Shown here in pieces: positions 1-64,000 of a stretch of 64,000 nt of DNA. Source of the stretch: Candidatus Forterrea multitransposorum CG_2015-17_Forterrea_25_41 (GTDB lineage: Archaea > Iainarchaeota > Iainarchaeia > Iainarchaeales > CSSED10-239); assembly GCA_009392915.1 (NCBI GenBank), contig CP045477.1, positions 384,001 through 448,000 on the forward strand. The letters are read 5' to 3'. The translations under genes were made by a program, and so were the position numbers. The notes beneath the pieces are model-generated. The model ran no database searches. It was not told the DNA's origin and saw only the letters and a program-made list of their open reading frames with translations. Numbering within the stretch: position 1 is the stretch's first letter; the number at the start of each line of letters is the position of its first letter.

Positions 1-450
1 AATTACAATATCATATGCAGAAAATACTAAAGATGCTAAAGTAAATCCTGAAAGACCCATGATACCTGTTAAAACACTCATGAAAACTATAAAGTTTGAA
101 GATATCATTGGATTATTATTAAACACAATTTGTATTAAAATATATGAAAGATATGTAAAAACTATTGAAGATCCTAAAAATATTAAAAATCTTTTATATC
201 TTGTAGTTATTTTTTCTTTAATAACATAATCAAGACCAAAAGATCCAAAACCTAAAATAATACCAAAATCTGTTAAAAAGTTTAATAGCTTTTTAGGTTT
301 TGCTAATTTATCTAATAAAGGTATAAATCTTTTTGTTTTTGTCATTATAAATAACCCTAAAAAAATATCTGTTTTAAATATTTTTCTAGAAGCCTGTGAT
401 ATTAAAAACAAAGAAAATAGTACGATAATAATCCATAGAATTGAATTCAT
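1..450 (-). CDS. Partial hydrophobic membrane protein; C-terminus lies beyond the window start
   Basis: The minus-strand frame is open from the window edge to an ATG at 448-450. Its translation is strongly hydrophobic (MNSILWIIIVLFSLFLIS...). No recognisable family. Confidence 0.3.
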   Translation of the reverse strand, partial: MNSILWIIIVLFSLFLISQASRKIFKTDIFLGLFIMTKTKRFIPLLDKLAKPKKLLNFLTDFGIILGFGSFGLDYVIKEKITTRYKRFLIFLGSSIVFTYLSYILIQIVFNNNPMISSNFIVFMSVLTGIMGLSGFTLASLVFSAYDIVI

Positions 451-504
451 AATTAATCATTTTTTATTTTATATATTTATTTATAGACATATATAAAAAG
501 CTTT

Positions 505-1377
505 TTATTTAAATTTATAAGCTATAATTTTATATACTAATTTTGCTAAAAAATAACTCTCAGAAGAAAAATTCCAATTAGCCCCTTTTGGTGAAAATTC
601 AACAATGTCAGCACCAATAATTTCTTTTTCTTTAAAAATTAAATTTAAAATTTTCATTGTTTGATTCCAATTAAATCCACCTGGTTCAGGAGTATTTGTA
701 TTTTTAATAATTGAAGGATCAAAAAAATCAACATCAATAGATAAGAATATTTTTTTTGGTAATTTTTTTAATTGTTTTTTAAAATTATTTAAAGATTTAT
801 GTAAATTATCTGCATATATTACAGAAACATTTTTTCCATCTTTTGTTTTTAAAAAATCATATTCATAAAAATCTTGAGATCTAACCCCTGCAATTAATGT
901 TTTATGATTTTTAGAAATATATCTTGAAACACAAGCATGATGCCAAGTATCTTTTCCCCATTCTTCTCTTAAGTCAGAGTGAGCATCAAGAACTATTATT
1001 CCAAAATCTTTTTCAATTTTTTCAAAAGCAGAAACTACAGGAAAAGTTGTTGAATGATCAGAACCTAAAATTATTGGGAATTTAAAAGAAGAAATATTTT
1101 TATAAACAGCATTTGAAATTTCTTTTGAAACTTTAAAAAAATCTTCTTTATTTTTTAAAAAATTAATTTCTTTAAAAGTATAAATTCCATTAAGATAAGG
1201 TTCTGTTTTTAAATCACAATCAAAATATTCAAGTTCATAAGAAGATTTAATAATTTCTTTTGGTCCCTTATAAGCACCCTCTCCAACAGTTACTTTACCA
1301 TTATAAAGTAAAGGTAAAATACATATTGAAGATTTATCTTTATTTGAATATTCTTTTAAAAGATTTAAAAATTGCAT
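505..1377 (-). CDS. speB: Arginase/agmatinase-family ureohydrolase (agmatinase-like)
   Basis: Ureohydrolase Mn-binding motifs are present: GSDHSTTFP, DAHSDL and SIDVDFFDPS. The gene lies in a cluster with a PLP decarboxylase and deoxyhypusine synthase. Confidence 0.8.
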   Translation of the reverse strand: MQFLNLLKEYSNKDKSSICILPLLYNGKVTVGEGAYKGPKEIIKSSYELEYFDCDLKTEPYLNGIYTFKEINFLKNKEDFFKVSKEISNAVYKNISSFKFPIILGSDHSTTFPVVSAFEKIEKDFGIIVLDAHSDLREEWGKDTWHHACVSRYISKNHKTLIAGVRSQDFYEYDFLKTKDGKNVSVIYADNLHKSLNNFKKQLKKLPKKIFLSIDVDFFDPSIIKNTNTPEPGGFNWNQTMKILNLIFKEKEIIGADIVEFSPKGANWNFSSESYFLAKLVYKIIAYKFK

Positions 1378-1380
1378 ACA

Positions 1381-3027
1381 TTATCTTTTTTTAACATATT
1401 TTTTATTTTTTACAATTTTTTTTTGTTTCTTAATATCTTTCTTTACTTTTTCTCTAAACTTTGTATCATCTTTTTTTCCATCATTAAAAGAGGATCTAGG
1501 ACCATCTCTCTTTCTATCACCATCAAAGGAAGATCTTGGTTTATGTTTGTCAAAAGAAGGTCTAGGACCATCTCTTTTTCTATCTCCATCAGTATGTGGT
1601 CTAGGTTTATGTTTATCAAAAGAAGGTCTAGGACCATCTCTTTTTCTATCACCATCAAAGGAAGGTCTAGGACCATCTCTTTTTCTATCATCATGGAATC
1701 TATTTTTAGATCTTTGATTTTCAAAAGAGCTTTCAGAAACTGCTCTTTTTCTATCTCTAAAACTTGTTTCATTTCTTGTTGTTCTTGGATTTTGAGAACC
1801 TCTTGATTTTCTTAAAAAACCTACTTGTTTATTAAAAAAATCTTTTGCTCTAATATCTGATTTATTATTTGTATTTTTTTCAACATCTCTAGTCCTATCA
1901 AAAGAAACAACTTTAACTTCTGGAACATCAATTTTTTTAATTGAAAAACCAAATCTTTTACACATTTTTATAAATGTAGGTTCATCTCTATAATCAATAA
2001 AAGTTATTGCTTTTCCTTCTTGACCAGCTCTTGCAGTTCTTCCTATCCTATGAACATACTGAGTATCATCTTTTGGAAGATCATAATTATAAATATATTC
2101 AAGATTATCAATATGTATACCTCTTGCAGAAACATCACTTGATATTAAAACTGCAGTTTTATGAGTATGATATTTATCTATAGTGTGTGTTCTTTTTCTT
2201 TGTTCAAGTCCACCATGAAGTTTAAATGCTTCAACTCCATTTTTAATTAAATTATTATAAATTACATCAACTTCTCTTCTAGTATTTGAAAATACAATTG
2301 ATTTTTTAGGATTTTCTTTAATTAAATGTAAAAGAAGAGAAAATTTTTGATTTGATTTAACAACATAATATTCTTGTAAAAGTTTTGAAGGATCAACTTT
2401 TGATTCAACAGAAACTCTTTCTGCATTTGGAATATATTTTCTTTCAATATTTGAAACATCTTTTGTAATTGTTGCAGAAAACATTAAAGTTTGTCTATGT
2501 CGTGGAATTTTATCAATAATTTTTGAAATATCTTCTGCAAAACCCATATCACACATTCTGTCAGCTTCATCTAATATTAAAAATTTAACTCCCTTTAGAT
2601 TTAAATTACCTCTATTCATTTGATCGATTATTCTTCCTGGAGTTCCAATTACTATGTCTGAAAATCTAATATCTTTTGCTTGTTGAGAAACAGATTCTCC
2701 TCCGTAAACAGCACATGAAATTAATTTTTTAACTTCAGACATTTTTTTAACTTCTTTAAAAACTTGCAAAGCAAGTTCTCTTGTTGGAACAATAATTAAA
2801 GCTTGAACTTTCTTTTCTTTATTAACATTTGGTAAAATACCTGAAAGAAAAGCTACTGTTTTTCCTGTTCCTGTTGCAGATTCTGCAATTATATTTTTAC
2901 CTTCTAAGATTAAAGGTATTGTTTTAATTTGTATTTCAGTAGGTTTTAAAATACCCATATTTGTTACTGCTTGTAATATAGTTTTATCTTTAATTAAACT
3001 ATTAAAATTTTCATTAGAATTAGTCAT
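1381..3027 (-). CDS. DEAD-box ATP-dependent RNA helicase with a repetitive RD/RG-rich C-terminal tail
   Basis: Helicase motifs I (AESATGTGKT), Ia (PTRELA), TPGR, II (DEAD in LILDEADRM), III (SAT) and VI (HRIGRTAR) are all present. The C-terminus carries repeated DRKRDGPRPSF units. Confidence 0.9.
   Translation of the reverse strand: MTNSNENFNSLIKDKTILQAVTNMGILKPTEIQIKTIPLILEGKNIIAESATGTGKTVAFLSGILPNVNKEKKVQALIIVPTRELALQVFKEVKKMSEVKKLISCAVYGGESVSQQAKDIRFSDIVIGTPGRIIDQMNRGNLNLKGVKFLILDEADRMCDMGFAEDISKIIDKIPRHRQTLMFSATITKDVSNIERKYIPNAERVSVESKVDPSKLLQEYYVVKSNQKFSLLLHLIKENPKKSIVFSNTRREVDVIYNNLIKNGVEAFKLHGGLEQRKRTHTIDKYHTHKTAVLISSDVSARGIHIDNLEYIYNYDLPKDDTQYVHRIGRTARAGQEGKAITFIDYRDEPTFIKMCKRFGFSIKKIDVPEVKVVSFDRTRDVEKNTNNKSDIRAKDFFNKQVGFLRKSRGSQNPRTTRNETSFRDRKRAVSESSFENQRSKNRFHDDRKRDGPRPSFDGDRKRDGPRPSFDKHKPRPHTDGDRKRDGPRPSFDKHKPRSSFDGDRKRDGPRSSFNDGKKDDTKFREKVKKDIKKQKKIVKNKKYVKKR
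1492..1700. repeat. Tandem repeat of about 66 bp (ggtctaggaccatctctttttctatc... core, about 3.5 copies) inside the helicase 3' coding region
   Basis: The units recur at about 1492, 1559, 1625 and 1664. They encode the repeated DGPRPSFD(K/G)..DRKR peptide. The overlapping track ORFs 1372..1806(+) and 1443..1772(-) are artefacts of this repeat. Confidence 0.6.
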
Positions 3028-3150
3028 ATTTAATTTTCCTTTTTTTAATTTTATTAAATAAGTTTATAACTTATAAAAGTATTAAACTCAATATATATTT
3101 ATGAAACAAATAGTTTAAAAAGAGCAAAGAAATCCTAAACAAAGCAAAGA

Positions 3151-4044
3151 TTATTTAACAATACCTTTATTTTTTGCAAAATCAAGTATTTCTTTAGGAT
3201 TTTTTAAATTTACATCTAAATATTCACTATTTAACATTTTAAAATCTGCAGAAAAAACATCTATTAAATATAATTTAATTTCTCCATTTGAAAGTCTTTT
3301 ATAAAAACAATTTTTTGGAGTAATATCTAAAATTTGAATAGAATCTTTTAACATAAAATTTGCAGTAACATCCATTAAATTATTTTTGATTTGTAAAAAT
3401 TCTTTTTCAGAAATTAATTTCTCTAAATATCCTTGTGTTACATTTTTAAGAGAAGTAAAATCATATGCAATAAAATGAATTCCTTTTTTAAGATGTGTTT
3501 TAGAAAAAGCAAATCTTGGCTTGATTATAGAAATTCCATTTTGTTCAAGATATTTTAAAAGAATCATTTCTTGAGCAGCATTTTTATAACTATAATTATC
3601 AAGAGCTACTTTAATATATAATGATTTATTTCTACCATTTTTATTTATGGTTAATTTATAAGAAGTAACAGTATTTCTTGACAAATAACTTAAAGATAAT
3701 TTTAAGGGTTCAACCTTAAATCTTCTCTTAGGATCAATATAGGAATATTCTTTTTCACTATTAATAATATTTTGTCTAAATTTTAAAGAGGATTTATTAA
3801 TTTTTCCTTCACCACCAAAAGATTTAAATAAATCATATATAACTTCAATGGAACTTGGAATATAATCTTTATAACCTTTTTTTCCTATACCTCTAGTGTA
3901 ATTTACTAAAGACTTAATTTTAGGATCATAAACAATCAAACTTGATGGAGAATCTTTAGATTTATATTTAGAAGTTTCAATATGTTTTAAAGGAGGTTTT
4001 GAAATTTTGGATGTGTTTTTTTTTAATCTAAAAGGTTTTATCAT
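3151..4044 (-). CDS. Hypothetical protein with possible protein-kinase-like fold
   Basis: Weak kinase-like motifs are present: QILDITPKNCF resembles a catalytic loop and LYLIDVFSADF resembles DFG. There is no strong family match. Confidence 0.3.
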   Translation of the reverse strand: MIKPFRLKKNTSKISKPPLKHIETSKYKSKDSPSSLIVYDPKIKSLVNYTRGIGKKGYKDYIPSSIEVIYDLFKSFGGEGKINKSSLKFRQNIINSEKEYSYIDPKRRFKVEPLKLSLSYLSRNTVTSYKLTINKNGRNKSLYIKVALDNYSYKNAAQEMILLKYLEQNGISIIKPRFAFSKTHLKKGIHFIAYDFTSLKNVTQGYLEKLISEKEFLQIKNNLMDVTANFMLKDSIQILDITPKNCFYKRLSNGEIKLYLIDVFSADFKMLNSEYLDVNLKNPKEILDFAKNKGIVK

Positions 4045-4050
4045 AATTAT

Positions 4051-5097
4051 TCAGTCTATTATTTCTATTTTTGGTCTTTCTAAATTAAAAAGATCAGTAT
4101 AGTAAATATAAGCTCCTGCATTTAAGAAAATAACTTTATCTCCTATCTTTGGAACATATCCTTCCTTAAAATATACTCTATATCTAAAAATATCTTCTGA
4201 AGCTGGAGTTAAACCTTTAATTGTATAAGGTTTAAGAGTATTAGTTTCACTTTCTCCATCAACTAAAAGTTTAATATGAGTAACTAAAGTATCCATTGAA
4301 CAATTAAATAAAGATGCATCAATAAAAATAGTATCATCAACAATATTTTTTATAGTTGTAATTAACTTTCCTGAAGGTGCAGCAATACTTCTTCCAGGTT
4401 CAGTTAAAAGTTTAATATTTAAACTATTTAAAAATATTTTAAGTTCTTTTAATTTATCATAAATAACCTCTATTGTTTTAGGATTAATGTTTTTATATAA
4501 AACAGGAAGCCCTCCTCCAATATCTAAAAAATCAATTTTTTCTAAAGTTTCTTTTATAAGAGAAGATGAAATCTCTTCAATTAAAGACCATTCAGATAAA
4601 TTTTGTGTTTTTCTATGGAAATGAACACCTAACTTTTCAATTAAAGGATTATCTTTTAATGAAATAATTAAATCATTAATTTCTTTTGAATAAAAACCAT
4701 AAACAAAAAACTTACCAGTAACAACAGTATATTCTTTAAGTCTCATTCTTAAAAGTAAAGTTATCTTATAATTATTTTTTTTAATTTCTTCTAAAAGAAA
4801 ATTTAAATCATTTTTATTATCAACAATAAATTTATCAATTCCTTCTTTAAAAATTACACTAATCTCTTCTTTATCAGGAGAATGAAGCATATACCATATT
4901 TTTTTTTTATCTTTTATTTTTTCAATCTCATTATTATGATGTATTAAAAAATTAGAAGAGGTGTTTTCTTCTAAAACTGAAGTAATATAAGGATTAGACT
5001 TAACACTATAACAAACAATATCAGATAACTTTTCTACTTTTTTATATTCTTTTAATATTTTTTCTTTTGAAAAAACAAATTTTGCATTTGATTTCAT
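4051..5097 (-). CDS. PLP-dependent Orn/Arg/DAP decarboxylase family (fold-type III), probably arginine or ornithine decarboxylase
   Basis: CYSVKSN carries the PLP-binding lysine. The Gly-rich DIGGGLP and the substrate loop EPGRSIAAPSG are present. It is adjacent to the agmatinase and DHS genes. Confidence 0.7.
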   Translation of the reverse strand: MKSNAKFVFSKEKILKEYKKVEKLSDIVCYSVKSNPYITSVLEENTSSNFLIHHNNEIEKIKDKKKIWYMLHSPDKEEISVIFKEGIDKFIVDNKNDLNFLLEEIKKNNYKITLLLRMRLKEYTVVTGKFFVYGFYSKEINDLIISLKDNPLIEKLGVHFHRKTQNLSEWSLIEEISSSLIKETLEKIDFLDIGGGLPVLYKNINPKTIEVIYDKLKELKIFLNSLNIKLLTEPGRSIAAPSGKLITTIKNIVDDTIFIDASLFNCSMDTLVTHIKLLVDGESETNTLKPYTIKGLTPASEDIFRYRVYFKEGYVPKIGDKVIFLNAGAYIYYTDLFNLERPKIEIID

Positions 5098-5104
5098 TTA
5101 AACA

Positions 5105-5734
5105 TCACACTTTTAAAACATAAGATGGAAGCTCTAGTTTTAGAGAGATTTCTTTTCCTTCTTTTGTAAAACACTTTAATTGATTTCTTTCAAAATCATA
5201 TGAAACAACTTTCTTTACATTATTTTTTGAAAGTATTTCTCTGTATTTATTAATTCTATTAAGATTTGCAGGAGTTTTTTCTAACTTAAAACCACCTATA
5301 TATTTTGAAAAACCTTTAAACTCTTCAAAAAACCAAGTTTCTAATTTTATTTTTTTAAATTTATTTATTTTAGAAAATTTAATTAAAAAGTCAGCATATT
5401 TTTTTATATCATATAAATTTCTTAAAGAGTTTTTATTATCATTTTTAAAAATTGTTTTTGAAAAATGTATACCATCTCTTTCAATATAAGATAGGAAAGA
5501 TACATATTTTGATTCTCCAACAATTGTTGTTCTTTTTTTATCAGTTAAGAAAGTAACTATTTTATCTTTATTAATAGCTTCATTTAATTCTTTTAAAGAA
5601 GGCTTTTCTGGAAAATATTCATACTTAACATCTTTATATCTTTCATTTAGTTTCTCATAAACACTTTTTTCTCTTTTGAAAGGATTTATTTTTTTTATAC
5701 TGGACCTAACTTTTGAAATACTTTTTTTAATCAT
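5105..5734 (-). CDS. Hypothetical protein in the polyamine/hypusine cluster
   Basis: A 209-aa ORF tightly packed between the decarboxylase and DHS genes. No recognisable motif. Confidence 0.4.
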   Translation of the reverse strand: MIKKSISKVRSSIKKINPFKREKSVYEKLNERYKDVKYEYFPEKPSLKELNEAINKDKIVTFLTDKKRTTIVGESKYVSFLSYIERDGIHFSKTIFKNDNKNSLRNLYDIKKYADFLIKFSKINKFKKIKLETWFFEEFKGFSKYIGGFKLEKTPANLNRINKYREILSKNNVKKVVSYDFERNQLKCFTKEGKEISLKLELPSYVLKV

Positions 5735-5737
5735 ACT

Positions 5738-6673
5738 TTAAAGCACTCCTTCTTTTTTTAAAGTATCAAGAGCAGAAACCATAGCTATTGGAAAAGTAAT
5801 TGTAACATCTCCAATAACAGTCACTGCATCAGAATTATCTTTAATCTTACCCCAAGATTTAGCTTCATCAGTTGTTGCACCAGAAAGACTTCCTGAACGA
5901 GGAGAGGCAGTTGTCATATAAAGAGCATAATCTGCTCCACCATTAATTAAAGTTGTAAGAATAATATGATGTTTTGAAACTCCACCACCAAGAGCAACAA
6001 TTCCTTTTTTTTCATCATGTGATGTTGAAAAAATAATATTTCTAAAATCATTAATAATATCAACATTAAAATCTTTATGTTCTTCTTTAAACAAATATAA
6101 ATGAAAACCAAAAGAGCCATCTGTTATTGCAGGACAAAAGACAGGAACATTGTTTATTGCTGCTTGATAAAGTATTGATGAAGGATCATTTAACTTAAGA
6201 CCAATCTCTCTTAAAAGTTCAGAGATTGTTAAAGATTTTTTTTCTTTATAAACTTCTAAAAGTAAATTTTTAATTTTTGCTTCAAGTTTTTGGTATTGAT
6301 CATTTGTAATTAAAATATTACCAACTCTATTTTCTCCTCTTTCATATAATTCTTCATCATTTGAAGAAAATGAACCTAAAATAAACTTATCTCCATCAGC
6401 TTTCATAATATCTTCTTCAATTGAACCTACAGTTGTAACTATAACATCACACATTTTCTTTTCAATTAACTGTGCAAAGAAACCTCTTAAACCAGAAGTT
6501 ACCATGTTAGAAGTAAATGAAAAATAAACTTTTGCACCTTCTTTTTTCATTTTAACTAAAAGATCAGATGCTCTTTTAAGTTCATAACTTTGAAAACCTA
6601 TCTTTCCATAACCTTCTAATAATTCTGAAACTGTTAAATTTTCTTTCCATAAAAAATCTTTTGTATAATCCAT
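5738..6673 (-). CDS. dys: Deoxyhypusine synthase
   Basis: DHS-like core with the Gly-rich NAD segment IVALGGGVSKHHI. It is about 310 aa, the typical archaeal DHS length. Confidence 0.85.
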   Translation of the reverse strand: MDYTKDFLWKENLTVSELLEGYGKIGFQSYELKRASDLLVKMKKEGAKVYFSFTSNMVTSGLRGFFAQLIEKKMCDVIVTTVGSIEEDIMKADGDKFILGSFSSNDEELYERGENRVGNILITNDQYQKLEAKIKNLLLEVYKEKKSLTISELLREIGLKLNDPSSILYQAAINNVPVFCPAITDGSFGFHLYLFKEEHKDFNVDIINDFRNIIFSTSHDEKKGIVALGGGVSKHHIILTTLINGGADYALYMTTASPRSGSLSGATTDEAKSWGKIKDNSDAVTVIGDVTITFPIAMVSALDTLKKEGVL

Positions 6674-6773
6674 AAATAATCTTTATTTTTTGTTTATTTT
6701 ATAAATATTATATAGAAAAAACAATATTTAAATATACTTATAGAATAAATATATATATATAAATTATAAAGAT

Positions 6774-6977
6774 GTGAAATTTATGAAAAAAAGATATAAA
6801 AGAAATAGTAAAGATGTTATAATTGGTGGAGTTGCAGGAGGACTTGCAAATTATTTTAATGTTGACCCTGTATTTATAAGACTTGCATGGGTAATCCTTT
6901 TATTTGTAAGTTTTGGATTAATGCTTCTTGTTTATATTATTATGTGGATTGTTGCTCCAGTTGATCCAAAAAATTAA
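6774..6977 (+). CDS. PspC-domain small membrane protein
   Basis: VIIGGVAGGLANYFNVDPVFIRLAWVILLF matches the PspC N-terminal domain signature. A single TM segment follows. Confidence 0.65.
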   Translation: MKFMKKRYKRNSKDVIIGGVAGGLANYFNVDPVFIRLAWVILLFVSFGLMLLVYIIMWIVAPVDPKN

Positions 6978-6994
6978 ATTTTATAGAAAGGGTT

Positions 6995-7921
6995 TTAGTT
7001 TGCACTTCTATTACCCATTTTTATAACTAAATTATATGCAACAAATCTTAAATTTTTTTCAATTAAATTAAAATATCTTTCACTGATATTGTTTTCTTTA
7101 GAAATTTTAAGAGCAATTTTTATACATTTATCAAATTGATCAATAATTGTTTTATAGTCCCATTTTCCTTCAATTACAGGAGTTACAACTTTATTTTTTA
7201 AATCATCTTCAAGATCAATATAATCATCAAGCATTTGTACAAAATATGCAAGTTCAAACATAAGTTTAATATTTTTTCTTTGGTTTTCTTTAGATATTGT
7301 AGAATATAAAAGCTCCATTGAACCAAAAATACCAGCTTTTCTATTACTTTCTTTACCTAAAAGACATCTTGTTTCAGCATCACACCATTTAAGTCCATAA
7401 TCTACTGCTTTTTTATCAAGGTTGCTTGCAAGATAAGATAAAAGAGATAACTTTCCTTTATTTAAAACTTTTTTAACTAAAGCTTCTTTAATTATTTTTG
7501 ATCTTTTTCTAGGTGATAATTCTTTATAATCATTATCATATATTTCATCAAGTAAAACATTACAAACAGCAGAATACATTATTTGTTTTCTAAGATTTTT
7601 ATTAACTGAAGTATATTTAATTATTTTTATAAAAACAAAATTATTAACTAATAGTTTTTTTGAAAAAAACCTATATTTATTATAACTTTTACCTGAAAGT
7701 AAAAGCATAATATATCCACCTAAAGCATATAACTCAGTTGAACCTAAAATTAGTTTTAAATAGAATTTTTCTTTTCTAATCTCAGGACAATAAATATCAA
7801 TTAATGGTTCTATAAATTGATTAAAATCATTTTTTGTTTTATTAAATAATATAGAAATTAATCTATCATCATTATCTTTAAAAAAAGAAACTAATTTTTT
7901 AATTCGCTTTTTTCTATCCAT
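6995..7921 (-). CDS. Isoprenoid-synthase-like protein (class I terpenoid synthase/phytoene-squalene synthase-like fold), tentative
   Basis: An Asp-rich motif DDYIDLEDD sits near residue 220 and a DEIYDND-like segment lies earlier. Assignment is by motif only. Confidence 0.3.
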   Translation of the reverse strand: MDRKKRIKKLVSFFKDNDDRLISILFNKTKNDFNQFIEPLIDIYCPEIRKEKFYLKLILGSTELYALGGYIMLLLSGKSYNKYRFFSKKLLVNNFVFIKIIKYTSVNKNLRKQIMYSAVCNVLLDEIYDNDYKELSPRKRSKIIKEALVKKVLNKGKLSLLSYLASNLDKKAVDYGLKWCDAETRCLLGKESNRKAGIFGSMELLYSTISKENQRKNIKLMFELAYFVQMLDDYIDLEDDLKNKVVTPVIEGKWDYKTIIDQFDKCIKIALKISKENNISERYFNLIEKNLRFVAYNLVIKMGNRSAN

Positions 7922-7932
7922 TTAAAAAATCC

Positions 7933-8538
7933 TTAAATTAAATGAGTTAAAGAAAGGTTTAATTTTAAAAGAGGATCTTGATAGAACTTTAAGATATCTT
8001 GATCTTCTCTAAGTCCATTATTATGCATTATTGCTTGAAATTTAGTAAATAGTTTTGTTGTAGCATAAACATCTGACATTGCTCTATGAGCATATTCGTT
8101 TTTAATATCAAAATAATTACATAAAGATGATAGCCTATAGCTTGGCATTGTTGAAATTATTTTTTTTGCAAGATTCATGGTACAAATATTTTTATTTTCT
8201 AAAGTTTGATTTAAATGTAAATTAAGATTATGATTTATAAAACCAATATCAAAAATAGCATTATGTGCAACTAAAATATCTTTTTTAATAAAATCTATAA
8301 AATTAGGTAAAACTTCTTGAATAGTTGGTTTTTCTTTAACCATATCATCTGTAATTCCTGTAAGTTGTGTAATTTCAGCTGGAATTTTCATTTGAGGATT
8401 TATTAATGTCTCAAATTTATCAACAATTCGATTTCCTTCAAGCTTTAAAGCAGCAATCTCAGTTATTTGATCTTTTGATCTATTAAGACCTGTTGTTTCA
8501 ATATCTAAGACAATGTATCTTCCAAGCATGTTTTTCAC
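7933..8538 (-). CDS. DnaQ-like DEDDh 3'-5' exonuclease
   Basis: Exo I is YIVLDIETTGL, Exo II is HNAIFDIGF and Exo III is HRAMSDVYAT. Confidence 0.8.
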   Translation of the reverse strand: MKNMLGRYIVLDIETTGLNRSKDQITEIAALKLEGNRIVDKFETLINPQMKIPAEITQLTGITDDMVKEKPTIQEVLPNFIDFIKKDILVAHNAIFDIGFINHNLNLHLNQTLENKNICTMNLAKKIISTMPSYRLSSLCNYFDIKNEYAHRAMSDVYATTKLFTKFQAIMHNNGLREDQDILKFYQDPLLKLNLSLTHLI

Positions 8539-8710
8539 CAGTTATGTATTATAAAATTATTTTTTAAGATTGTTATATTTAATATAGAACAACAGCTTTA
8601 AAAAAAGAACCATTAGTTTTCTTAACTTTTTATGTAGTGATTTAATTTTATTCTTTTTAGAAATATAAAAATAGTATTTATAATACTATTTATGGTACTA
8701 ATTATATATT

Positions 8711-9364
8711 ATGATACCAAAAATAACACCAAAAATATTTCCAAAATCAAAGATTGGAAGAAATAAGTTTAATAAAACATTAAAAAACGATCCTTCAGTT
8801 AAAAGAACTGAAATTCAACTTCTATCTATCCCTGGAAAAGGAATACATGATGTTTCTTCAAATAGACGAAAATATAGAGTTGGAAGAGATACTTTAAAGT
8901 TTGAAAAAATACTTAATGAAAGAGTAAAAGAATCTTTTAGAAAAAAATTAAGAAACTTAGAAAATAGAAGTCAACTTTTACACACACATATAACAAAAAG
9001 AAAATCTAAGAGTACTAAAGAAGAATTTGGAATGGCTCTTCCATCAAAATCAGATATTATTTCTTTTATGGAAGATAGAAGAAAAACTATTAAATATCAA
9101 ATAATTTCTGTAATTGACCCTAAGATTAGAAAACCTATAGGATATACAACTATTAAGATTAACACTTTAAAAGCAACACCTAAACAATTTATTGAAAGAA
9201 TAGATGGGTTTATTACAAAAGAAACTATTAAAAATGCTGAATATAAAAAACATATTTTTGAAATGATGGAAAGTTTAGGTATGGAGATTTATTTCACTCC
9301 TGAAGATGGTTATTCCTTAAATAGAAATTTTAATTATGTGAGGAAAAATGAAGCCAAGAAATAG
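8711..9364 (+). CDS. Hypothetical basic protein, paralog A of a lineage-specific tandem family
   Basis: It shares an N-terminal PKITPK..KIGRNKF segment with the next gene. It also shares the central GYTTIKIN and C-terminal LGMEIYFTPEDGY blocks. Confidence 0.5.
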   Translation: MIPKITPKIFPKSKIGRNKFNKTLKNDPSVKRTEIQLLSIPGKGIHDVSSNRRKYRVGRDTLKFEKILNERVKESFRKKLRNLENRSQLLHTHITKRKSKSTKEEFGMALPSKSDIISFMEDRRKTIKYQIISVIDPKIRKPIGYTTIKINTLKATPKQFIERIDGFITKETIKNAEYKKHIFEMMESLGMEIYFTPEDGYSLNRNFNYVRKNEAKK

Positions 9365-10043
9365 TCCAAGAATAACTCCAAAAGTAAAAGCTTTGCCAAA
9401 GATAGGAAAAGTAAAATTTTCAAAAGAAATCAAAACTCTTGAAATTAATAAACTAAATAAAGTTGCTTTCTATAAAGCTCCTGGAGAAAAACCTGTAAGC
9501 ATTTCAGGAGATAGATTGAATTCTTTTGCAGTTATTGATTCTGCAAAGTTTGATGCTATTTTTAAAAATATTAATAAAAAAAGAACAGATACTGGAAAAA
9601 AATCTATAGATAAAGAAAAGGGAAGTCTTTTTTATTTTAAACTACAAGACCCTAAACTTAAAGGAAAATATAACAATGGAAATGCAATTCCTGATCTTTT
9701 TTCACTTATTGATTCAATGTTTAAATATCCTAAAACAAGACATGGTTATGATGTTATGGCTGTTGTAAGTCCAGAGAAAAAAGTCTTAGGATATACCACT
9801 GTTAAAATAAATCATGCATTTATGAAAAAAATACTTCCAGAAATTGAAAATAAAACTATTAAAAATAGAAATGATTTTACAAGAAAAATAGTACATCTGC
9901 TTTCGAATATGGAAGGAAATATTAAAAATAAAGAAACTGTTTTTAATGTTTTAAAAGTTTTAGAAAAGATTGGCTTTGAGGTTTATTTTACTCCTGAAAA
10001 AGGATATAAGCTTGATAAGGAATATAGATTTATTAAAGAATAA
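9348..10043 (+). CDS. Hypothetical basic protein, paralog B of a lineage-specific tandem family
   Basis: PRITPKVKALPKIGKVKF, LGYTTVKIN and KIGFEVYFTPEKGYKLDKEY match paralog A. Its 3' 210 nt are about 80% identical to a remnant at 13372..13592. Confidence 0.5.
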   Translation: MKPRNSPRITPKVKALPKIGKVKFSKEIKTLEINKLNKVAFYKAPGEKPVSISGDRLNSFAVIDSAKFDAIFKNINKKRTDTGKKSIDKEKGSLFYFKLQDPKLKGKYNNGNAIPDLFSLIDSMFKYPKTRHGYDVMAVVSPEKKVLGYTTVKINHAFMKKILPEIENKTIKNRNDFTRKIVHLLSNMEGNIKNKETVFNVLKVLEKIGFEVYFTPEKGYKLDKEYRFIKE

Positions 10044-10046
10044 TAA

Positions 10047-10808
10047 TTATCTCCAAAAAATAAATTTTTTATCAGAGTATTTTGAATATAATTCTTTTGT
10101 CATAAATTTTTCTTTTTCAGTTAAGCTAGATGTCATGAAATTAATATTAAAAATTTCCTCAAAACCTTGAACAATTGCAGAAATAATTTTTTCTTTTGGA
10201 ATTGTTTTATAATCATATAAACCACAAACAAGGTCTTTTGCAGATTTTACTTTTTTTTCAAGAAGTTTTTTATCGTCTATTTTTAAATATTTAAACATTA
10301 TTTCACATTCAGGTTTTAAAAGAATAGTACCATGATGCAAAATAACATTATCAACTCTTGTTTGTGCATTTCCAGAAATTTTTTTATTATTAAGTAAAAT
10401 ATCATTTACAGGTTTAAAAGTAGTTTCAAATCCAAGTTTTCTTAGTCCAGCTATAATACCACTGCATATTAAAGCATAAGATTTTTCAACATCTTTAGGT
10501 ATACAAAAATCATCTTCTCTAATAATTAAACTATAATTTATTTCATAAAGAGGAGACTTATAAACAGCCCCTCCTCCTGTAATTCTTCTAAAAATTTCAA
10601 TATTATTTTTACTACATTCTTCAAGATTTAATTCTTTTTTAGCTTCTTGAAAAAAGCCTAAAGAAACAGCAGGTTTGTTCCAAGAATAAAACCTAAGTGT
10701 TGGAAGAGAAGATTTATCTCTAACAGAAGACATAATAGCTTCTTCTGATGCCATTTTATAATAAGAATCTTCTTTATCTTCAAGAGAGATTAACCTCCAT
10801 TTTTTCAT
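10047..10808 (-). CDS. Lipoate-protein ligase / octanoyltransferase family (LplA/LipM-like BPL_LplA_LipB domain)
   Basis: PTLRFYSWNKPAVSLGFFQ and KISGNAQ (the catalytic Lys motif) are characteristic of lipoate/octanoate protein ligases. Confidence 0.7.
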   Translation of the reverse strand: MKKWRLISLEDKEDSYYKMASEEAIMSSVRDKSSLPTLRFYSWNKPAVSLGFFQEAKKELNLEECSKNNIEIFRRITGGGAVYKSPLYEINYSLIIREDDFCIPKDVEKSYALICSGIIAGLRKLGFETTFKPVNDILLNNKKISGNAQTRVDNVILHHGTILLKPECEIMFKYLKIDDKKLLEKKVKSAKDLVCGLYDYKTIPKEKIISAIVQGFEEIFNINFMTSSLTEKEKFMTKELYSKYSDKKFIFWR

Positions 10809-11131
10809 TTATATTCCTCTAAAGCTTCTTTAACATATGACAAATAAACAAAAGAAGGTCCTCCTCCCATTAAAACTGCAACCCATGCAATTTCTAAGAT
10901 TTCCTCTTTAGTATATCCTTTATTTAATGCATTTTTTGTATGAATAAAAATACACCCCTTACATTGAGATTTAATTGCAATACCAAGAGCAACAGCTTCT
11001 TTTACTTTTGAAGAAACTTTTCCATCATTTTCTACAATTTGCATAAAATTTTGAAAAGCATTAATATGTTCTAAATTATTTTTTTTAAGATATATAAATA
11101 AATCATTAAATTTTTGTTCTTCATTTTTCAT
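10805..11131 (-). CDS. Carboxymuconolactone decarboxylase / AhpD-like protein
   Basis: The CKGCIFIHT CxxC..H motif is typical of the AhpD core. It is about 108 aa and overlaps the LplA-like gene by 4 bp. Confidence 0.6.
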   Translation of the reverse strand: MKNEEQKFNDLFIYLKKNNLEHINAFQNFMQIVENDGKVSSKVKEAVALGIAIKSQCKGCIFIHTKNALNKGYTKEEILEIAWVAVLMGGGPSFVYLSYVKEALEEYK

Positions 11132-11144
11132 ACTACAATCACCT

Positions 11145-11543
11145 TTACTTCATTGTTTTATCAAGCCATTCAATAATTTTATCTGCTTTAAATAAATCAT
11201 CTATTTCTTTAATATCAGATATCTTTAATTTAATAATCCAAGAATCATAAGGACTTTTATTTATTTTTTCAGGAGCATCATATAATTCTTGATTTATTTC
11301 AATAACCTCTCCACTTAAAGGAGAAGTTAAATGACCAGACCATTTTAAAGTTTCTAAAGAAACATATATGTCTTTTTTTTTTATTTTTTTAAAATCAAAA
11401 AATTTTATAAATAAAAATTCTTTTAATGTTTTTGCAATAGGTTCAATAATACCTATTGTTGCAATATCTTTTTCTATTTTAATCCAACTTGAGTCTTTAT
11501 TATATAATAAATTATCAGGAAGATCATATTCTTTATATTTCAT
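11145..11543 (-). CDS. gcvH: Glycine-cleavage H-protein-like lipoyl carrier
   Basis: SLETLKWSGHLTSPLSGEVIEINQEL matches the GcvH lipoyl-lysine region (E-S/T-x-K...SP-x-SGEV). Confidence 0.8.
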   Translation of the reverse strand: MKYKEYDLPDNLLYNKDSSWIKIEKDIATIGIIEPIAKTLKEFLFIKFFDFKKIKKKDIYVSLETLKWSGHLTSPLSGEVIEINQELYDAPEKINKSPYDSWIIKLKISDIKEIDDLFKADKIIEWLDKTMK

Positions 11544-11550
11544 AATAAAA

Positions 11551-12807
11551 TCACTTTTTTATTTTATTCTTAATAAAAATAATTATCCCAGTTAAAATCA
11601 AAGCTATTAAAATAACTCCAATAGCAGAAAATATATTATTTAAAAGACCTGGAGAAAAGACAAGCATACCACCTAAAGATAACATCATCATACCTGAAAG
11701 TAATTTTAAGGATTCTCCTTGAGATTGAGATAATTTTCTTGCACCTAAAGTATATGTAAATATTAAAACTATTACAAGTAATGGTAAAACATACATTAAG
11801 TTATAAAATAATAAATAAGAATAATAACTTACATTACTTAATTGATTTAAAACTAATATTTTTGTAAAAACCATAGGGAAACCAGCAGTACATAATAACT
11901 CATAGATGTTTGCTGTTATTGCAAGAACTATTGTTCCAATCATCATTGAAGTCATAGATTCTGCTTTTAAAAGACCTCTCATCTTTGTAATCAAATTTTT
12001 TCTATGATCATCTGAAACTGATAAAGTAATTCCTTTTTTAAAAGCAAAAAAATCTTTAATATTTATAATTGCAATTACTAAAGCTATAATTCCTGCAATT
12101 GTTGTAACAATTGAAATATTTTGTGTGACTTTAAAAAAATTAAGCCATGCTGACATGAATAAAAAATAAATTAAACCAGAAAAGAAAATAAATGTAAGAC
12201 CAATAATTAGCATTCTTTTCTTATTCTTTGCATAAACAAGCATTGATAATAAAAATAATAAAACAAAAAAAGCACAAGGATTAAAACCATCTAAAAAACC
12301 TAAAATTATTGTTAAAAGTGGTAAAGAAACAGAACTTCCATCAATTTTACCAATTAATGGAATATTAAAGGTTTGGGAAGAATTTTGGTTTATGTCTTGT
12401 AAATTATTATCTTGATCTAAATTAATATCATTTACTTCAATTTTTGCATTTTCAATTATACCAATAATCTCATCATTCATTTGAGAGCTATAACCTACAA
12501 AATATTGATCACCTATAAAGGTTGTAGGCACACCCTGAGGTTGAAAACCATGAGATTGTGTTAAATCATAAAAGAGCTCCTGATTTTCAACTGAAGACAC
12601 TTCATAATAATTAATATTTAGATAATCATAATTATTTTCAATAGATGTTAAAAAATTTTTTAATTCTGCACAATGAGGACAAGTATTACTTACAAAAATA
12701 TTTACATCTAAATTGTTTTCTAAAGCATTAACAGATACTGAAAAAACTAATAAAAATAAAAAAGTAAATAAAAATATTTTGTTTAAGATAATTTTTTTTG
12801 TTTGCAT
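11551..12807 (-). CDS. Thioredoxin-domain plus DsbD/CcdA-family transmembrane thiol-disulfide transporter fusion
   Basis: An N-terminal signal/TM is followed by a thioredoxin-like CPHC. Then comes a polytopic domain with the DsbD/CcdA motif GFLDGFNPCAF. Confidence 0.75.
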   Translation of the reverse strand: MQTKKIILNKIFLFTFLFLLVFSVSVNALENNLDVNIFVSNTCPHCAELKNFLTSIENNYDYLNINYYEVSSVENQELFYDLTQSHGFQPQGVPTTFIGDQYFVGYSSQMNDEIIGIIENAKIEVNDINLDQDNNLQDINQNSSQTFNIPLIGKIDGSSVSLPLLTIILGFLDGFNPCAFFVLLFLLSMLVYAKNKKRMLIIGLTFIFFSGLIYFLFMSAWLNFFKVTQNISIVTTIAGIIALVIAIINIKDFFAFKKGITLSVSDDHRKNLITKMRGLLKAESMTSMMIGTIVLAITANIYELLCTAGFPMVFTKILVLNQLSNVSYYSYLLFYNLMYVLPLLVIVLIFTYTLGARKLSQSQGESLKLLSGMMMLSLGGMLVFSPGLLNNIFSAIGVILIALILTGIIIFIKNKIKK

Positions 12808-12832
12808 GTTTACATCACCATATTTAGTTAAA

Positions 12833-13291
12833 CTACATTAATAATTCTAATTCTTTATTTAAAAAAATAATATTTTTATTATTTTCTTTTTTAACAAGAA
12901 CAATATTTTTTTCCTTAAGTTTTTTAATTAGCCTATGAGCTTTTATTTTGCCATATTTTTTTGCTAAAACCAATTGTTCTATTCTACCATTTTTTTCAAT
13001 AATATAACTTAAGAATGATTTTTCTTCAAAAGATAATATAGAATAAATAGTATTTTGATTTGAAAAAATAATTTTATTTTTTTTAGTTAAAGATAAAGAA
13101 TGAAGATAATAAAATAAAGATATTGAAAATATAATGATTAATAATATAAAAATAAAAAAAGTGTTTTGAGAAATAACATTACTACAAGTACAATCTTTTC
13201 CACTTAAATAATCTTTTTCAAGAAATATAAAAAAGATTATAATAGATATAAAAGAAATTATCGAAATTATAAAAGAATATTTTGATTGCAT
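12833..13291 (-). CDS. Hypothetical membrane-anchored protein with C-terminal winged-helix-like segment
   Basis: Two N-terminal TM helices are followed by a basic helix-rich C-terminus (LSFEEKSFLSYIIEKNGRIEQLVLAKKYGK...). The wHTH assignment is weak. Confidence 0.3.
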   Translation of the reverse strand: MQSKYSFIISIISFISIIIFFIFLEKDYLSGKDCTCSNVISQNTFFIFILLIIIFSISLFYYLHSLSLTKKNKIIFSNQNTIYSILSFEEKSFLSYIIEKNGRIEQLVLAKKYGKIKAHRLIKKLKEKNIVLVKKENNKNIIFLNKELELLM

Positions 13292-13371
13292 AATAAAAAA
13301 TAAAGTACAAAAAACTTTAAAAAGAGATGTTTCATAAAAATGAAACTTCTAAAAAAAACAGTTACTATATA

Positions 13372-13592
13372 TTGAAACAAGATTTAAAAATAAAACTATT
13401 AAAAATAAAAATTACTTGACAAGAAAAATAATAAACCTAATTTTAAATATTAAAGAAAATATAAATAAAAAAAGAAGAAATGTTTCTAATGTTTTAAAAA
13501 TTTTAGAAAAGCTTGGTTTTAAAGTTTATTTAACTCCTGAAAGAAGATATAAGCTTGATAAGGATTATAATTATGTAATAGACGGAAAATAA
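13372..13592 (+). pseudogene. Decayed partial copy (C-terminal about 70 codons) of the 9348..10043 paralog family gene
   Basis: The stretch is about 80% identical in nucleotides to 9841..10043. It translates to ...NVLKILEKLGFKVYLTPERRYKLDKDYNYVIDGK*. No in-frame start exists; upstream frames hit stops at 13342-13353. Confidence 0.55.
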
Positions 13593-13786
13593 TTTTTATA
13601 AGTATAATTTAATCTTTTTTAAAATAATTGAACATAAGGTTAAAATAATTCGTAATTATCAATACATATAATATATAAAAATATTTTTAAATATTAGCAA
13701 TAACAGTACCAACAAAATACATTTATTAGGTATCTTTGTTGCCAAAAGCTTCTGGCGGGAATTGAACCTAAAGGGAAAAGTGCTTT

Positions 13787-14743
13787 TTAATATCTAGATG
13801 GTTGAATTAAAGTTATTAAATAATCTTTCTTTAAAGAAGTCATAAGCAATTCAACTCTAAACCCTGTGTCTTGTAATATTTGTACAATTGAACCCATTGT
13901 AAATTTATAAGATCTGCCTATTAATAAAAAATCATCTTTTTCAAGTTTTATTTTTTCAGAACCTATCTCAATATAAATATCATCTTTTAAATAAATGGTT
14001 TGCTCAACCTGATTTAATAAAATATTCCAAGCAACATTATATTCTACTTGATCATCTTTAATTCCAAGATAATGTGGAACAAACATAACAAAATTATAAG
14101 CACCTGTTATTTTATATTTATTAATTATATTATCTGTTTTATAAATATTAGATAATTCTACACCTAATAACATATAATCATCTGAGCCCATTGAATCACG
14201 AATATTAGTAAGAACTCTTTCTCTATTAAAATGATTTCCTAAAGTAGAACCTAAAAAACAAAGTAAATTATTAAATCCATCTTTTTTTAAAGTATAAATT
14301 ATATCTGAAAATTGACCTTGCTCAAAATCAATATTGATAGGTAATATTTCTACATCAAATTTTTTAGATATATTATTTTTAGCTAAATTTAACATAGAAT
14401 TACTTATATCTATAGGCACATATCTAAAAACAATATTATTCTCTTTTAAATAATCTAAAATAGGTAATATTGGCTCACCAGTTCCACAACCAAGATCAAT
14501 AATATTTAGTTTAATATCCTTTAAATCGTAAGTAGATATTATATCTTGTATTCTTTTTTTAAGTAAAACAGATTCATTAGAATTAATTGTATTTTTAGAA
14601 TTAGCTCTTAAATTTGAAATATTAAACCAATTTTCTGCTCCTTTATCTAAATAAGCAAATTTTAATGGTATTTCACCAGTAGCCTTAATAGAGGTAATTA
14701 ATTCAAATTCTTGTTTTTGTGATAACATAAATAAATTATACAT
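13787..14743 (-). CDS. Class I SAM-dependent methyltransferase
   Basis: Motif I is LNIIDLGCGTGEP. Acidic-loop and motif II-like segments follow. Confidence 0.65.
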   Translation of the reverse strand: MYNLFMLSQKQEFELITSIKATGEIPLKFAYLDKGAENWFNISNLRANSKNTINSNESVLLKKRIQDIISTYDLKDIKLNIIDLGCGTGEPILPILDYLKENNIVFRYVPIDISNSMLNLAKNNISKKFDVEILPINIDFEQGQFSDIIYTLKKDGFNNLLCFLGSTLGNHFNRERVLTNIRDSMGSDDYMLLGVELSNIYKTDNIINKYKITGAYNFVMFVPHYLGIKDDQVEYNVAWNILLNQVEQTIYLKDDIYIEIGSEKIKLEKDDFLLIGRSYKFTMGSIVQILQDTGFRVELLMTSLKKDYLITLIQPSRY

Positions 14744-14817
14744 ATACTATTTAAATAATTTTCGGTTAAAATCTATTTTTAAACTTCTTATCGGTAATTG
14801 AACCTTATAAAAAAAAA

Positions 14818-16746
14818 CTATTTTCTAGTTTTTAAAATATTTATCTTATCCCTTAAAGTTATAGCTGCCTCAAAATCAAGATTATCAGAGGCCTTTCTCA
14901 TTTCTTTTTCAAGCTCTATTATCATTCTAGAAACGTCCTTTTTAGGTATTGACTTAACATCCTTAATCTCTGTGTGCTTCTCTTCAATAGGCTTAATGAT
15001 TGTCTTAGGTGTTATATTATTCTTTTTATTATATGCAAGCTGTATATTTCTTCTTCTTTCAGTTTCATCCACTGCTTTTCTAATAGATTCAGTTATTCTA
15101 TCAGCATAAAGAATAACTTTAGAATCTTTGTTTCTTGCAGCTCTACCAATAATCTGTATTAAACTTCTCTGGTCTCTTAAAAAACCTTCTTTATCAGCAT
15201 CTAAAATACCAATTAAACCAATCTCAGGAATATCAAGACCCTCTCTTAAAAGATTAATTCCTACAAGAAGATCAAACTTTCCTAAACGTAATTCTCTTAT
15301 AATCTCTGATCTTTCTAAAGTATTAATCTCTGAATGAAGATATCTTGTTTTTATGTTTTGTTCAGCAAAATATTCTGAAAGTTCTTCTGCAAGTTTTTTA
15401 GTTAAGGTAGTAACCAAAACTCTAAATCCTTTTTTAATAGTTTCATTTATGTTTTTTATTAAATGGTTTATCTGTCCTTCAGACTTATGAATCTCTATTG
15501 GAGGATCAACTAAGCCTGTTGGTCTGATAACAAGCTCTGAAATTAATTTTGATTTTGAAAGTTCATAATCTCCAGGAGTTGCTGACACAAAAATAACTTT
15601 ATTCATGAAATTCTTTTCAAACTCTACAAACTTTAAAGGTCTGTTATCATATGCTGATGGAAGACGGAAACCATAATCAATTAAGTTTTTCTTTCTTGAA
15701 AAGTCCCCTGCATACATTGCTCTTAATTGCGGTAGAGTTTGATGACTTTCATCAATAACTAAAAGAAAATCTTTTGGAAAATAATCAATTAAGGTGTATG
15801 CCCTTTCACCAGGTTTTCTTCCATCAAAATGTCTTGAATAGTTTTCAATACCTGAACAATAACCAGCTTCTCTTATCATCTCTAAGTCATACATTGTTCT
15901 TTGTTTAAGTCTTTGTGCTTCTAAAGCACCCATAGAAGGGAGGACTTCATTTAGTTCTTTTTCAATAGATTCTAGAGCTCTTTGTTTTGAAACATCATCA
16001 ATAACAAAGTGTTTTGCAGGAAAGATATAAAGAGAGTTAATCTTTGATAAAACTTCTCCAGTTATTTTATCAATCTCTGTTATTCTATCTATTTTTTTAC
16101 CAAATAACTCTATTCTTATGATATTTTGTGAATATCCTAAGATTAAATCAATAACATCTCCTTTAACTCTGAATTTTCCTTGTGAAAGCTCTAAATCATT
16201 TCTTTCATATTGTATGTTTACTAAATTTTCTAAAATTTCTTGTCTTGAAACCTCTTGTCCAAGATTAATCTCAAAACCCATTTCTTTAAATTTTTCTGGA
16301 TTTCCTAAAGAATAGATACAAGAAACAGAAGCAACAACAATAGTGTCTTCTCTAGAAGCAATTGATGCTGTAGCAGAGAGCCTTAACTCTTCTATCTTTT
16401 CATTAATCTTTGTGTTTTTTTCTATATATAGATCTCTTTGAGGAACATAACTTTCTGGTTGGTAATAATCATAATAAGATACAAAATATTCAACTTTATT
16501 GTTTGGGAATAACTCTTTAAACTCTCTGTAAAGTTGAGCTGCTAATGTTTTATTGTGTGCAAGAACAAGGGTTGGTTTTTGATGTTGTTCAATGATCTTT
16601 GCAACAGTAAATGTTTTACCACTTGCAGTTATTCCTTTAAGGGTTTGTAGTTTAGTTCCTTTTTTTAAAGAAGCTGATAGCTGTTCAATTGCTTTTCCTT
16701 GATCTCCTGCAGGAGAATATTTTGAAACTACTTTAAATTTATTCAT
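14818..16746 (-). CDS. uvrB: Excinuclease ABC subunit B (UvrB)
   Basis: Walker A is ITASGKT, followed by the UvrB helicase motifs. UvrB hallmarks [12 protein letters not shown] and the UvrB/UvrC interaction domain are present. Confidence 0.95.
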
Positions 16747-16810
16747 GTTTTTCTTTTTTAAATAATAAGTATATATATTAGTTATTTTAAAAATATAAAT
16801 AGGTTTCTAA

Positions 16811-16831
16811 AGAGGGTAAATGGCCGAGAAA
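16811..16831. promoter_or_regulatory. Copy 1 of recurrent GC-rich 21-bp motif AGAGGGTAAATGGCCGAGAAA, in the uvrB / 16896 divergent promoter region
   Basis: Exact 21-mer, identical to the copy at 20347..20367. It lies about 10 bp upstream of a TATA-like element (minus orientation) preceding uvrB. Confidence 0.5.
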
Positions 16832-16895
16832 ATTAAAAAGAAGAATTTATAAACTTTTTTAATAACTTTATAAATATATTAAATAGGGAATAAAC

Positions 16896-17675
16896 ATGCC
16901 TCAAAGAAGAAATTTACTTAGAAAAAATCCATCCATCTCAGAATCAATTAAAAACACAAGAGAAAATCCAACCAAAAACAGAAGGAAACTAAATGAAACT
17001 TTAGAAAGATCAAAATCACAACAATATGAAGGTTGGAGAGGTTGTGATGGTGGTTTTCAAAGATATAAAGAAGTTTTTAAAAAAAGTTTAAATGATAGAC
17101 CTACTAATTTTCTTTTAGAAGAATTAAAAGTACATAATCCAAATGTAATGATGCTTGGACCTGGAAAAGGACATTATGCAGCTCTCTTTAAAAAAGAGCT
17201 TGAAAGTATTGGTGTTAATATTCACATAGATACGCTTGGCTTTAGTAAAACTATTGATAAAGAATTAATTAGAGATGAATTAATAAGAAAAGATCATTCT
17301 CCACATATTTCAAAAGCAACTGCTTTTGAACATATAAACCCAAAAGAACATCCAAAACTTATAAAAAAAATAAAAGGAAAATATCATCTAGTCATAGGAG
17401 AAAGATCTGTAGGTTTATATGGTGAATCAAAGCCTTATGCTATTTTTCAAACAGCTTTATTACTTGAAAAAAGAGGAAGAGCATTTTTGGACGTGCAATT
17501 TACTAAAGAAACCTTAAAAGATATTGTAGAAGTCTCAAAAAGGATGTTAAGAGCATATAATAAAGCAAACAATACAGATTTAGAGTATAAAATAACTGCT
17601 TTAAAGGACACTTTAGTTACCTCTCAAGATCTTAGAACACAAGCAATATATATTCAAATAGATAGGGTAAATTAG
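16896..17675 (+). CDS. Hypothetical protein
   Basis: A 259-aa ORF with no recognisable motif. Confidence 0.35.
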   Translation: MPQRRNLLRKNPSISESIKNTRENPTKNRRKLNETLERSKSQQYEGWRGCDGGFQRYKEVFKKSLNDRPTNFLLEELKVHNPNVMMLGPGKGHYAALFKKELESIGVNIHIDTLGFSKTIDKELIRDELIRKDHSPHISKATAFEHINPKEHPKLIKKIKGKYHLVIGERSVGLYGESKPYAIFQTALLLEKRGRAFLDVQFTKETLKDIVEVSKRMLRAYNKANNTDLEYKITALKDTLVTSQDLRTQAIYIQIDRVN

Positions 17676-17707
17676 TTATTCTTATTTTAAAAAAAAGTGT
17701 TTTACTT

Positions 17708-18274
17708 ATGATCTTAAATTGGAAATTAATTATAAAAAAATCAAAAGCATTAATGGAAAAACAAACAAAATTAAATAAATCTCCTCCATTGCAACTTACA
17801 AAAATTGCAATAGAAAAAGGAAAAGACTTATCCAAAAGTCATAAAGTGGATAAAAATTTAGTAATAGTCTCTCTCTATTTAGCACACACAATATTTAATC
17901 AACAGAAATCTTCAAAAATAAGAAAAGAACATCCTAAATTAAGTTCTAATTTTGTAAAACCATATTTAAACGAATGGAAAATACCTATAAAAGAGCAAAA
18001 AATAATATTAAATAGTATAGAAGCACATCACGGTAGTATAAAAACAGAAACTAAAATTGCAGAAGTTGTAAAAAATGCAGAATGTTTTAAATTTGTCACA
18101 ATAGAAGGTTCTTTAATATATTTTCACGAGCTTGGTAAAAGAGGTACAAATTATAAAGAAGCAAAAAAGTTAGTTTTAGAAAAAGCAAATGAAAAGTACA
18201 AGTTATTAACATTTAAAGAATGTATTAAAGATGTTGAAGAACAAATGAAGGTTATAAACCATATTTTTAAATAA
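17708..18274 (+). CDS. Hypothetical protein
   Basis: A 188-aa ORF. It has weak HD-like histidines (IEAHHGS); not assignable. Confidence 0.35.
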   Translation: MILNWKLIIKKSKALMEKQTKLNKSPPLQLTKIAIEKGKDLSKSHKVDKNLVIVSLYLAHTIFNQQKSSKIRKEHPKLSSNFVKPYLNEWKIPIKEQKIILNSIEAHHGSIKTETKIAEVVKNAECFKFVTIEGSLIYFHELGKRGTNYKEAKKLVLEKANEKYKLLTFKECIKDVEEQMKVINHIFK

Positions 18275-18286
18275 ATAAAAAGAATC

Positions 18287-18360
18287 AATTTTAACAAAGC
18301 TTAAAGATAATGGGCATATACCTTACCATTATAGATAGCTGATTTTTTAAAAAGCCCTTC
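18287..18360 (-). repeat. Duplicated copy of the 3' end of the GNAT gene at 20383..20456 (about 85% identity over about 70 bp)
   Basis: 18301-18360 (taaagataatgggcatataccttaccattatagatagctgatttttt aaaaagcccttc) aligns with 20397-20456. Its RC reads ...EGLFKKSAIYNGKVYAHYL*. Confidence 0.6.
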
Positions 18361-18365
18361 TAACG

Positions 18366-18382
18366 GTCCGATTTTTTCGGAC
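18366..18382. other. GC-rich hairpin gtccg-attttttt-cggac immediately beside the duplicated segment
   Basis: A perfect 5-bp stem with a 7-nt loop in otherwise AT-rich DNA. Confidence 0.35.
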
Positions 18383-18444
18383 ACTTCGCTTTCTTTTAAT
18401 TAACTATATATCCTACAAGTATATTTATTTTTAAAAAAAATATA

Positions 18445-19206
18445 TCATACAATTATCTTTAAAATTAGTTTTTCAATTATATCTTTATTTATTCTAAGTA
18501 TGCTAGAGACCTGTTCTAGTTCTTCTTTAGTTATATTTGTTTTAAATTTAATCAATCTTTCTTTAATCGTGTGATTTTTTATAAAAGAAATTAAAGTAGA
18601 TATATCTTCTCCAGAATATAAACATAAAGCAACTATATCACAATAATCTTTAATCTTTTTATGTGTTTGACCTCTATTTACTACAGAATTTATCTTAGTA
18701 GCTAATAATAGAGGTGGAGAGGGTAGCCATAATTTTTTATTAAATTCAATTAATTCTGTTCTATATTTTTTATTCTCAAACACTAACTTAACTAAAGGTT
18801 CATCTGCAGGTGCAAATCCAAGTTCATTTATTATTTGTTTGTTAGTTTCTGCAATTAAAAGATCAATATACATAGGAAAAATATTATGAATAGGAGTGGT
18901 GATTGATTCTTCTTTGGTTAGTTCTTTTCCAGTTTCATAATTTATTTCTTTTAAATATCTAAAACTAACTAATTTAAATCCATTTTCTTCTAAAATATTA
19001 GATGTATATTTAAATGATTTTATAGTATTAAACCCTAAATCTACATCTCTTGAACCAATATAATCAGTTCCAAATTCTGATTTATATCTTGAATTTACAG
19101 TTAAATATGTAGCCCAACCTCCAATAATTATAATTGGTTCTTTTAGTTTAGATATAATTATTTTTAAATAATCATAACTAATTTCAGTTTCTTTTTTGTC
19201 GTACAT
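18445..19206 (-). CDS. Pol-beta-superfamily nucleotidyltransferase, AbiEii-like candidate toxin
   Basis: The NTase signature IIGGWATYL...GSRDVDLGF (GS-x9-13-DxD) is present. It overlaps the upstream wHTH gene by 23 bp, as in abiEi/abiEii pairs. Confidence 0.45.
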   Translation of the reverse strand: MYDKKETEISYDYLKIIISKLKEPIIIIGGWATYLTVNSRYKSEFGTDYIGSRDVDLGFNTIKSFKYTSNILEENGFKLVSFRYLKEINYETGKELTKEESITTPIHNIFPMYIDLLIAETNKQIINELGFAPADEPLVKLVFENKKYRTELIEFNKKLWLPSPPLLLATKINSVVNRGQTHKKIKDYCDIVALCLYSGEDISTLISFIKNHTIKERLIKFKTNITKEELEQVSSILRINKDIIEKLILKIIV

Positions 19207-19777
19207 ATTTATTAAGTAGTATATTATATGCTTCTATACATACCCCACCTTCTTTTTTAAGATCAATTAATAATTGAGGAATAGAGACAACCTTGAGTTC
19301 GTTTATTTTATTTGATTCTTTAAAAACATCTTTACCTTTTGAAATGATTAAAACTACATTTCCATTACCAATCAATCCTTTAGTTAAGATTAAATCTTTC
19401 CATTTTACATAATCTTCTTTAGAAATATATGCTTGAAATTTGTGTGGGAATAGATGATGATTAATTATATTTTCAGCAGCATAGGTTGTTAATGCATAAT
19501 CTAAGTTAGTTGTTTTAAAAAAATCAAGTGGATTTGATATATGAAAGTAATATTGTTCATATTTTTTATCTATTTTTATATAATAATCAATAAGTTTATT
19601 GACATCAATAACTTTTGTTTTTTCAATAATCCCTTCATTTTCTAATTTTCTAAGAAATTGAATAGTCCAAGCAATAGAGGTATTTGAAATTTTTGAAAGT
19701 TTATACTTAGTTAAACTTCCATCTGGATTATTTAGAAGAATTTTTATGATTTTTAGATTTTTTATATTTCTCATCAT
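19184..19777 (-). CDS. Winged-helix transcriptional regulator, AbiEi-like candidate antitoxin
   Basis: An N-terminal wHTH (SKISNTSIAWTIQFLRKLENEGIIEK) plus a C-terminal domain. It is paired upstream of the NTase gene. Confidence 0.4.
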   Translation of the reverse strand: MMRNIKNLKIIKILLNNPDGSLTKYKLSKISNTSIAWTIQFLRKLENEGIIEKTKVIDVNKLIDYYIKIDKKYEQYYFHISNPLDFFKTTNLDYALTTYAAENIINHHLFPHKFQAYISKEDYVKWKDLILTKGLIGNGNVVLIISKGKDVFKESNKINELKVVSIPQLLIDLKKEGGVCIEAYNILLNKYVRQKRN

Positions 19778-19791
19778 ATATATATTGGTTA

Positions 19792-20295
19792 TTAGAAGGG
19801 TTTATAAAGGTTACCGATATATTGGTAATATTGGTAGTATATAAACTTAACCAATATAGCTATTAACCAATACTTCTTTTTATACTCTCTAGCATCAATT
19901 CTTTCTTTTAATTTTATTCTTTCTTCTACAAGTTCTTGTTTTCTTGTCTGAATTGCAAAATAACTTTGAGCAAATGCAATTTCTTCTTTTCTTGAGTCTC
20001 CATTTTGTGCTATTAAGTAACATGCATATCTAGTTAATGTATAATCAATTATTTCTCTTTCTGCATCAGATCCTAATTTAACCTTTTTCCTGACCTCAAG
20101 AAAATGGTCATTAATATTAAATCCTGAATTTTTACAAGAAATTTTTGCTTTTTCAATTATACTTACAAAATTTTCCCATTTAGTATAACCTAAAAGGTCT
20201 TGTAACTCCCTTGCAAGCCAAAATTCAAGATTATCTTTAAAATAAGCACTATCTTGAAAACTTTTAGTTAGTTTATAAATTATTTCTCTTTGCAT
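19792..20295 (-). CDS. DinD-like protein (DNA-damage-inducible protein D N-terminal/Bro-N-like domain), C-terminally short
   Basis: EFWLARELQDLLGYTKWENF...TRYACYLIAQNGDSRK...YFAIQTRKQEL matches E. coli DinD as I recall it (recalled from memory, not checked). About 167 aa, versus about 270 for DinD. Confidence 0.6.
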   Translation of the reverse strand: MQREIIYKLTKSFQDSAYFKDNLEFWLARELQDLLGYTKWENFVSIIEKAKISCKNSGFNINDHFLEVRKKVKLGSDAEREIIDYTLTRYACYLIAQNGDSRKEEIAFAQSYFAIQTRKQELVEERIKLKERIDAREYKKKYWLIAILVKFIYYQYYQYIGNLYKPF

Positions 20296-20346
20296 AGAAC
20301 ATCACATATATATAAGAGTCTTTAATTTATATATTGATTTTGTAAG

Positions 20347-20367
20347 AGAGGGTAAATGGCCGAGAAA
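20347..20367. promoter_or_regulatory. Copy 2 of the 21-bp motif AGAGGGTAAATGGCCGAGAAA, upstream of the DinD-like gene
   Basis: Exact 21-mer. In minus orientation it is followed about 14 bp later by TATATAAATTAAAG, then the ATG at 20295. Confidence 0.5.
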
Positions 20368-20382
20368 GAGAAGAATAGAATT

Positions 20383-20934
20383 TTATTTTAATAAAGCATA
20401 AAGATAATTATCATATACTTTACCATTATAGATAGCTGATTTTTTTAAAAGCCCTTCTTTTTTAAATTTACTTTTTTCTAAAACTTTAATAGAGCCTATA
20501 TTTTTAGTACAAACTTCAGCTGCTATTCTTTTAATACAGGTATTTTTAAATAAAAAATGAATATATGCTTTTATAGCTTCAGACATAAATCCTTTATTCC
20601 AATAAGAAGAATGAAGCATAAAACCTAAATCACATCTTTTAAAATCTTTAATAATTGTAAAAATATCAATAGAGCCTATTAATTTATTTTCATAAGTTAT
20701 AAAAAAAGAAGCTCCTTTTCTTTTTTTCCAAGCATCTACTTTTCTTAAAATTTGTTTTTCTACAATCTTTCTTGAGTTTTTATTATCTCCAGAACCATTA
20801 TATATCCAGAGATTTTTATCTTCATATAACTTATAAAGTTCTTCTTTATATTTTATATCTGGTTTTATAAGTAATAATCTTTTTGTCTTTACTGGCTTAT
20901 ACTTATAACCTTTGTTAAATATTTTTTCATCCAT
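20383..20934 (-). CDS. GNAT N-acetyltransferase (RimJ/RimL-like)
   Basis: The Acetyltransf_3-like core is RCDLGFMLHSSYWNKGFMSEAIKAYIHF. Its 3' 70 bp are duplicated at 18287..18360. Confidence 0.75.
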   Translation of the reverse strand: MDEKIFNKGYKYKPVKTKRLLLIKPDIKYKEELYKLYEDKNLWIYNGSGDNKNSRKIVEKQILRKVDAWKKRKGASFFITYENKLIGSIDIFTIIKDFKRCDLGFMLHSSYWNKGFMSEAIKAYIHFLFKNTCIKRIAAEVCTKNIGSIKVLEKSKFKKEGLLKKSAIYNGKVYDNYLYALLK

Positions 20935-21619
20935 GGTTTAACCTTTTATATTCTTTAATTGCTTTATTAAGTACATTTAAAAAATTAGGATCTTTTTTCC
21001 ATTCTTCTAAAATAAATACTCTTAATTTAGAATGTTTAGAATAACCATCATCTTTAATTTCTATTAAATCTTTAAATTCCTCATTAATTATTACTGTAAA
21101 AGATTCTTTAATATCATGAATTTCAGATTCAGATAAATTACTTTCTTTACAAACGTTCCAAAAATAACTATGAAAGAATAAATGCATAAGCTCATGAATT
21201 ACAACTCTAAATAAATATTTATCCACATATTCGATATAAATGAATATTCCAAACCACTTTTGGTTTTTTCTAAATTCATAAGGACAAGCAACAAAAGTAT
21301 TATATTTAATATATACTTTATTAACAGGAAATTTATTTTTGTGAATCTTTTCTAATTTATTTATTATCTCATCCTTATATTTATTCAATTTTAGATTAGA
21401 ATTATAAAAATTAGTTAAATACTTTTTAGAATAAAATTTTTTAGTGTATTTATCTATTAACTCAACTTTTTTAGAATCAGATGCACTTATTAAAGAATTT
21501 TTAAAATCCTCAGGATAATCTTTAAACCAATCATTACCATAAGCACTAGAGTTTTTAATAAATTTAAGCCAATTTTTTAAATTTTCTTCTTTTGATACAA
21601 TAAATTCTATTTCAACCAT
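20927..21619 (-). CDS. Hypothetical HExxH protein (possible ImmA/IrrE-like zinc metallopeptidase)
   Basis: RVVIHELMHLFFH carries HExxHxxxH. There is no other diagnostic block. Confidence 0.3.
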   Translation of the reverse strand: MVEIEFIVSKEENLKNWLKFIKNSSAYGNDWFKDYPEDFKNSLISASDSKKVELIDKYTKKFYSKKYLTNFYNSNLKLNKYKDEIINKLEKIHKNKFPVNKVYIKYNTFVACPYEFRKNQKWFGIFIYIEYVDKYLFRVVIHELMHLFFHSYFWNVCKESNLSESEIHDIKESFTVIINEEFKDLIEIKDDGYSKHSKLRVFILEEWKKDPNFLNVLNKAIKEYKRLNHG

Positions 21620-21627
21620 AATAAATC

Positions 21628-22008
21628 TTAAATTTCAATTATGTATTCTTTTAAAACTTTTGTACCCCATATTCTAAACTGAGTTGCTTTAGATGAATTT
21701 ACTCTATATCCTACTGATATTATTGCATCTAAATTATAAAAATCAACATTTCTTTTAACATCTCTAGTTCCTTCTTTTTGAACTATTAGGAATTTCCTAA
21801 TAGTTTGATTTTTATTTAACTCTGCAGAATCATATATATTTTTTAGATGTTCATTTATAGTTGGGATTTCAACTCCAAATAATTCTGCAATCCTTTTCTT
21901 AGTTAACCATATATTTTCATTATAAATATAAACATCTAATTTTACTTCTCCATCTGGAGATTTATACAATAAAAATTTATTATTTTTAGAAATGATCTCT
22001 TTAGTCAT
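21628..22008 (-). CDS. RhuM-family protein, N-terminal portion only (truncated)
   Basis: LLYKSPDGEVKLDVYIYNENIWLTKKRIAELFGVEIPTINEHLKNIY...ATQFRIWGTKVLKEYI matches the conserved RhuM N-terminus. It stops at about 126 aa, where RhuM proteins (about 330 aa) continue. Confidence 0.55.
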   Translation of the reverse strand: MTKEIISKNNKFLLYKSPDGEVKLDVYIYNENIWLTKKRIAELFGVEIPTINEHLKNIYDSAELNKNQTIRKFLIVQKEGTRDVKRNVDFYNLDAIISVGYRVNSSKATQFRIWGTKVLKEYIIEI

Positions 22009-22020
22009 AATATTTATTCT

Positions 22021-22062
22021 ACTTTTTATATTTATTCTACTTTTTATATTTATTATTCTTTT
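22021..22062. repeat. 18-bp tandem direct repeat (tttattctactttttata, about 2.3 copies) at the 5' end / promoter of the RhuM-like gene
   Basis: Exact adjacent copies at 22021-22038 and 22039-22056, plus a partial third. Confidence 0.6.
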
Positions 22063-22361
22063 AAATTATTTAATCACAAACAATTTTTCTAAGTATAATA
22101 ATAGAAGATTATTTATGTTTAAAAAGCTTTCCAAAGTGCCTGACCATAAAAGGATTTTTAATCTTTTGATAACTTGTAGTATAGTTATTAATATTAAATT
22201 TTTCAGAATCAGAAACACCCTTTTTTGATACTTTTTAACTTAAAAATATCATGAGTGATACTTTTTTAATTAATAGTGTCAAAAGACTACCTTTTTGATA
22301 ATTTTCTAATAATCTACAAAATAAGTTATGTTTAAATAGATTATTAATTATTAAACTATCT

Positions 22362-22817
22362 ATGGATATAGAAAAATTACCTTTTAGAAAAGAAGTTACA
22401 GCATATATTGTAAATGAAAATAAAGAATTTATAGTTATCTTTTCAGCACTTGCAAACAGGTTTTGTAAAACTCCTGCTGGAGGTGTTGAAGAAAATGAGC
22501 CTTCAGATAAAGCAATATTAAGAGAAATTAAAGAAGAACTTAATCTTGATATAGAAATTATTGCAAAATCAAAGATAGAATACAAATGGGAACATACAAA
22601 AGAAAGAATAATTGAAAGAAACTTAAAATTTAGAGGATCAACTGGAGAAGTTTTTCTTGCAAAAATAAACCCACCAAATCAAGAGATTAAAATACAAGAA
22701 GAAGAAATCTCAGGGTATAAATGGATTAAAAAAGAAGATGTAGATAATTATTTTGCAACAGACACTTTAAAAGAAACAGCAAGAAAGATGTTTGAAGAGT
22801 TTAAAGAATATTTTTAA
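22362..22817 (+). CDS. NUDIX hydrolase
   Basis: The Nudix box is GGVEENEPSDKAILREIKEELNL (Gx5Ex7REUxEExGU). Confidence 0.8.
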   Translation: MDIEKLPFRKEVTAYIVNENKEFIVIFSALANRFCKTPAGGVEENEPSDKAILREIKEELNLDIEIIAKSKIEYKWEHTKERIIERNLKFRGSTGEVFLAKINPPNQEIKIQEEEISGYKWIKKEDVDNYFATDTLKETARKMFEEFKEYF

Positions 22818-23406
22818 AAAAATGATATTATTTATGAAAATAAGAAAAATAAAATTAAGAGAGCTAAAAGAAGCAGATATTTTTAAAGAAAAAATATTAA
22901 ACCCAGAAAAAAAAAGAAGATATAGACCATATTATAAAATTTTAAAAAATTACAAAAGAGAGCCTTCTTTATTTATTGGAGCTTATGATAAAAATAGAAT
23001 TATAGGAGTTGCTTTTGGGCATATTATAAAAAATAGAATATTATTAGGTGAAATGGCTGTTTTAGAAGAGTATAGAAACAAAGGGATTGGAAAAAAAATA
23101 TTAAAAAAAATTGAACAAAATTCAAAAAAATTAAATAAGAAATATATAGAGCTTGGTGCTCTTGATAATGCAGAAAAATTTTATCTTAAACAAAATTACA
23201 AACCAATTATTTTTGTGCAAATATATCCAAAAAATATCTTGAAAAATTACAATCATTTAAATTATAAAATAATTAAAGAAACAAATTATGTTGATTCTAA
23301 AAGATTTTATATTGAGGTTAAAAGATATGATCCTAAATTAAAAGAAAAAATAGAAAAAGAATTTAAAGCATATGATGTAATCTATTTATTTAGAAAATAT
23401 TTATAA
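22792..23406 (+). CDS. GNAT N-acetyltransferase
   Basis: Motif A is YRNKGIGKKILKKIE (R/Q-x-x-G-x-G/A). Confidence 0.6.
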   Translation: MKSLKNIFKKMILFMKIRKIKLRELKEADIFKEKILNPEKKRRYRPYYKILKNYKREPSLFIGAYDKNRIIGVAFGHIIKNRILLGEMAVLEEYRNKGIGKKILKKIEQNSKKLNKKYIELGALDNAEKFYLKQNYKPIIFVQIYPKNILKNYNHLNYKIIKETNYVDSKRFYIEVKRYDPKLKEKIEKEFKAYDVIYLFRKYL

Positions 23407-24924
23407 CTTAAAATCCCAAAGATGTTTACCATCAATAGTTGCATTCTTATCCATCTCTTGGATATACTTTCTAATTACCTTATAACTCTTTTCTAAAGGA
23501 GTTACTGGTTTTTTACCTTGATCAATTCTTGTAAAAGAAGAAATAATGTCTTCTTTTGAATATTCCTTAAGTAATAATTTATAAAAACCTTCTTGTAAGA
23601 AAGGTACAAGATTTCTAAAATAGGAAGAAGCTAGATTTAAATTATTTTTATTTTTTGCCTTAAGATACTCTTTAAAGTTATCTTGCATAAATTCAACCAT
23701 ATTTTTTAACTTTATTTCAATATTTATATAATCTAAAGATAAAATATACTTAGTTAATTCTTTTTTATCATTTTCAAATTCTTTTGTTTTAATTATTTTT
23801 ATCATTTTAAATAAAGATTTTTCTTTATTAACTAAAATTTTTAATTTTGGAGAATAATATACTTTTCCTTTCTTTCCATCAACTATAACTTCATCAAAAT
23901 TATTTGTTTCTTTTAATAATTTTGAAATATTAATACCACCAATACAAGGTATATTATTTTCTCTTGCAACTATTGCAGGATGTGAGGTTATTGAATCAAC
24001 TTCACAAATAACAGCTTTAGCTTTTTTAAAAATAAGGTCATATTCTGGAAAAAGAACATAAGTAACTAAAATATTTCCTTTTTTAAATATTTTATAAGCT
24101 TCTTTAGGGTCAGTTGCATCTGAAACATATTCTATGTTTCCTTTAGCATAACCATTTGAAAGGGTTATACCTTTTAGTTCTTTTTGGTTTTTTGCTTTAT
24201 TTACTATAATTTTTTTAATATTTTTTAAAGTAGTAATATTTCTTGTTTGTAAAAACCAAATTCTGTCTTTATTATCTATTGCAAATTCTATATCTTGAGG
24301 ATATTTAAAATATTGTTCAATTTGTTTTCCTTCTAGATATAATTTTTTAAAAGTTTTATTTAATTGTTTAGTAGTATTAATTTTTAAAGAATTTTTCTTT
24401 CCTGAAACCATTTCTTCTAGATGTCCTTTTACATGTTCTATTAAAAAACCTTTATTTGTTATTGGGTTTTTTGTAAAATATACTCCTGATAGTTTTGGTA
24501 TTATTTGTTTTTGTATAATTACAGCTAAGGTATCTTTTAATTTTTTATTAGTATATGATTTTAAAGAGATTTTCTTTTCTGAAGCAATAACTTTAGATAT
24601 TGCTAAAAATAGTTCTTTTTCATTATTTATATTTGTAATTGAGGTAAACTGTCCTGCAAAAGATTGTTTTACAGAATCTTCATAGATTGAAGAGCTTCTA
24701 ACAACTAAAGGGTATAATTCTCCTCCATAGTCTATTTGTTTTAAATAATCTTTAATTTGTTTCTTTAGATTAAGAGAAAAAGATTTTTTTATTATTTTAC
24801 AGAAATCTCTAGAGAGAACAAAACCATTAGGCACATTATAGGCTGCTCTTTTTAAAAGCATTAGGTTATATGCTTTATTTCCTACTTGTTTTTTATCAGC
24901 TACAGTGTAAAGGTTATAGATCAT
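23401..24924 (-). CDS. PEP-utilising enzyme (PPDK/PEP synthase-like ATP-grasp N-domain plus mobile phosphohistidine domain; no TIM-barrel PEP-binding domain)
   Basis: The PEP-utilisers mobile-domain signature is ITSHPAIVARENNIPCIGG. The N-terminus is PPDK_N-like (NKAYNLMLLKRAAYNVPNGFVL). Confidence 0.55.
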   Translation of the reverse strand: MIYNLYTVADKKQVGNKAYNLMLLKRAAYNVPNGFVLSRDFCKIIKKSFSLNLKKQIKDYLKQIDYGGELYPLVVRSSSIYEDSVKQSFAGQFTSITNINNEKELFLAISKVIASEKKISLKSYTNKKLKDTLAVIIQKQIIPKLSGVYFTKNPITNKGFLIEHVKGHLEEMVSGKKNSLKINTTKQLNKTFKKLYLEGKQIEQYFKYPQDIEFAIDNKDRIWFLQTRNITTLKNIKKIIVNKAKNQKELKGITLSNGYAKGNIEYVSDATDPKEAYKIFKKGNILVTYVLFPEYDLIFKKAKAVICEVDSITSHPAIVARENNIPCIGGINISKLLKETNNFDEVIVDGKKGKVYYSPKLKILVNKEKSLFKMIKIIKTKEFENDKKELTKYILSLDYINIEIKLKNMVEFMQDNFKEYLKAKNKNNLNLASSYFRNLVPFLQEGFYKLLLKEYSKEDIISSFTRIDQGKKPVTPLEKSYKVIRKYIQEMDKNATIDGKHLWDFKL

Positions 24925-25087
24925 ATTTAATCAAGTGTAATAGATATATGAGGATTTATGTTTAAAAGGCTTTCTTAAGTAGCTTATAAAAGGACTTTTT
25001 TCTTTAATCTGTAAAGAAAAACCTTAAAATCCTTAAAAAAAAGAAAATAATAAATAGATTAAAAATAATTTAATTTTAAATTATAAT

Positions 25088-25753
25088 CTATTTATTAATT
25101 ATATTGATAACATCAATTAAATCTTCAATTACATAATCTGGTTTATATAAAAAATGTTTATAAGGCAATTTAAGTGGATTATATAAAACAGCATTAATTC
25201 CATATTTTTTAGCTTCAATATCAACAGATAAATCCCCTATATGTAAAACATTTGAAGGTAAATAACCATCTAATTTAATTTTATTAATAAAATCAACATA
25301 TGGTTTACCAGATGCTTTCTTTCCACCTACTTCATTAGATAATGAAAAATATTTAAAATTATTAAATTTATTTTCTTTAACCCAATCTTTAATCCAGCTA
25401 GTTTTTGTATCACTAATAATTCCAAGAATATAATCTTTTTTTATTAAGTATTTTATTAATTTTAAAGTATTTTTAGAAAATTTATTTTTTAAAGTATATT
25501 CTTTGGAATTATTTATTATATTATTATAATTTTCAGAAATTGCTTTAGATAGACTTTTAGTATATTTAATATTAATTTTTTTTAATAAAACTTTTAAAAA
25601 AGCATCTTCTTTATATTTACTATTTTGAAAATCTCTCCAAGTTTCTTCAACAGCCTTAAGATAATTATTATATGTTAATGTAAAATTTTCTTTTTTTAGT
25701 ATTTTAAATTCACTTTTATATATTTCAAATAACAAATTTGGATCACTATCCAT
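25088..25753 (-). CDS. HAD-superfamily hydrolase
   Basis: LGIISDT is motif II-like and VLHIGDLSVDIEAKKYGINAV is motif III/IV-like. Confidence 0.5.
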   Translation of the reverse strand: MDSDPNLLFEIYKSEFKILKKENFTLTYNNYLKAVEETWRDFQNSKYKEDAFLKVLLKKINIKYTKSLSKAISENYNNIINNSKEYTLKNKFSKNTLKLIKYLIKKDYILGIISDTKTSWIKDWVKENKFNNFKYFSLSNEVGGKKASGKPYVDFINKIKLDGYLPSNVLHIGDLSVDIEAKKYGINAVLYNPLKLPYKHFLYKPDYVIEDLIDVINIINK

Positions 25754-26296
25754 AAATAAAGTATTTGAAACGTCAAAAGATATTATTTTTATAGTTTTAA
25801 TAATAATCCCTCTTTATTTTATATTTATAATAATATATAAAACTCATATATTATTTAATTATATCTTTTATAATAAAACATTTTAAATAAGAAAGAAATT
25901 ACAAGAAAAACCTTAAAATCTTTTCAAAAAGTTTAAAATTATCAAAAAAAGAATAAAAGAAAATAAAACTACTTACAATTAATAAGACTATTGGAAAATA
26001 TAATAAAAGGTTTCTAAATAAAACTAAAGGCCATGCAATAACATCCATTATAAAGAGAGAAAATTTATTCTTAAGTAGTAATAACTAAAAAAGTATTATA
26101 ACTATATTGATCTGTTTTTAATAAAAGAAAGGTAAAAATTTAAAAATATATTAATAATTGCAAAGGAAAAAGTGGCAATTAATAGATATATTGTTATTTT
26201 TTGTTTGTTTTTCATAATATAATATATTGTTAAAAGCTTTCTAACAGCTACAATTAAGTAAAACTTAAATATACTTATGTAACTCTTAATATTTAT

Positions 26297-26533
26297 ATGG
26301 TAGAAAAAGAACTTGCACTTATAATAAATGGAAACTTAAGAAAAAAGATAATATTAAGTTTAGCAATTCCTAACATAGCCACAAATTTAGCAAAAAAATT
26401 AGATGTTTCAAGATCTTCTGTATCAAGGACCTTATTATTTTTAGAGAAGCATTTTCTTGTAGAATGTATAAATAATGATGCAAGTTTTAACAGGTTATAC
26501 AAGCTTACCTTAAAGGTACAAGAAAGTTTCTGA
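26297..26533 (+). CDS. Small winged-helix DNA-binding protein (ArsR/TrmB-like)
   Basis: HTH is ATNLAKKLDVSRSSVSRTLLFLEKHFLV. It runs convergent to the end of the R-M operon. Confidence 0.4.
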   Translation: MVEKELALIINGNLRKKIILSLAIPNIATNLAKKLDVSRSSVSRTLLFLEKHFLVECINNDASFNRLYKLTLKVQESF

Positions 26534-26566
26534 TATGTTAAGGAAGATGTGATTATTATACTTTAA

Positions 26567-27220
26567 TTAAGTATAAATTATTTTACTTTTTATAAATTTA
26601 ATTTCAAGTTTTTCTGTGCATTTAATTTTAATTATTATATTTGCACTTTTTGAAAAATTATCTGCAAAAATATTTATGTTTGAACTAATTTTATATATTT
26701 TATTTTTTTCAAATTTAATTTTAGGAAATCCAATAGGTATTTGTTTAATCATAGGTAAAATATTTCCATTTATATTTACACTTCCTTCAAAAAAATTAAA
26801 TAAATCTAAATAATGCAATTCATTTTTAGATAAATTAAAATTTTCTTTACCTTCAGAACATTTACCTTTATGAGTTGCACTCCAGACAAAATAATTAGGA
26901 TCAAAAGGATATATTTTTTTATTATTCAATTTTATTTCATTACATTTAATTTTAATATTGTTTATTGCTATTGAACCTATATTTATTACTTTTATTCTAA
27001 AATAAATTAAATTACAACTTGAACCATCATGTTGATTAATATAAATTTTATTAATCTTATGAACACAGTTAACATCATCTAAATCAATTTTAATTTTTGG
27101 TTTTTTAATAAAATTAATAATATCTTCTTTAAATAATGCAACAACTACTGCACATAGAGTTAAAAAAGCCATAATTATTTGAATAATTGAATCTAAATTA
27201 TTTTCAACCATCAATACCAT
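26567..27220 (-). CDS. Single-pass membrane protein, last gene of the R-M operon (overlaps hsdR stop by 17 bp)
   Basis: An N-terminal TM helix is followed by a beta-rich, Cys-containing ectodomain. IYFRIKVINIGSIAINNIKIK resembles IYFYLSNVGQRPTTIKKM in the 34397..34879 product. Confidence 0.4.
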   Translation of the reverse strand: MVLMVENNLDSIIQIIMAFLTLCAVVVALFKEDIINFIKKPKIKIDLDDVNCVHKINKIYINQHDGSSCNLIYFRIKVINIGSIAINNIKIKCNEIKLNNKKIYPFDPNYFVWSATHKGKCSEGKENFNLSKNELHYLDLFNFFEGSVNINGNILPMIKQIPIGFPKIKFEKNKIYKISSNINIFADNFSKSANIIIKIKCTEKLEIKFIKSKIIYT

Positions 27221-30200
27221 CTCTACAAATTCTTTCTGCTTGTTCTAAAACCAATTTTACTGCTTCTGCTTGCATATCAGGAGGATAACCATACTTTGAA
27301 AGAATTCTCTTAACCAAAACTCTTATCTTTGCTCTTTCAGTTTCTCTAATTTCCCAATCAACGCTTGTTGTATTCTTTTTAATAGTATCTGTTAAAATTT
27401 TTGCAATAACAACTATTTGTTTATCCCCTAAAACATCTAAAGCACTTTTATTATTTGAAAGAGCATCATAAAAAGCAACTTCATCTTCGGATAAATCAAG
27501 TTCTTCACCTTTCTTTTCAGAAGCTTTAATTTCTTTTGCAATTTTTAATAGTTCTTCAATAACTTCAACAGTTGTTATACTTCTATTAGTATATAATTTA
27601 ATAATATTTTCAATCATTTCCTTAAAAGATCTTTGTTTTACAATATTTTTTCTAAATCTGGATTTAATTTCATCATTAAGAAGTTTTCTATACATCTCTA
27701 ATGCTAAATTCTTTTGAGGTAAATTTTTAATTTCAAGCATAAATTCTTCAGAAAGTATAGAAATATCTGGTCTTTTAAGTCCTGCAACTTTTAAAACATC
27801 CATAATTCCAGAAGACATTATTGATTTTGAAATTAATTGATTTAAATTTTGTTCTAAAAGCTCAGTTTGAGAAATATTTCTAGTAACAGTATTTTTTACA
27901 AACTGTGATTTAATTGCTTGGAAAAATGCAATTTCTTCTTTTAAATCTAAAGCTCTTTTATCAGGAACTGCTAAAGAGAATGCTCTTAAAAGATTAATAG
28001 TTGCATCAATAAATCTTTTTTTACCATCTTCTTGTTTTAATATATGTTCCATTGCATTAATTAAAAGCTTCATTCTATAATTTGTGTCTTTATTTTCTAA
28101 ATCATATTCAAACTTATATAATAAAGATTTAACAACATCATATTTATTTAATAATAAATTTACTGCTTCTTCTTGATTAATTCCAACCTTTTGTTGATCT
28201 TTTGGAGAATAATTACCTAAGGCTTCTTTTAATTGAGTAAGTATACTTATATAATCTACAATTAATCCACCTTGTTTTTCTCCAAAAACTCTATTTACTC
28301 TTGCAATTGCTTGCATTAAATTATGGTCTTTCATTGGTTTATCAATATACATTGTATGAAGAGAAGGAACATCAAAACCAGTAAGCCACATATCTCTTAC
28401 AATTACAAGTTTAATCTCTGAAGAAGGATCTTTAAAAACATCTCCAATTTCTCTTCTTTTTTCTGAATTTCTAATATGTCTTTGCCAGTCTAAAGGGTCA
28501 GTTGCGTTACCAGTCATTATTACCTTTAAAAATCCTTTTTTATCATCTTCGTTATCCCACTCTGGTTTAATTTTTATTATTTCATTATATAAATCTACAC
28601 ATATTCTTCTAGACATACAAACAATAATACCTTTTCCTGGCATTCCTAGTTGTCTTTCTTGGAAATGATTTATTATATCTTTTGCAATTTCTTTAATTCT
28701 TTCAGGATGACCTATTATTTTTTCAATTCTTGCCCATTTACTTTTTAATTGTTCTTTTGTATCTTTTTCTTCAGTTTCTGTTACATATTCAAAATCTTTA
28801 TCTAAAGTTATTTGAGATTCTGGATTTAAAGATATTTTTGCAAGTCTACTTTCATAGTAAATAGGAACTGTCATTTTATCTTCAACAGCTTTACTGATAT
28901 CATAAACATCTACATTTTCTCCAAATACATTTCTTGTACTTTTATCACTTTTTTCAATTGGAGTTCCTGTAAAACCAATATAGGTTGCATTTGGAAGAGC
29001 ATCTCTTAGGTTTTTTGCAAAACCTTCTAAAAAACCATATTGTGATCTATGTGCTTCATCAACAATAACAACTATATTTTCTCTATTTGATAGTTCTGGA
29101 TAAACTTCTCCTTTATTTTCTGATGAAAATTTTTGAATTGTTGAAAAAATAACTCCTCCAGAAGATACTTGTAATAGTCTTTTAATTTCTTCTCTATCTT
29201 CTGCTTGTTTTGGATCTTGTCTTAAAACATCTTTACATTTTGAAAATGTTGTGAAAAGTTGATCATCTAGTTCGTTTCTATCTGTTAAAACTAATAAAGT
29301 TGGATTGTTTAGTTGTTGTATAACTTTTCCTGAATAGAAAAGCATGGTTAATGATTTTCCTGAACCTTGAGTATGCCAAACAACACCTGCTCTTTTATCT
29401 TTTCCTTTAACAGCTTTAATTGTTGAAGATACTGCATTGTTTGTTGCATTATATTGATGATATGCTGCTATTTTTTTAATAGTTTTATCTTTATCTGCTT
29501 CATAGACTATAAAATTGTTTATTAAGTCTAATAATGTTTCTTTATTTAACATTCCTCTTATTAAAACTTCTAATTGTGTTAAATAAGAGGCTTGATCTTT
29601 ATATATTGTTTTCCAGATCATGAATCTATCTAGATTTGAAGAAATTGTTCCAACTCTTGTGTCTGTTCCGTCTGAAATTACTAAAATTTGATTATAGTTA
29701 AAGATTGTTGGAATTTCTTGTTTGTATGTTTGTAATTGGTTGTATGCTTTTTTAATATCTGCATTTTCATCTGTTGGATTTTTTAATTCTATTAAAACAA
29801 CTGGTATTCCATTTATAAATAAAATAATGTCTGGTCTTCTGGTATGTTCAGTTTCTTTAATTGTAAATTGGTTTAATGCTATAAATTCATTATTGTTTAT
29901 GTTATCTTTGTCTATTAAGTTTATTTTTATCCATTTTAGGTTTCCATTTATTCTTGTTTGAACGGTTATTCCTTCTGTTAGATATTTGTAAATTTGTTTG
30001 TTGTTTTCTATTAGTTTTTGTGATTCTATTCTTTGTAGTTTTTTAATAGCTTCTTGTTTTGCATCTTCAGGAAGATTTGGGTTTATATCACTTATTTTTC
30101 TTTTTAAAGTTTCATTTAAGAGCACTTGTGAGAAATCATCTCTTTCTGGTCTTTGGCTATCTGGAGCTATGTCTACTCCATTAAGTTTAGTGTAACCTAT

Positions 30201-30260
30201 TTCTTCAAACCAAGAAAGTGCTTGGTTTTCCACATCTCCTTCTCTTAAAAATGATGTCAT
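27204..30260 (-). CDS. hsdR: Type I restriction enzyme R subunit (HsdR)
   Basis: SF2 helicase motifs TQGSGKS (I) and VVIVDEAHRSQ (II, DEAH) are present. The N-terminal nuclease region and C-terminal HsdR domain follow, over about 1018 aa. Confidence 0.9.
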   Translation of the reverse strand: MTSFLREGDVENQALSWFEEIGYTKLNGVDIAPDSQRPERDDFSQVLLNETLKRKISDINPNLPEDAKQEAIKKLQRIESQKLIENNKQIYKYLTEGITVQTRINGNLKWIKINLIDKDNINNNEFIALNQFTIKETEHTRRPDIILFINGIPVVLIELKNPTDENADIKKAYNQLQTYKQEIPTIFNYNQILVISDGTDTRVGTISSNLDRFMIWKTIYKDQASYLTQLEVLIRGMLNKETLLDLINNFIVYEADKDKTIKKIAAYHQYNATNNAVSSTIKAVKGKDKRAGVVWHTQGSGKSLTMLFYSGKVIQQLNNPTLLVLTDRNELDDQLFTTFSKCKDVLRQDPKQAEDREEIKRLLQVSSGGVIFSTIQKFSSENKGEVYPELSNRENIVVIVDEAHRSQYGFLEGFAKNLRDALPNATYIGFTGTPIEKSDKSTRNVFGENVDVYDISKAVEDKMTVPIYYESRLAKISLNPESQITLDKDFEYVTETEEKDTKEQLKSKWARIEKIIGHPERIKEIAKDIINHFQERQLGMPGKGIIVCMSRRICVDLYNEIIKIKPEWDNEDDKKGFLKVIMTGNATDPLDWQRHIRNSEKRREIGDVFKDPSSEIKLVIVRDMWLTGFDVPSLHTMYIDKPMKDHNLMQAIARVNRVFGEKQGGLIVDYISILTQLKEALGNYSPKDQQKVGINQEEAVNLLLNKYDVVKSLLYKFEYDLENKDTNYRMKLLINAMEHILKQEDGKKRFIDATINLLRAFSLAVPDKRALDLKEEIAFFQAIKSQFVKNTVTRNISQTELLEQNLNQLISKSIMSSGIMDVLKVAGLKRPDISILSEEFMLEIKNLPQKNLALEMYRKLLNDEIKSRFRKNIVKQRSFKEMIENIIKLYTNRSITTVEVIEELLKIAKEIKASEKKGEELDLSEDEVAFYDALSNNKSALDVLGDKQIVVIAKILTDTIKKNTTSVDWEIRETERAKIRVLVKRILSKYGYPPDMQAEAVKLVLEQAERICRDGIDG

Positions 30261-32140
30261 AATTTATCACAATTATTATTTTTAATAAAAACATATAATC
30301 TTTTTATTAATTCTTGAGTAATATTTGGTAAATCATTAAATTTTATTTCTTTATCAGTCATATATTTAATTGATTTTTTTGAAAATTCTAATTTAGAATT
30401 TATTTTTTTATATTTATTTGTATCTTGAATTGAATTAAATAAACTTGAATCTATTTTGTTATCTACAAATATATTTTGCCCTAATTCATCAGGAGTAAAA
30501 ACTTTATCTTTAAAACTAAAAATGTCATTAAAAATTTCACAAGGCAACAAATATTCTATTTCTTTATGATATGCCCAAAAATTAGAAGGTAAATTTTCAG
30601 ATAATATTTTTAATCTATTTCCTTTAATATTAATTTTTGGTTCAATAACATCATTTTCTGAATCTATAGATAAATATTTTTTACCAGTTAAAGGGTTATA
30701 ACCATCATTATCAGCAATAATAAAATTATTTTTATTAATTGCATCTACAGTAATTTTTAAATTATCTTCAATATCTAAAAAGTTAAAATGAACAATATTG
30801 CCTCCACCATATTCAATAAAAGAATAGTGTTTATCTTCATTAAATTTAATTAAACTTGAATCTGAATCAAAATATAATTCCAAATATTTTTTAATATATA
30901 GTCTATCAGATATCCCTTCTACCCAAATAATACAATTAGATAAAAATACAGATGAGTTACGTACTTCGAGTAAATCTAAAATATCCTTATTTTGAGTAGT
31001 ATTTTTAATTACAAAATTACTATTGTTTTTTTCAAATGAATAAATAGATTTATTATTATAATCAAGTGTAATATCTAAAAGATGATTGGAATGTGTAGTT
31101 ATAAATATTTGTGCATTTTTTGCAAATTCACTATTATATACTTCTAATAATTTTCTTTGCATCCCTGGATGTAATGTTAATTCTGGTTCTTCAATAAATA
31201 TTAATAAATTTTCATTAAAATATTTAAATAATGGAAAAGTACATATCATAATAGTCTGTAATCCATCTCCAAGTTCATAAATAGGTCTTTCAACATCATC
31301 AATTTGTATATACAGTACATCAGAATTAATATTAGGAATTAAATTTATGTGCCTATCATTAAAAAAAGATTTACTTAGAAAATCTTCATAATTTTTTATT
31401 AAATTTCTTTCTTTTTGACTTCCTAATAGCATTTTTTTAATATCCTCATATAAAGATAATCCTGTAAATATAAAACAATTGGGATATTTTGTATTAAAAT
31501 CAATAATATATTTATCAGAGTGATTTTCATTAAAATAATCGTATTTTGTTCTATCTTGATAACAATCAAAATCATTAAATAAAAAAGATTCACTAATTAA
31601 TTTTGATTTTTCATCAGAAGAATCATTTCTAATTATTGGTCTAAGACCTCTTAACATAGGAATATATAAATAAGTATATTTTTGATCTAATCCAACTGTT
31701 AGTTCATCTTTAGTTTTAATAAATTTATCTATAAATAGAGCTAATTCATTTGTTTTAATATTACCATTATAAGTAGTGACATCTCCATTAGTTGAAGTCT
31801 TTATATTTGTTTTAATTTCGTCGTGAAATTTTAAAGAAATAGACAGGTCAGAAACATATTCTATATCTTTATATTTTAAAGGAATATTTAACACTTCAGT
31901 ATTAGGTAATTTATCTATATTAGGATATTTTCTAATTAATTCTTTAGAAATATTTTCATACATATTATATACTTCTAAGGTTTTTACTGTATTATAAGTA
32001 GTTTTTTTACTAAATATATGTCTTAATAATCTACTCTTTCCAGAATTATTTCCACCTACAAAAATATTTAGTTTTGATAAACTATTAATAGTATCTGGAT
32101 AACCTTCAAAATTTAATTTAATATTTTTAATTAATTCCAT
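30257..32140 (-). CDS. OLD-family ATP-dependent nuclease (ABC-type ATPase plus Toprim), embedded between hsdS and hsdR
   Basis: Walker A is IFVGGNNSGKSRLL. Walker B and H-loop are LLIFIEEPELTLHP. The Toprim Glu is in CIIWVEGISDRLYI and the Toprim DxD is FIIADNDGYNP. Translationally coupled (ATGA overlaps) on both sides. Confidence 0.7.
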   Translation of the reverse strand: MELIKNIKLNFEGYPDTINSLSKLNIFVGGNNSGKSRLLRHIFSKKTTYNTVKTLEVYNMYENISKELIRKYPNIDKLPNTEVLNIPLKYKDIEYVSDLSISLKFHDEIKTNIKTSTNGDVTTYNGNIKTNELALFIDKFIKTKDELTVGLDQKYTYLYIPMLRGLRPIIRNDSSDEKSKLISESFLFNDFDCYQDRTKYDYFNENHSDKYIIDFNTKYPNCFIFTGLSLYEDIKKMLLGSQKERNLIKNYEDFLSKSFFNDRHINLIPNINSDVLYIQIDDVERPIYELGDGLQTIMICTFPLFKYFNENLLIFIEEPELTLHPGMQRKLLEVYNSEFAKNAQIFITTHSNHLLDITLDYNNKSIYSFEKNNSNFVIKNTTQNKDILDLLEVRNSSVFLSNCIIWVEGISDRLYIKKYLELYFDSDSSLIKFNEDKHYSFIEYGGGNIVHFNFLDIEDNLKITVDAINKNNFIIADNDGYNPLTGKKYLSIDSENDVIEPKINIKGNRLKILSENLPSNFWAYHKEIEYLLPCEIFNDIFSFKDKVFTPDELGQNIFVDNKIDSSLFNSIQDTNKYKKINSKLEFSKKSIKYMTDKEIKFNDLPNITQELIKRLYVFIKNNNCDKL

Positions 32141-33432
32141 TAATATTTCACCCTTATTTTTCCAGACATTAATTTAGGTAATAATAAATCTCTTATTTCA
32201 GATAATTTCTTATTTTGCCTTTTATTTTCTGAAATTTTAATAAATGTACTTCTGATCATTGAATTATATTTTTTCAATATTTCATTTGATGGATTCAATA
32301 TCTGTATTTTCTGAATGTTTTCATTATTAATTGCTTGCATTGTTGTACCATTACATAAGTTATTTTTTATTATTTCAAAATCATCATTTAATACAAAATT
32401 CCAAATATAATACAAAGCATTTTCTTTTATGTCTAACCCAGCAAATCCAGTAGATAAAATTAAATTTTCTAATTCCCAAGCGCTATACTTATCAAAATAA
32501 GTTATTTTTTTACTATTTTTCATTTTAGCAAACCACACTGTATTCTCTTTAGGTTGCATATTTGCTCTTGATGGTCTTTTTATAAATGTAATTTTAGTAT
32601 TATAATTTATTATTTCAGAATTATCTATATCTGCAGTTGCAACATATGTTTTTTCATCAAAGTCTTCTGTACCAACCTTTGTAAAAGACGTTAGATTATT
32701 GTCTCCTAAATGCCCAACATCCCATCCTTTAGGTATTTCTTTTTTTAATTCTTTATTATAAACCATTTCTCCTCCACTAGATTTATAAGGTTCTCCTTTT
32801 TCATTTGGAAATTCAAAATCAACAAACCATCTTTTAAATAAAGTTTTTCCTATTTCTTCAAGTGTTTGATTCATTTTTCTGTTTAGTTCTATTTTTTCAT
32901 CTAAATCAGAAAGGATTTTTGCAATTTTTAACATTTCATTATTATTTTTTGGAACTATAACTAGTAATTTTTTAATATCCCCTAAACTAAGTGTTTTTTG
33001 TGTAGAACCACCAACATTTTTTTCAATTTGATTTAAAATATATTTAGAATTTAAGGCATAATATAAAAAATAACTGTTTATATTCGGGTTAATTATCACC
33101 GTATTTTGCCCTAAACAAAATAATTCTGTTGTATTTACAAAACTTGTAATTCCATATGTTCCAACCCTAGTCATTATGATATCATTTTGCTTTGGGATAT
33201 AATTTTTAGTAAATTCATCATAAATAGATTTAGTAACTTTTAATGTATTTGATAAATCTAAACTACCTGATTTCACATCAGTTACTCTTACCATTGATAT
33301 TCCTTTATTAACATAAATTGGAGTTTTATGACAAGAATCAATAACTATAGATATATCATTTAATGATTTAACGTCCCAATCTTTAGGAATTAATCCAATT
33401 TCTGTTTTTTTAAATTTTATTTTATTAATCAT
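32140..33432 (-). CDS. hsdS: Type I restriction-modification specificity subunit (HsdS), two target-recognition domains
   Basis: The conserved central and C-terminal coiled-coil blocks (LSDLDEKIELNRKMNQTLEEIGKTLFKRWFVDFEFP ... LSEIRDLLLPKLMSGKIRV) are typical of HsdS. Confidence 0.85.
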   Translation of the reverse strand: MINKIKFKKTEIGLIPKDWDVKSLNDISIVIDSCHKTPIYVNKGISMVRVTDVKSGSLDLSNTLKVTKSIYDEFTKNYIPKQNDIIMTRVGTYGITSFVNTTELFCLGQNTVIINPNINSYFLYYALNSKYILNQIEKNVGGSTQKTLSLGDIKKLLVIVPKNNNEMLKIAKILSDLDEKIELNRKMNQTLEEIGKTLFKRWFVDFEFPNEKGEPYKSSGGEMVYNKELKKEIPKGWDVGHLGDNNLTSFTKVGTEDFDEKTYVATADIDNSEIINYNTKITFIKRPSRANMQPKENTVWFAKMKNSKKITYFDKYSAWELENLILSTGFAGLDIKENALYYIWNFVLNDDFEIIKNNLCNGTTMQAINNENIQKIQILNPSNEILKKYNSMIRSTFIKISENKRQNKKLSEIRDLLLPKLMSGKIRVKY

Positions 33433-34400
33433 AATATTTCCAATTTATGTTCTGAATTAACAATTTCATAAAAATCATTAATATAAGTAATTATGTTTAA
33501 ATATATCGTATTATTTTTTACATCTGATACTTCTATGTGAGAAGTTATTTCAAAAATAGATCCTGTTCTTGTTTCTTCAGGAATATTAATATTCTCAGAA
33601 TACTCTAAAATTCTAAAATTTTTAATTTTAACTTTATCTTCTCCAATTTCAATTTGATTTAATTTAGACATATAATCATTAATATAACTTTTAAAATCAT
33701 ATGAATTGCTAAATTCCTCAATTGAATTAATAAAATTTTCTTCAGGATAAATATTATCTAATTTAATAAATAAACCATCACCTATCGGTTCTATAACTAT
33801 ATCTTTATTAAATAACTCTTTAAATTCTAATGCACAATTTTTATTAAATCCTAAATCCCTTGTAATTAAAAATACATTTTCATAATCATCAAAATCTTGA
33901 GATAATATTGTCTCCCATATCAAGGCATCTTTAAAACCAGAATCAGATTTTTTATCTTTATTAAAAGGAGACTTTTTTTCTAATGCTCTTATTTTTAGAT
34001 CATTAAATTTTTGAAAAATTAAATCATCAGAAATTTTTAAAATTTTTATTTTGTTTTCAAAAATATAATTTCCAATTTTATCCAAAATAAAATCTTTTAT
34101 ATTAAAATCATCTGAAATTTTAAATAAGTTAATTTTCGAATCAATATAAGCATATCTTTTTTTAATGTCACCTAATTTTCTGCTATCGGATTTAAAACAA
34201 TCTCTTCTTTGTTTTTCTAATTCAAATAAAGTTATATCTGTTATTGATAATTTAATATATTCAAACAAATTTTTTTTAAAAATATAATCATACAATTTTT
34301 TAAAATCATTATTAAATGTAAAAGTATGATAATAAATATTATCACTACTATTTTCTTTTAACACATTTGTATCAAAAATAATTATTGTTTTTGGCATCAT
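33429..34400 (-). CDS. PIN-like domain protein (uncharacterised), first gene of the insert between hsdS and hsdM
   Basis: PIN-like acidic positions are present: IIIFDTNVL (D), TLFELEK (E), DALIWETIL (D/E) and FLITRDLGF (D). An extra C-terminal domain of about 130 aa follows. Start and stop overlap neighbours by 4 bp. Confidence 0.4.
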   Translation of the reverse strand: MMPKTIIIFDTNVLKENSSDNIYYHTFTFNNDFKKLYDYIFKKNLFEYIKLSITDITLFELEKQRRDCFKSDSRKLGDIKKRYAYIDSKINLFKISDDFNIKDFILDKIGNYIFENKIKILKISDDLIFQKFNDLKIRALEKKSPFNKDKKSDSGFKDALIWETILSQDFDDYENVFLITRDLGFNKNCALEFKELFNKDIVIEPIGDGLFIKLDNIYPEENFINSIEEFSNSYDFKSYINDYMSKLNQIEIGEDKVKIKNFRILEYSENINIPEETRTGSIFEITSHIEVSDVKNNTIYLNIITYINDFYEIVNSEHKLEIL

Positions 34401-34879
34401 TTAAAATCAAATATTTTCTTTTTATTAGAATAATTAATTATTATTTTATATTTTAAATTGTTTTCTAAATTCATCTCTTTTTCAAAATTTTCTTTTGAAC
34501 TATAATTTAATTTAACTAATATTTTATCAGTGTGATTTGGTTGTAATAGAAATGGAAATATAACTGGTTTATATGATGGTAGAGGATAACTTGTTTTTAA
34601 ACCAACACCCAAACTTACAGATTCAGATACATTCAAATAAACTGAATTAGGCATAAATTTAGTTTTATTATGATATAATTCCATCTTCTTAATTGTAGTT
34701 GGTCTTTGACCAACATTACTTAAATAAAAATAAATCCAAATTTCATTTTCATCCATCTTAACTTCTAAAACTTCTTTTTCAACATATAATTTAGGTTTAT
34801 TTTTACTTTCTATATAAAAAGATAATAATATACCTAATATTGCAACTATTAAACCCAATATACTAATTATATATTCCAT
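34397..34879 (-). CDS. Small single-pass membrane protein (N-terminal TM plus beta-rich domain), RM-embedded
   Basis: MEYIISILGLIVAILGILLSFYI is the TM helix. It has weak similarity to the 26567..27220 product. Confidence 0.4.
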   Translation of the reverse strand: MEYIISILGLIVAILGILLSFYIESKNKPKLYVEKEVLEVKMDENEIWIYFYLSNVGQRPTTIKKMELYHNKTKFMPNSVYLNVSESVSLGVGLKTSYPLPSYKPVIFPFLLQPNHTDKILVKLNYSSKENFEKEMNLENNLKYKIIINYSNKKKIFDFK

Positions 34880-35370
34880 TAGTTATCATTTTTCTTTTTA
34901 AACTTTCTAATTAATGCTAATAATAGTTCTTGTTTAAAAAATATTATACTTAGTAATTCTATACCAAAAGCAATATTTAAAACAACAGATAATTTAAAAT
35001 TATTAATTATTGTTTTGTAAATACTTATTTGACTATTTTCTATATTTTCAAATTTTTGATTTAAATTAGTTATTTGATACTGTATAATATTATAATCATT
35101 TTTTATTTCTTCAAAATCTTTTTTAGTTATATTTTCTGTTATTAATTTGTTATAGTCAGACTGACAATTTTTTAGTTGTGAACTAATCTGTATTATATTG
35201 TTATTTAATGTAATTTTATTTAATTCACAATTATTTAATTTATCTACAATAGGTTTACATTTATCCTCTGATAATAAACCAAACAATCCTTGTATAATTG
35301 GAATAAATATCATCACAATTATAAACACAACTAAAATACCTCCAATTATTGCAAATGGATTATCCGCCAT
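34879..35370 (-). CDS. Small membrane protein with N- and C-terminal TM helices flanking a coiled-coil segment, RM-embedded
   Basis: AIIGGILVVFIIVMIFIPII is the N-terminal TM and VVLNIAFGIELLSIIFF the C-terminal TM. The middle is heptad-like and N/Q/K/E-rich. Confidence 0.4.
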   Translation of the reverse strand: MADNPFAIIGGILVVFIIVMIFIPIIQGLFGLLSEDKCKPIVDKLNNCELNKITLNNNIIQISSQLKNCQSDYNKLITENITKKDFEEIKNDYNIIQYQITNLNQKFENIENSQISIYKTIINNFKLSVVLNIAFGIELLSIIFFKQELLLALIRKFKKKNDN

Positions 35371-35372
35371 AT

Positions 35373-36890
35373 CTATTTCACCTCAAAGCCGATTCCTTTA
35401 AGATTTTTCTTAATCTCTTCTTCTAATTTCTTAGATTCTTTAAATTGTTCGCTTAATTCTTTTGTAAGGCGAGTCATCTTTTCTTGAAAAACTTCAGGAT
35501 CTTCCTCTTCTTCCTTAAAACCAACGTAACGGCCAGGTGTAAGAATAAAGTCTTGCTTTTCAATCTCTTCAAGAGAGGCTGATTTACAAAAAGAAAGCTC
35601 ATCTTGATAACTTTTTTTGTTTATCGGGTCTTTTGACCTCCAAAGAGAAACAGTTTCTGAAATTTTTGTAAAATCTTCTTCAGTGAGTTCTCTTTGTCTT
35701 CTGTTAATCATTTGTCCAAGATTTCTAGCATCAATAAAAAGAGTTTCTCCTTTTCTATGTGCAGGTTTATTTCTATTAACAAACCAAAGACAAGCAGGAA
35801 TCATTGTATTATAAAATAATTGAGATGGAAGAGCAATAATACACTCTACAAGATCATCTTTAAGTATATTTTTTCTAATTTCTCCTTCTCCAGAAGTATT
35901 AGAACTTAAAGAACCGTTTGAAAGAACAAAACCAGCAATTCCTTTAGATCCTAAATGATAAATAAAATGTTGAACCCATGCAAAATTAGCGTTCCCTGCA
36001 GGAGGAACTCCATATTTCCAACGAGCATCCTCTCTTAATAGATCTCCAGACCAGTCTGAATCATTAAAAGGAGGATTTGCAATTATAAAATCAGCTCTTA
36101 AGTCTTTATGTTCATCATTTAGAAAACTACCTTCATTATTCCAAACAACTTTATTATCAATACCTCTTATTGCAAGATTCATTTTACATAATTTCCAAGT
36201 TGTTTGATTAGATTCTTGACCATAAATAGATATTTGACCTATTTTTCCACCATGTTTTTCAACAAACTCTTCAGATTGAACAAACATTCCTCCAGAACCA
36301 CAACAAGGGTCAAATATTCTTCCTTTAAAAGGTTGTATTATTTCAACTAATAATTTAACAATAGATTTAGGAGTATAGAATTGGCCTCCTTTTTTTCCTT
36401 CAGCAGAAGCAAATTGTCCTAAGAAATATTCATATACTCTTCCTAAGATATCTTTACTATTATCTTTAGAATTAAAAGAAATTGTTCCTATAAGATCAAT
36501 TAACGCTCCTAATTTTGTTTTATCTAAAGATGGTTTTGAATAATCTTTTGGAAGTATTCCTTTAAGTGTTGGATTTTCTTTTTCAATTAAATCCATTGAA
36601 TCATCAATAATTCTTCCAATTTCTATATTTTTTGCATTATCTTGAAGATATTCCCATCTTGCTTTTTTTGGAACATAAAATACTCTTTGAGAGACATATT
36701 CATCTTTATCTTCTGGGTCTGCATATTCTTCTTCTTTTAGTTTAGTATATAGTTCTTCAAAAGAATCAGATATATATTTTAAAAATATTAAACCTAAAAC
36801 TACATGTTTATATTCTGCAGCATCCATATTACTTCTTAATTTATCTGCTGCTTTCCAAAGCTTTTCTTCAAATCCTAAATCTTGAGTCAT
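35373..36890 (-). CDS. hsdM: Type I restriction-modification DNA N6-adenine methyltransferase (HsdM)
   Basis: The HsdM N-terminal domain is present. Motif I is [13 protein letters not shown] and motif IV is IIANPPFN. Confidence 0.9.
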
Positions 36891-36960
36891 AATTAATCTC
36901 TTCTTTTATATAAATATAATATACATCTAAACACTTTTAAAGGTATTATGTATTAAAAAA

Positions 36961-37347
36961 CTATTCAAATCTAATCTCTTTTCTATCATCTTCTATTGCT
37001 TGTTTTATTTTATTATATTCTTCTTCACTTAACTCTATTATATTACTATAAGTATAATCTTCCTTTGCAAGCTTAAATCTTTCTTGTAAAGAACGTGCAC
37101 CAAGACCTTTATTAGATAAAAGTAATAAAGAAAGTTTAATCTGATAAGGATATGGTTTTTTCCAAGAAGTAAATTCATTGTCTACTTTTTTAATAACTTT
37201 AAATATTCCAAAAATTACTCCTTGACCATAATATACAATAATATCATCTAAATTAACTAAATCTCTTTCATTTTTGTCTATAAAACCACAATATTCTTTT
37301 GTTTTAACAAAAGATTCCCAAGAATGGTTAATTAAGTAATATTTCAT
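36961..37347 (-). CDS. PUA-like EVE-domain protein (tentative)
   Basis: A 128-aa protein starting MKYYLINHSWESF..., with DDIIVYYGQGVIFGIFKV resembling the EVE beta-barrel core. It lies 70 bp upstream of the hsdM start. Confidence 0.35.
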   Translation of the reverse strand: MKYYLINHSWESFVKTKEYCGFIDKNERDLVNLDDIIVYYGQGVIFGIFKVIKKVDNEFTSWKKPYPYQIKLSLLLLSNKGLGARSLQERFKLAKEDYTYSNIIELSEEEYNKIKQAIEDDRKEIRFE

Positions 37348-37349
37348 TT

Positions 37350-38729
37350 TTAATCATATCTAAATCCATATTTTTCAGTTAATTTTTGCCATTCATCATG
37401 ATATTTTTTCCATTCATTATATTCAAATTCATCTAATACCTGGCCAGAACCATAACTATCTAATTTATTTTGCAAAAATTTTAATCTCAAATTATCATCA
37501 TATTCTTCTTTAACACTTTCAAAAGATTTACCTTCAGAAACAACATAAATATTTGGCTTTGAAATTAATTTACCTACTCCAATATAATCTCCATCACTAT
37601 CTGTAATAATACTTGGAGTTGTTGTTTCTATAAAACAATAACCAGAATTATTATAAGAATATTTAATTGGGCATTTTAATCCTATTGAAGCATGCTGCTC
37701 TAATTCAAAACTAAAAATTGCAACACCATAACCTAACTCTTTTAACATTAATGCAAGTAAATTTGTTTTATCCCCACAAACTCCTGTTTGATCATATAAT
37801 GTTTCATAAGCATATCTATTACTATAATTATGATTAAAAGAATCCCAATCATAAGGCATTGTTTGAACTAAACTGATTGCAATCCTTGCTTGATCATCAG
37901 TATTATTTGTTATTTTTTTAATTTCATTAATTAATGGTAGAATATATCTTTCTTGATCTTCAGTATTAACATACATTAATGACATATATTCAGAAGTAGG
38001 AGGAGATTCATAAGAAGAATAAGTTACTGTTCGAGGTAAATTTGACAAATAATAATTAAACCCATTATAGACAGTGTAATTAAAACTATTAGGTACACCT
38101 CTTAGAGTATAATTTAACTTAATTGGCTTAGGTTCAGTTTGCAATTTATGTAAACACTTCCCATTAATATAAATTTCATCTATATCACATAAACATTTTT
38201 CAGGAAACTCAATTAAATTACCTTTCTGACAAAAATAAGGCTTAATATTTGAACAATTATTATATAAAGTACCATCTTCACACCTATTAATAACAAAATT
38301 AAATAATAAATTCATAATTATATAAATTAGAATAATAATAATAACAATATTTCTTAATTGTTTAAATCTAATTTTTTTAAGTAAATGAATAACTAAAGTT
38401 AAAATTAAACTATTTAGTAAAATTATTATAAAAAAGTTAAAACTAACCTTTAATAATAGATAATTAAAACTTAATAAAATAATAACATAAACTAAAGTCC
38501 ATATAAATAAATAAAAATTAAATCTAAATTTATTTTTATAAATTATAACAGTTATTATGCGTGAAAATAAACTAAATATGATTGCTATAAATACTAATTT
38601 AGTGGTATTATTAACAATATTTAATAAATTTAAAAATAAAGAAGATAAATAATATAATAGACTATAAATTAATATCCAAAATAGAAACCAGTAAGATTTA
38701 TAAAATCTAAAAATATTATTATTTCTCAT
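37350..38729 (-). CDS. Polytopic membrane protein with C-terminal transglutaminase-like cysteine-protease domain
   Basis: About six N-terminal TM helices and a Cys-rich linker precede the domain. GVCGDKTNLLALMLKELGYGVAIF (Cys), EQHASIGL (His) and CFIETT follow. Confidence 0.45.
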   Translation of the reverse strand: MRNNNIFRFYKSYWFLFWILIYSLLYYLSSLFLNLLNIVNNTTKLVFIAIIFSLFSRIITVIIYKNKFRFNFYLFIWTLVYVIILLSFNYLLLKVSFNFFIIILLNSLILTLVIHLLKKIRFKQLRNIVIIIILIYIIMNLLFNFVINRCEDGTLYNNCSNIKPYFCQKGNLIEFPEKCLCDIDEIYINGKCLHKLQTEPKPIKLNYTLRGVPNSFNYTVYNGFNYYLSNLPRTVTYSSYESPPTSEYMSLMYVNTEDQERYILPLINEIKKITNNTDDQARIAISLVQTMPYDWDSFNHNYSNRYAYETLYDQTGVCGDKTNLLALMLKELGYGVAIFSFELEQHASIGLKCPIKYSYNNSGYCFIETTTPSIITDSDGDYIGVGKLISKPNIYVVSEGKSFESVKEEYDDNLRLKFLQNKLDSYGSGQVLDEFEYNEWKKYHDEWQKLTEKYGFRYD

Positions 38730-38746
38730 TTTATCACATTAATATT

Positions 38747-39094
38747 TCAATGTCTTTTTTTAATTGATCTTTTAGAAATATTAGAACTTCTATATCTTAC
38801 AGGTTTACTTTTTCTATAAGAATCTTTTAAAACAGAATCACTTTCATTTTTTAAATCATGAATAGTTGGTTCTTTATAACCTAACTGCTTTAAAGCAGAA
38901 TCAAATATCTTTGTAAAGCTTAAGTTATTCTCTTGTACAAATCTTTCTTGACTTTTTGTAATTCTCATATTTATTCTTATATTTCTTCTTTCTGGAGAAG
39001 TATCTCTTTTTACATCTTCTATATTCATATAAATCAATCCCTTAAATACACTTTTCCCAATCAAGAGCATAGTGTATATACAACTTTGACACAA
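38747..39094 (-). CDS. Small basic protein, possibly ribbon-helix-helix DNA-binding (true start probably the internal Met at MNIEDVK...)
   Basis: RNIRINMRITKSQERFVQENNLSFTKIFDSALKQL fits a beta-alpha-alpha RHH pattern. Weak. Confidence 0.3.
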   Translation of the reverse strand: MCQSCIYTMLLIGKSVFKGLIYMNIEDVKRDTSPERRNIRINMRITKSQERFVQENNLSFTKIFDSALKQLGYKEPTIHDLKNESDSVLKDSYRKSKPVRYRSSNISKRSIKKRH

Positions 39095-39164
39095 CGAGTT
39101 TATAAATAGATCGATTACACTAAAATATAATAAAAAGAGAAGATTAAAAAATAAATCTTATCTA

Positions 39165-39890
39165 CTAAACTTTAATCTCTATTAAAACAGGATTATGGTC
39201 ACTAAATCTTCTAATTTCATCATTTTCAAGAACTTTGCAAGAAATAATGTTTTTAAAAATAGGTTTATTCATAAAAAAGTAATCATTTTGCCACTTAACT
39301 TTACTTTTTTTATGTCTTAAGGTCTGTACAGGATATTCTTTATCAGTTAAATCAAAAGCATCAAAAAAATTAAAATCTTTTAATCTATCAAAAAAAATCT
39401 TATGAGAGTTATTATATTTATATATTAAATCAAATTGAATACTTGCATTTAAATCTCCCCCCAATATAATATTTCTTTTACCATTAAGTTTACCATAAAA
39501 CAAAGGAGATAAATCAGATAACATGCTATGTAGATTAGGAATTGAATAACCATCTGTCATAAGACCATATAATGATATAAAAGTAAGTTTTTTATTATTT
39601 ATAACAGTATTTGCTATTGTTAAAGATCCATTAAATTTAGTATTTATTGTTTCCTGAGAAAGATTGTATTTTTTACTATAAATTCCAGATCCCCAATTAC
39701 GATTTTTATCAATTTTATTCCAAATAAGATTTGAATCTTTTTTAATATGTTCAGGAGGATTTGATTCTTGAAATAAATATATATCTGCATCAATATTATT
39801 TAAAAAATAATCCCAAATATCTTTATTTAGCTTTTTATTTTTCCAATAATCCATATTCCAAGTAACTATTTTAATATTCATTCTTATCAA
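39165..39890 (-). CDS. Endonuclease/exonuclease/phosphatase (EEP) family protein
   Basis: IVTWNMDYW, FQESNP, GGDLN and SDHNPV match conserved EEP catalytic blocks. Confidence 0.7.
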   Translation of the reverse strand: MIRMNIKIVTWNMDYWKNKKLNKDIWDYFLNNIDADIYLFQESNPPEHIKKDSNLIWNKIDKNRNWGSGIYSKKYNLSQETINTKFNGSLTIANTVINNKKLTFISLYGLMTDGYSIPNLHSMLSDLSPLFYGKLNGKRNIILGGDLNASIQFDLIYKYNNSHKIFFDRLKDFNFFDAFDLTDKEYPVQTLRHKKSKVKWQNDYFFMNKPIFKNIISCKVLENDEIRRFSDHNPVLIEIKV

Positions 39891-39898
39891 TTTTTATT

Positions 39899-40738
39899 TT
39901 AAATAACCTTCTTAATATTCTTTTCCAAGTAAACAATAAACTTATCTTTATTCTTTCCTTTTAACTTTTCCCAAGAATTATATACTTTTCTTATTTTATC
40001 TTCTAAAATAATATCTTCTTTATCATTATATCTGTATCTTGCATATTTTTCTTTATTATAACCTAACTTATATGCTAAAATATTTTCAATAGTAGATGTA
40101 AAAGTTTCACTAAATGACTGCTTTTTTATTCCACCATATTTATCTAAAATATATTTTTCAATTCTATTATATATTTCATTATTTGAATTAATTACATGAA
40201 TAAGTTCATGAATTAATAAAATATATATTCTATTTTTAGTAAATTTTCTATAATCAACATCATCTCCTATAGATATATGAAAAGATAAATTTGTTGCAGA
40301 ACCTCCAAAACCAGGCCTTGTATTATTTGCAACAAAGAAAGTAGAGCTTACTTTTGTAGAATTATAAATAACATCTAAATAAGGTTTAATTATTTTAAGT
40401 TCTTTCTCTTTAAAATTAGTTATAAATGTATTTAGAAAATCTTCTGATTTTTTATTAATAACAATAGGAAATAATTTTTTTAAAACAATTAGATGTTTTT
40501 TTTCAATATTACTTAATTTTTTTTTATTAACAATATTATCTATTAAATTTTTGTAATTAAGCCTATTTGTAGAAATAATACTATAATCTTTATTAATCAA
40601 AAAAATTAAATCTACCATTTCTTTTAATTGATTTTTATTAGCAAAAGTATAAACTTTATCAATATTACAATATGCTTTACAAGCAAGTCTTAAATCTTTT
40701 GAAGGTTTTATTAAGTTTAGTTTAATATCAACACTCAT
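39899..40738 (-). CDS. Hypothetical HExxH-motif protein (putative zinc metallopeptidase)
   Basis: ILLIHELIHVINSNNEIYN. Nothing else is diagnostic. Confidence 0.3.
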   Translation of the reverse strand: MSVDIKLNLIKPSKDLRLACKAYCNIDKVYTFANKNQLKEMVDLIFLINKDYSIISTNRLNYKNLIDNIVNKKKLSNIEKKHLIVLKKLFPIVINKKSEDFLNTFITNFKEKELKIIKPYLDVIYNSTKVSSTFFVANNTRPGFGGSATNLSFHISIGDDVDYRKFTKNRIYILLIHELIHVINSNNEIYNRIEKYILDKYGGIKKQSFSETFTSTIENILAYKLGYNKEKYARYRYNDKEDIILEDKIRKVYNSWEKLKGKNKDKFIVYLEKNIKKVI

Positions 40739-40805
40739 AAAGATATCTATTAAATAAAGGTTTTTTAAAAGTTATGTTTAATAAGGAGCTATCATAAACT
40801 AAAAA

Positions 40806-41147
40806 TTAAACATTTACCCAAATAACACAACCTTTCTTATGAACGTAAGGTTTTGGAGAAGAATATCTTTTGATATCAGACAATACCCAAGCATGAGGAT
40901 TATTATATTTTAAATCTAAAACATCTTCTTTCTTTATTTGATGCTTTTCTAAGTTTTTAAATAAAATATCTTTGTTAATTTTTATTGAATCTTTAATAGT
41001 ACATTCACCATATACTTTTTTGCTGCCACTCATAATAAGAGCAATTCTTTCACCAATCTTTGAAGTATTAAAGTTTCTTATCTCCCAAGTCTTTTTTCCT
41101 TCTAAGATTAAATTTAACCATTTTTCTTTAATTATAAGGCCTTTCAT
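40806..41147 (-). CDS. ASCH-domain (PUA-like) protein
   Basis: MKGLIIKEKWLNLILEGKKTWEIRNF...GERIALI matches the ASCH N-terminal beta-barrel signature. About 113 aa. Confidence 0.55.
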   Translation of the reverse strand: MKGLIIKEKWLNLILEGKKTWEIRNFNTSKIGERIALIMSGSKKVYGECTIKDSIKINKDILFKNLEKHQIKKEDVLDLKYNNPHAWVLSDIKRYSSPKPYVHKKGCVIWVNV

Positions 41148-41244
41148 AAAAGATATCTATATTTCAAAAGGCTTTTAAACTCTTTTATGTAGTAATTAAA
41201 CTATTTATTAAAAAACAAAAATATATCTTAATTAAGATGATAAA

Positions 41245-42603
41245 TTATTTATCAATAACTTTCCAATATCCTGCTTTGTCTGAACCTATTCTTTTTATCT
41301 TCTTTTGCTCTTTTAATATTTTTAAATATCTTTCAATAGTCTTTGTACTTAAATTAAATTCTGTTGCCATTTGAGCATAAGTAACTTTATTATTAGCTTT
41401 AATTAATTTTAATATTTTTACACCGACATTTACACCGACATTTACACCGACATTTACACCGACATTTACAGTGTCTTTTACAGGTGCATTTACACCGACA
41501 TTCATAGTAGATTCTATTATTTTTTGTCTTTTAAAAACAATACAAAACCAATCAGTATCTATATTAAACTTAACACTTGGAAAAAGTTTTTTTATTCTTT
41601 TAATACCAGAACCAATCTTTTCAATAAACTCTGTTCTTTGTAAACAACCTGCTAAAATAGGATTTCTTAATATACTTACTTTTCCAAAATCTTTTGGACT
41701 AAAAAGAAGTTTTCCTGGATTTAATATTTCAACTCTATCTTCATACACTTCTACCAATATTCTTCCTTGAACAAAATAATCTCTATGAATCATGGCATTT
41801 AGTACTGCTTCCCTTAAAGCAGCCTCTGGTATTTCAGGGGTTTCAACTCTTCTTAAATTAATAATATCAGCCCGTGTTTTTGTATTTCTTAGGATAAATA
41901 ACACAGCATTTTCAAAATTTGATAAAAAGTCAGATTCAAATACTTTTTTATCAAGCATAACAGCCTTAGTATCTCCTTGGTATAAAACACAACTAATATC
42001 TGCATTTAAAAAGAATTTAGTAATTCTTTTTGAAAATAATAATGCACAGGCATTATTTGGAATATCATTTGTTAAAAGATTTAAATTTTTTAAAATATGC
42101 TCTTTTGATAGAGTTGTTGAAAATTTTGCTTTTTTTCTATATTTAAGAAATTTAGTATTATCTATATCTTTAAAATTAAATGAAGAAGTTTGTTTTTCAA
42201 AAGAAATTTTATTTTCGTTTTGTAAAAAATCAATAATTTCATTTCTATCTAGCTTTTGAGAGTTAGCACCTTGCCTTACATAAAAAGAACCACCTACTAA
42301 ATATGGTTTATCTTTTCCTAAAGGAACATATATTATACCAATATTATCTATGATTTCAAAATTAACAACTAAAGAGGGATCTATGTTTCTTGCAATTGTT
42401 TGTACTTCAGAGGAAAATCTATTGTTTATAGAAATACCTTTTATTTCTCCTTTATCTGTAACTCCTAAAAGAATTTTACCTCCATCTGAGTTTGCAAAAG
42501 CACAAATTGATTTTCCAATTTCTTTATGGTTTAAACTTTCTTTAAACTCAAGAGTATATCCTTCTCCTGTTTTTATAAGATTAAGTAAGTTCTTTTTATC
42601 CAT
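41245..42603 (-). CDS. AlbA_2 (Schlafen-like) domain plus divergent HATPase_c_4 ATPase plus C-terminal wHTH; putative ATP-dependent transcriptional regulator (RecG-C-terminal-like family)
   Basis: The AlbA_2 N-terminus is LIKTGEGYTLEFKESL...AFANSDGGKILLGV. The C-terminal HTH is KVTYAQMATEFNLSTKTIERYLKILK. An in-frame (VGVN)n linker lies between the domains. Confidence 0.6.
   Translation of the reverse strand: MDKKNLLNLIKTGEGYTLEFKESLNHKEIGKSICAFANSDGGKILLGVTDKGEIKGISINNRFSSEVQTIARNIDPSLVVNFEIIDNIGIIYVPLGKDKPYLVGGSFYVRQGANSQKLDRNEIIDFLQNENKISFEKQTSSFNFKDIDNTKFLKYRKKAKFSTTLSKEHILKNLNLLTNDIPNNACALLFSKRITKFFLNADISCVLYQGDTKAVMLDKKVFESDFLSNFENAVLFILRNTKTRADIINLRRVETPEIPEAALREAVLNAMIHRDYFVQGRILVEVYEDRVEILNPGKLLFSPKDFGKVSILRNPILAGCLQRTEFIEKIGSGIKRIKKLFPSVKFNIDTDWFCIVFKRQKIIESTMNVGVNAPVKDTVNVGVNVGVNVGVNVGVKILKLIKANNKVTYAQMATEFNLSTKTIERYLKILKEQKKIKRIGSDKAGYWKVIDK
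41419..41502. repeat. 12-bp tandem repeat (tacaccgacatt)x7, five perfect and two degenerate, in-frame within the AlbA_2 regulator gene
   Basis: Perfect units start at 41419, 41431, 41443, 41455 and 41491; degenerate units at 41467 and 41479. On the coding strand they encode NVGVNVGVNVGV... Confidence 0.85.
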
Positions 42604-42722
42604 TTATATCATTCTTTTTAAAATTATACTTTTCTTTTAATTATTAAAAATTATGTTTTTTTGGAAGGTAATCTCTTTTATAATATATATTAGGACCTTT
42701 AAACTACATATATATTTTGAAA

Positions 42723-42749
42723 GGGAGAGGCCTCGTGGCCGAGAAAAGA
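42723..42749. promoter_or_regulatory. Copy 3 (variant) of the recurrent motif, GGGAGAGGCCTCGTGGCCGAGAAAAG, upstream of the AlbA_2 regulator gene and divergent from leuS
   Basis: It shares the TGGCCGAGAAA core and AGAGG prefix, and contains the palindrome GAGGCCTC. In minus orientation it lies about 9 bp upstream of an ATATATATG TATA-like element. Confidence 0.4.
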
Positions 42750-42937
42750 GCTTTATAATTAAAAGTTACTAAAATGCGCAAAATAAAATTAAAAAAAGAA
42801 TATATTTAACAAAAAAAAGTAAAATTATTTTATTTAAATAAAACATAAAGTAAAATATGTTTAAATATGTTTTGCAAAGAAGATATATATTATATATAAA
42901 AGAATATATAACAAAAATTAAAAAAATATGAAAACTT

Positions 42938-45307
42938 ATGGCCTTAGAAAACTGGAACAAAGATTTAGAAAAAGAAATCATTGAATTTGAAATTAAAAAT
43001 AAACTATTTAAGTTTAGAGAAGCAGAAGAAAAAGAAGTCTTTAGTATAGACACACCTCCTCCATACTTAAACAGACCAATACATATAGGACAAGCAACAA
43101 CTTATGCAATCATGGACATGATTGCAAGATATAGAAGAAAGAAAAACTATAATGTTATTTTTCCTCTAGGACTTGACAGAAACGGACTTCCAATAGAGAT
43201 GGAAGCTGAAAAAAAATATAACATGAATATTTTAACAACTCCAAGAGAAGAATATGTTGATAAATGTAGAGAAATTTTAATTGAATACTCTGGAGAAACA
43301 CAAAGTAGTTTTAGAAAAATAGGAATAAGCTTTAATTCCTATGAAGTAAATGAAGAAATAGGTTCAGTATATGAAACAGATTCTCCAAAATACAGACAAC
43401 TAACACAAAAAACATTTTTATCACTTTATAAAAAAGGACTAATCTATGAAGATGAAAAAGTTGTAAACTATTGTCCAGGCTGTAAGACAACAATTGCAGA
43501 TTCTGAAATTGATTATAAAGAAACAGAATCTTCATTTAATACAATTCTTTTCACAGTTAAAGAGACTGGAGAAAAAATACCAATAGCAACCACAAGACCA
43601 GAACTTATGTGCAGTATTGGTATGGTTATCTTTAACCCAGAAGATGAAAGATGGAAAAACTTAGATGGAAAAACAGCAGTAACTCCTTTATTTAACCTAG
43701 AAGTTCCAATAAAAGCACACACTCTTGCAAAACAAGACAAAGGAACTGGACTTGTTATGATGTGTTCTGCAGGTGATTATTCAGATATTAGATTTTTTAG
43801 AGAACATGGTATTAAACCAATAATCTCAATTAACATAGACGGAACAATGAACAGTAATGCTAAAGAGTTTGAAGGATTAAGAGTTAAGAAAGCAAGAGCA
43901 CAAATAATTGAAACTTTAAAAGAAAAAGGCCTTGTAACTGAAGAAAAGAAAATACAACATAAGGTTCCTATCTGTGAAAGAAGTAAAGATGAAGTTGAGT
44001 TTATTGCTCAAAGTGAATATTATTTAAAACAACTTGATTTTTTAGAAGATGTTAAAAAAATAGGAAATTCAATGAATTTTACAAATCCTGCAAGTAAAAA
44101 AATATTTGATGATTGGCTTAACACAGTTTCAACTGATTGGCCAATTTCAAGAAGAAGATATTATGCAACTGAAGTTCCTTTATGGTATTGTAAAGACTGT
44201 GGAGAAGTTATCTTAGGATCTGAAGATAAATATCAACAACCATGGAAAGAACTTCCAGAAACAAAAACTTGTCCTAAATGTTCTTCTGAGAACATAGAAG
44301 GAGATAAAAGAGTTTTAGATACTTGGTTTGATTCTTCAAACACTCCTCTTTATATACATCATTTTGGAAGTGATTTTTTTAATAAACATCCAGTATGTTC
44401 TCTAAGACCACAAGGTAAAGAGATTGTTAGAACCTGGCTTTATTATACAGTTTTAAAAGCTTATTTAATGAATGGTGGAGTTATCTTTAAAGATGTATAT
44501 ATCCATCAACATATCTTAGATGGAAAAGGATTTAAAATGTCAAAATCTAAAGGAAACATTATAGATCCTCAAAAAATCTTAGATAGTTATGGTGCTGAAA
44601 GTTTTAGATTATGGGCTGTAACTGAAGGTAATTTAGATCAAAAAGATTTTATGTGTTCTGAACAAAATATTAAAGCTGAACAAAAAACATTAAATAAACT
44701 TTGGAATGTTTCAAAGTTTATAACTCAGTTTAAAAAGAATGATTCTGTTGACACTAAGTTTACAGAACTTGATTTAACTTTAAGAAAAGAAATAAATGAG
44801 CTTGTAAAGCTTGCTGATAGAGATTATAATAGATATAATTTCCATATACCTATAGTTAAAGCAAAATATTTCTTAAACAATACTCTTTCTTCAAACTATT
44901 TAGAACTTGTTAAAAGTAGATGTTATAATGGAGAAGGAAAGTTTAAAGAGGAAGAAAAGAATGGTGCTATTGAGACTTTAAGATATGCTCTTGAGAAATT
45001 ACTATATATTCTTTATCCAGTAATACCTTTTACAACTAATATTATTGTTAAAGAAATATATGGAAAAGATATTAATGAAATTTATTTCCCTGAAGCTGAA
45101 GAAATTACAAGTAAGTTTACAATTGAAGATATTGAAACCTTAAACAACAGTATTTGGAAATATAAGAAAAATAATAATATTTCTCTAAAAGATTCTGTTG
45201 AAAAAGTTACTTTACCTTTAAAGTATGAGATTATAAAGGATGATATAAAGGTAACTCATAATATTATAAACCTAGAGTTTAAAGAAGGAGAAGAAATTAT
45301 TATTTAA
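42938..45307 (+). CDS. leuS: Leucyl-tRNA synthetase, archaeal type (class Ia), compact 789 aa
   Basis: The HIGH region is PYLNRPIHIGQATTYAIMDMIARYRRKKNYNVIFP, resembling archaeal LeuRS [28 protein letters not shown]. The editing block is ATTRPELM...GTGLVMMCSAGDYSD..GIKPIISI. KMSKS is FKMSKSKGN. The second His of HIGH is replaced by Gln. Confidence 0.7.
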   Translation: MALENWNKDLEKEIIEFEIKNKLFKFREAEEKEVFSIDTPPPYLNRPIHIGQATTYAIMDMIARYRRKKNYNVIFPLGLDRNGLPIEMEAEKKYNMNILTTPREEYVDKCREILIEYSGETQSSFRKIGISFNSYEVNEEIGSVYETDSPKYRQLTQKTFLSLYKKGLIYEDEKVVNYCPGCKTTIADSEIDYKETESSFNTILFTVKETGEKIPIATTRPELMCSIGMVIFNPEDERWKNLDGKTAVTPLFNLEVPIKAHTLAKQDKGTGLVMMCSAGDYSDIRFFREHGIKPIISINIDGTMNSNAKEFEGLRVKKARAQIIETLKEKGLVTEEKKIQHKVPICERSKDEVEFIAQSEYYLKQLDFLEDVKKIGNSMNFTNPASKKIFDDWLNTVSTDWPISRRRYYATEVPLWYCKDCGEVILGSEDKYQQPWKELPETKTCPKCSSENIEGDKRVLDTWFDSSNTPLYIHHFGSDFFNKHPVCSLRPQGKEIVRTWLYYTVLKAYLMNGGVIFKDVYIHQHILDGKGFKMSKSKGNIIDPQKILDSYGAESFRLWAVTEGNLDQKDFMCSEQNIKAEQKTLNKLWNVSKFITQFKKNDSVDTKFTELDLTLRKEINELVKLADRDYNRYNFHIPIVKAKYFLNNTLSSNYLELVKSRCYNGEGKFKEEEKNGAIETLRYALEKLLYILYPVIPFTTNIIVKEIYGKDINEIYFPEAEEITSKFTIEDIETLNNSIWKYKKNNNISLKDSVEKVTLPLKYEIIKDDIKVTHNIINLEFKEGEEIII

Positions 45308-45333
45308 TTTCTTTTTTTATAAATTTTATATTT

Positions 45334-45371
45334 TACCCTGGAGAAACTACTTTTTTTAAATGTCCAGGGTA
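45334..45371. terminator. Perfect 9-bp inverted repeat TACCCTGGA...TCCAGGGTA with a T-rich 20-nt loop between the convergent leuS and sod genes
   Basis: The stem arms are at 45334-45342 and 45363-45371. It sits between two converging stop codons, giving it a plausible bidirectional terminator position. Confidence 0.45.
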
Positions 45372-45393
45372 AAGAATAATTTTGTATTAAAAA

Positions 45394-46014
45394 CTATTTA
45401 TAGCTATTAAAAAGAAACTCTGCTTGCTTCCAATTTACAACATTCCAGAAAGCATCAACATACTCTGCTCTCTTGTTTTGATATTTAAGATAATATGCAT
45501 GCTCCCAAACATCTAAAGCTAAAATTGGTTTTAAGCCTAAAGAGATTGCAGAATCTTGATTTCTTGTCTGTATAATTTCAAGTTTTCCTTCCTTATTTAA
45601 AACAAGCCATACCCAACCAGAACCAAATAAAGTTAAAGCTTTTTCTTTAAATTTTTCTTTAAAGTTTTCAAAACTTTCAAAAGAAGTTACAATTTCTTTT
45701 TCTAAAGCTTCAAAAGGTGCTTTATTTGAGGTAGGAGATAAAATATCCCAAAAGAAATTATGATTGAAATATCCTCCACCATTGTTAATGATCGCTTGCT
45801 TTTTATCTTCTGGTAGAACAGATAAATCTTTTAATATATCAATAACTGACATGTTTTCAAGAGATGTACCTTCAATTGCTTTAATAAACTTATCATAGTA
45901 GGCTCTATGGTGTTTTGTATGATGAACACTCATTGTTTCTTTGTCTATAAATGGTTCTAAGGCATCATATTCATATGGAAGAGATGCAAATTGATTTATA
46001 TTGTTTTCACTCAT
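45394..46014 (-). CDS. sodA: Fe/Mn superoxide dismutase
   Basis: The signature DVWEHAYYL is present. Metal ligands sit in the N-terminal HHTKHH and C-terminal D..WEH blocks. Confidence 0.9.
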   Translation of the reverse strand: MSENNINQFASLPYEYDALEPFIDKETMSVHHTKHHRAYYDKFIKAIEGTSLENMSVIDILKDLSVLPEDKKQAIINNGGGYFNHNFFWDILSPTSNKAPFEALEKEIVTSFESFENFKEKFKEKALTLFGSGWVWLVLNKEGKLEIIQTRNQDSAISLGLKPILALDVWEHAYYLKYQNKRAEYVDAFWNVVNWKQAEFLFNSYK

Positions 46015-46153
46015 TTTAAAATCACACTCCTTTGGTTATAAGAATTTTTTTAAGTAAAAATATAAGAATAAGATTATATGAAATAACAATCATATATATA
46101 ATAATAGAGAAAAAGGTTTAAAAAGGGTAAGATTAAACCTTAAAACTTAACTT

Positions 46154-46945
46154 CTAAGAAATATTACCCCATTTAACTAAAGTTGCCTTTTCTATCTTTT
46201 TAAAAACTAATTCTTCCATTATAAGCCCAATAATAGCTATTAAAAATATACCAATTAAAACTTTATCAAAAGAAAAAGTCCATTGTGCAGTCCAAATAAA
46301 CTTTCCAAGTCCACCAAAAATTGAAATTAACATTTCAGCTCCAACTAAAGATCTCCAAGCAGAACCAAAACCTAATCTTATACCTGTCATAATTTCAGGA
46401 AGAGCACCAGGTAATATTACTTTTAAAATAATTTTAAATTTTGAAAGTCCAATATTTTTAGCAGCCAAAATCCAATTTGGATTAACATTTCTAACTCCAC
46501 TAATAGTACTATATATCATTTTCATAAAAGCAGAAATAAATATTACAATCCAGATAGTTTCTCTTGTAAATCCAAAAAATAAAATAATAAAAGGAATCCA
46601 TGCAAGTGAAGGAACTAAATATATGGCCCCTAAGAAAGGAGATATAATTTTTCTAAAAGTTTTATTAACTCCAATTAAGATACCTAATAATATAGAAGTA
46701 ATTAATGCAAGTATAAATGCAGGGATTGCATTTTTCATACTTATAAACAATAATCTAAATAATGTTCCATCTATTAATAATTTATAAAACTCCTTTAAAA
46801 CTAATAATGGAGACGGAAGCATCCAATGAGGTACCCATTGAAAAACATAGATTAATTGCCAAAGTACAATTAAAAATACAAATGGAATTGATCCAAGTAA
46901 TATATTTTTAATGTTTTTATTCTTTATATATCTCATATTGTGCAT
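46154..46945 (-). CDS. ABC transporter permease (NitT/TauT family; SsuC/TauC-like)
   Basis: The BPD_transp_1 EAA-like loop is LAAKNIGLSKFKIILKVILPGALP. It has six TM helices. Confidence 0.85.
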   Translation of the reverse strand: MHNMRYIKNKNIKNILLGSIPFVFLIVLWQLIYVFQWVPHWMLPSPLLVLKEFYKLLIDGTLFRLLFISMKNAIPAFILALITSILLGILIGVNKTFRKIISPFLGAIYLVPSLAWIPFIILFFGFTRETIWIVIFISAFMKMIYSTISGVRNVNPNWILAAKNIGLSKFKIILKVILPGALPEIMTGIRLGFGSAWRSLVGAEMLISIFGGLGKFIWTAQWTFSFDKVLIGIFLIAIIGLIMEELVFKKIEKATLVKWGNIS

Positions 46946-47921
46946 TCTTTAATTTTTCTTCAAATCTTTTATCAAATAAATCATCAATAGTTAAATTAAC
47001 ATCTATTAAATTATTTTCTTGAGCATATATAGCATAATCTAAAAAATTATCTAAATCAACCCATAAATTAAATTTTAATAAAGATAAAGAGTTTATAACT
47101 TCTTCTTTAGAATAGGAAATTATATCTTTATTAACAGCATTAATATGCTTTTGTAAAAGATTATATGTTTCATCAGGATTTTCAACCATAAACCTATGAC
47201 TTTCAATATATCCATCAATAAATTTTTCAACAACTTCTGGATTACCTTCAAGATAATCAGTATTTACAACTAAAGAAGTATTTAAAAAATATCTTTTATC
47301 ATATCCTTTTTCCTCCCATTCTGGAAGAATAATTGCCCCTGATTTAAAAAATTCTTCTTTACCTTCAGCACCTTTCAATGCTGCAGAAATTATTTTTTTT
47401 TCAACTAAAGCAAGAGGGGTATATGCATTTTCAATATCAACATAAGTATATTGAATATCTAAATTATTTTCTTTTAAAATTCTATTAAGCACATAACCAC
47501 TAGTACTATCAACTCTTGTTGCAATAGAGGTATTATTTAAATCTTTTAAGGTTAAAATATCATTAGGTCTTACATAAGCCATACTTGGTGCTAGTGCCAT
47601 TGGAGCAATAAATTTAATATTTATTCCTTTTGAAATTGGATCTATAAAATTATTTGCACCACCAGTAACTAAATTTACTTGGTTACTTGATACTGCTTGA
47701 CGAGAATATTTAGTAGAACTAAAAGGAACATATTCTACAATAATTCCTTGTTTTTCAAATAAACCTAATTCTTTTCCAACAAATATAGGAGAATGACCAA
47801 AACTATCTTCACTATATCCAATAATTATGTCTGATTTTACTTTTGAATTATTATTAAAAATAAAAATTCCAATTATTATTAATATTATTATAATGGGTAT
47901 TACCCAAAATTTTAATTTCAT
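46917..47921 (-). CDS. ABC transporter substrate-binding protein (NMT1/SsuA/TauA-like)
   Basis: An N-terminal signal/TM anchor precedes a periplasmic-binding-protein-like fold. It is in an operon with the NitT/TauT permease and ATPase. Confidence 0.6.
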   Translation of the reverse strand: MKLKFWVIPIIIILIIIGIFIFNNNSKVKSDIIIGYSEDSFGHSPIFVGKELGLFEKQGIIVEYVPFSSTKYSRQAVSSNQVNLVTGGANNFIDPISKGINIKFIAPMALAPSMAYVRPNDILTLKDLNNTSIATRVDSTSGYVLNRILKENNLDIQYTYVDIENAYTPLALVEKKIISAALKGAEGKEEFFKSGAIILPEWEEKGYDKRYFLNTSLVVNTDYLEGNPEVVEKFIDGYIESHRFMVENPDETYNLLQKHINAVNKDIISYSKEEVINSLSLLKFNLWVDLDNFLDYAIYAQENNLIDVNLTIDDLFDKRFEEKLKNAQYEIYKE

Positions 47922-47937
47922 TTAATCTCAACTCCTT

Positions 47938-48768
47938 TTATAATTTAACATTTAATATTTTATTTTCCATATCATTACTAACAAAATCAGACTCTTTAGT
48001 TTTAATAAAATCCTCTTTCATTTCTTTTTCAATATCTTCTCTTAATTTAATGATTTCTAAACTATTAAGTTTTCTTGGTCTTTTATGCTTTAAGTTATAG
48101 ATTTTTTTAATCTTTGCAGGTCTTGGGGATAATAAATATATTCTATCTGCAAGATAAAGTGCTTCATTAATACTATGAGTTACAAAAATAACTGTTTTTT
48201 TTGTTTTAAGCCATATTTTTTCAATTTCTTCTCTTAAATGTTTTCTATATTGATTATCTAGAGCAGATAAAGGCTCATCCATTAATAATAATTTAGGATC
48301 TACAACTAAGGCTCTTGCAATTGATACTCTCTGTTGCATTCCTCCTGAAAGTTTATGAATATTCCACTCTTTAAAATAATCTAAACCAACTAAAGAAATA
48401 TATTTATTTACAGTTTTTTCTTTTTCTTTTTTACTAAGATTTGAATTTTCTAAAGCAAAAGAGATATTTTCAGAAACAGTTCTCCATGGAAAAAGAACAT
48501 AATTTTGAAAAACCATCATTCTTTCTGGAGAAGGAGCTATAATTTCTTTATCTAAAAATAAGATTTTTCCTTTAGTTTGTTTTAGAAAACCAGCTAAAAG
48601 ATAAAGTAAAATAGTTTTACCACAACCACTTGGACCTAAGATACAAATAAACTCTCCATCTTTAACAGAAAAAGAAATATCATCTATGATTTTAAATTCA
48701 GAATTATTTTCAAAAAAAGACATGGATACATTCTTTAAATCCAACATATATATTTTAGAAGAGAACAA
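47938..48768 (-). CDS. ABC transporter ATP-binding protein (SsuB/TauB-like)
   Basis: Walker A is GPSGCGKT, the signature is LSGGMQQRVSIARAL and Walker B is LLLMDEPLSALD. Confidence 0.9.
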   Translation of the reverse strand: MFSSKIYMLDLKNVSMSFFENNSEFKIIDDISFSVKDGEFICILGPSGCGKTILLYLLAGFLKQTKGKILFLDKEIIAPSPERMMVFQNYVLFPWRTVSENISFALENSNLSKKEKEKTVNKYISLVGLDYFKEWNIHKLSGGMQQRVSIARALVVDPKLLLMDEPLSALDNQYRKHLREEIEKIWLKTKKTVIFVTHSINEALYLADRIYLLSPRPAKIKKIYNLKHKRPRKLNSLEIIKLREDIEKEMKEDFIKTKESDFVSNDMENKILNVKL

Positions 48769-48824
48769 TTTTTAAATAATGATTATTTATGTTTAGAAAG
48801 AACCTTTATGTTTAAGTTTAAAAA

Positions 48825-49169
48825 TTATTTCTTTTTTAAGGACTTTTTAATAGATGTTATCCCATATTCTAAAGGGATGGTATCTAGATTTAAATGAACT
48901 CTATTAATCTCTAAGACTTCAAGAAACTCTCTATAGGAAAGACCAGCAATTTCTGAAGCTGCAGAAATGTTTACAAGATTATTTTTATAAGCTTCTATAC
49001 CCTTTGAAACCCTATACTCAGAAATATCTTTCTCAATTAAAGACCTGATATACTCTGATTCAGTAAGATTTTTCTCTTTTGCAATAGTATAAACAATACT
49101 TGATAAAGAATCTTTAAGTCTTAATGTTTTCACATTCATTTTATCTTTTTCATCTATTTTCTTAACCAC
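48825..49169 (-). CDS. UPF0175-family antitoxin-like protein with N-terminal RHH-like segment
   Basis: ISAASEIAGLSYREFLEVLEINRV matches the UPF0175 C-terminal motif. It sits next to a DUF3368/PIN gene. Confidence 0.45.
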   Translation of the reverse strand: MVKKIDEKDKMNVKTLRLKDSLSSIVYTIAKEKNLTESEYIRSLIEKDISEYRVSKGIEAYKNNLVNISAASEIAGLSYREFLEVLEINRVHLNLDTIPLEYGITSIKKSLKKK

Positions 49170-49184
49170 AATAAACCATCTCCT

Positions 49185-49697
49185 TTATTTTAAATAACTT
49201 TCAATATTTTTTAAATATTCTTTTGAAATTGATCTTTCAATTAACTTAATCTTTAAAAGAAAGTCTTTTTTAGATATTTTCTTTTCAAAGTATAAAAACA
49301 ACATAAATTCAATAATATTTGAAACTAGTATATTATTTTTTTTACAAAAATCATAAGGTCTTCCATTATCAATAAAAGATATATATCCTTTCTCTAAAGA
49401 TAAAGCAATACAGAATATTTCTCCAGAATTTTTTGAAACTTGACTTTCAAGCTCTTTTGAAACCTTTAAAGGATCTTTAATTATTATTATTTCTTTTTTT
49501 TTAAGTCTTCTATACTCTCTAACATCTAATGGTATAAAAACCTTATACTTAAAAGATTCAAAGAAAGTAAGTTCAGCTTCAACTTTTGAAGGAAATATAA
49601 TTTTAGAATAATATTCTAAAAATATATCTAAAAGATCTACTTTAACCAAATGTATCCAAAAGGAAGTATCTACTATAGCTATAGAGGCGTCTTTCAT
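49185..49697 (-). CDS. PIN-domain protein (DUF3368-like), candidate toxin
   Basis: IAIVDTSFWIHLVKVDLLDIFLEYYSKIIFPSKVEAEL matches the DUF3368 N-terminal signature (vvDtSpLI.L..i..ldlL......v.iP..V..El). Confidence 0.5.
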   Translation of the reverse strand: MKDASIAIVDTSFWIHLVKVDLLDIFLEYYSKIIFPSKVEAELTFFESFKYKVFIPLDVREYRRLKKKEIIIIKDPLKVSKELESQVSKNSGEIFCIALSLEKGYISFIDNGRPYDFCKKNNILVSNIIEFMLFLYFEKKISKKDFLLKIKLIERSISKEYLKNIESYLK

Positions 49698-49752
49698 ATA
49701 TTATATATAGACCAAAAAGTATTTAAATGTATTACATAGTAATACGCATCAA

Positions 49753-50391
49753 TTAAATTTTTAATTTGTTTTTATCAACAATCTTAGATAAAAGAACAGA
49801 GTCTTTCTTTTCATAAAATTCAAAAGCATCTAAAATATCTAAATAAACATTTTCTAAAATATTGTTTGCAGTCTTTTTTGAAATCTTTTTAGTTTTATTT
49901 AATTTTTTTAAAAAAGAGATTACATCTTTAATGTCCTTACTTATATTTTTTTCATTAAAATTATTAAATTTAATAGTAAGGTCTTTTAATTTTAAAAAAT
50001 CTTTATCAACTTTGATAAATACAACTTCTTTTTTATTTACTTCTTTAAAAAACTTATAATGTTTCTTTAAAAAATCATAAATATCTTTATCAATTATGCT
50101 TTCTTGTATAAAATGTTTCTTATGATTTAATTTAGAGTATACAAAATGCTCTAAGAAACTATTTGTTTTACCTTCTTTTTTAAGAAGTAAAAGTAAATAG
50201 AAATAAATATGAAAGATACTATTTGAATAAAGATTATGCTTTTCACAATAGACTTTAACATAATTAAAAAAAGAATCTAAATCGTTTTTTAAAAGAAGTT
50301 TTAAAGATTTAGAAATAAACTCATCATTAATGTAAGAAGGTTTCTTAAAGTATTTTTTTAAAGTTAAATTATTTTTTAATTTTAAAAGCAT
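49753..50391 (-). CDS. Hypothetical protein
   Basis: A 212-aa ORF with no motif. Confidence 0.3.
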   Translation of the reverse strand: MLLKLKNNLTLKKYFKKPSYINDEFISKSLKLLLKNDLDSFFNYVKVYCEKHNLYSNSIFHIYFYLLLLLKKEGKTNSFLEHFVYSKLNHKKHFIQESIIDKDIYDFLKKHYKFFKEVNKKEVVFIKVDKDFLKLKDLTIKFNNFNEKNISKDIKDVISFLKKLNKTKKISKKTANNILENVYLDILDAFEFYEKKDSVLLSKIVDKNKLKI

Positions 50392-50518
50392 AATTTATCA
50401 CTAATTAACATATATATTATATACATGTCCTTTTTAAATACATATTTTTTATTAATTTCAAACCAAATAAAATAAATATAAAAAAAGAGATAAAATATAA
50501 TATCAAGGAGGGATCTTT

Positions 50519-51175
50519 TTGGAGTATGATAAAGAAAAAATGGAAAAGGCAAATAATTTAGTTAAAATACTAGAAAAAAAAGAAATACCTATTGAAATAA
50601 CTAATTTTAAAGAAGAAACTATTAAAGAGTTAAATAATTTCTACAATTACAACATAAACCCTGATTTTAAAATCATTCTTTTAGATAAAAGAGAAGAGTT
50701 TGATATTATTTCTGGAGAAAAAACCAAAGATTGGATGATTGGTAGAACCATATATGTAATTGGAAAAATAATAATATTTAACATAGATGCAGTTGAAAGA
50801 GAAACAAATCACAAAAAAGAAGATTTTTATAAAACTTTAAAACATGAAATTGCACATCTTTATTTTTTTAAAATAAGCTCTAAAGGTCACCCTAAATGGT
50901 TAAATGAAGGAATGGGATATTTTCTTGCAAAACAAGACTATAAAGATCTTCCTTTAGAACAAGCAGTTGAAGCAATAGATCAATTTAATAGCTTTGATGG
51001 AAAACATTATCCACATAGTGCAAAATTAGTAAGATTACTAATAGAAAAATATGGAAAAGAAAAAATTATTGAATTAATTAACTCTTGGTACTATAAAAGA
51101 GATGAGTTTGAAAATAATTTTAAAGAGATATATGGTTTTAAGTTTACAAAAGAAGAGCTTATTAAAAATCTTTAA
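50519..51175 (+). CDS. Hypothetical HExxH protein (zincin-like metallopeptidase fold candidate)
   Basis: LKHEIAHLYFF...WLNEGMGYF has HExxH plus a downstream Glu. Confidence 0.35.
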   Translation: MEYDKEKMEKANNLVKILEKKEIPIEITNFKEETIKELNNFYNYNINPDFKIILLDKREEFDIISGEKTKDWMIGRTIYVIGKIIIFNIDAVERETNHKKEDFYKTLKHEIAHLYFFKISSKGHPKWLNEGMGYFLAKQDYKDLPLEQAVEAIDQFNSFDGKHYPHSAKLVRLLIEKYGKEKIIELINSWYYKRDEFENNFKEIYGFKFTKEELIKNL

Positions 51176-51768
51176 TATTGTCTAATCTTATCAATATTAA
51201 GCTCCATAGTTACCTTATGAACCTCTTCTGTTAATTCCATATCTTTTAAAAGATATTTTTCAATAGAGGCATAGTCTTTCTTATGACAAAGCTCTGCAAC
51301 CATAGATCCATCAATATCATCTATTAAAGAAACACCAATAGCTTCTCCAAACTCTTTTAAGGTTCCTCTGCTTTTACCATATCTAAAACAAGTAATATAA
51401 TCTCTTAAGTCAAGTATTTCTTTTAAAGAAAAATGTTGTATCTTTACTCTATTAATAAAGCTTCTTGTAACTAGAAAAGAAATATCAAAACTTTTAATAT
51501 TAAAACCAACTATTCTAAAGACAGGATATTTTGTTTTAAAATCTTTAAAGTAGTTCCAGAACTTTTCTAAAAGTTCTTTTTCATTCTCTCCAATTAAAAT
51601 AACTGAATCTTTATCTTTTTCTTTAAGACCAATAGCTATAACTTTTGAATCAACTGGGTTAATTAGCTTTTGTCTTTCCTCTTCCTCTTTTTCAAAATAA
51701 CCATCAAAGGTAACAGGACAGGTTTCAATATCTAAATATAAGTAGTTCATATAGATATATGGTAGCAA
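51172..51768 (-). CDS. Predicted 3'-5' exonuclease related to the PolB exonuclease domain (DEDDy); real start probably ATG at 51750
   Basis: Exo I is YLYLDIETCP, Exo II is IVGFNIKSFDISFL and Exo III is YLLKDMELT. The track start is a TTG; an in-frame ATG lies 6 codons downstream. Confidence 0.55.
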   Translation of the reverse strand: MLPYIYMNYLYLDIETCPVTFDGYFEKEEEERQKLINPVDSKVIAIGLKEKDKDSVILIGENEKELLEKFWNYFKDFKTKYPVFRIVGFNIKSFDISFLVTRSFINRVKIQHFSLKEILDLRDYITCFRYGKSRGTLKEFGEAIGVSLIDDIDGSMVAELCHKKDYASIEKYLLKDMELTEEVHKVTMELNIDKIRQY

Positions 51769-51788
51769 AAATATATATCTTTATCTAA

Positions 51789-51811
51789 AGAGGGTATCTG
51801 GCCGAAGAAAG
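51789..51811. promoter_or_regulatory. Copy 4 (variant) of the recurrent motif, AGAGGGTATCTGGCCGAAGAAAG, about 40 bp upstream of the PolB-like exonuclease gene
   Basis: Same CTAAAGAGGGTA prefix as copy 1 and the same TGGCCGA(A)GAAA core. An ATATATATTTTT TATA-like element lies between the motif and the start. Confidence 0.4.
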
Positions 51812-51815
51812 CTAT

Positions 51816-52352
51816 TTACACTTCTAAAAAATAAAAACAAAGATAATTTTCTTTTTCTTTTTTTCTCTTTACAAACTTAAAATTATTCTTTAAAATATTT
51901 ATTTTACTAAAAATATTCTTAGGGTTTACAGTAATTAATATCTTTTTACAACCTTTCTTCTTTAATATTTCAATTCTTTTCTTTATAAAAAAGTCCTGTA
52001 TTCCTTGTCCTCTATATTTAACATCTACAGCAGTTCCAAAAAGAAAAGCAGATTTTAACCCTTCTTTTTTTGAAATATTATATTTTTCAAAATCTTTTTT
52101 TACAGGAAAAAGATATCCACACCAAGAAATAATCTTATCTTTATCTAAAAGAAGTAAAAGTTTTCCTTTTTTTAATTTTCTTTCAAAATTTTCTTTACTA
52201 TGTAAAGGATAAAAATCTATAGTTGTTGTTTTTGCTATTCTTTTATCAAATAAACAAAGTGAAGGAATATCTTTTTTATTTGCAAACCTAAGTTTATATT
52301 TTTTTGAAATCATAATATCATAAATTACATGTATTTTAAATAATATATACAA
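51816..52352 (-). CDS. GNAT N-acetyltransferase
   Basis: Motif A is VKYRGQGIQDFFIKKRIEILKKKG. Confidence 0.55.
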   Translation of the reverse strand: MYILFKIHVIYDIMISKKYKLRFANKKDIPSLCLFDKRIAKTTTIDFYPLHSKENFERKLKKGKLLLLLDKDKIISWCGYLFPVKKDFEKYNISKKEGLKSAFLFGTAVDVKYRGQGIQDFFIKKRIEILKKKGCKKILITVNPKNIFSKINILKNNFKFVKRKKEKENYLCFYFLEV

Positions 52353-52490
52353 AAGCTATATTTTTAAACAAATCTATTTAAATAAATATATATGAAGTAA
52401 CTACTTTATAATTTATAAAAAAAGTTTTCTTTATTTATATTTTTCTTTTTAAGAGAAGAAGACTTTAAAAAAATACAAAAAAACATATTT

Positions 52491-54314
52491 ATGAGTGAAA
52501 CTAAAGAAAAAACAAAAAAAGTTTCTTACAAAGAAAGAATAAAAACTTTAAAGTTAATCTTAAAGTGGTCCTATAAGTCATCTCCTTCAATATTTATAGG
52601 TGTAATTCTTTTAACAATTGTAAGTGGACTTTTAGTTGTTGTAACTCCATATGTCTACAAAATCTTAATAGATTACTTAACAACCTTAGACCTTACAACA
52701 ACAATAAAAGTGACTTCTTCTATAATATTTTTATTAATCTTATATCTTCTAACTATCTTTGGAGTTTATTTTTTCAATGAAATGAACTATCTTCTAAGAA
52801 CTAAAATGTCTTTAAGAATAGAAAAATATGCAAGTAGAAAGTTAATGGAAAAAACAACTTCTCTTGATTTAGAATATTTTGAAGATTCTGAGTTTTATGA
52901 TAGTTTATATAAAGCAAATCAAGTAATTGGACAAACACCAGGAATTTTAAGAGACTTTGTTTCAGTTTTTAGATTTTTAATAGCATCAGCTGCAATATTA
53001 ATCTCTTTAATTGTATATGATATAAAAATAGCTATACTTGTTTTAATAGGAACAATTCCAACATTATTAGTTTCTTTAAAATATGTAAATGTAAATTATA
53101 TGGTGTTTTCTTCAAACTCAAAAGAAAAAAGAAAAGCAAAATATTATCTTAATTTAATAAATACAGATAAAAAGTCTGTTAAAGAAATAAAACTATTCTC
53201 ACTTAAAAATACTTTTTTAAACAAATTTGAAGAACTTTTCAAAAGTGCAATAAAAAGACAAGATAAAGCAATCAACAAACACATGTTACTTGTATCTTTA
53301 AGTATTCTCTTTAACATGGCTGCAATGGTTTTTGCTTTAATAATTTCTATAAACCTATTTATTAAAGGACAAATAACCATAGGAACTATAGTTTTCTTAT
53401 TTGCTTTAATTACAGATTTTTCATATAATGTAAGTGTTCTTTTTGAATTATTTGGATATCTTAACACTTCAGTAACAGAATCAAATAGTTTAAGAGAAGT
53501 CTTAGTCTATAAACAAAAAATGATAACAAACAAGAGAAAAGTTTTCCCAAAGAAACTAAAACAAGGAATTACTTTTAAAGATGTATATTTTAAATATCCA
53601 AAAACAGAAAAATATGTTTTAAAAGATATAAACCTTACAATTAAGCCAGGGGAAAATATAGCTATTGTTGGAGAGAATGGCTCAGGAAAAACAACCTTTA
53701 TTAAACTTCTAACAAGGCTTTATGATACTTCTAAAGGAAATATCTTAATTGAAAATAAAGATTTAAAAGATTATAATTTATCAGAGATTCATAAAAACAT
53801 AGGTGTTATCTTTCAAGACTTTGTACAATATGAAGTAACTGTTAAAGAAAACATACATTTTGGAAATATTACAAAATCACCTAAAAATATTCAAGACTCA
53901 GCAGTAAAATCAGGAGCTCATAACTTTATAAAAGACTTTGATAAAAGATATTTAGAAAATTTAGGAAGAACCATTGAAAAAGATGGAAAAGAACTATCTG
54001 GTGGACAATGGCAAAAAATAGCTCTTGCAAGAGCTTTCTTTAAAGATTCAAAGATACTTATCTTAGATGAACCAACAGCTGCAATTGATGCAAAAGCTGA
54101 ATATGAGTTATTTAAAAGATTTAAAGCTTTAACCAAAAATAAAACAACTATCCTTATCTCTCATAGATTTTCAACTGTGAGAATGGCTGATAGAATCATT
54201 GTTATGGATAAGGGTAAAATTGTTGAAGAGGGTAGCCATAAAGAACTTATGGAAAAGAAAGGTGTCTACCATAACTTATTTACTCTTCAGGCTAAAGGAT
54301 ATGATATAGAATAA
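52491..54314 (+). CDS. ABC exporter, fused transmembrane and ATP-binding domains (MsbA/ABCB-like)
   Basis: Six TM helices are followed by the NBD. Walker A is GENGSGKTT, the signature is LSGGQWQKIALARAF and Walker B is ILILDEPTAAID. Confidence 0.9.
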   Translation: MSETKEKTKKVSYKERIKTLKLILKWSYKSSPSIFIGVILLTIVSGLLVVVTPYVYKILIDYLTTLDLTTTIKVTSSIIFLLILYLLTIFGVYFFNEMNYLLRTKMSLRIEKYASRKLMEKTTSLDLEYFEDSEFYDSLYKANQVIGQTPGILRDFVSVFRFLIASAAILISLIVYDIKIAILVLIGTIPTLLVSLKYVNVNYMVFSSNSKEKRKAKYYLNLINTDKKSVKEIKLFSLKNTFLNKFEELFKSAIKRQDKAINKHMLLVSLSILFNMAAMVFALIISINLFIKGQITIGTIVFLFALITDFSYNVSVLFELFGYLNTSVTESNSLREVLVYKQKMITNKRKVFPKKLKQGITFKDVYFKYPKTEKYVLKDINLTIKPGENIAIVGENGSGKTTFIKLLTRLYDTSKGNILIENKDLKDYNLSEIHKNIGVIFQDFVQYEVTVKENIHFGNITKSPKNIQDSAVKSGAHNFIKDFDKRYLENLGRTIEKDGKELSGGQWQKIALARAFFKDSKILILDEPTAAIDAKAEYELFKRFKALTKNKTTILISHRFSTVRMADRIIVMDKGKIVEEGSHKELMEKKGVYHNLFTLQAKGYDIE

Positions 54315-54321
54315 TTAAAAG

Positions 54322-54391
54322 TCCCCTCAACCGGATTTGAACCGATTCTAAAAGGTCTACAGCCCTTTGTGCTATCATTACACCATGAGGG
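54322..54391 (-). tRNA. tRNA-Tyr (anticodon GTA), about 71 nt, CCA not encoded
   Basis: The minus-strand RC is CCCCTCA-TG-GTGT-AATGATA-GCAC-A-AAGGG-CTGTAGA-CCTTT-TAGA-ATCGG-TTCAAAT-CCGGT-TGAGGGG-A. Acceptor 7/7 bp, D-stem 4 bp, anticodon stem 5 bp (one G-U), T-loop TTCAAAT. Confidence 0.75.
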
Positions 54392-54892
54392 GTTTTTTCT
54401 TCTTTAATATTTCTTCTTTTTAAAAAAATAAAAAAAGAGGTCATCTTTTATCCTCTAAGTCTCACCATCTTCTTTCTCAAATCATCTGTATCCATAGCTA
54501 TGCTTATAAGGTTATTTTTTAAAAGCCTACTCAGGTTATGCCTAAGCGTTCTATCAGATATATTCAATGATTGATTTAATTGAGAAATAGAAATTGACTC
54601 ACGACTAGATAACTCTTCTAATATCTTTTTAGATGTTTTTGTAATAGGGACACTGGGTTTTTATCCTTTTAACATCACTTAAAACCCAACACCTTTTATC
54701 GTCGTTCATAAATAAGTAAATAAAGAGAAAAGCTTTTAAAGACAAAGAAAGTGGCAATTATTTAATTTTGTCCAAGAAATATAGAAATTACCTTTATAGA
54801 GAAAAATACATAAAGTTTATATATATTATGTTTATACTATATAAATATATTATATATATGAAAACTTATAAACAAACGAGGTAGACTTAAAA

Positions 54893-57400
54893 ATGAAAAA
54901 AATATTTTATATACTTATAATCTTTATGACTTTATTTTTTGCAGGAAATTTATTTGCATTCACACCAACATTTTATGTGGGAGACGGAGTAACAGGACAA
55001 GCAACTCAATGCCTTACTCCTAATTACAATACAATAACTGGAGCATTAGAAAATATTTATAGTAACAATATTCCAAATTCACTAATAATTCTTTGTGAAG
55101 GAACATATAAAGAAGATGTGTTTCTTTCAAGTGAACTTGGAATTACATTAATGGGAGAAAATGAAAATGTAATTCTTGAAGGATTAGATAATGAAAATAG
55201 TGTAATTTCTATTTTATATGGAAAAAAATTTTTTCTAAAAAATTTAAAAATTAATTCTGATTCACTATATGGAATTTTTTCAATACAATCAGAAAACATA
55301 AATCTAGAAGATATAGAAATTAATCTTTCTTCATCAACAATTAAAGATGAAAATTCATCAGGAATAAATTTTTCTTATTCAGATAATGTAACATTAAAAA
55401 ATAAAATAGAAATTAATGTTAGTTCTAAAGATAAAGATAAAATAACAGGAATTACAATTAATAATTCTCAAGTTAGTTTAGAAGCTGAAGATTTAATTAT
55501 AGAAAACTTATTTTCAACAAATAATTCAGCAATAATATATGGACTTGAGATTATAGATTCAGAAGTAGATTTAAAAGAAAATATTAAAATAAAAAATATC
55601 AGTGGACTTGAAGCAATTGGAATTTTAATAGATAATTCAGAAATTAATAATACATCTCAAATAAGTATTAATTCAGAGAAAATAGATTCAATGTCAATTT
55701 CTAAAGGAATAGAAATTAAAAATAATTCTCAAATTAATATTAATGGAGATACAATAATTAATCTATTAGAAATAGGTAATGGAAATTCAGAAGCTTATGG
55801 TTTATTTTTAGAAAATACCCAAATACCTTCTTTTGGAGAAATTAGTCTATATGATATTAGAGGAGATTATATTTCTAAAGGAATTTACATAAAAGATACT
55901 GATGCTTTCTTTATAAAAGAAATAATCTTTTCAGAGAATAAAACAAATGATCAAACAACTTTTGTTGAGATAATTAATTCATCAGGAGATATTTCAGAGA
56001 TATATGATTCAGAAGAATCTTTTACAAATTATTCTAATTTTAAATATATACATCTTAAAGAAAATTCAGATATTAGAATTAATAAATTTAATATATATAG
56101 TGGAGATGCTTTCCCTGAATGTTTATATATTGAAGAAAATTCAAAAATAGAAATTACAAATGGTAATTTTCAAAATTGTCTGACAGGTTCTATAAAAAAT
56201 AAAGATTCTCAAATAATATTAAAAGAGACAAATAATTTTAATGAAAATAAAATTATTTCTTTTCAAAGTAATGATTCTAAAATAGAAGTTTACAAACCAG
56301 TAAACTTAAGTTTTTATAAAAATGGAAATAAAATAAACTTAGATTTAATTAAATTTTATAATGAAGATGGATATTATACAAATATATTTTTACAAAATAA
56401 ATCAGATGTAAAAATTGATTTATTATACTATAAACTTGCTTTCAATAATGGTATTGCAGATACTAAAGAATACAAAAGTTATGGGATTAAAACAATTTAT
56501 GACAGAATAAATGAAAATCCAGAATATATTTCTCTTGAAGGATATCAAGAAAATAGTTATAATATAGAAACACAAGAAATGCCTACAGAATTTATTGAAA
56601 TGAGAGCAAAAGATGGTGAGGCAACAGAAACTTCTAACCACTTTTCAGTAGTTGAAAAAGAATGTAGTGTTATTAAAAGTAATACCTATAAATGTTATGA
56701 TATTAAAAAATCAGATTCAATTAATGGTACAGATTATGAAATTGATTTTAAAATACCTGTAAGTTGGATAATTGCAAATGAACTTAAAGGAGATAATATT
56801 TCTCTTTACCATTATGAAAATGGAAATTATAAAAAACTAAATACAGAAAAGAAAGAAATGATTAATAATTATCAAAAATATACTGCAAATATTGAATCAT
56901 TCTCAGAATTTAAGATTGGAGGAGAAGAAACAACTGAAGAAAGTTCATCTTCTCAAACAAATGATTCATCAAGTCAAGATACAACTACAAATAATGATAC
57001 AAATACAGTAGATCAAAATAACAATACACCAGAAACACCAGATCAAAATATTACAACACCAGAAACAATAGATGAAAATAAAGAATGTAATATCACTTGT
57101 GATCCTGTTTATGAATATTTAGACATTGATAATTGTGAATGTATAGATATATCAGATAGAGTAGGATGTAGAATAGAGTGTGGTCCAGGATATACAGTTG
57201 ATAGAGAAAATTGTGAATGTGTAGAAATTGTTCTTGAAGGTGTTAAAACAGGAATTAAATTCTTTAATGGTGTTCTTTATATAGTATTAATAATTGTTAT
57301 AATAATACTAAGTATAATAGTATTTAAAAAGAAAAAACCAAAAATGAGAAAAAATGATACCCACAATCCTAAAAATAAAAAAAACACTAGAAGAAAATAA
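54893..57400 (+). CDS. Large secreted/surface-anchored protein (N-terminal signal peptide, beta-helix-like Asn/Ser-rich repeats, Thr/Ser/Asn linker, Cys-rich module, C-terminal TM anchor plus basic tail)
   Basis: The signal is MKKIFYILIIFMTLFFAGNLFA. Many NxS/T sequons and repeated I-N-N-S-x-I segments follow. The C-terminus has CNITCDPV...CECIDI...CRIECGPGY...CECVE, then a TM helix and KKKKPKMRK. Confidence 0.55.
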   Translation: MKKIFYILIIFMTLFFAGNLFAFTPTFYVGDGVTGQATQCLTPNYNTITGALENIYSNNIPNSLIILCEGTYKEDVFLSSELGITLMGENENVILEGLDNENSVISILYGKKFFLKNLKINSDSLYGIFSIQSENINLEDIEINLSSSTIKDENSSGINFSYSDNVTLKNKIEINVSSKDKDKITGITINNSQVSLEAEDLIIENLFSTNNSAIIYGLEIIDSEVDLKENIKIKNISGLEAIGILIDNSEINNTSQISINSEKIDSMSISKGIEIKNNSQININGDTIINLLEIGNGNSEAYGLFLENTQIPSFGEISLYDIRGDYISKGIYIKDTDAFFIKEIIFSENKTNDQTTFVEIINSSGDISEIYDSEESFTNYSNFKYIHLKENSDIRINKFNIYSGDAFPECLYIEENSKIEITNGNFQNCLTGSIKNKDSQIILKETNNFNENKIISFQSNDSKIEVYKPVNLSFYKNGNKINLDLIKFYNEDGYYTNIFLQNKSDVKIDLLYYKLAFNNGIADTKEYKSYGIKTIYDRINENPEYISLEGYQENSYNIETQEMPTEFIEMRAKDGEATETSNHFSVVEKECSVIKSNTYKCYDIKKSDSINGTDYEIDFKIPVSWIIANELKGDNISLYHYENGNYKKLNTEKKEMINNYQKYTANIESFSEFKIGGEETTEESSSSQTNDSSSQDTTTNNDTNTVDQNNNTPETPDQNITTPETIDENKECNITCDPVYEYLDIDNCECIDISDRVGCRIECGPGYTVDRENCECVEIVLEGVKTGIKFFNGVLYIVLIIVIIILSIIVFKKKKPKMRKNDTHNPKNKKNTRRK

Positions 57401-57791
57401 TATTAATTATTTTCTTTCTGGTGGATCTTCTCTTTTTTTAAGAAAAATAATTAAGAATACTAAGGATATTGATTTTTCTATAAAAGAAGAAGATTTAAAA
57501 AAAGCAAAAGAAGCTTTTAAAGAAGAAAAACTTTTAACTTCTAATAAAAAAGCAATTACATTCTATAAAGATGGATTTGAAATAGAACTACTTTTAACTT
57601 CTGAAAAAACAGATAAACTTTCAAATGATATTCTAGAAAAAAAGCTTTTTGATAAAATTAAGATTAAAAATGAAGAAATTAATTTAATTTCTTTAAAAAA
57701 TCTTCTTTCAATATATAGGTTTGTTTACTTAAGAGATGGTAAAGAAAAACATTTTGAAAGAATAAAGCTTATTGAAAAGTTATTAAAATAA
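57354..57791 (+). CDS. Minimal nucleotidyltransferase (Pol-beta superfamily)-like small protein
   Basis: YFLSGGSSLFLRKIIKNTKDIDFSI resembles the GS...D[IL]D NTase motif. The track start overlaps the upstream gene; the real start may be downstream. Confidence 0.3.
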   Translation: MIPTILKIKKTLEENNINYFLSGGSSLFLRKIIKNTKDIDFSIKEEDLKKAKEAFKEEKLLTSNKKAITFYKDGFEIELLLTSEKTDKLSNDILEKKLFDKIKIKNEEINLISLKNLLSIYRFVYLRDGKEKHFERIKLIEKLLK

Positions 57792-57893
57792 TATTTTTAT
57801 TTGTATAATTATGCAAGTGTTTAAAAACCTTTTCTTACATAATTATATTACTTATTCTTAATAATTAACAAAAAAAATAAAAGGTGATTTAAA

Positions 57894-58544
57894 ATGACAG
57901 AAAATAGTTTTCCTTTAATAGGAGATAACTTACCAGAAATGAAAGTTCAAACAACCATGGGAGAAAAAAACTTACCAGTTGATTACAAAGGTAAATGGAT
58001 TGTTTTATTCAGTCATCCAGCAGACTTTACTCCTGTTTGTACAACAGAATTTTATTCTTTTGCAAAGAAAAAAGAAGAATTTGATAAAATAAATACAGAG
58101 CTTTTAGGTCTTTCAATGGATCAAGTTTTTTCACACATTAAATGGGCTGAATGGATAAAAGATAATTTAGATCAAGAAATAAATTTTCCAATAATTGCAG
58201 ATCACGGACAAATTGCAACTAAATTAGGTATGCTTCATCCAAGTAAAGGAACAAATACAGTTAGAGCAGTTTTTATAATTGACCCTAAAGGAATTATAAG
58301 ACTTATAATGTACTACCCACAAGAAATTGGAAGAAATGTAGATGAGATTATAAGAAGTATAAAAGCTTTACAATATGCAGATAAACATAATGTAGCAATG
58401 CCTGAAAACTGGCCAAACCACCCTTTATTAAAAGATAAAGTAATTGTTCCTCCTGCAAAAGATGTTCAAACTGCAGAAAAAAGAAAAGAAGAATATAAAG
58501 ATTCTTGCTATGACTGGTGGCTTTGCTATAAAGACATGGAATAG
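57894..58544 (+). CDS. Peroxiredoxin (AhpC/TSA family, archaeal Prx6-like)
   Basis: The peroxidatic Cys motif is DFTPVCTTE. It has the Prx fold length, and a C-terminal CYDWWLC. Confidence 0.9.
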
Positions 58545-58573
58545 TTAAAAAAATATAAAACAAAGATTTCCAT

Positions 58574-59017
58574 ATGAGATATTTAATAAAGATATTTAAA
58601 AGTAATTATTGCAAAATAGTTTTTTTAATATCTTTATTTTTATCTTATCTTCTTTTACCTAAAAACATTCTATCTTCATGGTATTTAATTTTTGGAATAC
58701 TTTTTATGATTACAATATCTTTAACCATAACTTGCCTGGTTAGAAATATTAAAGAAAAAATAGTTATTGCAAGAACTTATAAAAACTCAATAATTAATAT
58801 TATTCTTACAGTTCTAGGAATTTCTGCACTTCAAGTATGCGGTATTGGAGCCCCTGTTTGTGCAGCAACTGTTTCAGCTGGATTTCTTGGAACTATTTTT
58901 CCAAGTTTATTTTTAAATTTAAGTAAAGATTTTACAATTATTATAATTATTCTTTCAATAGGAATACAAATATTTTCTTTATACTCAATGAAATGTTTTA
59001 AAGTCTGTTCTAAATAA
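58574..59017 (+). CDS. Hypothetical polytopic membrane protein
   Basis: Four predicted TM helices and no motif. Confidence 0.35.
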   Translation: MRYLIKIFKSNYCKIVFLISLFLSYLLLPKNILSSWYLIFGILFMITISLTITCLVRNIKEKIVIARTYKNSIINIILTVLGISALQVCGIGAPVCAATVSAGFLGTIFPSLFLNLSKDFTIIIIILSIGIQIFSLYSMKCFKVCSK

Positions 59018-59921
59018 CTTTTTTAACCTGCCCTTTAGATAAATATTTAGGGTTTACAAATCTTTTTTTACCTGAAAAAGCAGAATAGTCTTCTGGAACT
59101 TTTAGATTTTTATTTTTTAATTTATTAATAGTAAAAGAGACTAAAGGATCCTTAAATTTTTTAATCTTTTTAATAATATAGTCATCAGTCTTATAGAAAT
59201 CTCTTAAATAAATTATTTTTTCACTTAAAGCTTTTTTTAAAAGATCAATAAAAAGATTATACTTATACATGTGAAGTTTTCCACCCCAATGATTCTCTGC
59301 AAAATATTTATAGTTTTTATAAAAGTTTAAAGCTGATTTTTTAGTATTAAAAATAATTTCATTTTCTACAACAATTAAATCATTTACCATTCTCTCTAAA
59401 GTATTTTTATCTTTTTTATAATAATAAAACTCTCTAAAAGTATAATCAAGCCTATCTGCACAAAGGTCAGGTGCATCTCTTTCAAGTAAAGGATAGTTTT
59501 TAAAATCAGAAATTTCTTCTAAACTGATTTTGTATTTTTTAAATATTTTAATTATTTCTTTATCTTTTTTTAAAAAACCATAAAAAATATTGTCTCCATG
59601 TGCTTCTTCTTGATTCTCTAGAAGATAATCATAAAGATGAGAAAAAGCCATGTGAGAAGCGTCATGCAAAAGACCAGCTATCTTTTCTTTTAAAGGAGCA
59701 TTAAATTTTTCTAAAAGAAGTAAAACACCCACACTATGTTCATATCTTGAAAACTCAATACCATAGTGCCATTTTTTAGGTAAACCTTGCTGTCTAATCT
59801 CTTTTAATCTTAAAATTACTTTTGACTTTAAAAGAGCTATTAGTACAGGTTCAGTTATTTTAAAAGAACCATAGACAGGATCTTTAATAATAACATAATT
59901 TTTATAAAAAGTAAGTTTCAT
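59010..59921 (-). CDS. HD-domain metal-dependent phosphohydrolase
   Basis: The HD motif is HSVGVLLLLEK...IAGLLHDASHMAFSH. Confidence 0.6.
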   Translation of the reverse strand: MKLTFYKNYVIIKDPVYGSFKITEPVLIALLKSKVILRLKEIRQQGLPKKWHYGIEFSRYEHSVGVLLLLEKFNAPLKEKIAGLLHDASHMAFSHLYDYLLENQEEAHGDNIFYGFLKKDKEIIKIFKKYKISLEEISDFKNYPLLERDAPDLCADRLDYTFREFYYYKKDKNTLERMVNDLIVVENEIIFNTKKSALNFYKNYKYFAENHWGGKLHMYKYNLFIDLLKKALSEKIIYLRDFYKTDDYIIKKIKKFKDPLVSFTINKLKNKNLKVPEDYSAFSGKKRFVNPKYLSKGQVKKVI

Positions 59922-59985
59922 ACAATAGATATTATACTTTAAAAAGATTTAAAAAAAGAAGTATTTTTTCTTTTTTAAAAAAAAA

Positions 59986-60732
59986 TTATACTTCCATTCT
60001 TGAAAATAATTTACTTGCAATTACAACAGAAAATATCATAAGTGTAATTAATATAATAATACTAATAACTACTGAAAAAGAATTAATTCCAATTAAAAAA
60101 TATCTAATTAAATCAACAGCATAAGTTAATGGGTTTAAAGAAGTAATTATTGAAATTGCTTTTGGAAGATTATCTAAAGGAAATAAAGCCCCTGATAAAA
60201 AAAATAAAGGCATTACTAAAAGATTCATCAGTAATTGAAAACCTTGCATATCTGTTAATTTAGAAGCAATTGCAGTTCCAATTGCTGTAAAAAGAATAGC
60301 TGTAATTAACATTGAAATAATAGATAATAAAGCAAACCAAACATTAAATATCTTAAATCCAAATAATAAAGAAATTAAAAGAATAATTATTCCTTGCATA
60401 ACAGCAATTGTAGCTCCACCTAATACCTTTCCAATCATTATTTTAAGTCTTGAAACAGGAGCAACTAATGTTTCTTTTAAAAAACCAAATTGCTTATCCC
60501 ATATAAGTTCAATTCCAGAAAATATTGATGAAAATAAAACACTCATAGAAATTATTCCAGGAACTAAAAATTGAAGATAACTTCCTTGACCTGCTTGTTC
60601 AAAAACAGGACCAAAACCAAAACCAAAAGCAACTAAAAAAAGTAAAGGTTGTGCAAAAGATCCTATAACTCTAGATTTATTTCTATAAAATCTTTTCAAT
60701 TGTCTTTGCCATAGAATATATACTGTGTTCAT
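59986..60732 (-). CDS. ABC-2 family transporter permease
   Basis: A six-TM ABC-2 type membrane protein, directly downstream of an ABC ATPase. Confidence 0.75.
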   Translation of the reverse strand: MNTVYILWQRQLKRFYRNKSRVIGSFAQPLLFLVAFGFGFGPVFEQAGQGSYLQFLVPGIISMSVLFSSIFSGIELIWDKQFGFLKETLVAPVSRLKIMIGKVLGGATIAVMQGIIILLISLLFGFKIFNVWFALLSIISMLITAILFTAIGTAIASKLTDMQGFQLLMNLLVMPLFFLSGALFPLDNLPKAISIITSLNPLTYAVDLIRYFLIGINSFSVVISIIILITLMIFSVVIASKLFSRMEV

Positions 60733-60746
60733 AATTAATTCAAATT

Positions 60747-61535
60747 TTATTTTCTAGAGTGAAGTTTTCTTCCAAGTCTCATTCTATCAAGATTACTTGC
60801 TTCTTCTTCTCTTATGTTATAACCTGTAATCTTAATAAAAGCGTCTTCTAAACTTTTTGTTTTAGTTTTTTTAAGAATTTCTTTAATATTACCTGTTGTA
60901 ATTATTTTTCCTTTATCAATAATTGAAACTTTTTTTGCAACTTTTTCAACTTCGTCCATATAATGTGTTGTAAAAAAGATTGTTGTTTTTTCAGATTTAT
61001 TAATCTTTAAGATATATTCCCAGATATGTTTTCTTGTCTGAGGATCAAGACCTACTGTAGGTTCATCTAAAAATAATATTTTTGGAACATGTAAAAGCCC
61101 TCTTGCAATTTCAAGTCTTCTTTTCATTCCTCCAGAAAAAGTTGAAACATAATCGTCTTTCCTTTCATAAAGTTCAACAATATTTAATAATTTTTTTATT
61201 CTTTCCTCAATTTCTATTTTAGGAACTTTATATAAAACTGCATGTATTTTCATGTTTTCATAAGCAGTTAACTCATCATCAACACTAGGATCTTGAAAAA
61301 CAATACCAAAAGATTCTCGAACCTTCTTTGAATCTTTAAAAATATCAAAACCATTTAAAGAAACATTACCAGATGTTGGTTTTAAAATAGTTGTAAGCAT
61401 TTTTATAGTAGTTGATTTACCAGCACCATTTGGTCCTAAAAAAGCAAAGATTTCTCCTTTACTAACTTCAAGAGAAATATTATCAACAACTTTAGTTTTA
61501 CCATAAACTTTTGTAAGATTTTTAATTTTTATCAT
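60747..61535 (-). CDS. ABC transporter ATP-binding protein (ABC-2/DrrA-like)
   Basis: Walker A is GPNGAGKST, the signature is FSGGMKRRLEIARGL and Walker B is LFLDEPTVGLD. Confidence 0.9.
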   Translation of the reverse strand: MIKIKNLTKVYGKTKVVDNISLEVSKGEIFAFLGPNGAGKSTTIKMLTTILKPTSGNVSLNGFDIFKDSKKVRESFGIVFQDPSVDDELTAYENMKIHAVLYKVPKIEIEERIKKLLNIVELYERKDDYVSTFSGGMKRRLEIARGLLHVPKILFLDEPTVGLDPQTRKHIWEYILKINKSEKTTIFFTTHYMDEVEKVAKKVSIIDKGKIITTGNIKEILKKTKTKSLEDAFIKITGYNIREEEASNLDRMRLGRKLHSRK

Positions 61536-61586
61536 AAATAATCATTTTAAATAATAAAGTATACGTGAAAAAGAATATATTAGTAA

Positions 61587-62681
61587 CTATTTAAAAGAAT
61601 TAATGATTCCTCCACCTAAACAAACCTTTCCTTTATAAAAAACACAAAATTGCCCTATAGTTACAAATTTTTGTGAATTTTTAAAAACAACTCTCAAGGT
61701 TTTATTTTTTAAGTTAGGATAAACAATAGCATCTTGTTTTTCTTGACCATACCTTATCTTTACTTTTAATTTAATTTCTTTTTCTTTTAATATTTCATTT
61801 CCAGAAATAAAACTATAATCAGTAACAACTATTTCCTTTGAGAAAAGAGGAGTTTGCTTTTTTGTAACATAGATAATGTTTTTATTCCTATTAAAATCTT
61901 TTACAAAATATTTTTCAGGAAAACCTAGACCTTTTCTCTGTCCTCTAGTGTAAAACCATAAGCCTTTATGCTGTCCAAGATATCTTCCTTCATCATCATA
62001 AATAGGTCCTGGATTTTCTCCTAAACTTTCCTTAATAAACTCTGTTAAAGAGCTTCTATGTGCAAAACAAAAGTCTTGACTTTGTTTCTTTTTAACAAAA
62101 ATATCTAAATTATTTTCTCCAGCAACAAGACAAACTTCTTCTTTTGTAAAAGAAGAGACTGGAAACTCTAATCTTTTTATCCACTCTTGTGGAAGCATGG
62201 AAAGCATATATGTCTGATCCTTAAACTTATCTTTAGGTTCTATAAGTTGATAAGTTTTAAGTCTTTTGTTATATCTTTTAGATGCAAAATGACCAGTTGC
62301 AACTTTCTCAATACCATGTATATTCCCCCATTCAATTAAATGTTTTATTTTATGCTCTAAGTTACAATGAATACATGGATTTGGAACTCTTCCATTCTTT
62401 AGCTCTTTTAAAAAATATTTTACAACAGTTTCTTTAAATTCTTTTTTAACATCATAGATATGGTGCTCTATTCCTAAGTCCTTACAGACTAAAGAAACTA
62501 AGTTTAATGAATCAATTGTACAACAAGCATTTTCTGTATCAATATTTTTAGAACTATCCCATATTGGTAAAGCTAAAGATACAGCTATAGGTGTATATCC
62601 TTGTTTTTTAAGTAAAACTAAGGAAACCATAGAGTCAACTCCACCAGAGACTCCAACAACAATTCTTTTATCTTTTTCCAT
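61587..62681 (-). CDS. mnmA: tRNA-specific 2-thiouridylase MnmA
   Basis: The PP-loop is VGVSGGVDSMVS. Also present are NPCIHCN, ATGHFA, KDQTYML and the C-terminal GQRKGLG block. Confidence 0.85.
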   Translation of the reverse strand: MEKDKRIVVGVSGGVDSMVSLVLLKKQGYTPIAVSLALPIWDSSKNIDTENACCTIDSLNLVSLVCKDLGIEHHIYDVKKEFKETVVKYFLKELKNGRVPNPCIHCNLEHKIKHLIEWGNIHGIEKVATGHFASKRYNKRLKTYQLIEPKDKFKDQTYMLSMLPQEWIKRLEFPVSSFTKEEVCLVAGENNLDIFVKKKQSQDFCFAHRSSLTEFIKESLGENPGPIYDDEGRYLGQHKGLWFYTRGQRKGLGFPEKYFVKDFNRNKNIIYVTKKQTPLFSKEIVVTDYSFISGNEILKEKEIKLKVKIRYGQEKQDAIVYPNLKNKTLRVVFKNSQKFVTIGQFCVFYKGKVCLGGGIINSFK

Positions 62682-62761
62682 ATTTAAAAAAACCTTATAC
62701 CTTTAAATAAACTTTCATCTTATATACTATTATAACAAAATATTTGAGGTGAAATTAAATT

Positions 62762-63040
62762 ATGACATATGAAGAAACATCAAAACTTTCTGAAAAAACA
62801 TTAAACCTTAGAAGAGCAATTGATTCTTTAAGAGAAGAGCTTGAAGCTGTTGACTATTACCAACAAAGAGCAGATGCAACAAATGACCCTGAACTTAAGA
62901 AAATCTTAGAACATAACAGAGATGAAGAAAAGGAACATGCAGCAATGCTTATTGAGTGGCTTAGAAGAAACGATTCTCGTTTTGAAAAAGAACTTAAAGA
63001 TTATCTTTTCACAGATAAAGAGATAGGACATCACGAATAG
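62762..63040 (+). CDS. Small ferritin-like / rubrerythrin-like four-helix protein (tentative)
   Basis: EELEAVDYYQQRA...ELKKILEHNRDEEKEHAAMLIEWL resembles the ExxH diiron motifs of ferritin-like and encapsulated-ferritin-like proteins. Confidence 0.3.
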   Translation: MTYEETSKLSEKTLNLRRAIDSLREELEAVDYYQQRADATNDPELKKILEHNRDEEKEHAAMLIEWLRRNDSRFEKELKDYLFTDKEIGHHE

Positions 63041-63128
63041 ATTTTTTTTATAAAAAAAATCTTTTTCTTTTTTTCTTTTTATTTTGTTTTTAAAAAAACT
63101 TAATTTTCTTTTTCCCTTAAAACAAAAA

Positions 63129-64000
63129 CTATTCTCTTGAATAATAATTTTCAAGTTCCCTTATCTGGTCAACCTTAAACTCTTTTGTCATATCTTCAAG
63201 TAAACTTACCTCTTGAGGAGTAATGATTGGTTTTTTAAAGTTTGCAAAATCATCATATGCTATTCTTGGGCATGCAGTATTAACATAACAATCTATCTTC
63301 ATACCTAAAATATATTCTTCCTTTACATAATCTGATGCAAAGAGATATACTTTTTTACCTAATTTTTCTAATTTTTCTTGAATATGTCTTGCAAACCTTA
63401 ATCTAAACTGTCCATGCTTTGAACTTACTAAAATACCAAAAGTTTTAGAAGTTAAAGCTTTTGCAACTAAACCATATCTCTGTCTTACAAATCTATCATT
63501 AATTTCTAATTTTTTAGTTTCTCTTAAAATAGGATTAATAACATAGATATCCCTTTCTTCAAAAACAAAACCTAAGTTGTTTGGATGAAAGACTCCATCT
63601 CCTATGTAAATAATAGGGTTTTCTTTATCAATAATAGTTGAAGAATCACAACCTAAAACCATATGCTTTCTAACATGCATAGTTTCTTTTGAGTCTAAGA
63701 CTTCTATTCCTGAAGAAATTAATTCTTTTTTAATTTCTAAAATATCATCTAAGAAATTAGTTGTTGTAACTAAGTTTATTTTTTTTAAGTTAAGTTTTTT
63801 AATTTCTGAAAATATAAACTCTTTTTCTTCTTTTGAAAATAAATAACCAACAGGTACAAAATAAGTATTGATCAGTGGTTTGTTCATGTAGTTATGTCCA
63901 AAATGAACTAATGCCTTACATCCAAAATCAATAGCTTCTTGGTCTTTGATATCACAAGCACCAAAGCAAGGGTCAACAAACAATACTGGTTTATAGTCTT
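63129..64000 (-). CDS. dph2: Diphthamide biosynthesis enzyme Dph2 (2-(3-amino-3-carboxypropyl)histidine synthase), N-terminally truncated by the window edge
   Basis: VDPCFGACD and ALVHFGHN match the Dph2 Cys/His blocks. The frame remains open upstream of the track's TTG start to position 64000. Confidence 0.75.
   Translation of the reverse strand, partial: DYKPVLFVDPCFGACDIKDQEAIDFGCKALVHFGHNYMNKPLINTYFVPVGYLFSKEEKEFIFSEIKKLNLKKINLVTTTNFLDDILEIKKELISSGIEVLDSKETMHVRKHMVLGCDSSTIIDKENPIIYIGDGVFHPNNLGFVFEERDIYVINPILRETKKLEINDRFVRQRYGLVAKALTSKTFGILVSSKHGQFRLRFARHIQEKLEKLGKKVYLFASDYVKEEYILGMKIDCYVNTACPRIAYDDFANFKKPIITPQEVSLLEDMTKEFKVDQIRELENYYSRE

Follow-up and report, generated by a model that had tools for sequence, protein, structure and literature searches.

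In Escherichia coli, uvrB and dinD are repressed by LexA, and toxin-antitoxin genes are also members of the SOS response. The SOS box, a palindrome, overlaps the promoter and is recognized by a repressor that cleaves itself. Known archaeal repressors act by overlapping the TATA box or the start site; archaeal activators usually bind upstream of BRE/TATA, and activator sites more typically keep a strict polarity with respect to the gene. Examples of archaeal upstream activating sites that adjoin the BRE are the GvpE UAS and the sites of Ptr2, TFB-RF1 and EarA. To our knowledge, no archaeal DNA-damage transcriptional network has been established outside the Sulfolobales (Orc1-2/TFB3), and we know of nothing on gene regulation in the DPANN archaea, which are mostly uncultured.

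In the Sulfolobales, damage-inducible promoters carry an ANTTTC element that is bound by Orc1-2, a wH/AAA+ activator; the consensus of the element, AATAGTTTCRGWDTACTCWS, is ~20 bp long and is located at -23 to -55 from the ATG (PMC6061795). DdaA of the Moraxellaceae, an activator of the WYL family, switches on repair and anti-phage defence genes together (PMC12392091). Neither the motif described below nor a DPANN damage regulon was found reported in the literature.

The window, which is the whole 64 kb stretch of DNA analyzed here, carries four copies, all on the minus strand, of the motif TTTCTCGGCCA-N4-CCCTCT. The motif is 21-23 bp long, bipartite and asymmetric, with a T-rich flank followed by TCGGCCA, 4 bp and CCCTCT. 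The evidence supports a real promoter-associated cis-element that is common to four genes. With the LexA/SOS system it has the targets uvrB and dinD in common. In contrast to the SOS box, it is asymmetric, lies 5' of TATA and belongs to an archaeal host; the 16-20 bp dyad symmetry of the LexA box is absent, and so is the overlap with the core promoter or start site, as judged from the inferred TATA box 9-12 bp away. Like the Sulfolobales element, the motif is archaeal, asymmetric and promoter-proximal, but its core is GG(C/T)CA-N4-CCCTC instead of ANTTTC, and its targets include uvrB, dinD and a Schlafen gene instead of ups, ced and tfb3. In the alignment of sites (A3), TTTC occurs often in the 5' flank but lacks a conserved A two bases ahead of it; ANTTTC is not the conserved core. 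The likeness to the DdaA regulon lies in a conserved motif 5' of repair- and defence-type genes in a group without classical SOS, and the discovery of DdaA likewise began from a motif (PMC12392091); DdaA is nevertheless bacterial and sigma-factor dependent, and its motif is unrelated in sequence. The sites of GvpE, Ptr2, TFB-RF1 and EarA resemble the motif in being directly 5' of BRE/TATA, ~20 bp long, bipartite and orientation dependent, activation being a prediction in the present case. They differ in sequence and gene set, and the analysis identified no homologues of these activators. The compact and clearly delimited element joins the SOS-type genes uvrB and dinD to a Schlafen nuclease and toxin modules, and its 23-mer can be used as a matrix to define the regulon across genomes of the clade.

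Motif copies and specificity

The four copies are listed below with their scores on a 23-bp position matrix, for which 10 sites were used.

16809..16831, minus strand: motif copy S1, TTTCTCGGCCATTTACCCTCTTT, 39.3 bits, within the 149-bp divergent intergenic region 5' of uvrB
20345..20367, minus strand: motif copy S2, TTTCTCGGCCATTTACCCTCTCT, 42.1 bits
42724..42746, minus strand: motif copy S3, TTTCTCGGCCACGAGGCCTCTCC, 35.8 bits, 5' of the Schlafen-GHKL-wHTH gene and kept in relative L089
51787..51809, minus strand: motif copy S4, TTCTTCGGCCAGATACCCTCTTT, 37.0 bits, 6 nt past the stop codon of a GNAT gene

The first-pass annotation had reported four copies that stand out in the window, two of them identical; all were found where it had placed them, and the identity of 16811-16831 with 20347-20367 over 21 bp was confirmed. 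The matrix scores of the four copies (35.8-42.1 bits) are well separated from the runner-up site in the 64 kb (13.9 bits) and from the maximum in 20 shuffled sequences (15.7 bits). This clean split, 36-42 versus 13.9 bits, indicates that there are no weak extra copies in the window. A 20-mer search allowing up to 3 mismatches returned two copies (16811-16831 and 20347-20367) against 0 expected from 100 shuffles, and a search for the core TGGCCGARRAA, with 1.0 match expected, recovered all four copies. Every copy is intergenic (4/4), while intergenic DNA makes up 8.5% of the window (0.085^4 = 5e-5). S2 follows a GNAT gene, 15 nt beyond its stop codon, and precedes the ATG of a dinD fragment by 49 nt. 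The second half of S3 reads GCCTCT. In alignment A3, little or no variation is seen at positions 19-23 (GG.CA) and in the C-run, and comparison of the motif with its own reverse complement revealed no dyad symmetry beyond GGCC.

Other identities of the motif were rejected. TGGCCGAG resembles the D-arm of a class II tRNA, but no tRNA continuation follows, ARAGORN reports none, and the conservation of the motif before orthologous genes also speaks against a tRNA fragment. An origin recognition box would come in clustered, inverted copies around an AT-rich unwinding element beside orc1/cdc6; the motif copies span 35 kb, share one strand and each belong to a promoter, and the skew does not change. 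An RNA element or terminator was dismissed since none of the four sites gives a stable fold or a hairpin and none has an Rfam match; the only Rfam family matched was tRNA-Tyr. This tRNA-Tyr, 72 nt long, is taken as an archaeal mark of the host. A scan for bacterial sigma-70 promoters gave no more matches than in shuffles, which fits an archaeal host.

Putative core promoter architecture

The uvrB promoter illustrates the arrangement.

16771..16801, minus strand: predicted uvrB core promoter, with TATTTATATTT at 16791-16801, TTAAAATAA, and CTAATATATAT at 16771-16781

The ATG of uvrB lies 24 nt beyond this predicted core promoter. At S4, a ATATATATTTTT box spans 51767-51778, with the ATG following at 51750. 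For the four window copies, the distance from the last conserved T of CCCTCT is 9-12 bp to the ATATATA-type box and 38-102 bp to the ATG, in agreement with the earlier proposal that each copy stands a short distance 5' of a TATA-like element of a minus-strand gene (4/4). The order of motif, A-rich BRE-like stretch, ATATATA box and CTAATATATAT is common to the 16 non-redundant promoters of alignment A3, and the orientation of the motif relative to the gene is identical in all of them. The TATA, BRE and start-site assignments are putative and need caution, because AT-rich boxes are easily found in a genome of 24% GC. With these assignments, the motif would occupy about -40 to -62 relative to the likely start site. 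Its placement directly 5' of the sequence-inferred BRE/TATA, with fixed polarity in 16/16 promoters, is that of an archaeal upstream activating site.

Genes downstream of the motif

The genes associated with the four copies are listed below.

14818..16746, minus strand: uvrB, 642 aa, with five Pfam domains (UvrB_inter, UvrB, Helicase_C, ResIII, UVR)
18445..20295, minus strand: probable operon of three genes, led by the dinD fragment, with S2 in front
19792-20295, minus strand: truncated dinD, 167 aa, Bro-N; its N-terminal 137 aa match NF008573 at 190 bits
19184-19777, minus strand: HTH_24-like protein, middle gene of the operon
18445-19206, minus strand: AbiEii-like nucleotidyltransferase, third gene of the operon
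41245..42603, minus strand: Schlafen (AlbA_2)-GHKL (HATPase_c_4)-wHTH protein, 452 aa (Pfam SLFN_AlbA_2, HATPase_c_4, HTH_11/24)
51172..51750, minus strand: PolB-exonuclease-like / RNase H-fold protein, 192 aa from the ATG (DNA_pol_B_exo2/RNase_H_2)

Domain matches uphold the identities that the first reading had given to these genes, namely uvrB, a DinD-like gene, a PolB-like exonuclease and an AlbA_2 protein; the start of the exonuclease was moved and is most likely ATG 51750 rather than TTG 51768. The exonuclease-like protein has a D-I-E-T exonuclease motif close to its N terminus. The equivalog cut-off of NF008573 is 242 bits; DinD of relative L004 scores 345 bits, and the window DinD scores 190 bits with coverage restricted to profile positions 1-143, from which the window gene is taken to be truncated. 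DinD also matches the defence candidate PDC-S13, and the Schlafen-GHKL module matches the SLFN-pAgo model. Defence or toxin-antitoxin genes make up half of the motif-associated genes. The RNase_T exonuclease beside uvrB in L002 and L004 was rejected as the motif-bearing exonuclease; it is the orthologue of the window gene 7933-8529 and carries no motif.

Conservation in relatives

The motif recurs in diverged, Iainarchaeum-like DPANN relatives. Its conservation in orthologous uvrB promoters, which had been suggested as a check, is borne out in 5 of 7 lineages, one of which has a dinD-uvrB operon, and extends to the Schlafen gene. At uvrB it is kept while the flanks have diverged, namely in L002 (93% UvrB identity), L102, L004 (86%), L008 and L083 (73%); in L004 the motif heads the dinD-uvrB operon. 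It is absent from uvrB of one related lineage (L006/L084) and from uvrC in L083. The Schlafen gene is preceded by the motif in 5/5 lineages, those outside the window being L089, L085, L103 and L087. Members of the proposed regulon are physically linked elsewhere, as dinD-uvrB in L004 and as Schlafen-exonuclease in L103, where the exonuclease gene is directly downstream of the motif-bearing Schlafen gene. L083, L102, L085, L087 and L103 were left out of matrix building; their sites reach 20-27 bits, and at every locus the one top-scoring match is that at the expected place and orientation. Both uvrB of L083 and the Schlafen genes of L085 and L103 have the variant TTTTGCTTGG(C/A)CAG...CCCCC, as would be expected if one factor reads all sites; it would represent lineage-specific drift, provided that L083 and L085/L103 share a lineage.

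Strict copies are rare in the window, as they are in the large contigs from close relatives, of which those of 246, 368 and 151 kb give only 2 matches each. Scanning the genome-contig collection yielded 62 matches, about the chance number, of which only L034, L049 and L064 are relevant; an NTase-like gene is among the motif targets in L049. The metagenome-contig collection gave 12 matches. Viral contigs also gave 12, all in GC-richer unrelated DNA, and contain no true motif copies.

Function of the motif

The motif is probably a transcription-factor binding site that marks a small regulon, with activation as the likeliest mechanism and stress as the signal; we put the probability of this reading at about 0.6. 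A sequence-specific transcription factor would bind the motif about one helical turn 5' of the TATA-like box, beside the A-rich BRE-like stretch, and would help TBP/TFB assemble at these promoters under stress, the signal being DNA damage or mobile-element attack. The regulon in Iainarchaeum-like DPANN would comprise uvrB, dinD, the Schlafen-GHKL-wHTH nuclease, the PolB-exonuclease-like protein and toxin-antitoxin cassettes. Protein binding, activation over repression and the type of signal are what we infer from sequence. Motif position and fixed polarity make activation the likeliest mechanism. An activator site appears more likely than an operator, and the label "operator" used in the first-pass annotation is doubtful for a motif that is asymmetric and upstream of BRE/TATA. 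We also infer the link of the motif to DNA damage, which would be only one possible signal since half of the associated genes are of the defence or toxin-antitoxin type.

The same site might instead be the operator of a repressor with LexA-like logic, in which a BRE-adjacent factor keeps TFB/TBP out until it is displaced by a damage signal. This is a tentative alternative: uvrB and dinD are the very genes under LexA repression in E. coli, the motif abuts the BRE-like stretch so that steric interference is possible, and the second conserved block, CTAATATATAT, at the likely start site could belong to the operator, but the lack of dyad symmetry, the location of the motif clear of TATA and start site, and the strict polarity in 16/16 promoters argue against it. 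Equally tentative is a site that serves a defence or mobile-element programme apart from DNA damage, such as infection or toxin-antitoxin homeostasis, into which uvrB has been recruited. The resemblance of Schlafen-GHKL to the SLFN-pAgo model and of DinD to PDC-S13, together with the AbiEii-like gene, the ParE cassette and the NTase-like gene of L049, points in this direction, and prokaryotic Schlafens are phage-defence nucleases (PMC13056530); yet uvrB is among the two best-conserved motif carriers (5/7 lineages), and a dinD-uvrB operon stands under the motif in L004. Damage and defence regulons are merged in bacteria, as in that of DdaA (PMC12392091), and the damage and defence readings are therefore compatible. 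If the proposed regulon holds true, this repair-defence coupling of bacteria would gain an archaeal counterpart.

Two further readings concern the nature of the element itself. There is a very slight chance that it extends the core promoter and is recognized by an alternative basal factor (a paralogue of TFB or TBP) rather than by a gene-specific regulator. In favour are the fixed polarity and TATA spacing and the part that TFB3-type paralogues have in the Sulfolobales damage response (PMC6061795); against it, the element extends ~30 bp 5' of the TATA box, beyond the footprint of TFB on the BRE, and its sequence changes from lineage to lineage whereas the generic A-rich BRE-like stretch is retained. 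It is also improbable that the motif is a recombination or attachment site of mobile gene cassettes, whose copies would be insertion footprints without a regulatory role. The suspicion that it is a mobile-element terminus is justified to the extent that a mobile wHTH-ParE toxin cassette, headed by the motif, is flanked by two copies in relatives. In L034, L073, L075 and L081 the cassette precedes the exonuclease gene, and in L002 it precedes uvrB; the flanking copies in L034 share 39 identical bp, and the window has the empty site. This pattern holds for the cassette (L034 versus the window; L002) and not for the four window copies, and homologous recombination between shared promoter sequences explains it equally well. 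The inverted repeats of mobile-element att or integron attC sites are absent at the motif, no integrase or transposase domains were detected among the scanned ORFs, only ~21 bp are common to different loci, and copies are lacking in the viral contigs. Conservation before orthologous core genes across 27% protein divergence, with fixed TATA spacing, argues against a purely mobile origin.

Candidates for the regulator

If a factor binds the motif as proposed, candidates are the Schlafen wHTH, the DinD Bro-N domain and some unlinked factor, e.g., an Orc1/Cdc6 paralogue. The window contains neither an Orc1/Cdc6 gene nor a WYL domain protein, the Schlafen protein giving a weak HTH-only match to the WYL-regulator model, and no lexA (S24 peptidase-HTH) gene was found among the scanned window ORFs. 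The 86-aa wHTH of the ParE cassette was rejected as a general regulator, being absent from the window. The wHTH recognition helix and the motif both vary, and their comparison carries no information on a link between them.

It is unlikely, though conceivable, that Iainarchaeum-group DPANN possess a LexA-independent SOS-like programme in which one factor, by way of the 21-bp site, jointly turns on uvrB for nucleotide excision repair, dinD, growth-arresting toxins and the Schlafen tRNA-type nuclease, with the Schlafen-GHKL-wHTH protein as the sensor/regulator whose wHTH binds its own and the other promoters. Such a Schlafen regulator would parallel, in prokaryotes, the association of human SLFN11 with DNA damage. 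The gene 41245-42603 has the features of the pSlfn-HisKinase-HTH class, i.e., PF04326, Ex4(E/D)xK, and a GHKL-type domain fused to an HTH; members of this class are described as nuclease effectors (PMC13056530). Its catalytic motif E14-x4-E19-x-K21 is intact, and these three residues do not vary among 7 orthologues. The AlbA_2 protein, which had been put forward as the regulating factor, is consequently doubtful in that role, and its retained nuclease motif makes it more likely to be a target. It stays a candidate only since its own gene carries the motif in all 5 lineages examined.

The Motif and Its Copies in the Window

The motif is a real cis-regulatory element, conserved and rare, and it defines a small regulon of repair and defence genes in a DPANN lineage. 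Its two halves, GGCCA and CCCTCT, are separated by a 4-bp gap. The four copies that the first-pass annotation had described were all found at its positions, and they are oriented with the strand of the genes downstream:

16831-16809, minus, S1, before uvrB: TTTCTCGGCCATTTACCCTCTTT
20367-20345, minus, S2, before the dinD fragment: TTTCTCGGCCATTTACCCTCTCT
42746-42724, minus, S3, before the Schlafen gene: TTTCTCGGCCACGAGGCCTCTCC
51809-51787, minus, S4, before the exonuclease gene: TTCTTCGGCCAGATACCCTCTTT

The window has a GC content of 20-28%; a 20-mer of the motif occurs in it twice (0 expected), and the 11-mer core picks up all four copies (1.0 expected). A position matrix built from ten sites gives S1-S4 scores of 35.8-42.1 bits, whereas the next-best window site reaches 13.9 bits; the window thus holds exactly four copies, without a weak tail. 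The maximum over twenty shuffles with the same matrix is 15.7 bits. All four copies are intergenic, although the intergenic share of the window is 8.5%. An isolated right half-site, CCCTCTTT, is situated at 25808-25815 (+) in an 813-bp gap (25754-26566), with an AT-rich box next to it, ~490 bp upstream of a 78-aa wHTH ORF (26297-26533) that has an orthologue near the Schlafen gene in the related loci L085 and L087. This half-site may be a decayed site or a chance occurrence.

In 185,579 species genomes, the strict pattern matches at chance level, with the exception of relatives of the host organism, and a metagenome collection yields 12 matches, both collections lacking the source contig. On contigs of close relatives (246, 368 and 151 kb), the exonuclease locus holds the only strict copies, two per contig. 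The viral contigs searched with the motif gave no copies of the relevant type, the Rfam search returned no family matching it, and no report of the motif was found in the literature.

Genes Downstream of the Motif

The host is a DPANN archaeon with a small genome, of the Iainarchaeum type, and the sole tRNA of the window, a 72-nt tRNA-Tyr, is of the short archaeal/eukaryal type. The uvrB product contains every diagnostic domain. The dinD fragment aligns to the DinD equivalog NF008573 over the first 137 residues (190 bits) and is followed by an HTH_24-like gene and then an AbiEii-like gene. We note that dinD (19792-20295) retains only the N-terminal half with the Bro-N domain, 167 aa against 278 aa in the relative L004. 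An AbiEi/AbiEii-like pair comes after it on that strand, suggesting that a toxin-antitoxin pair took the place of the dinD 3' half. A Bro-N related, RhuM-family N-terminal fragment is found 1.3 kb from the dinD fragment (21628-22008, minus strand), with no motif upstream.

The AlbA_2 ATPase gene of the first-pass annotation was recovered as one encoding a Schlafen-GHKL-wHTH protein. The PolB-exonuclease-like protein has an RNase H fold, and ATG at 51750 is its likely start. Convergent with its gene, with a 4-bp overlap, is a weakly matched SprT-like/Peptidase_MA metalloprotease gene (50519-51175, plus strand); SprT-type proteases have a role in DNA-protein crosslink repair. Near uvrB, the gene at 17708-18274 (+) has a 188-aa product of weak HD/Cas3''-like similarity, whose 60% orthologue adjoins the Schlafen gene in L087 (5346-5915). 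This protein may be another associate of the regulon.

Promoter Architecture

When the promoters are aligned on the motif, the similarity extends past it. The 9-12 bp 3' of CCCTCT close with a BRE-like A-rich stretch (AGAAA or CAAAA), which is followed by an ATATATA(A/T) box and, ~10 bp beyond, by a CT(A/T)ATATATAT block located 4-79 nt from the ATG. At S4, just 16 nt separate the first AT-rich box from the ATG and the exonuclease motif DIET is encoded from residue 7, from which we infer that the first box would be the TATA box and the transcript close to leaderless. On this putative TATA assignment, the motif would occupy roughly -40 to -62, immediately 5' of the BRE. It lacks dyad symmetry, and fold prediction on its DNA and RNA readings gave no fold. 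Other window promoters differ: a CTTTTAAA-type box is frequent among them, and they are without the motif.

A GNAT acetyltransferase gene is present directly upstream, on the same strand, at three motif sites (20383-20934 and 51816-52352 in the window; 3229-3636 in L089). The GNAT stop codon and the motif start are separated by 6-15 nt in the window, and the T-rich sequence on the 5' side of the motif could also serve to terminate the upstream gene. The element GCGCATTTTAG occurs once in the window, 23 bp 5' of the motif at the Schlafen gene (42769-42781, minus strand), which alone is not above chance. It occurs four times in L089 (3670-3840), two of these within a ~30-bp repeated unit, and L085 has two copies of the related ACCGCGCAA(A)TTAG.

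Conservation in Relatives

Five related loci have the motif before uvrB, and two have none.

Sites before uvrB in related loci (locus; UvrB identity to the window's protein; site)
L002; 93%; TTTCTCGGCCATTTAACGATTCC
L102; in same 90% cluster; TTCTCGGCCAAGATGCCTCTCT
L004; 86%; TTTCTCGGTCAATTACCCTCTCT
L008; 73%; TTTCTGTGGTCAGGTGCCCTCTCT
L083; 73%; TTTTGCTTGGCCAGGACCCCCCTCT
L006; 74%; no site
L084; 73%; no site

The L002 promoter has diverged flanks and retains the first motif half. In L004, the site heads an operon of dinD and uvrB, the dinD being full-length (345 bits; cut-off of NF008573, 242 bits). No site was found at uvrC in L083.

Sites at the Schlafen gene in related loci (locus; Schlafen identity; site)
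L089; 93%; TTTCTCGGCCACGACCCCTCTCC
L085; 71%; TTTTGCTTGGCCAGCAACCCCCCCT
L103; Schlafen gene; TTTTGCTTGGACAGCTACCCCCTCC
L087; 68%; TTTCTCGGACAGGTACCCCTCCG

In L087, the site precedes a DUF5680 gene located immediately before the Schlafen gene, and in L103 an exonuclease orthologue (65% identity to that of the window) follows the Schlafen gene by 74 nt on the same strand. The sites of loci left out of the matrix score 20-27 bits, each being the best match of its own locus and positioned and oriented as expected. One uvrB promoter (L083) and two Schlafen promoters (L085, L103) share the variant TTTTGCTTGG-CAG...CCCCC, as would be expected if one factor of drifted specificity reads all sites; the three loci may belong to a single lineage.

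Toxin Cassettes at Motif Promoters

In L034, L073, L075 and L081, the genes for an 86-aa wHTH protein and a ParE-type toxin lie between the GNAT and exonuclease genes, flanked by a motif copy on each side. The two flanking copies in L034 share 39 identical bp, spanning motif, BRE and TATA. L002 has the cassette directly 5' of the uvrB motif, with its own motif and a toxin decayed by stop codons. The window site is empty:

L034 822-1700, wHTH-ParE cassette
L002 2124-2945, wHTH-ParE cassette
window 51751-51815, empty site

Toxin cassettes thus travel with, or into, motif promoters. The pattern keeps alive the idea that the motif is also a recombination target; this has a low probability, and recombination via shared promoter sequence is the simplest explanation.

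Signal and Cognate Factor

We predict that the motif is a regulatory protein-binding site, with a probability of about 80%, and most likely an activator site. Archaeal upstream activating sites occur next to BRE, and those adjoining BRE are its closest likeness by position and polarity. The LexA box differs in that the motif is non-palindromic, does not overlap the promoter and belongs to an archaeal host. The Orc1-2-bound ANTTTC element of Sulfolobales is likewise asymmetric, promoter-proximal and ~20 bp long, but its conserved core differs (PMC6061795).

The first-pass annotation proposed the motif as a candidate operator of a DNA-damage regulon. The argument for DNA damage is that uvrB and dinD, both SOS genes of E. 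coli, form one operon under the site in one relative; as the signal it is tentative, at slightly under even odds. The Schlafen nuclease, the AbiE-like and ParE modules, and DinD, which matches the defence candidate PDC-S13, point to a defence signal. The two need not be exclusive by analogy with the Moraxellaceae WYL activator DdaA, which drives both damage and defence genes (PMC12392091).

The Schlafen-type protein had also been proposed as the factor. Its gene carries the site in 5 of 5 lineages and its C-terminus is a wHTH, but it belongs to a nuclease-effector class and has kept its catalytic residues. By architecture it is a prokaryotic Schlafen of the pSlfn-HisKinase-HTH class, in which the Schlafen domain is treated as a phage-defence nuclease effector (PMC13056530). 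The Ex4ExK residues E14, E19 and K21 are invariant across seven orthologues, and over its N-terminal two thirds the protein matches the Schlafen-GHKL portion of SLFN-pAgo. For this protein, the role of target is therefore no less likely than that of regulator, and we regard it as unlikely to be the factor. Other candidates are the DinD Bro-N domain and an unlinked factor; a scan of the window ORFs for LexA-, WYL- and Orc1-type genes revealed none. Residues ~375-405 of the Schlafen protein (41245-42603), the linker before the wHTH, form a VNVG tandem repeat that varies in length among strains, P0143 being shorter by 8 residues.

In L085 and L087, the Schlafen gene adjoins genes located at 22-27 kb in the window. 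This synteny shows the type I restriction-modification island (27.2-40.7 kb) to be an insertion and the Schlafen gene a conserved chromosomal gene outside it. The island (27204-40738) encodes HsdR, HsdS, HsdM, a PIN_12 protein, a GajA/OLD-like AAA_15 ATPase (30257-32140) and an ExoIII-like nuclease (39165-39890), and its insertion separates the small wHTH gene (26297-26533) from the Schlafen gene. In L103, a 27-nt inverted repeat, GATGGTATCACAAAATGCGATACCATC, is present between the Schlafen and exonuclease genes (9940-9990) and may represent either a terminator or a separate operator.

Follow-up and report, generated by a model that had tools for sequence, protein, structure and literature searches.

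Defence genes embedded in type I restriction-modification (R-M) operons have been described before. A set was reported by Payne et al. 2024 (10.1101/2024.01.29.577857), including validated ATPase-TOPRIM proteins, and TgvAB of Vibrio cholerae VPI-2 (PMC11411939) is likewise embedded in a type I R-M system. Stand-alone EVE proteins located beside type I R-M genes, mostly in archaea, were described by Bell et al. 2020 (PMC7641849), and the DUF4935/PIN_12 proteins surveyed by Matelska et al. 2017 (PMC5499597) were almost entirely bacterial and usually monocistronic.

The window analysed here (64,000 nt) derives from a small-genome DPANN archaeon whose named relatives are Iainarchaeota. It carries a complete type I R-M operon that probably acts as the scaffold in which accessory defence genes are embedded, a reading that we hold, with the roles proposed below, to be moderately likely. 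As in other cases of 'guilt by embedding' (Payne et al. 2024; PrrC in EcoprrI; TgvAB), same-strand genes are nested among hsdM, hsdS and hsdR, and the cargo is of familiar types, namely an ABC-ATPase-TOPRIM nuclease of the HEC-04-validated kind and PIN-type nucleases. Unlike the known embedded systems, two separate gaps and the 3' end are all occupied, the host is a DPANN archaeon, and one insert gene (160 aa) is retained as the genes around it are exchanged. Neither the membrane components nor the PIN_12 protein matches any PADLOC model of the 2023 release, candidate (PDC/HEC) models included. The membrane proteins are new and uncharacterised, and two of these unnamed, membrane-anchored families are found again on other metagenome contigs, among or close to restriction genes.

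Organisation of the operon and its embedded nucleases

All nine ORFs of the block lie where the first-pass annotation had placed them, on the minus strand (Table 1), in the order EVE-like gene, hsdM, 163-aa gene, 160-aa gene, PIN_12, hsdS, OLD, hsdR and 217-aa gene. From hsdM through the 217-aa gene, each junction is either an overlap or a 2-nt gap, and this part of the block would be co-transcribed. The hsdM and 163-aa genes are 2 nt apart, the 163-aa/160-aa and hsdS/OLD pairs overlap by 1 nt, and the 160-aa/PIN_12, PIN_12/hsdS and OLD/hsdR junctions are ATGA overlaps. The claimed 17-nt overlap of the 217-aa ORF (start at nt 27220) with the hsdR stop (nt 27204) is present, and the distance from the end of the 128-aa ORF to hsdM is exactly 70 nt, as had been claimed. 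The co-directional array is larger than first described, continuing up to nt 42603. G+C content is about 23%, and the surroundings of the block include genes of mobile-element type, such as Bro-N and RhuM.

Table 1. Features of the composite operon and its upstream flank (positions in the window)
Feature	Length	Position (nt)	Strand	Basis
Multi-pass membrane protein, near-threshold transglutaminase-like core	459 aa	37350..38729	-	ORF, Pfam; outside the first-pass coordinates
Stand-alone EVE/PUA-like protein, predicted modified-base reader	128 aa	36961..37347	-	fold match
Spacer between EVE-like gene and hsdM	70 nt	36891..36960	-	sequence
hsdM, type I N6-adenine DNA methyltransferase subunit	505 aa	35373..36890	-	Pfam, PADLOC
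Membrane helix/coiled coil/membrane helix/basic tail protein	163 aa	34879..35370	-	hydropathy
Single-pass membrane protein, beta-rich C-terminal domain	160 aa	34397..34879	-	hydropathy, homologues
PIN_12/DUF4935 protein	323 aa	33429..34400	-	Pfam
hsdS, type I specificity subunit, two target-recognition domains	430 aa	32140..33432	-	PADLOC, Pfam
OLD-family nuclease (ABC ATPase + TOPRIM), single-gene, class 1-like	627 aa	30257..32140	-	Pfam, PADLOC, PDB
hsdR, type I restriction subunit	1018 aa	27204..30260	-	Pfam, PADLOC
Single-pass membrane protein, Ig-like beta-sandwich	217 aa	26567..27220	-	widespread family

The three R-M subunits are correctly named and full length by both Pfam and PADLOC. 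HsdM matches Pfam N6_Mtase (3.9e-111) and HsdM_N (1.1e-27) and PADLOC MTase_I (2e-217), while HsdS matches PADLOC Specificity_I (4.9e-92, residues 17-429) and Pfam Methylase_S; a second hsdS copy was not found in the window. HsdR contains the HSDR_N, SWI2_SNF2, T1R_D3-like and T1RH-like_C (7.7e-113) domains of Pfam and aligns end to end with PADLOC REase_I (score 1057, residues 6-1011). The type I enzyme would be expected to cut unmethylated incoming DNA.

The gap between hsdM and hsdS holds a membrane module (163 aa and 160 aa) together with a PIN_12/DUF4935 nuclease, and that between hsdS and hsdR a single-gene OLD-family ATPase-TOPRIM nuclease; the 217-aa helix and beta-sandwich protein is coupled to the hsdR end, and the gene of an EVE-like predicted reader stands just upstream of the operon. 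The earlier PIN and OLD calls were both borne out. The 323-aa protein, named a DUF4935 protein by NCBI, matches Pfam PIN_12 over residues 7-185 (3.3e-11; 44.3 bits against a cut-off of 32), giving an N-terminal PIN-like nuclease domain followed by an uncharacterised C-terminal region. It resembles the DUF4935/PIN_12 proteins of Matelska et al. (about 320-350 aa, N-terminal PIN-like domain, C-terminal fold unknown) but differs from that survey in being archaeal, in its 4-nt overlap on both sides, and in having two membrane-protein genes ahead of it.

The 627-aa protein matches Pfam AAA_15 (4.5e-17) and AAA_21 (5.3e-16), with an OLD-like TOPRIM match at 0.0064, below the cut-off, and is recognised by the GajA, AriA, Old and HEC-01A models of PADLOC. 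Its motifs follow the class 1 OLD order (phage P2 Old; Thermus scotoductus OLD, PDB 6p74) of a Walker A/B ATPase and then a TOPRIM Glu and DxD: Walker A at residue 29, FIEEPE at 315, the TOPRIM Glu in VEGISD at 407 and DxD in ADNDG at 476. As in class 1, there is one gene and no UvrD partner. The best PDB sequence match is 6p74, at the level of distant similarity only (1.3e-5, about 160 residues), and, unlike class 1 OLD genes, this one is embedded between hsdS and hsdR with overlaps of 1 and 4 nt. PIN_12 and OLD may each act as an independent second-line or abortive-infection effector.

Membrane proteins and exchangeable neighbours

The 160-aa protein has a single membrane helix (residues 3-21) and homologues at 48-64% identity. 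No Pfam or PADLOC model covers it, and residues 3-81 match PHROG 4989, of unknown function (7e-6). At each of the five distinct loci, a member of its family is placed between hsdS and an hsdM of 73-100% identity; the family is the constant member of this insert while the neighbours swap (Shedu SduA, DUF3800, PIN_12). These neighbours are a Shedu SduA nuclease (PADLOC 7e-71) and PIN_12 in L010, where the latter is an orthologue, 39% identical, of the 323-aa protein and in the same position; DUF3800 and a 219-aa protein in L007; a coiled-coil membrane protein and a 267-aa protein in L012; and a 3-helix ORF and PIN_12 in L021. As all 160-family loci come from one orthologous operon lineage, common descent may account for part of this constancy. 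The contents of the hsdS-hsdR gap vary too, with OLD in the window and unrelated genes of 292, 407 and 706 aa in other loci.

The 163-aa protein has hydropathy peaks at residues 8-26 and 127-145, the two membrane helices being separated by a long coiled coil, and gave only coiled-coil noise against Pfam and PADLOC. A co-linear match (E 0.006) was found to a 176-aa protein that occupies the corresponding place in L012 and is 40% identical to a 184-aa protein of L014, whose gene adjoins an EVE gene and another type I R-M system. The 217-aa family is larger (96 clusters, predicted fold with pLDDT 93) and has no Pfam, PHROG or PADLOC model. Its members are found in or near R-M genes at 4 of 5 informative loci: within an unrelated type I operon, directly upstream of hsdS with a 4-nt overlap (L031); beside three N6/N4 methylases and a split Res helicase (L001); and 2 kb from a C5 methylase and a MutH-like gene (L030). 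At L002, no R-M gene is present on the 7.2-kb contig.

The 160-, 217- and 163-aa families and the EVE family are found again beside or within other R-M loci, next to genes that are exchanged from locus to locus, and the original description of a composite defence operon, built on type I R-M with inserted genes, stands, the arrangement recurring in related loci. On viral contigs, no member was found of any of three families searched.

A different view of the inserts, which we regard as unlikely, is that they are selfish, addiction or toxin-antitoxin-like cargo that stabilises a tolerant co-transcribed locus and has no dedicated antiviral role, the PIN toxin being restrained by its small membrane partners and OLD being a stand-alone selfish nuclease. 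PIN domains are typical toxins, DUF4935/PIN_12 falling in a VapC-like group (PMC5499597), and both the fast turnover of cargo among otherwise orthologous operons and the nearby Bro-N and RhuM genes fit such a history. Against it, the swapped-in neighbours are recognised defence nucleases (Shedu SduA, OLD), the gaps that hold the inserts show no integrase, transposase or repeat boundaries, and in the study of Payne et al. the genes embedded in type I R-M were mostly neither mobile-element nor housekeeping genes, and the tested candidates were anti-phage. The selfish and defensive readings are not mutually exclusive.

The 160-aa and 217-aa proteins had been proposed to be paralogues sharing an IYFxIxxxNxG motif. 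This motif is present in the 217-aa protein (IYFRIKVINIG, residue 72) and does not hold for the 160-aa protein (IYFYLSNVG), whose version is two residues shorter, so that a gap is needed to bring both IYF and NxG into register. Among the window's 68 ORFs of 100 aa or more, only these two have a relaxed form of the motif, which is a real, but short, beta-strand signature. BLASTP between the proteins gave E 0.16, and hhalign of the two small families a probability of 6%. With a 93-sequence profile this rose to 70%, the aligned parts being the membrane helix, a KPK segment and the NxG strand, but the signal was lost (5%; reversed-sequence control 3.6%) once the membrane helix was removed. Paralogy is not demonstrable.

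The two proteins are nevertheless alike in topology and genomic habit. Both families have 3.4-3.8 Lys/Arg past the helix against 0-0.6 ahead of it, and are predicted to be N-out, C-in because of this excess on the C-terminal side. The two single-pass proteins would hold their beta-domains at the membrane, on the cytoplasmic side, and may anchor the neighbouring effectors, act as their sensors or hold them in check. For the 163-, 160- and 217-aa proteins alike, neither an NCBIfam model nor an informative structural relative was found, and their role is predicted purely from context.

The predicted cytoplasmic beta-domain would also suit accessory subunits of the type I enzyme itself: the 160-aa and 217-aa proteins could, for example, anchor it at the point of the membrane through which foreign DNA comes in, or modulate restriction, and would not act with the embedded nucleases. 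The five orthologous operons have no insert gene in common other than the 160-aa gene, a membrane gene directly abuts or overlaps hsdS in L007 and L031, and the 217-aa gene overlaps hsdR in the window. We consider such subunits rather improbable, as the 217-aa family also occurs beside R-M systems other than type I and once on a contig with no R-M gene, type I operons outside the lineage, among the loci fetched, are without the 160-aa gene, and there is no indication of interaction. That the three membrane proteins are merely chance ORFs is exceedingly improbable. A G+C content this low allows long spurious ORFs, and none of the three has a curated family match; but each has diverged homologues (25-64% identity) that keep length and position, the exact proteins are found on 13-48 contigs from many samples, and the 217-aa family has the breadth and confident fold given above. 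Conservation effectively refutes this explanation.

The EVE-like gene upstream of hsdM

The EVE/PUA-like call made for the 128-aa protein held at the level of fold and failed in profile searches, the protein having no Pfam, NCBIfam or PADLOC match. A profile of its family gave weak matches to PDB sequences (E 0.033 and 0.17), the two best being the EVE proteins PH1033 and MJECL36, with which the family has a YPY[RQ][IV]K signature in common. The AF2 model (pLDDT 88.8) has as its best Foldseek match the archaeal EVE protein MJECL36 (E 8e-7, TM 0.72), the other top matches being PH1033, Atu2648, the EVE-HNH enzyme VcaM4I and THYN1, followed by YTH domains. The modelling supports an EVE/PUA-like fold, and the protein would be a reader of modified bases.

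Of 11 informative loci with relatives of this family, 10 have a type I R-M or N6-adenine methylase gene next to the relative or no more than about 0.75 kb away. Such an association has already been published (Bell 2020), and, as in that study, a small single-domain EVE fold is found beside hsdR/M/S in archaea. The present family differs in being too divergent for Pfam PF01878, in that no ASCH partner was seen, and in its variable position (before hsdM, after hsdR, after hsdS, or divergent). An EVE protein 93% identical to that of the window adjoins a different R-M system in L023, and L031, besides its 217-family member, also has an EVE-family gene. Partners vary as well (HNH, PIN, DUF3800-like, zinc ribbon).

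The methylases beside these relatives are very different from one another in type and order. This would suit a protein that reads the host's own N6-methyladenine, or m6dAMP released from a degraded methylated genome, in place of foreign hypermodified DNA, and that senses damage in the manner of the Metis and PUA-Cal-HAD systems. One locus gave no R-M-type partner other than a single 792-aa N6_Mtase gene, in L018 a DpnI-like m6A-dependent nuclease domain follows the EVE gene by 2 nt, and the structural neighbours include m6A-binding YTH domains. PUA-like m6dAMP sensing and predicted sensor-methylase operons have been reported (10.1101/2025.11.05.686725). Metis and PUA-Cal-HAD likewise tie a PUA-superfamily reader genetically to N6-adenine methylation, but the EVE protein here has no fused effector, and the likeness would be one of functional analogy only. 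On the other side, EVE proteins lead the structural matches, and among them VcaM4I and THYN1 bind 5mC or 5hmC; Bell et al. argue the opposite, that the marks read are not made by the adjacent HsdM, and partners vary. Self-reading is, on balance, a minority possibility.

The EVE gene may belong to a transcription unit separate from the R-M operon and coupled to the upstream 459-aa gene, a membrane/transglutaminase-like gene past which it begins by 2 nt. In the 70-nt spacer before hsdM, a T6 run directly follows the stop codon and a TTTAAAA box precedes the hsdM ATG by about 45 nt; the run is not diagnostic of a terminator, since T-runs are common in this genome (39 runs of at least T5 in the block). 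The 5' part of the spacer is kept in L023, there ahead of the different type I system. The 459-aa protein matches Pfam Transglut_core just below threshold (E 1.8e-4; 22.2 bits, cut-off 23), and a 301-aa relative (50% identity over 121 aa) lies near the 217-family gene of L002.

Architecture of the operon and its restriction-modification core

In our preferred reading, the locus is an operon of a type I restriction-modification (R-M) system that has become the scaffold into which accessory defence genes are embedded. Embedding of this kind has been formalised as 'guilt by embedding' by Payne et al. 2024 (10.1101/2024.01.29.577857), and TgvAB of Vibrio cholerae (PMC11411939) provides a worked example within a type I R-M system. 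The nine ORFs of the block all lie on the minus strand, at the positions given to them by the first-pass annotation (see table for ORF calls and flanking genes). From hsdM onward, the successive junctions are 2 nt, a 1-nt overlap, ATGA, ATGA, a 1-nt overlap, ATGA and a 17-nt overlap and, since neighbouring genes are thus either 2 nt apart or overlapping, co-transcription of hsdM through to the 217-aa gene is the natural reading of the sequence. The inserts share the strand of hsdM, hsdS and hsdR, and are nested among these core genes, with overlapping junctions.

Positions in the window of the genes of the block and of those flanking it
Feature	Position (nt)	Strand	Remark
Bro-N gene	19792-20295		downstream of block
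RhuM-family gene	21628-22008		downstream of block
78-aa winged-helix protein	26297-26533	+	convergent with end of 217-aa gene
217-aa membrane protein	26567-27220	-	block
hsdR	27204-30260	-	block
OLD-family protein (627 aa)	30257-32140	-	block
hsdS	32140-33432	-	block
PIN_12 protein (323 aa)	33429-34400	-	block
160-aa membrane protein	34397-34879	-	block
163-aa coiled-coil membrane protein	34879-35370	-	block
hsdM	35373-36890	-	block
EVE-like protein (128 aa)	36961-37347	-	block
459-aa membrane/transglutaminase-like protein	37350-38729	-	upstream co-directional array
113-aa, 279-aa and 115-aa ORFs	within 37350-42603	-	upstream co-directional array
Endonuclease/exonuclease/phosphatase-family protein	39165-39890	-	upstream co-directional array
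AlbA_2/Schlafen + HATPase_c_4 + HTH protein	41245-42603	-	upstream co-directional array

The EVE-like gene begins 2 nt after the 459-aa gene and, as had been noted earlier, ends 70 nt before hsdM. The 70-nt spacer has a T6 run past the EVE-like stop codon and a TTTAAAA box. The T6 run was discounted as a terminator, as such runs are common here (39 of T5 or longer in the block), and the EVE gene may share the transcript of hsdM or lie outside it. A scan for sigma-70 promoters and hairpin terminators was uninformative (128 sites vs 120 expected), since it applies bacterial models and the host is an archaeon of the DPANN group.

The G+C content is ~23%. An identical block (100%) is present on contigs from several other samples. 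NCBI names the identical proteins 'hypothetical protein [archaeon]', and named relatives come from MAGs of Candidatus Iainarchaeum and 'ainarchaeum', which are DPANN archaea. Where contigs of other samples end within hsdS, their sequence matches at 100% as far as the break, and they thus yielded no strain variant of the inserts. These assemblies break near codons 100, 230 and 350 of hsdS (L020, nt 3171-3248, and the starts of L004-L006, all contigs carrying relatives of block genes), with a (GGGGATT)n/(AATCCCC)n palindrome at the end of L020. The breaks are probably an assembly artefact, the alternative being heterogeneity of hsdS in the population. No silent hsdS copy or inverton was found in the window.

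Judged by their profile matches, hsdM, hsdS and hsdR are complete, and the components of a type I R-M system are present. HsdM matches N6_Mtase (3.9e-111) and HsdM_N (1.1e-27) of Pfam, and MTase_I of PADLOC (2e-217), while HsdS carries two target-recognition domains (PADLOC Specificity_I, 4.9e-92, residues 17-429 of 430). In HsdR the nuclease domain, SF2 motor and C-terminal domain are all recognised (Pfam HSDR_N 4e-49, SWI2_SNF2 2e-80, T1RH-like_C 8e-113), and PADLOC REase_I spans residues 6-1011.

Two of the embedded proteins belong to recognised families. The 627-aa OLD-family protein has an ABC-type ATPase part (Pfam AAA_15 4.5e-17, AAA_21 5.3e-16) in which Walker A, Walker B and the H-loop were all found (GGNNSGKS, the Walker A motif, at residue 29, FIEEPE at 315 and TTHS at 348). 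Its putative C-terminal TOPRIM part gives a Pfam match to OLD-like_TOPRIM (0.0064) of 17.4 bits, under the cut-off of 23.2, and contains the expected Glu in VEGISD (residue 407) and DxD in ADNDG (476). The PADLOC models GajA and Old, as well as PDB 6p74, align over the ATPase-TOPRIM junction, and the nearest solved sequence is this last entry, the OLD protein of Thermus scotoductus (1.3e-5). An OLD-type nuclease is the kind of passenger to be expected, given that validated ATPase-TOPRIM proteins are embedded in other systems. The 323-aa protein is a member of PIN_12/DUF4935 (Pfam, 44.3 bits vs a cut-off of 32, residues 7-185) and a predicted nuclease, with FDTN at residues 9-12; no relative of solved structure was found for it. 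This family has been described as mostly bacterial and monocistronic (PMC5499597), whereas the member in the window comes from an archaeon and is closely coupled with the genes of two membrane proteins.

Membrane proteins and their exchangeable neighbours

The membrane proteins at the two ends of the operon, of 160 and 217 aa, had been suggested to be paralogues that share a motif, IYFxIxxxNxG. The motif is present in the 217-aa protein (IYFRIKVINIG) but not in the 160-aa protein, where the corresponding sequence is two residues shorter (IYFYLSNVG), and neither BLASTP nor hhalign gave statistical support for similarity outside the membrane helix. BLASTP gave an E value of 0.16, and hhalign of small profiles a probability of 6%. 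With a large profile the two families (the window proteins and their homologues) reached 70%, the alignment covering the helix, a KPK segment and the NxG strand, but with the helix cut off the value fell to 5%, compared with 3.6% for a reversed control. As the helix-less comparison is no better than its control, paralogy is unproven. PHROG 4989, a candidate bridge between the two families, was not found to join them. What the families do have in common is topology and genomic habit. In both, Lys/Arg residues number 3.4-3.8 after the helix vs 0-0.6 before it, which predicts an N-out/C-in orientation with a cytoplasmic beta-domain. In each, N-x-G closes a hydrophobic-alternating strand and is among the best-conserved features, being invariant in the 160-aa family and at least 90% conserved in the 217-aa family.

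All five distinct loci carrying the 160-aa family have it between hsdS and an hsdM that is 73-100% identical to that of the window, and its neighbours there are exchangeable. In the window it lies with the 163-aa coiled-coil membrane protein and PIN_12; in the other loci, the accompanying genes encode Shedu SduA (PADLOC 7e-71) and PIN_12 (L010), a DUF3800 and a 219-aa protein (L007), a 176-aa coiled-coil membrane protein and a 267-aa protein (L012), or an unrelated three-helix ORF and PIN_12 (L021, where the insert is a 92%-identical relative). The gap between hsdS and hsdR is equally variable, with the OLD gene in the window and proteins of 292, 407 and 706 aa elsewhere. For these three and the 267-aa protein, no relatives were found in Pfam, PADLOC or PDB. 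A rival, less probable reading would make the inserts selfish, toxin-type cargo. None of the three families (160, 217 and 163 aa) was found in viral contigs.

The coiled-coil partner also recurs. The 163-aa protein aligns end to end with the 176-aa protein of L012 (E 0.006), and this in turn is 40% identical to a 184-aa protein of L014, encoded 570 nt from the EVE gene of that locus, so that the family is found in both. L021 (nt 573-1043) has, in place of the 163-aa gene, an ORF of ~95 aa that is not related to it and encodes three hydrophobic helices. By eye, a putative RxxxxH (HEPN-like) motif lies close to the C-terminus of the 407-aa gap protein of L010 (nt 4325-5548), and the 292-aa gap protein of L007 (nt 11651-12529) has a possible PD-(D/E)XK-like C-terminal region.

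A word search recovered three close relatives of the 217-aa protein, and a full profile search 96 clusters (E <1e-3), mostly of 200-260 aa. Its members have in common a helix at the N-terminus (AVxVALFxE), a KPK segment and a beta-domain in which the N-x-G is nearly invariant. Pfam, NCBIfam, PADLOC and PHROG contain nothing that matches the 217-aa protein, and, of 75 members, at most 1 matches any given Pfam or PHROG family. No relative was detected when the genome collection was scanned with the family alignment, and tblastn with a bacterial-looking member found nothing in plasmid or phage records.

Members of the 217-aa family occur in or near R-M genes in four of the five informative loci (L033 was left out, its contig being too short). 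One of these is L031, where the gene sits inside a type I operon unrelated to that of the window, in the order hsdR, 73 aa, 128 aa, 298 aa, the 220-aa family member, hsdS, 70 aa, hsdM. The 220-aa member overlaps hsdS by 4 nt and comes after a marginal DUF3800-like gene, the same place as is held by the 160-aa gene in L007. The 298-aa product was not accepted as DUF3800, the resemblance being marginal (Pfam E 0.099, and an LFIDES start in common). In L001 a member precedes three N6/N4 methylases and a split Res helicase, and in L030 one lies 2 kb from a C5 methylase and a MutH-like gene; the stretch of L002 around its family member showed no R-M gene. The 219-aa protein of L007 and a 188-aa protein of L030 were considered as relatives and show no detectable relationship.

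From this context and the predicted topology, we infer that the membrane proteins may, on the cytoplasmic side of the membrane, anchor the effectors encoded beside them, act as their sensors or keep them in check. A rival, less probable reading would make them accessory subunits of the R-M enzyme.

The EVE-like protein and type I R-M genes

The earlier designation of the 128-aa protein as EVE-like holds at the level of fold (AlphaFold2, Foldseek) but not as membership of the curated Pfam family. EVE (PF01878) gave no match to the protein at E values up to 0.1, or to any of 16 family members at up to 1, and nothing was found for it in Pfam, NCBIfam, PADLOC or PHROG. The two best PDB sequences for the family profile are PH1033 and MJECL36 (E 0.033 and 0.17), both archaeal EVE (UPF0310) proteins, with YPY[RQ][IV]K in common. 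The AlphaFold2 model (pLDDT 88.8) retrieved MJECL36 first with Foldseek (8e-7, TM 0.72), then PH1033 (1e-6), Atu2648, VcaM4I (an EVE-HNH restriction enzyme) and THYN1, and after the EVE proteins the m6A-binding YTH domains. As modelled, then, the protein has a PUA-like beta-barrel with a helix after strand 1, and is nearest to the solved EVE proteins.

Stand-alone EVE proteins were reported by Bell et al. 2020 (PMC7641849) to be tightly tied to type I R-M systems, mainly in archaea, so the association itself is already known. Among 11 informative distinct loci, the EVE gene directly adjoins a type I R-M gene or, in one case, a 792-aa N6_Mtase gene in eight, and lies within ~0.75 kb of an R-M gene, with two small genes intervening, in two (L027, L031); only in L024 was neither a type I R-M nor an N6_Mtase gene seen by it. 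The systems concerned are very unlike one another, their hsdM being 24-81% identical to that of the window, and the position of the EVE gene varies: before hsdM (window, L007, L023), after hsdR (L014, L018, L027), after hsdS (L028), two small genes downstream of hsdM (L031) or divergent from hsdM (L026). In L023 (nt 92-3058) the EVE protein is 93% identical to that of the window and the first ~45 nt of its 3' spacer are conserved, but the type I R-M system that comes next is another one, with an 836-aa HsdM of 35% identity. This looks like the swap of an R-M cassette beside a fixed EVE gene. L031 also has an EVE-family gene, so that EVE, the 217-aa family and type I R-M genes co-occur twice, in unrelated operons. 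In a rival reading, the EVE protein would sense the cell's own m6A mark, or m6dAMP as in Metis.

Immediate partners of EVE genes in other loci include a 79-aa HNH protein, a DpnI-like nuclease domain, PIN, a DUF3800-like protein and zinc ribbons. A 142-aa DpnI-like (m6A-dependent) catalytic domain is encoded 2 nt downstream of the EVE gene in L018 (nt 9158-9975), and the 79-aa protein, of the HNH_3 type, just upstream of it in L007 (nt 6350-6999); both pairs look like split modification-dependent restriction enzymes. The MAG SMAG_U8115 (contigs L027, L028) has two EVE paralogues, each by a different type I R-M system. The 128-aa ORF of L031 was rejected as an EVE gene, the true one being a frameshifted ORF further on (nt 10392-10779), where an extra G (GGACAAGGGGATT) splits it in two; this represents either a sequencing error or a pseudogene. 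A 105-aa gene ahead of it overlaps the EVE start (ATGA). It appeared transglutaminase-like by eye, a resemblance that was dismissed (no Pfam match; BLASTP E of at least 0.27 to the 459-aa protein of the window).

A possible modular system within R-M operons, and the wider neighbourhood of the block

The search for defence genes nested within R-M operons has been a fruitful route to new immune systems, but nearly all of this work has been on bacteria. Embedding in type I R-M systems, and EVE genes beside those of archaea, were already known; new here are the unmodelled 217-aa family, a 160-aa gene that stays constant as its nuclease neighbours are exchanged, a membrane partner with a coiled coil, and the occupation of three positions of one operon in a DPANN archaeon. 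The locus provides testable candidates: the membrane/beta-sandwich family of 96 clusters, recurrent in or near R-M genes; its relative by architecture, the 160-aa protein, which keeps its place between hsdM and hsdS as the recognised nucleases around it change; the coiled-coil partner, recurrent in the same neighbourhoods; and a divergent, Pfam-invisible EVE family that tracks N6-adenine methylases. Should the membrane proteins turn out to act as sensors or anchors, restriction-linked immunity would be linked with the envelope of cells whose way of life is attachment to other cells.

A more far-reaching reading is put forward tentatively and, taken as a whole, we consider it improbable. The 160-aa and 217-aa families, with their cytoplasmic beta-sandwich and often with a helix/coiled-coil/helix partner, would form the conserved core of an undescribed, modular, membrane-associated defence system inside R-M operons, with exchangeable effectors (PIN_12, Shedu SduA, DUF3800), and the EVE protein would read the methylation mark, or a methylated nucleotide, from the neighbouring N6-adenine methylase.

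With the co-directional genes upstream, the defence-type island is probably ~16 kb in length rather than 10.8 kb. On the downstream side, nt 17700-23400 also carry several GNAT acetyltransferases and a NUDIX hydrolase, and this neighbourhood is mobile-element-like. The 78-aa winged-helix protein, with weak matches to ArsR/Csa3-type HTH domains, is a possible local regulator. Small uncharacterised genes recur in these neighbourhoods (L002, nt 2011-3775; L007, nt 5728-6348): a 204-aa protein of L002 is 42% identical to a 206-aa protein encoded upstream of HNH-EVE-hsdM in L007, and a 301-aa protein of L002 shares 50% identity over 121 aa with the 459-aa protein of the window.

What the first reader, a model, noticed from the sequence alone, without database searches (positions are those of the whole stretch)
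30257..32140. OLD-family (ABC ATPase plus Toprim) nuclease sitting in the 'prrC position' between hsdS and hsdR
The 627-aa protein has Walker A (GGNNSGKS), a Walker B/H-loop block (IFIEEPELTLHP), a Toprim Glu (WVEGISD) and Toprim DxD (ADNDGY). This is the P2 Old / GajA-like architecture. Its stop overlaps the hsdR start and its start overlaps the hsdS stop. In E. coli prr, the latent anticodon nuclease PrrC (also an ABC-ATPase fusion) sits between hsdS and hsdR and is held silent by the R-M complex. A Toprim nuclease in the equivalent slot suggests an analogous R-M-guarded suicide nuclease.
Basis: partly seen in the sequence, partly recalled or inferred. Interest (0 to 1): 0.7.

Follow-up and report, generated by a model that had tools for sequence, protein, structure and literature searches.

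The report
OLD nuclease nested in restriction operon
A real OLD-family (ATPase plus Toprim) defence nuclease gene sits between hsdS and hsdR of an intact type I restriction operon, but it looks like one of many swappable cargo genes in that slot, not a nuclease built to be held in check by the restriction enzyme as PrrC is.

Summary
[quoted passage not shown] All catalytic residues are conserved. Its start overlaps the hsdS stop by 1 nt and its stop overlaps the hsdR start by 4 nt.

The PrrC-like interpretation is only partly supported.
- The family is stand-alone. Of about 98 homolog contexts (80 genomes, 6 metagenomic, 12 viral), none is inside an intact type I R-M operon. This includes the closest homolog at 56% identity.
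- One homolog (Pontibacter) lies in a decayed hsd locus. One (Planococcus) lies next to an R-M operon on the opposite strand.
- No partner gene is conserved, and no UvrD helicase is present. This fits Class 1 OLD.
- Orthologous hsd operons (HsdR 49-93% identical) have an empty hsdS-hsdR slot or unrelated cargo there. In the closest relative, DNA homology breaks exactly at the hsdS stop and resumes 34 nt before the hsdR start.
- The window protein has no extra domain compared with stand-alone relatives.

Most likely this is an autonomous Class 1-type OLD abortive-infection nuclease carried as cargo in a known kind of hotspot, co-expressed with R-M. A guardian role that senses R-M inhibition is possible but untested. 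Novelty: new member of a known kind.

The parts
30257..32140 (-). OLD-family nuclease gene, 627 aa (the finding)
   Evidence: ORF call. Pfam, PADLOC and PDB matches. Structure models and fold searches.
30971..32140 (-). N-terminal ABC ATPase region, about residues 1-390. Walker A K35, Walker B E317/E318, D-loop H324, H-loop H350.
30260..30958 (-). C-terminal Toprim plus helical region, residues 395-627. Metal-binding residues E408, D412, D477, D479, E527, E529, plus invariant K583.
   Evidence: The spacing of these residues matches the P2 OLD residues E398/E402, D453/D455 and D541/E543 listed in PMC7049728. Invariance. The domain model matches OLD C-terminal crystal structures first.
32140..33432 (-). 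hsdS, 430 aa, two target-recognition domains
   Evidence: Pfam Methylase_S. PADLOC Specificity_I E 5e-92, full length.
27204..30260 (-). hsdR, 1018 aa, intact
   Evidence: HSDR_N, SWI2_SNF2, T1R_D3-like and T1RH-like_C domains. TIGR00348 E 1e-198. PADLOC REase_I covers 6-1011.
35373..36890 (-). hsdM, 505 aa, first gene of the operon
   Evidence: HsdM_N plus N6_Mtase (E 4e-111).
33429..35370 (-). Second cargo block, nested between hsdM and hsdS: a 163-aa membrane/coiled-coil protein, a 160-aa membrane protein and a 323-aa PIN_12 protein
   Evidence: ORFs abut or overlap. PIN_12 E 3e-11. A PIN homolog (43% identity) sits in the same slot in L089.
26567..27220 (-). 217-aa ORF with an N-terminal hydrophobic segment, overlapping the hsdR stop by 17 nt; last gene of the string
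   Evidence: No family match.
30261..30294 (-). Last 34 nt of the OLD gene. This stretch is conserved upstream of hsdR in sister operon L088, where the cargo is different. It marks the right-hand boundary of the exchangeable cassette.
   Evidence: blastn break points: L088 1297-4325 matches window 30294-27267 at 92.5% identity. The left-hand homology ends at 32142, the hsdS stop.
36907..36914 (-). TTTAWATA (archaeal TATA-like) element 24 nt upstream of the hsdM ATG; candidate operon promoter
   Evidence: It is the only such element within 150 nt upstream of any of the eight gene starts except one 102 nt before the 160-aa ORF. None precedes OLD, hsdS or hsdR. This is a pattern match only.

Best explanation
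The gene encodes a catalytically intact OLD-family nuclease of the stand-alone, Class 1 kind. An ABC ATPase controls a two-metal Toprim nuclease. It sits as exchangeable cargo in the hsdS-hsdR junction of an intact type I R-M operon on the chromosome of an AT-rich, probably archaeal, organism.

Shown:
- the fold, the motifs and the gene overlaps;
- that the family normally lives alone, including on viral contigs;
- that the same slot in orthologous operons is empty or holds unrelated genes, with DNA homology breaking exactly at the cargo boundaries.

Inferred:
- The gene is transcribed from the hsdM promoter and translationally coupled to hsdS and hsdR, so cells make it together with the restriction enzyme.
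- It acts on its own as a second-line, abortive-infection-type effector. On an infection cue its ATPase licenses the Toprim nuclease to cut either tRNA anticodon stems (as P2 OLD and PARIS AriB do) or DNA (as V. cholerae OLD and Ts OLD do).
- Nesting gives co-regulation and co-inheritance with R-M, not control of the nuclease by the R-M complex.
For: Identity.

Stand-alone family:
- The closest homolog P0002 (56% identity) lies in a defence island next to a SLFN-like helicase and GmrSD, with no hsd genes.
- P0010, P0011, P0012, P0015 and P0016 are also stand-alone.
- Of the 80 species-representative genome loci kept from 396 tblastn-confirmed stretches, only L008 and L013 have hsd genes within 10 kb. 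The tblastn search used two different HsdM/HsdR families as queries.
- A Pfam census of the nearest upstream (75) and downstream (76) genes finds no family in more than 2 loci and no UvrD helicase among the listed families.
- The family also occurs on 12 IMG/VR viral contigs, none with hsd genes.

Cargo slot, seen in operons with HsdR 49-93% identical to the window:
- S-R slot empty: L091, L092, L094, L095, L098, L101.
- L088: unknown 187-aa protein. L089: unknown 422-aa protein.
- L090: ion-channel-like protein plus UPF0489 protein.
- L097: 218-aa protein. L099: PDDEXK_3 protein.
- L100: GajB-like UvrD helicase.
- L102: DUF4238 protein plus NTP_transf_2/PDC-M05A protein.

Clean swap: homology with L088 and L089 ends at the hsdS stop. 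It resumes 34 nt (L088) or 4 nt (L089) before the hsdR ATG.

No window-specific domain: the only window-specific insertions are loops of 7 and 10 residues.

Co-expression: overlaps of 1 and 4 nt, a GGGTGA Shine-Dalgarno-like sequence about 10 nt before the OLD ATG, and no TATA-like element before OLD.

Literature:
- Defence genes nested in type I R-M operons are an established pattern, and ABC ATPase-Toprim cassettes are among them (bioRxiv 10.1101/2024.01.29.577857; TgvAB, PMC11411939).
- Class 1 OLD proteins are single genes without conserved neighbours (PMC10568477).
- P2 OLD cuts tRNA anticodon stems (PMC12445682).
- Vc OLD nicks DNA (PMC12392090).
Against: No experiment or interaction prediction was possible, so autonomy is inferred from distribution only.

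The tight coupling, with both junctions overlapping, is what one would also expect for a true subunit-like partner.

OLD-family systems are known to guard other immune or repair machines: PARIS responds to the anti-restriction protein Ocr, and P2 OLD responds to RecBCD inhibition. A functional link to R-M is therefore plausible.

The family census rests on 98 contexts and on tblastn/Pfam detection of hsd genes. Very divergent R-M systems could have been missed.

The substrate (tRNA or DNA) and the trigger are unknown.
Confidence: 0.62

Rival explanations
1. OLD is a latent suicide nuclease held silent by physical association with the HsdMSR complex. It is released when a viral anti-restriction factor disables the complex. 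This would be a Toprim-based analogue of PrrC/EcoprrI.
For: Same position as prrC, between hsdS and hsdR, with overlapping stop and start codons on both sides. The R-M system is intact. PrrC and PARIS are recognised 'R-M guardians' (PMC12707154).
Against: Relatives at 30-56% identity function in genomes and viruses with no hsd genes nearby. In Pontibacter the OLD gene is intact although hsdM is frameshifted and hsdR is truncated and carries an in-frame stop. That would be lethal if R-M were the antidote. The window protein has no added domain. The slot takes any cargo.
Confidence: 0.1
2. Guardian without a complex. OLD works on its own but its trigger is a viral anti-restriction protein or the consequence of R-M inhibition, as in PARIS. 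Nesting would then pair a first line of defence with its backup.
For: The OLD-family system PARIS is triggered by the anti-restriction protein Ocr and by Stp, and Gabija is reported to be triggered by Ocr (text of bioRxiv 10.1101/2024.01.29.577857; PMC12707154). The window operon would co-express both layers.
Against: Nothing in the sequence speaks to the trigger. The stand-alone distribution of the family fits any trigger. Other Class 1 OLDs respond to different cues: RecBCD inhibition for P2, and a RecBCD-independent cue for V. cholerae.
Confidence: 0.17
3. Gabija-like pairing. OLD uses the downstream HsdR motor as its helicase partner in place of GajB.
For: A helicase-type gene lies immediately downstream with a 4-nt overlap. 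This is formally the Class 2 layout. One sister operon (L100) has a GajB-like UvrD helicase in the same slot.
Against: HsdR is an SF2 R-M motor, not a UvrD/PcrA/Rep-type SF1 helicase. HsdR orthologs occur without OLD, and OLD homologs occur without any helicase.
Confidence: 0.03
4. The gene is not a defence gene here. It could be a DNA-repair-type ABC ATPase/nuclease, or a silent passenger with no current role.
For: No phenotype is known. The trigger and target are unknown. The E. coli Class 1 OLD YbjD gives phage phenotypes only when over-expressed (abstract of PMC13261556).
Against: All ATPase and nuclease residues are intact and the ORF is full length. It lies in a defence context: R-M, a PIN cassette and a SLFN/AlbA_2 protein. 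Relatives lie in defence islands and on viral contigs.
Confidence: 0.05

Closest known systems
Class 1 OLD-family nucleases (P2 Old, Thermus scotoductus OLD 6p74, Vibrio cholerae OLD, E. coli YbjD)
   Same: Single polypeptide with an N-terminal ABC ATPase that has a glutamate at Walker B (IEEPE), a D-loop His and an H-loop His, exactly as in Ts OLD. C-terminal Toprim with six acidic metal ligands in the P2 OLD spacing. No conserved neighbour and no UvrD partner across the family. Also found on viral contigs.
   Different: Only distant in sequence: 6p74 E 1e-5 with the single sequence and 9e-12 with the profile, covering the ATPase core only. The PADLOC Old model matches residues 311-423 only. 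At 627 aa it is longer than Ts OLD. This copy is nested inside an R-M operon, whereas a review describes Class 1 OLDs as single genes not proximal to other defence genes (PMC10568477).
PrrC / EcoprrI (anticodon nuclease nested in a type IC R-M operon)
   Same: Same position between hsdS and hsdR, co-oriented. N-terminal ABC-type NTPase fused to a C-terminal nuclease. Likely an abortive-infection effector. P2 OLD, like PrrC, attacks tRNA anticodon arms.
   Different: The nuclease domain is Toprim, not HEPN. The ATPase is of the AAA_15/AAA_21 (OLD) type. PrrC is almost exclusively nested in type I R-M and is masked by the R-M complex. This family is almost always stand-alone.
Defence genes nested in defence operons ('guilt by embedding': HEC-01/HEC-04 ATPase-Toprim, Gabija, PARIS, BrxU, TgvAB)
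   Same: Same-strand nesting inside a multi-gene immune operon. ABC ATPase plus Toprim is among the commonest kinds of cargo. The slot is variable between related operons.
   Different: HEC-04 was described in Hma systems and is not among the top PADLOC matches here. This instance is in a probably archaeal genome, and its operon carries at least two separate cargo blocks.
Gabija GajA (Class 2 OLD) and retron Eco8 effector (Class 3 OLD)
   Same: Same two-domain fold. They are the best structural matches for the full-length model.
   Different: No GajB-type helicase, reverse transcriptase or retron ncRNA nearby. NCBIfam retron_eff_Eco8 scores 41 bits against a cut-off of 250.

Membership tests
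OLD-family nuclease | N-terminal ABC ATPase with Walker A Lys, Walker B acidic residue, D-loop and H-loop His | tested here: met
OLD-family nuclease | C-terminal Toprim domain with a two-metal site (E, +4 acidic, DxD, D/ExE) | tested here: met
   E408, D412, D477, D479, E527 and E529 are conserved. The spacing matches the P2 OLD residues in PMC7049728. The domain model's top five PDB matches are OLD C-terminal regions at probability 0.99-1.0. Caveats: Pfam OLD-like_TOPRIM is below its cut-off at 17.4 versus 23.2 bits, and the Foldseek E-values are only about 4e-3.
OLD-family nuclease | Metal-dependent nuclease activity controlled by ATP binding or hydrolysis | not testable with these tools
   Needs biochemistry.
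Class 1 OLD | [quoted passage not shown] | tested here: met
   In the window the downstream gene is hsdR, an SF2 helicase. Across 75-76 family loci no neighbour family recurs in more than 2 loci and no UvrD family is listed. Six closer homologs are stand-alone.
Class 1 OLD | Shorter than Class 2 and lacking the Class 2 helical insert in Toprim | tested here: inconclusive
   The protein is 627 aa, longer than Ts OLD (528 aa chain). The C-terminal model matches Class 2 C-terminal regions (6nk8, 6njv) better than Ts OLD. Coordinates could not be inspected.
Class 3 OLD (retron effector) | Adjacent reverse transcriptase and retron ncRNA | tested here: not met
   Rfam finds only a tRNA in the window. 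There is no reverse transcriptase among the operon genes. NCBIfam retron_eff_Eco8 scores 41 bits against a cut-off of 250.
Gabija GajA (Class 2 OLD) | GajB-like UvrD helicase partner next door | tested here: not met
   None in the operon. None is listed among the family's neighbours.
PrrC-type R-M-guarded anticodon nuclease | C-terminal HEPN anticodon-nuclease domain | tested here: not met
   The C-terminal region is Toprim. There is no HEPN or PrrC match in Pfam or NCBIfam, or among the 25 best of 90 PADLOC matches shown.
PrrC-type R-M-guarded anticodon nuclease | Family found almost exclusively nested in type I R-M operons | tested here: not met
   Of about 98 homolog contexts, none is in an intact hsd operon. 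One is in a decayed locus (L008) and one is adjacent and divergent (L013).
PrrC-type R-M-guarded anticodon nuclease | Silenced by binding the R-M complex and released by an anti-restriction factor | not testable with these tools
   No multimer prediction or experiment was available. Indirect evidence against: no window-specific domain, and OLD is intact beside dead hsd genes in L008.
Defence cargo nested in a type I R-M operon | Same-strand gene nested between hsd genes of an otherwise complete system | tested here: met
   hsdM, hsdS and hsdR are all full length and co-oriented with overlapping junctions.
Defence cargo nested in a type I R-M operon | Slot content varies between orthologous operons | tested here: met
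   Six operons have an empty slot and seven have different cargo. Homology break points lie at the cargo edges.

The most novel reading that the evidence does not exclude
In this probably archaeal lineage the nested OLD nuclease is a true guardian of the type I R-M enzyme. It is kept inactive by, or senses the inhibition of, HsdMSR and then destroys tRNA anticodon stems or DNA. That would be an independent, Toprim-based reinvention of the PrrC logic, and a natural system in which to ask what switches Class 1 OLD nucleases on.
Probability: 0.12. Interest if true: 0.6.

Novelty: new member of a known kind. Interest (0 to 1): 0.3.

Why it matters
This is a clean, well-bounded example of two known things meeting: a Class 1-type OLD nuclease and the cargo slot inside type I R-M operons. 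It shows that the hsdS-hsdR junction of this HsdR lineage is a cassette-exchange point. Close relatives carry different, mostly uncharacterised genes there, and these are reasonable candidates for new defence genes.

It also gives a natural pairing of OLD with R-M that could be used to test whether Class 1 OLDs, whose triggers are still unclear, respond to anti-restriction. It does not by itself reveal a new mechanism.

Tried and rejected
- Sigma-70 promoter and intrinsic-terminator scan of the operon. There were 96 promoter-like sites against 97.5 expected from shuffles, and 1 terminator-like site against 1.5. This is uninformative, and the organism is probably archaeal anyway.
- GC and GC3 per gene, to date the insertion. 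All genes have GC3 of 0.06-0.13, so there is no signal.
- L008 (Pontibacter) first looked like a second 'hsdS-OLD-hsdR' case. The 574-aa neighbour is not an HsdS. hsdM is frameshifted. hsdR lacks about 82 N-terminal residues and has an in-frame TAG. It therefore counts as OLD inside a decayed R-M locus.
- Profile search of PDB sequences with the family alignment. It improved the 6p74 match to E 9e-12 but still covered only the ATPase core, so Toprim had to be shown by a separate domain model.
- HEPN idea for the sister-operon cargo, based on the motifs RNKYVH in L088 and RHNYVH in L089. There is no Pfam match even at E 10 and no similarity between the two proteins. It remains a motif-level note.
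- The 627-aa ORF upstream of hsdM in L100 was suspected to be GajA. It is QatC-like.
- The Payne et al. supplements were searched for an explicit 'Old nested in type I R-M' count. Only multi-gene cassette rows for Gabija, PARIS and HEC-01 were found.
- The window's own genome was not found in the species-representative collection. The best OLD match there was 38% identity.
Full report
**1. What is in the sequence**

The window is very AT-rich (23.8% G+C). On the minus strand, eight ORFs run from 36890 to 26567 with every junction abutting or overlapping:
- hsdM, 35373-36890, 505 aa
- a 163-aa membrane/coiled-coil ORF, 34879-35370
- a 160-aa membrane ORF, 34397-34879
- a 323-aa PIN_12 protein, 33429-34400
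- hsdS, 32140-33432, 430 aa
- the ORF of the finding, 30257-32140, 627 aa
- hsdR, 27204-30260, 1018 aa
- a 217-aa ORF, 26567-27220

HsdM, HsdS and HsdR are full length against Pfam, PADLOC and NCBIfam models. The hsdS stop and the start of the 627-aa ORF share one base (TAATG). Its stop and the hsdR start overlap as ATGA.

**2. What the protein is**

Sequence evidence:
- Pfam gives AAA_15 (4.5e-17) and AAA_21 (5.3e-16). The OLD-like_TOPRIM match is weak and below its cut-off (17.4 versus 23.2 bits).
- PADLOC GajA models align across residues 313-485. The ATPase also matches AriA, NsnB, AbiLi, PtuA and Old models at similar levels, so no single named system is singled out.
- The best solved-structure relative by sequence is the Class 1 OLD of Thermus scotoductus, 6p74. 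The E-value is 1.3e-5 with the single sequence and 9e-12 with a family profile. The alignment matches the IEEPE...LHP...THS block residue for residue.

Conservation in an alignment of 51 full-length homologs:
- Invariant: K35 (Walker A), E318, H324 (D-loop), H350 (H-loop), E408, D412, D477, E527, E529 and K583.
- At least 90% conserved: E317 and D479.
- The acidic residues have the same spacing as the metal A and metal B ligands of P2 OLD (E398/E402, D453/D455, D541/E543) listed in PMC7049728.

Structure evidence:
- The AlphaFold model of the whole protein has pLDDT 81. Its best Foldseek PDB matches are the retron Eco8 OLD effector, GajA and Ts OLD.
- The ATPase dominates those alignments, so I modelled residues 395-627 separately (pLDDT 82.5). 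The top five matches are all crystal structures of OLD C-terminal Toprim regions (6njv, 6njx, 6nk8, 6njw), with probability 0.99-1.0 and target-normalised TM 0.48-0.56. GajA comes next.

The protein is therefore an OLD-family ATPase-Toprim nuclease with an intact catalytic apparatus.

**3. Is its place in the R-M operon a property of the family?**

No.
- The closest homolog, P0002 (56% identity), lies on four contigs as a separate gene next to a SLFN-like helicase and, on the longest contig, GmrSD and a UvrD-PD-(D/E)XK protein. No hsd genes are present.
- Five further relatives at 38-44% identity are also stand-alone. Their neighbours are housekeeping genes, an integrase or small unknown ORFs.
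- A scan of species-representative genomes found 396 relatives. In the 80 loci kept, tblastn with HsdM/HsdR/HsdS from the window and from a second R-M family found hsd genes in only two.
- A Pfam census of the nearest upstream and downstream genes (75 and 76 proteins) found no family in more than two loci and no UvrD helicase among the families listed. This is the Class 1 pattern as defined in PMC7049728 and PMC10568477.
- Twelve IMG/VR viral contigs also carry the family, without hsd genes.

The two exceptions:
- In L013 (Planococcus) a type I operon lies next door on the opposite strand.
- In L008 (Pontibacter) OLD lies between hsdM and hsdR, but that R-M locus is dead. hsdM is frameshifted. 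hsdR lacks about 82 N-terminal residues and has an in-frame TAG. The 574-aa neighbour is not an HsdS. An intact OLD beside a dead R-M argues against R-M being its antidote.

**4. Is the slot special?**

Yes, but not for OLD. A metagenome scan with the window HsdR returned 32 loci. Among those with enough upstream sequence:
- The hsdS-hsdR junction is empty in six (L091, L092, L094, L095, L098, L101).
- In the others it holds unrelated cargo:
  - L088 (HsdR 93% identical): an unknown 187-aa protein
  - L089 (HsdR 76% identical): an unknown 422-aa protein
  - L090: an ion-channel-like protein plus a UPF0489 protein
  - L097: a 218-aa unknown
  - L099: a PDDEXK_3 nuclease
  - L100: a GajB-like UvrD helicase
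  - L102: DUF4238 plus an NTP_transf_2/PDC-M05A protein

At the DNA level, L088 matches the window up to the hsdS stop (32142) and again from 30294, which is 34 nt before the hsdR ATG. L089 matches up to 32142 and from 30264. The OLD gene is thus exactly the exchangeable segment.

L089 also keeps a PIN homolog (43% identity) between hsdM and hsdS, so that second slot exists in relatives too. The window OLD has no domain-sized insertion relative to its stand-alone relatives. The only window-specific stretches are two loops of 7 and 10 residues.

**5. Expression**

There is no intergenic space around OLD. A GGGTGA sequence lies about 10 nt before its ATG. The only archaeal TATA-like octamer well placed before a gene start is 24 nt upstream of hsdM, and none lies within 150 nt upstream of OLD, hsdS or hsdR. 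Co-transcription from the hsdM promoter and translational coupling are therefore likely, but this is inferred. The bacterial promoter/terminator scan was uninformative.

**6. Host**

The only tRNA in the window is a 72-nt tRNA-Tyr, which is too short to carry the long variable arm typical of bacterial tRNA-Tyr (the interpretation rests on established tRNA knowledge). A PGF-pre-PGF domain protein and a PRK13208-type ValRS are also present. Flanking genes are chromosomal, for example UvrB, ValRS and MnmA. An AT-rich archaeon is the likely host, but this was not proved.

**7. How it most likely works**

Shown: an intact OLD-type ATPase-Toprim nuclease, nested and tightly coupled in an intact type I R-M operon, in a slot that swaps cargo.

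Inferred:
- It acts on its own as a second-line effector of the abortive-infection type.
- By analogy with characterised OLD proteins, ATP binding or hydrolysis licenses a two-metal Toprim nuclease. That nuclease cuts either tRNA anticodon stems (P2 OLD, PMC12445682; PARIS AriB) or DNA (V. cholerae OLD, PMC12392090; Ts OLD, PMC7049728).
- Nesting most simply provides co-regulation and co-inheritance. This is what has been proposed for other nested systems (bioRxiv 10.1101/2024.01.29.577857; TgvAB in PMC11411939).

A guardian role, in which anti-restriction triggers the nuclease, is plausible because PARIS and PrrC behave that way (PMC12707154). Nothing here tests it.

**8. Comparison with known systems, and novelty**

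- The protein meets the sequence and fold criteria of the OLD family and the genomic criterion of Class 1.
- It fails two testable criteria of the PrrC family: a HEPN nuclease domain and near-exclusive nesting in type I R-M.
- Nesting of defence genes in type I R-M operons is already described, including ABC ATPase-Toprim cassettes.

I rate it a new member of a known kind, with modest interest (0.3). The more useful by-product is the set of uncharacterised cargo genes in the same slot of sister operons.

Noticed in passing
window 33429-35370 (-): A second nested cargo block lies between hsdM and hsdS: a 163-aa membrane/coiled-coil protein, a 160-aa membrane protein and a 323-aa PIN_12 protein. 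All junctions overlap or abut. L089 keeps a PIN homolog (43% identity) in the same slot, preceded by a 386-aa membrane protein. No PADLOC match, so this may be an undescribed membrane-plus-PIN defence cassette.
   Followed up: partly
window 26567-27220 (-): A 217-aa ORF with an N-terminal hydrophobic segment overlaps the hsdR stop by 17 nt. It has no match in Pfam, PADLOC or NCBIfam and seems to be the last gene of the operon.
   Followed up: no
L088:765-1328 and L089:5050-6318: The two closest sister operons (HsdR 93% and 76% identical) carry unknown proteins of 187 and 422 aa in the hsdS-hsdR slot. Both have an Rx4H motif (RNKYVH, RHNYVH) of the kind seen in HEPN RNases. There is no Pfam match even at E 10, and the two proteins show no similarity to each other.
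   Followed up: partly
L100:8061-10004 and L100:2664-4547: Another orthologous operon has a lone GajB-like UvrD helicase (PADLOC GajB E 1e-47) in the hsdS-hsdR slot, with no GajA detected. A QatC-like protein is encoded just upstream of hsdM.
   Followed up: partly
L008:6584-14687 (Pontibacter oryzae): A decayed type I R-M locus. hsdM is frameshifted. hsdR lacks about 82 N-terminal residues and has an in-frame TAG at 12278. It still encloses an intact OLD homolog and an unknown 574-aa protein.
   Followed up: yes
window 36961-42603 (-): The genes upstream of the operon also look defence-related or unusual: a 452-aa SLFN/AlbA_2 + HATPase_c_4 + HTH protein (41245-42603), an Exo_endo_phos protein (39165-39890), a 459-aa multi-pass membrane protein with a weak transglutaminase-core match (37350-38729), and a 128-aa ORF without matches (36961-37347).
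   Followed up: partly
window 54321-54392 (-) and 54893-57400 (+): A 72-nt tRNA-Tyr (too short for the long variable arm typical of bacterial tRNA-Tyr) and a PGF-pre-PGF domain protein point to an archaeal host with about 24% G+C. The host genome is not in the species-representative collection searched.
   Followed up: partly
L102:397-2069: One sister operon has DUF4238 (PADLOC DUF4238-Pers) plus a wHTH-nucleotidyltransferase (PDC-M05A) in the slot. This shows that candidate defence families already catalogued use the same junction.
   Followed up: no
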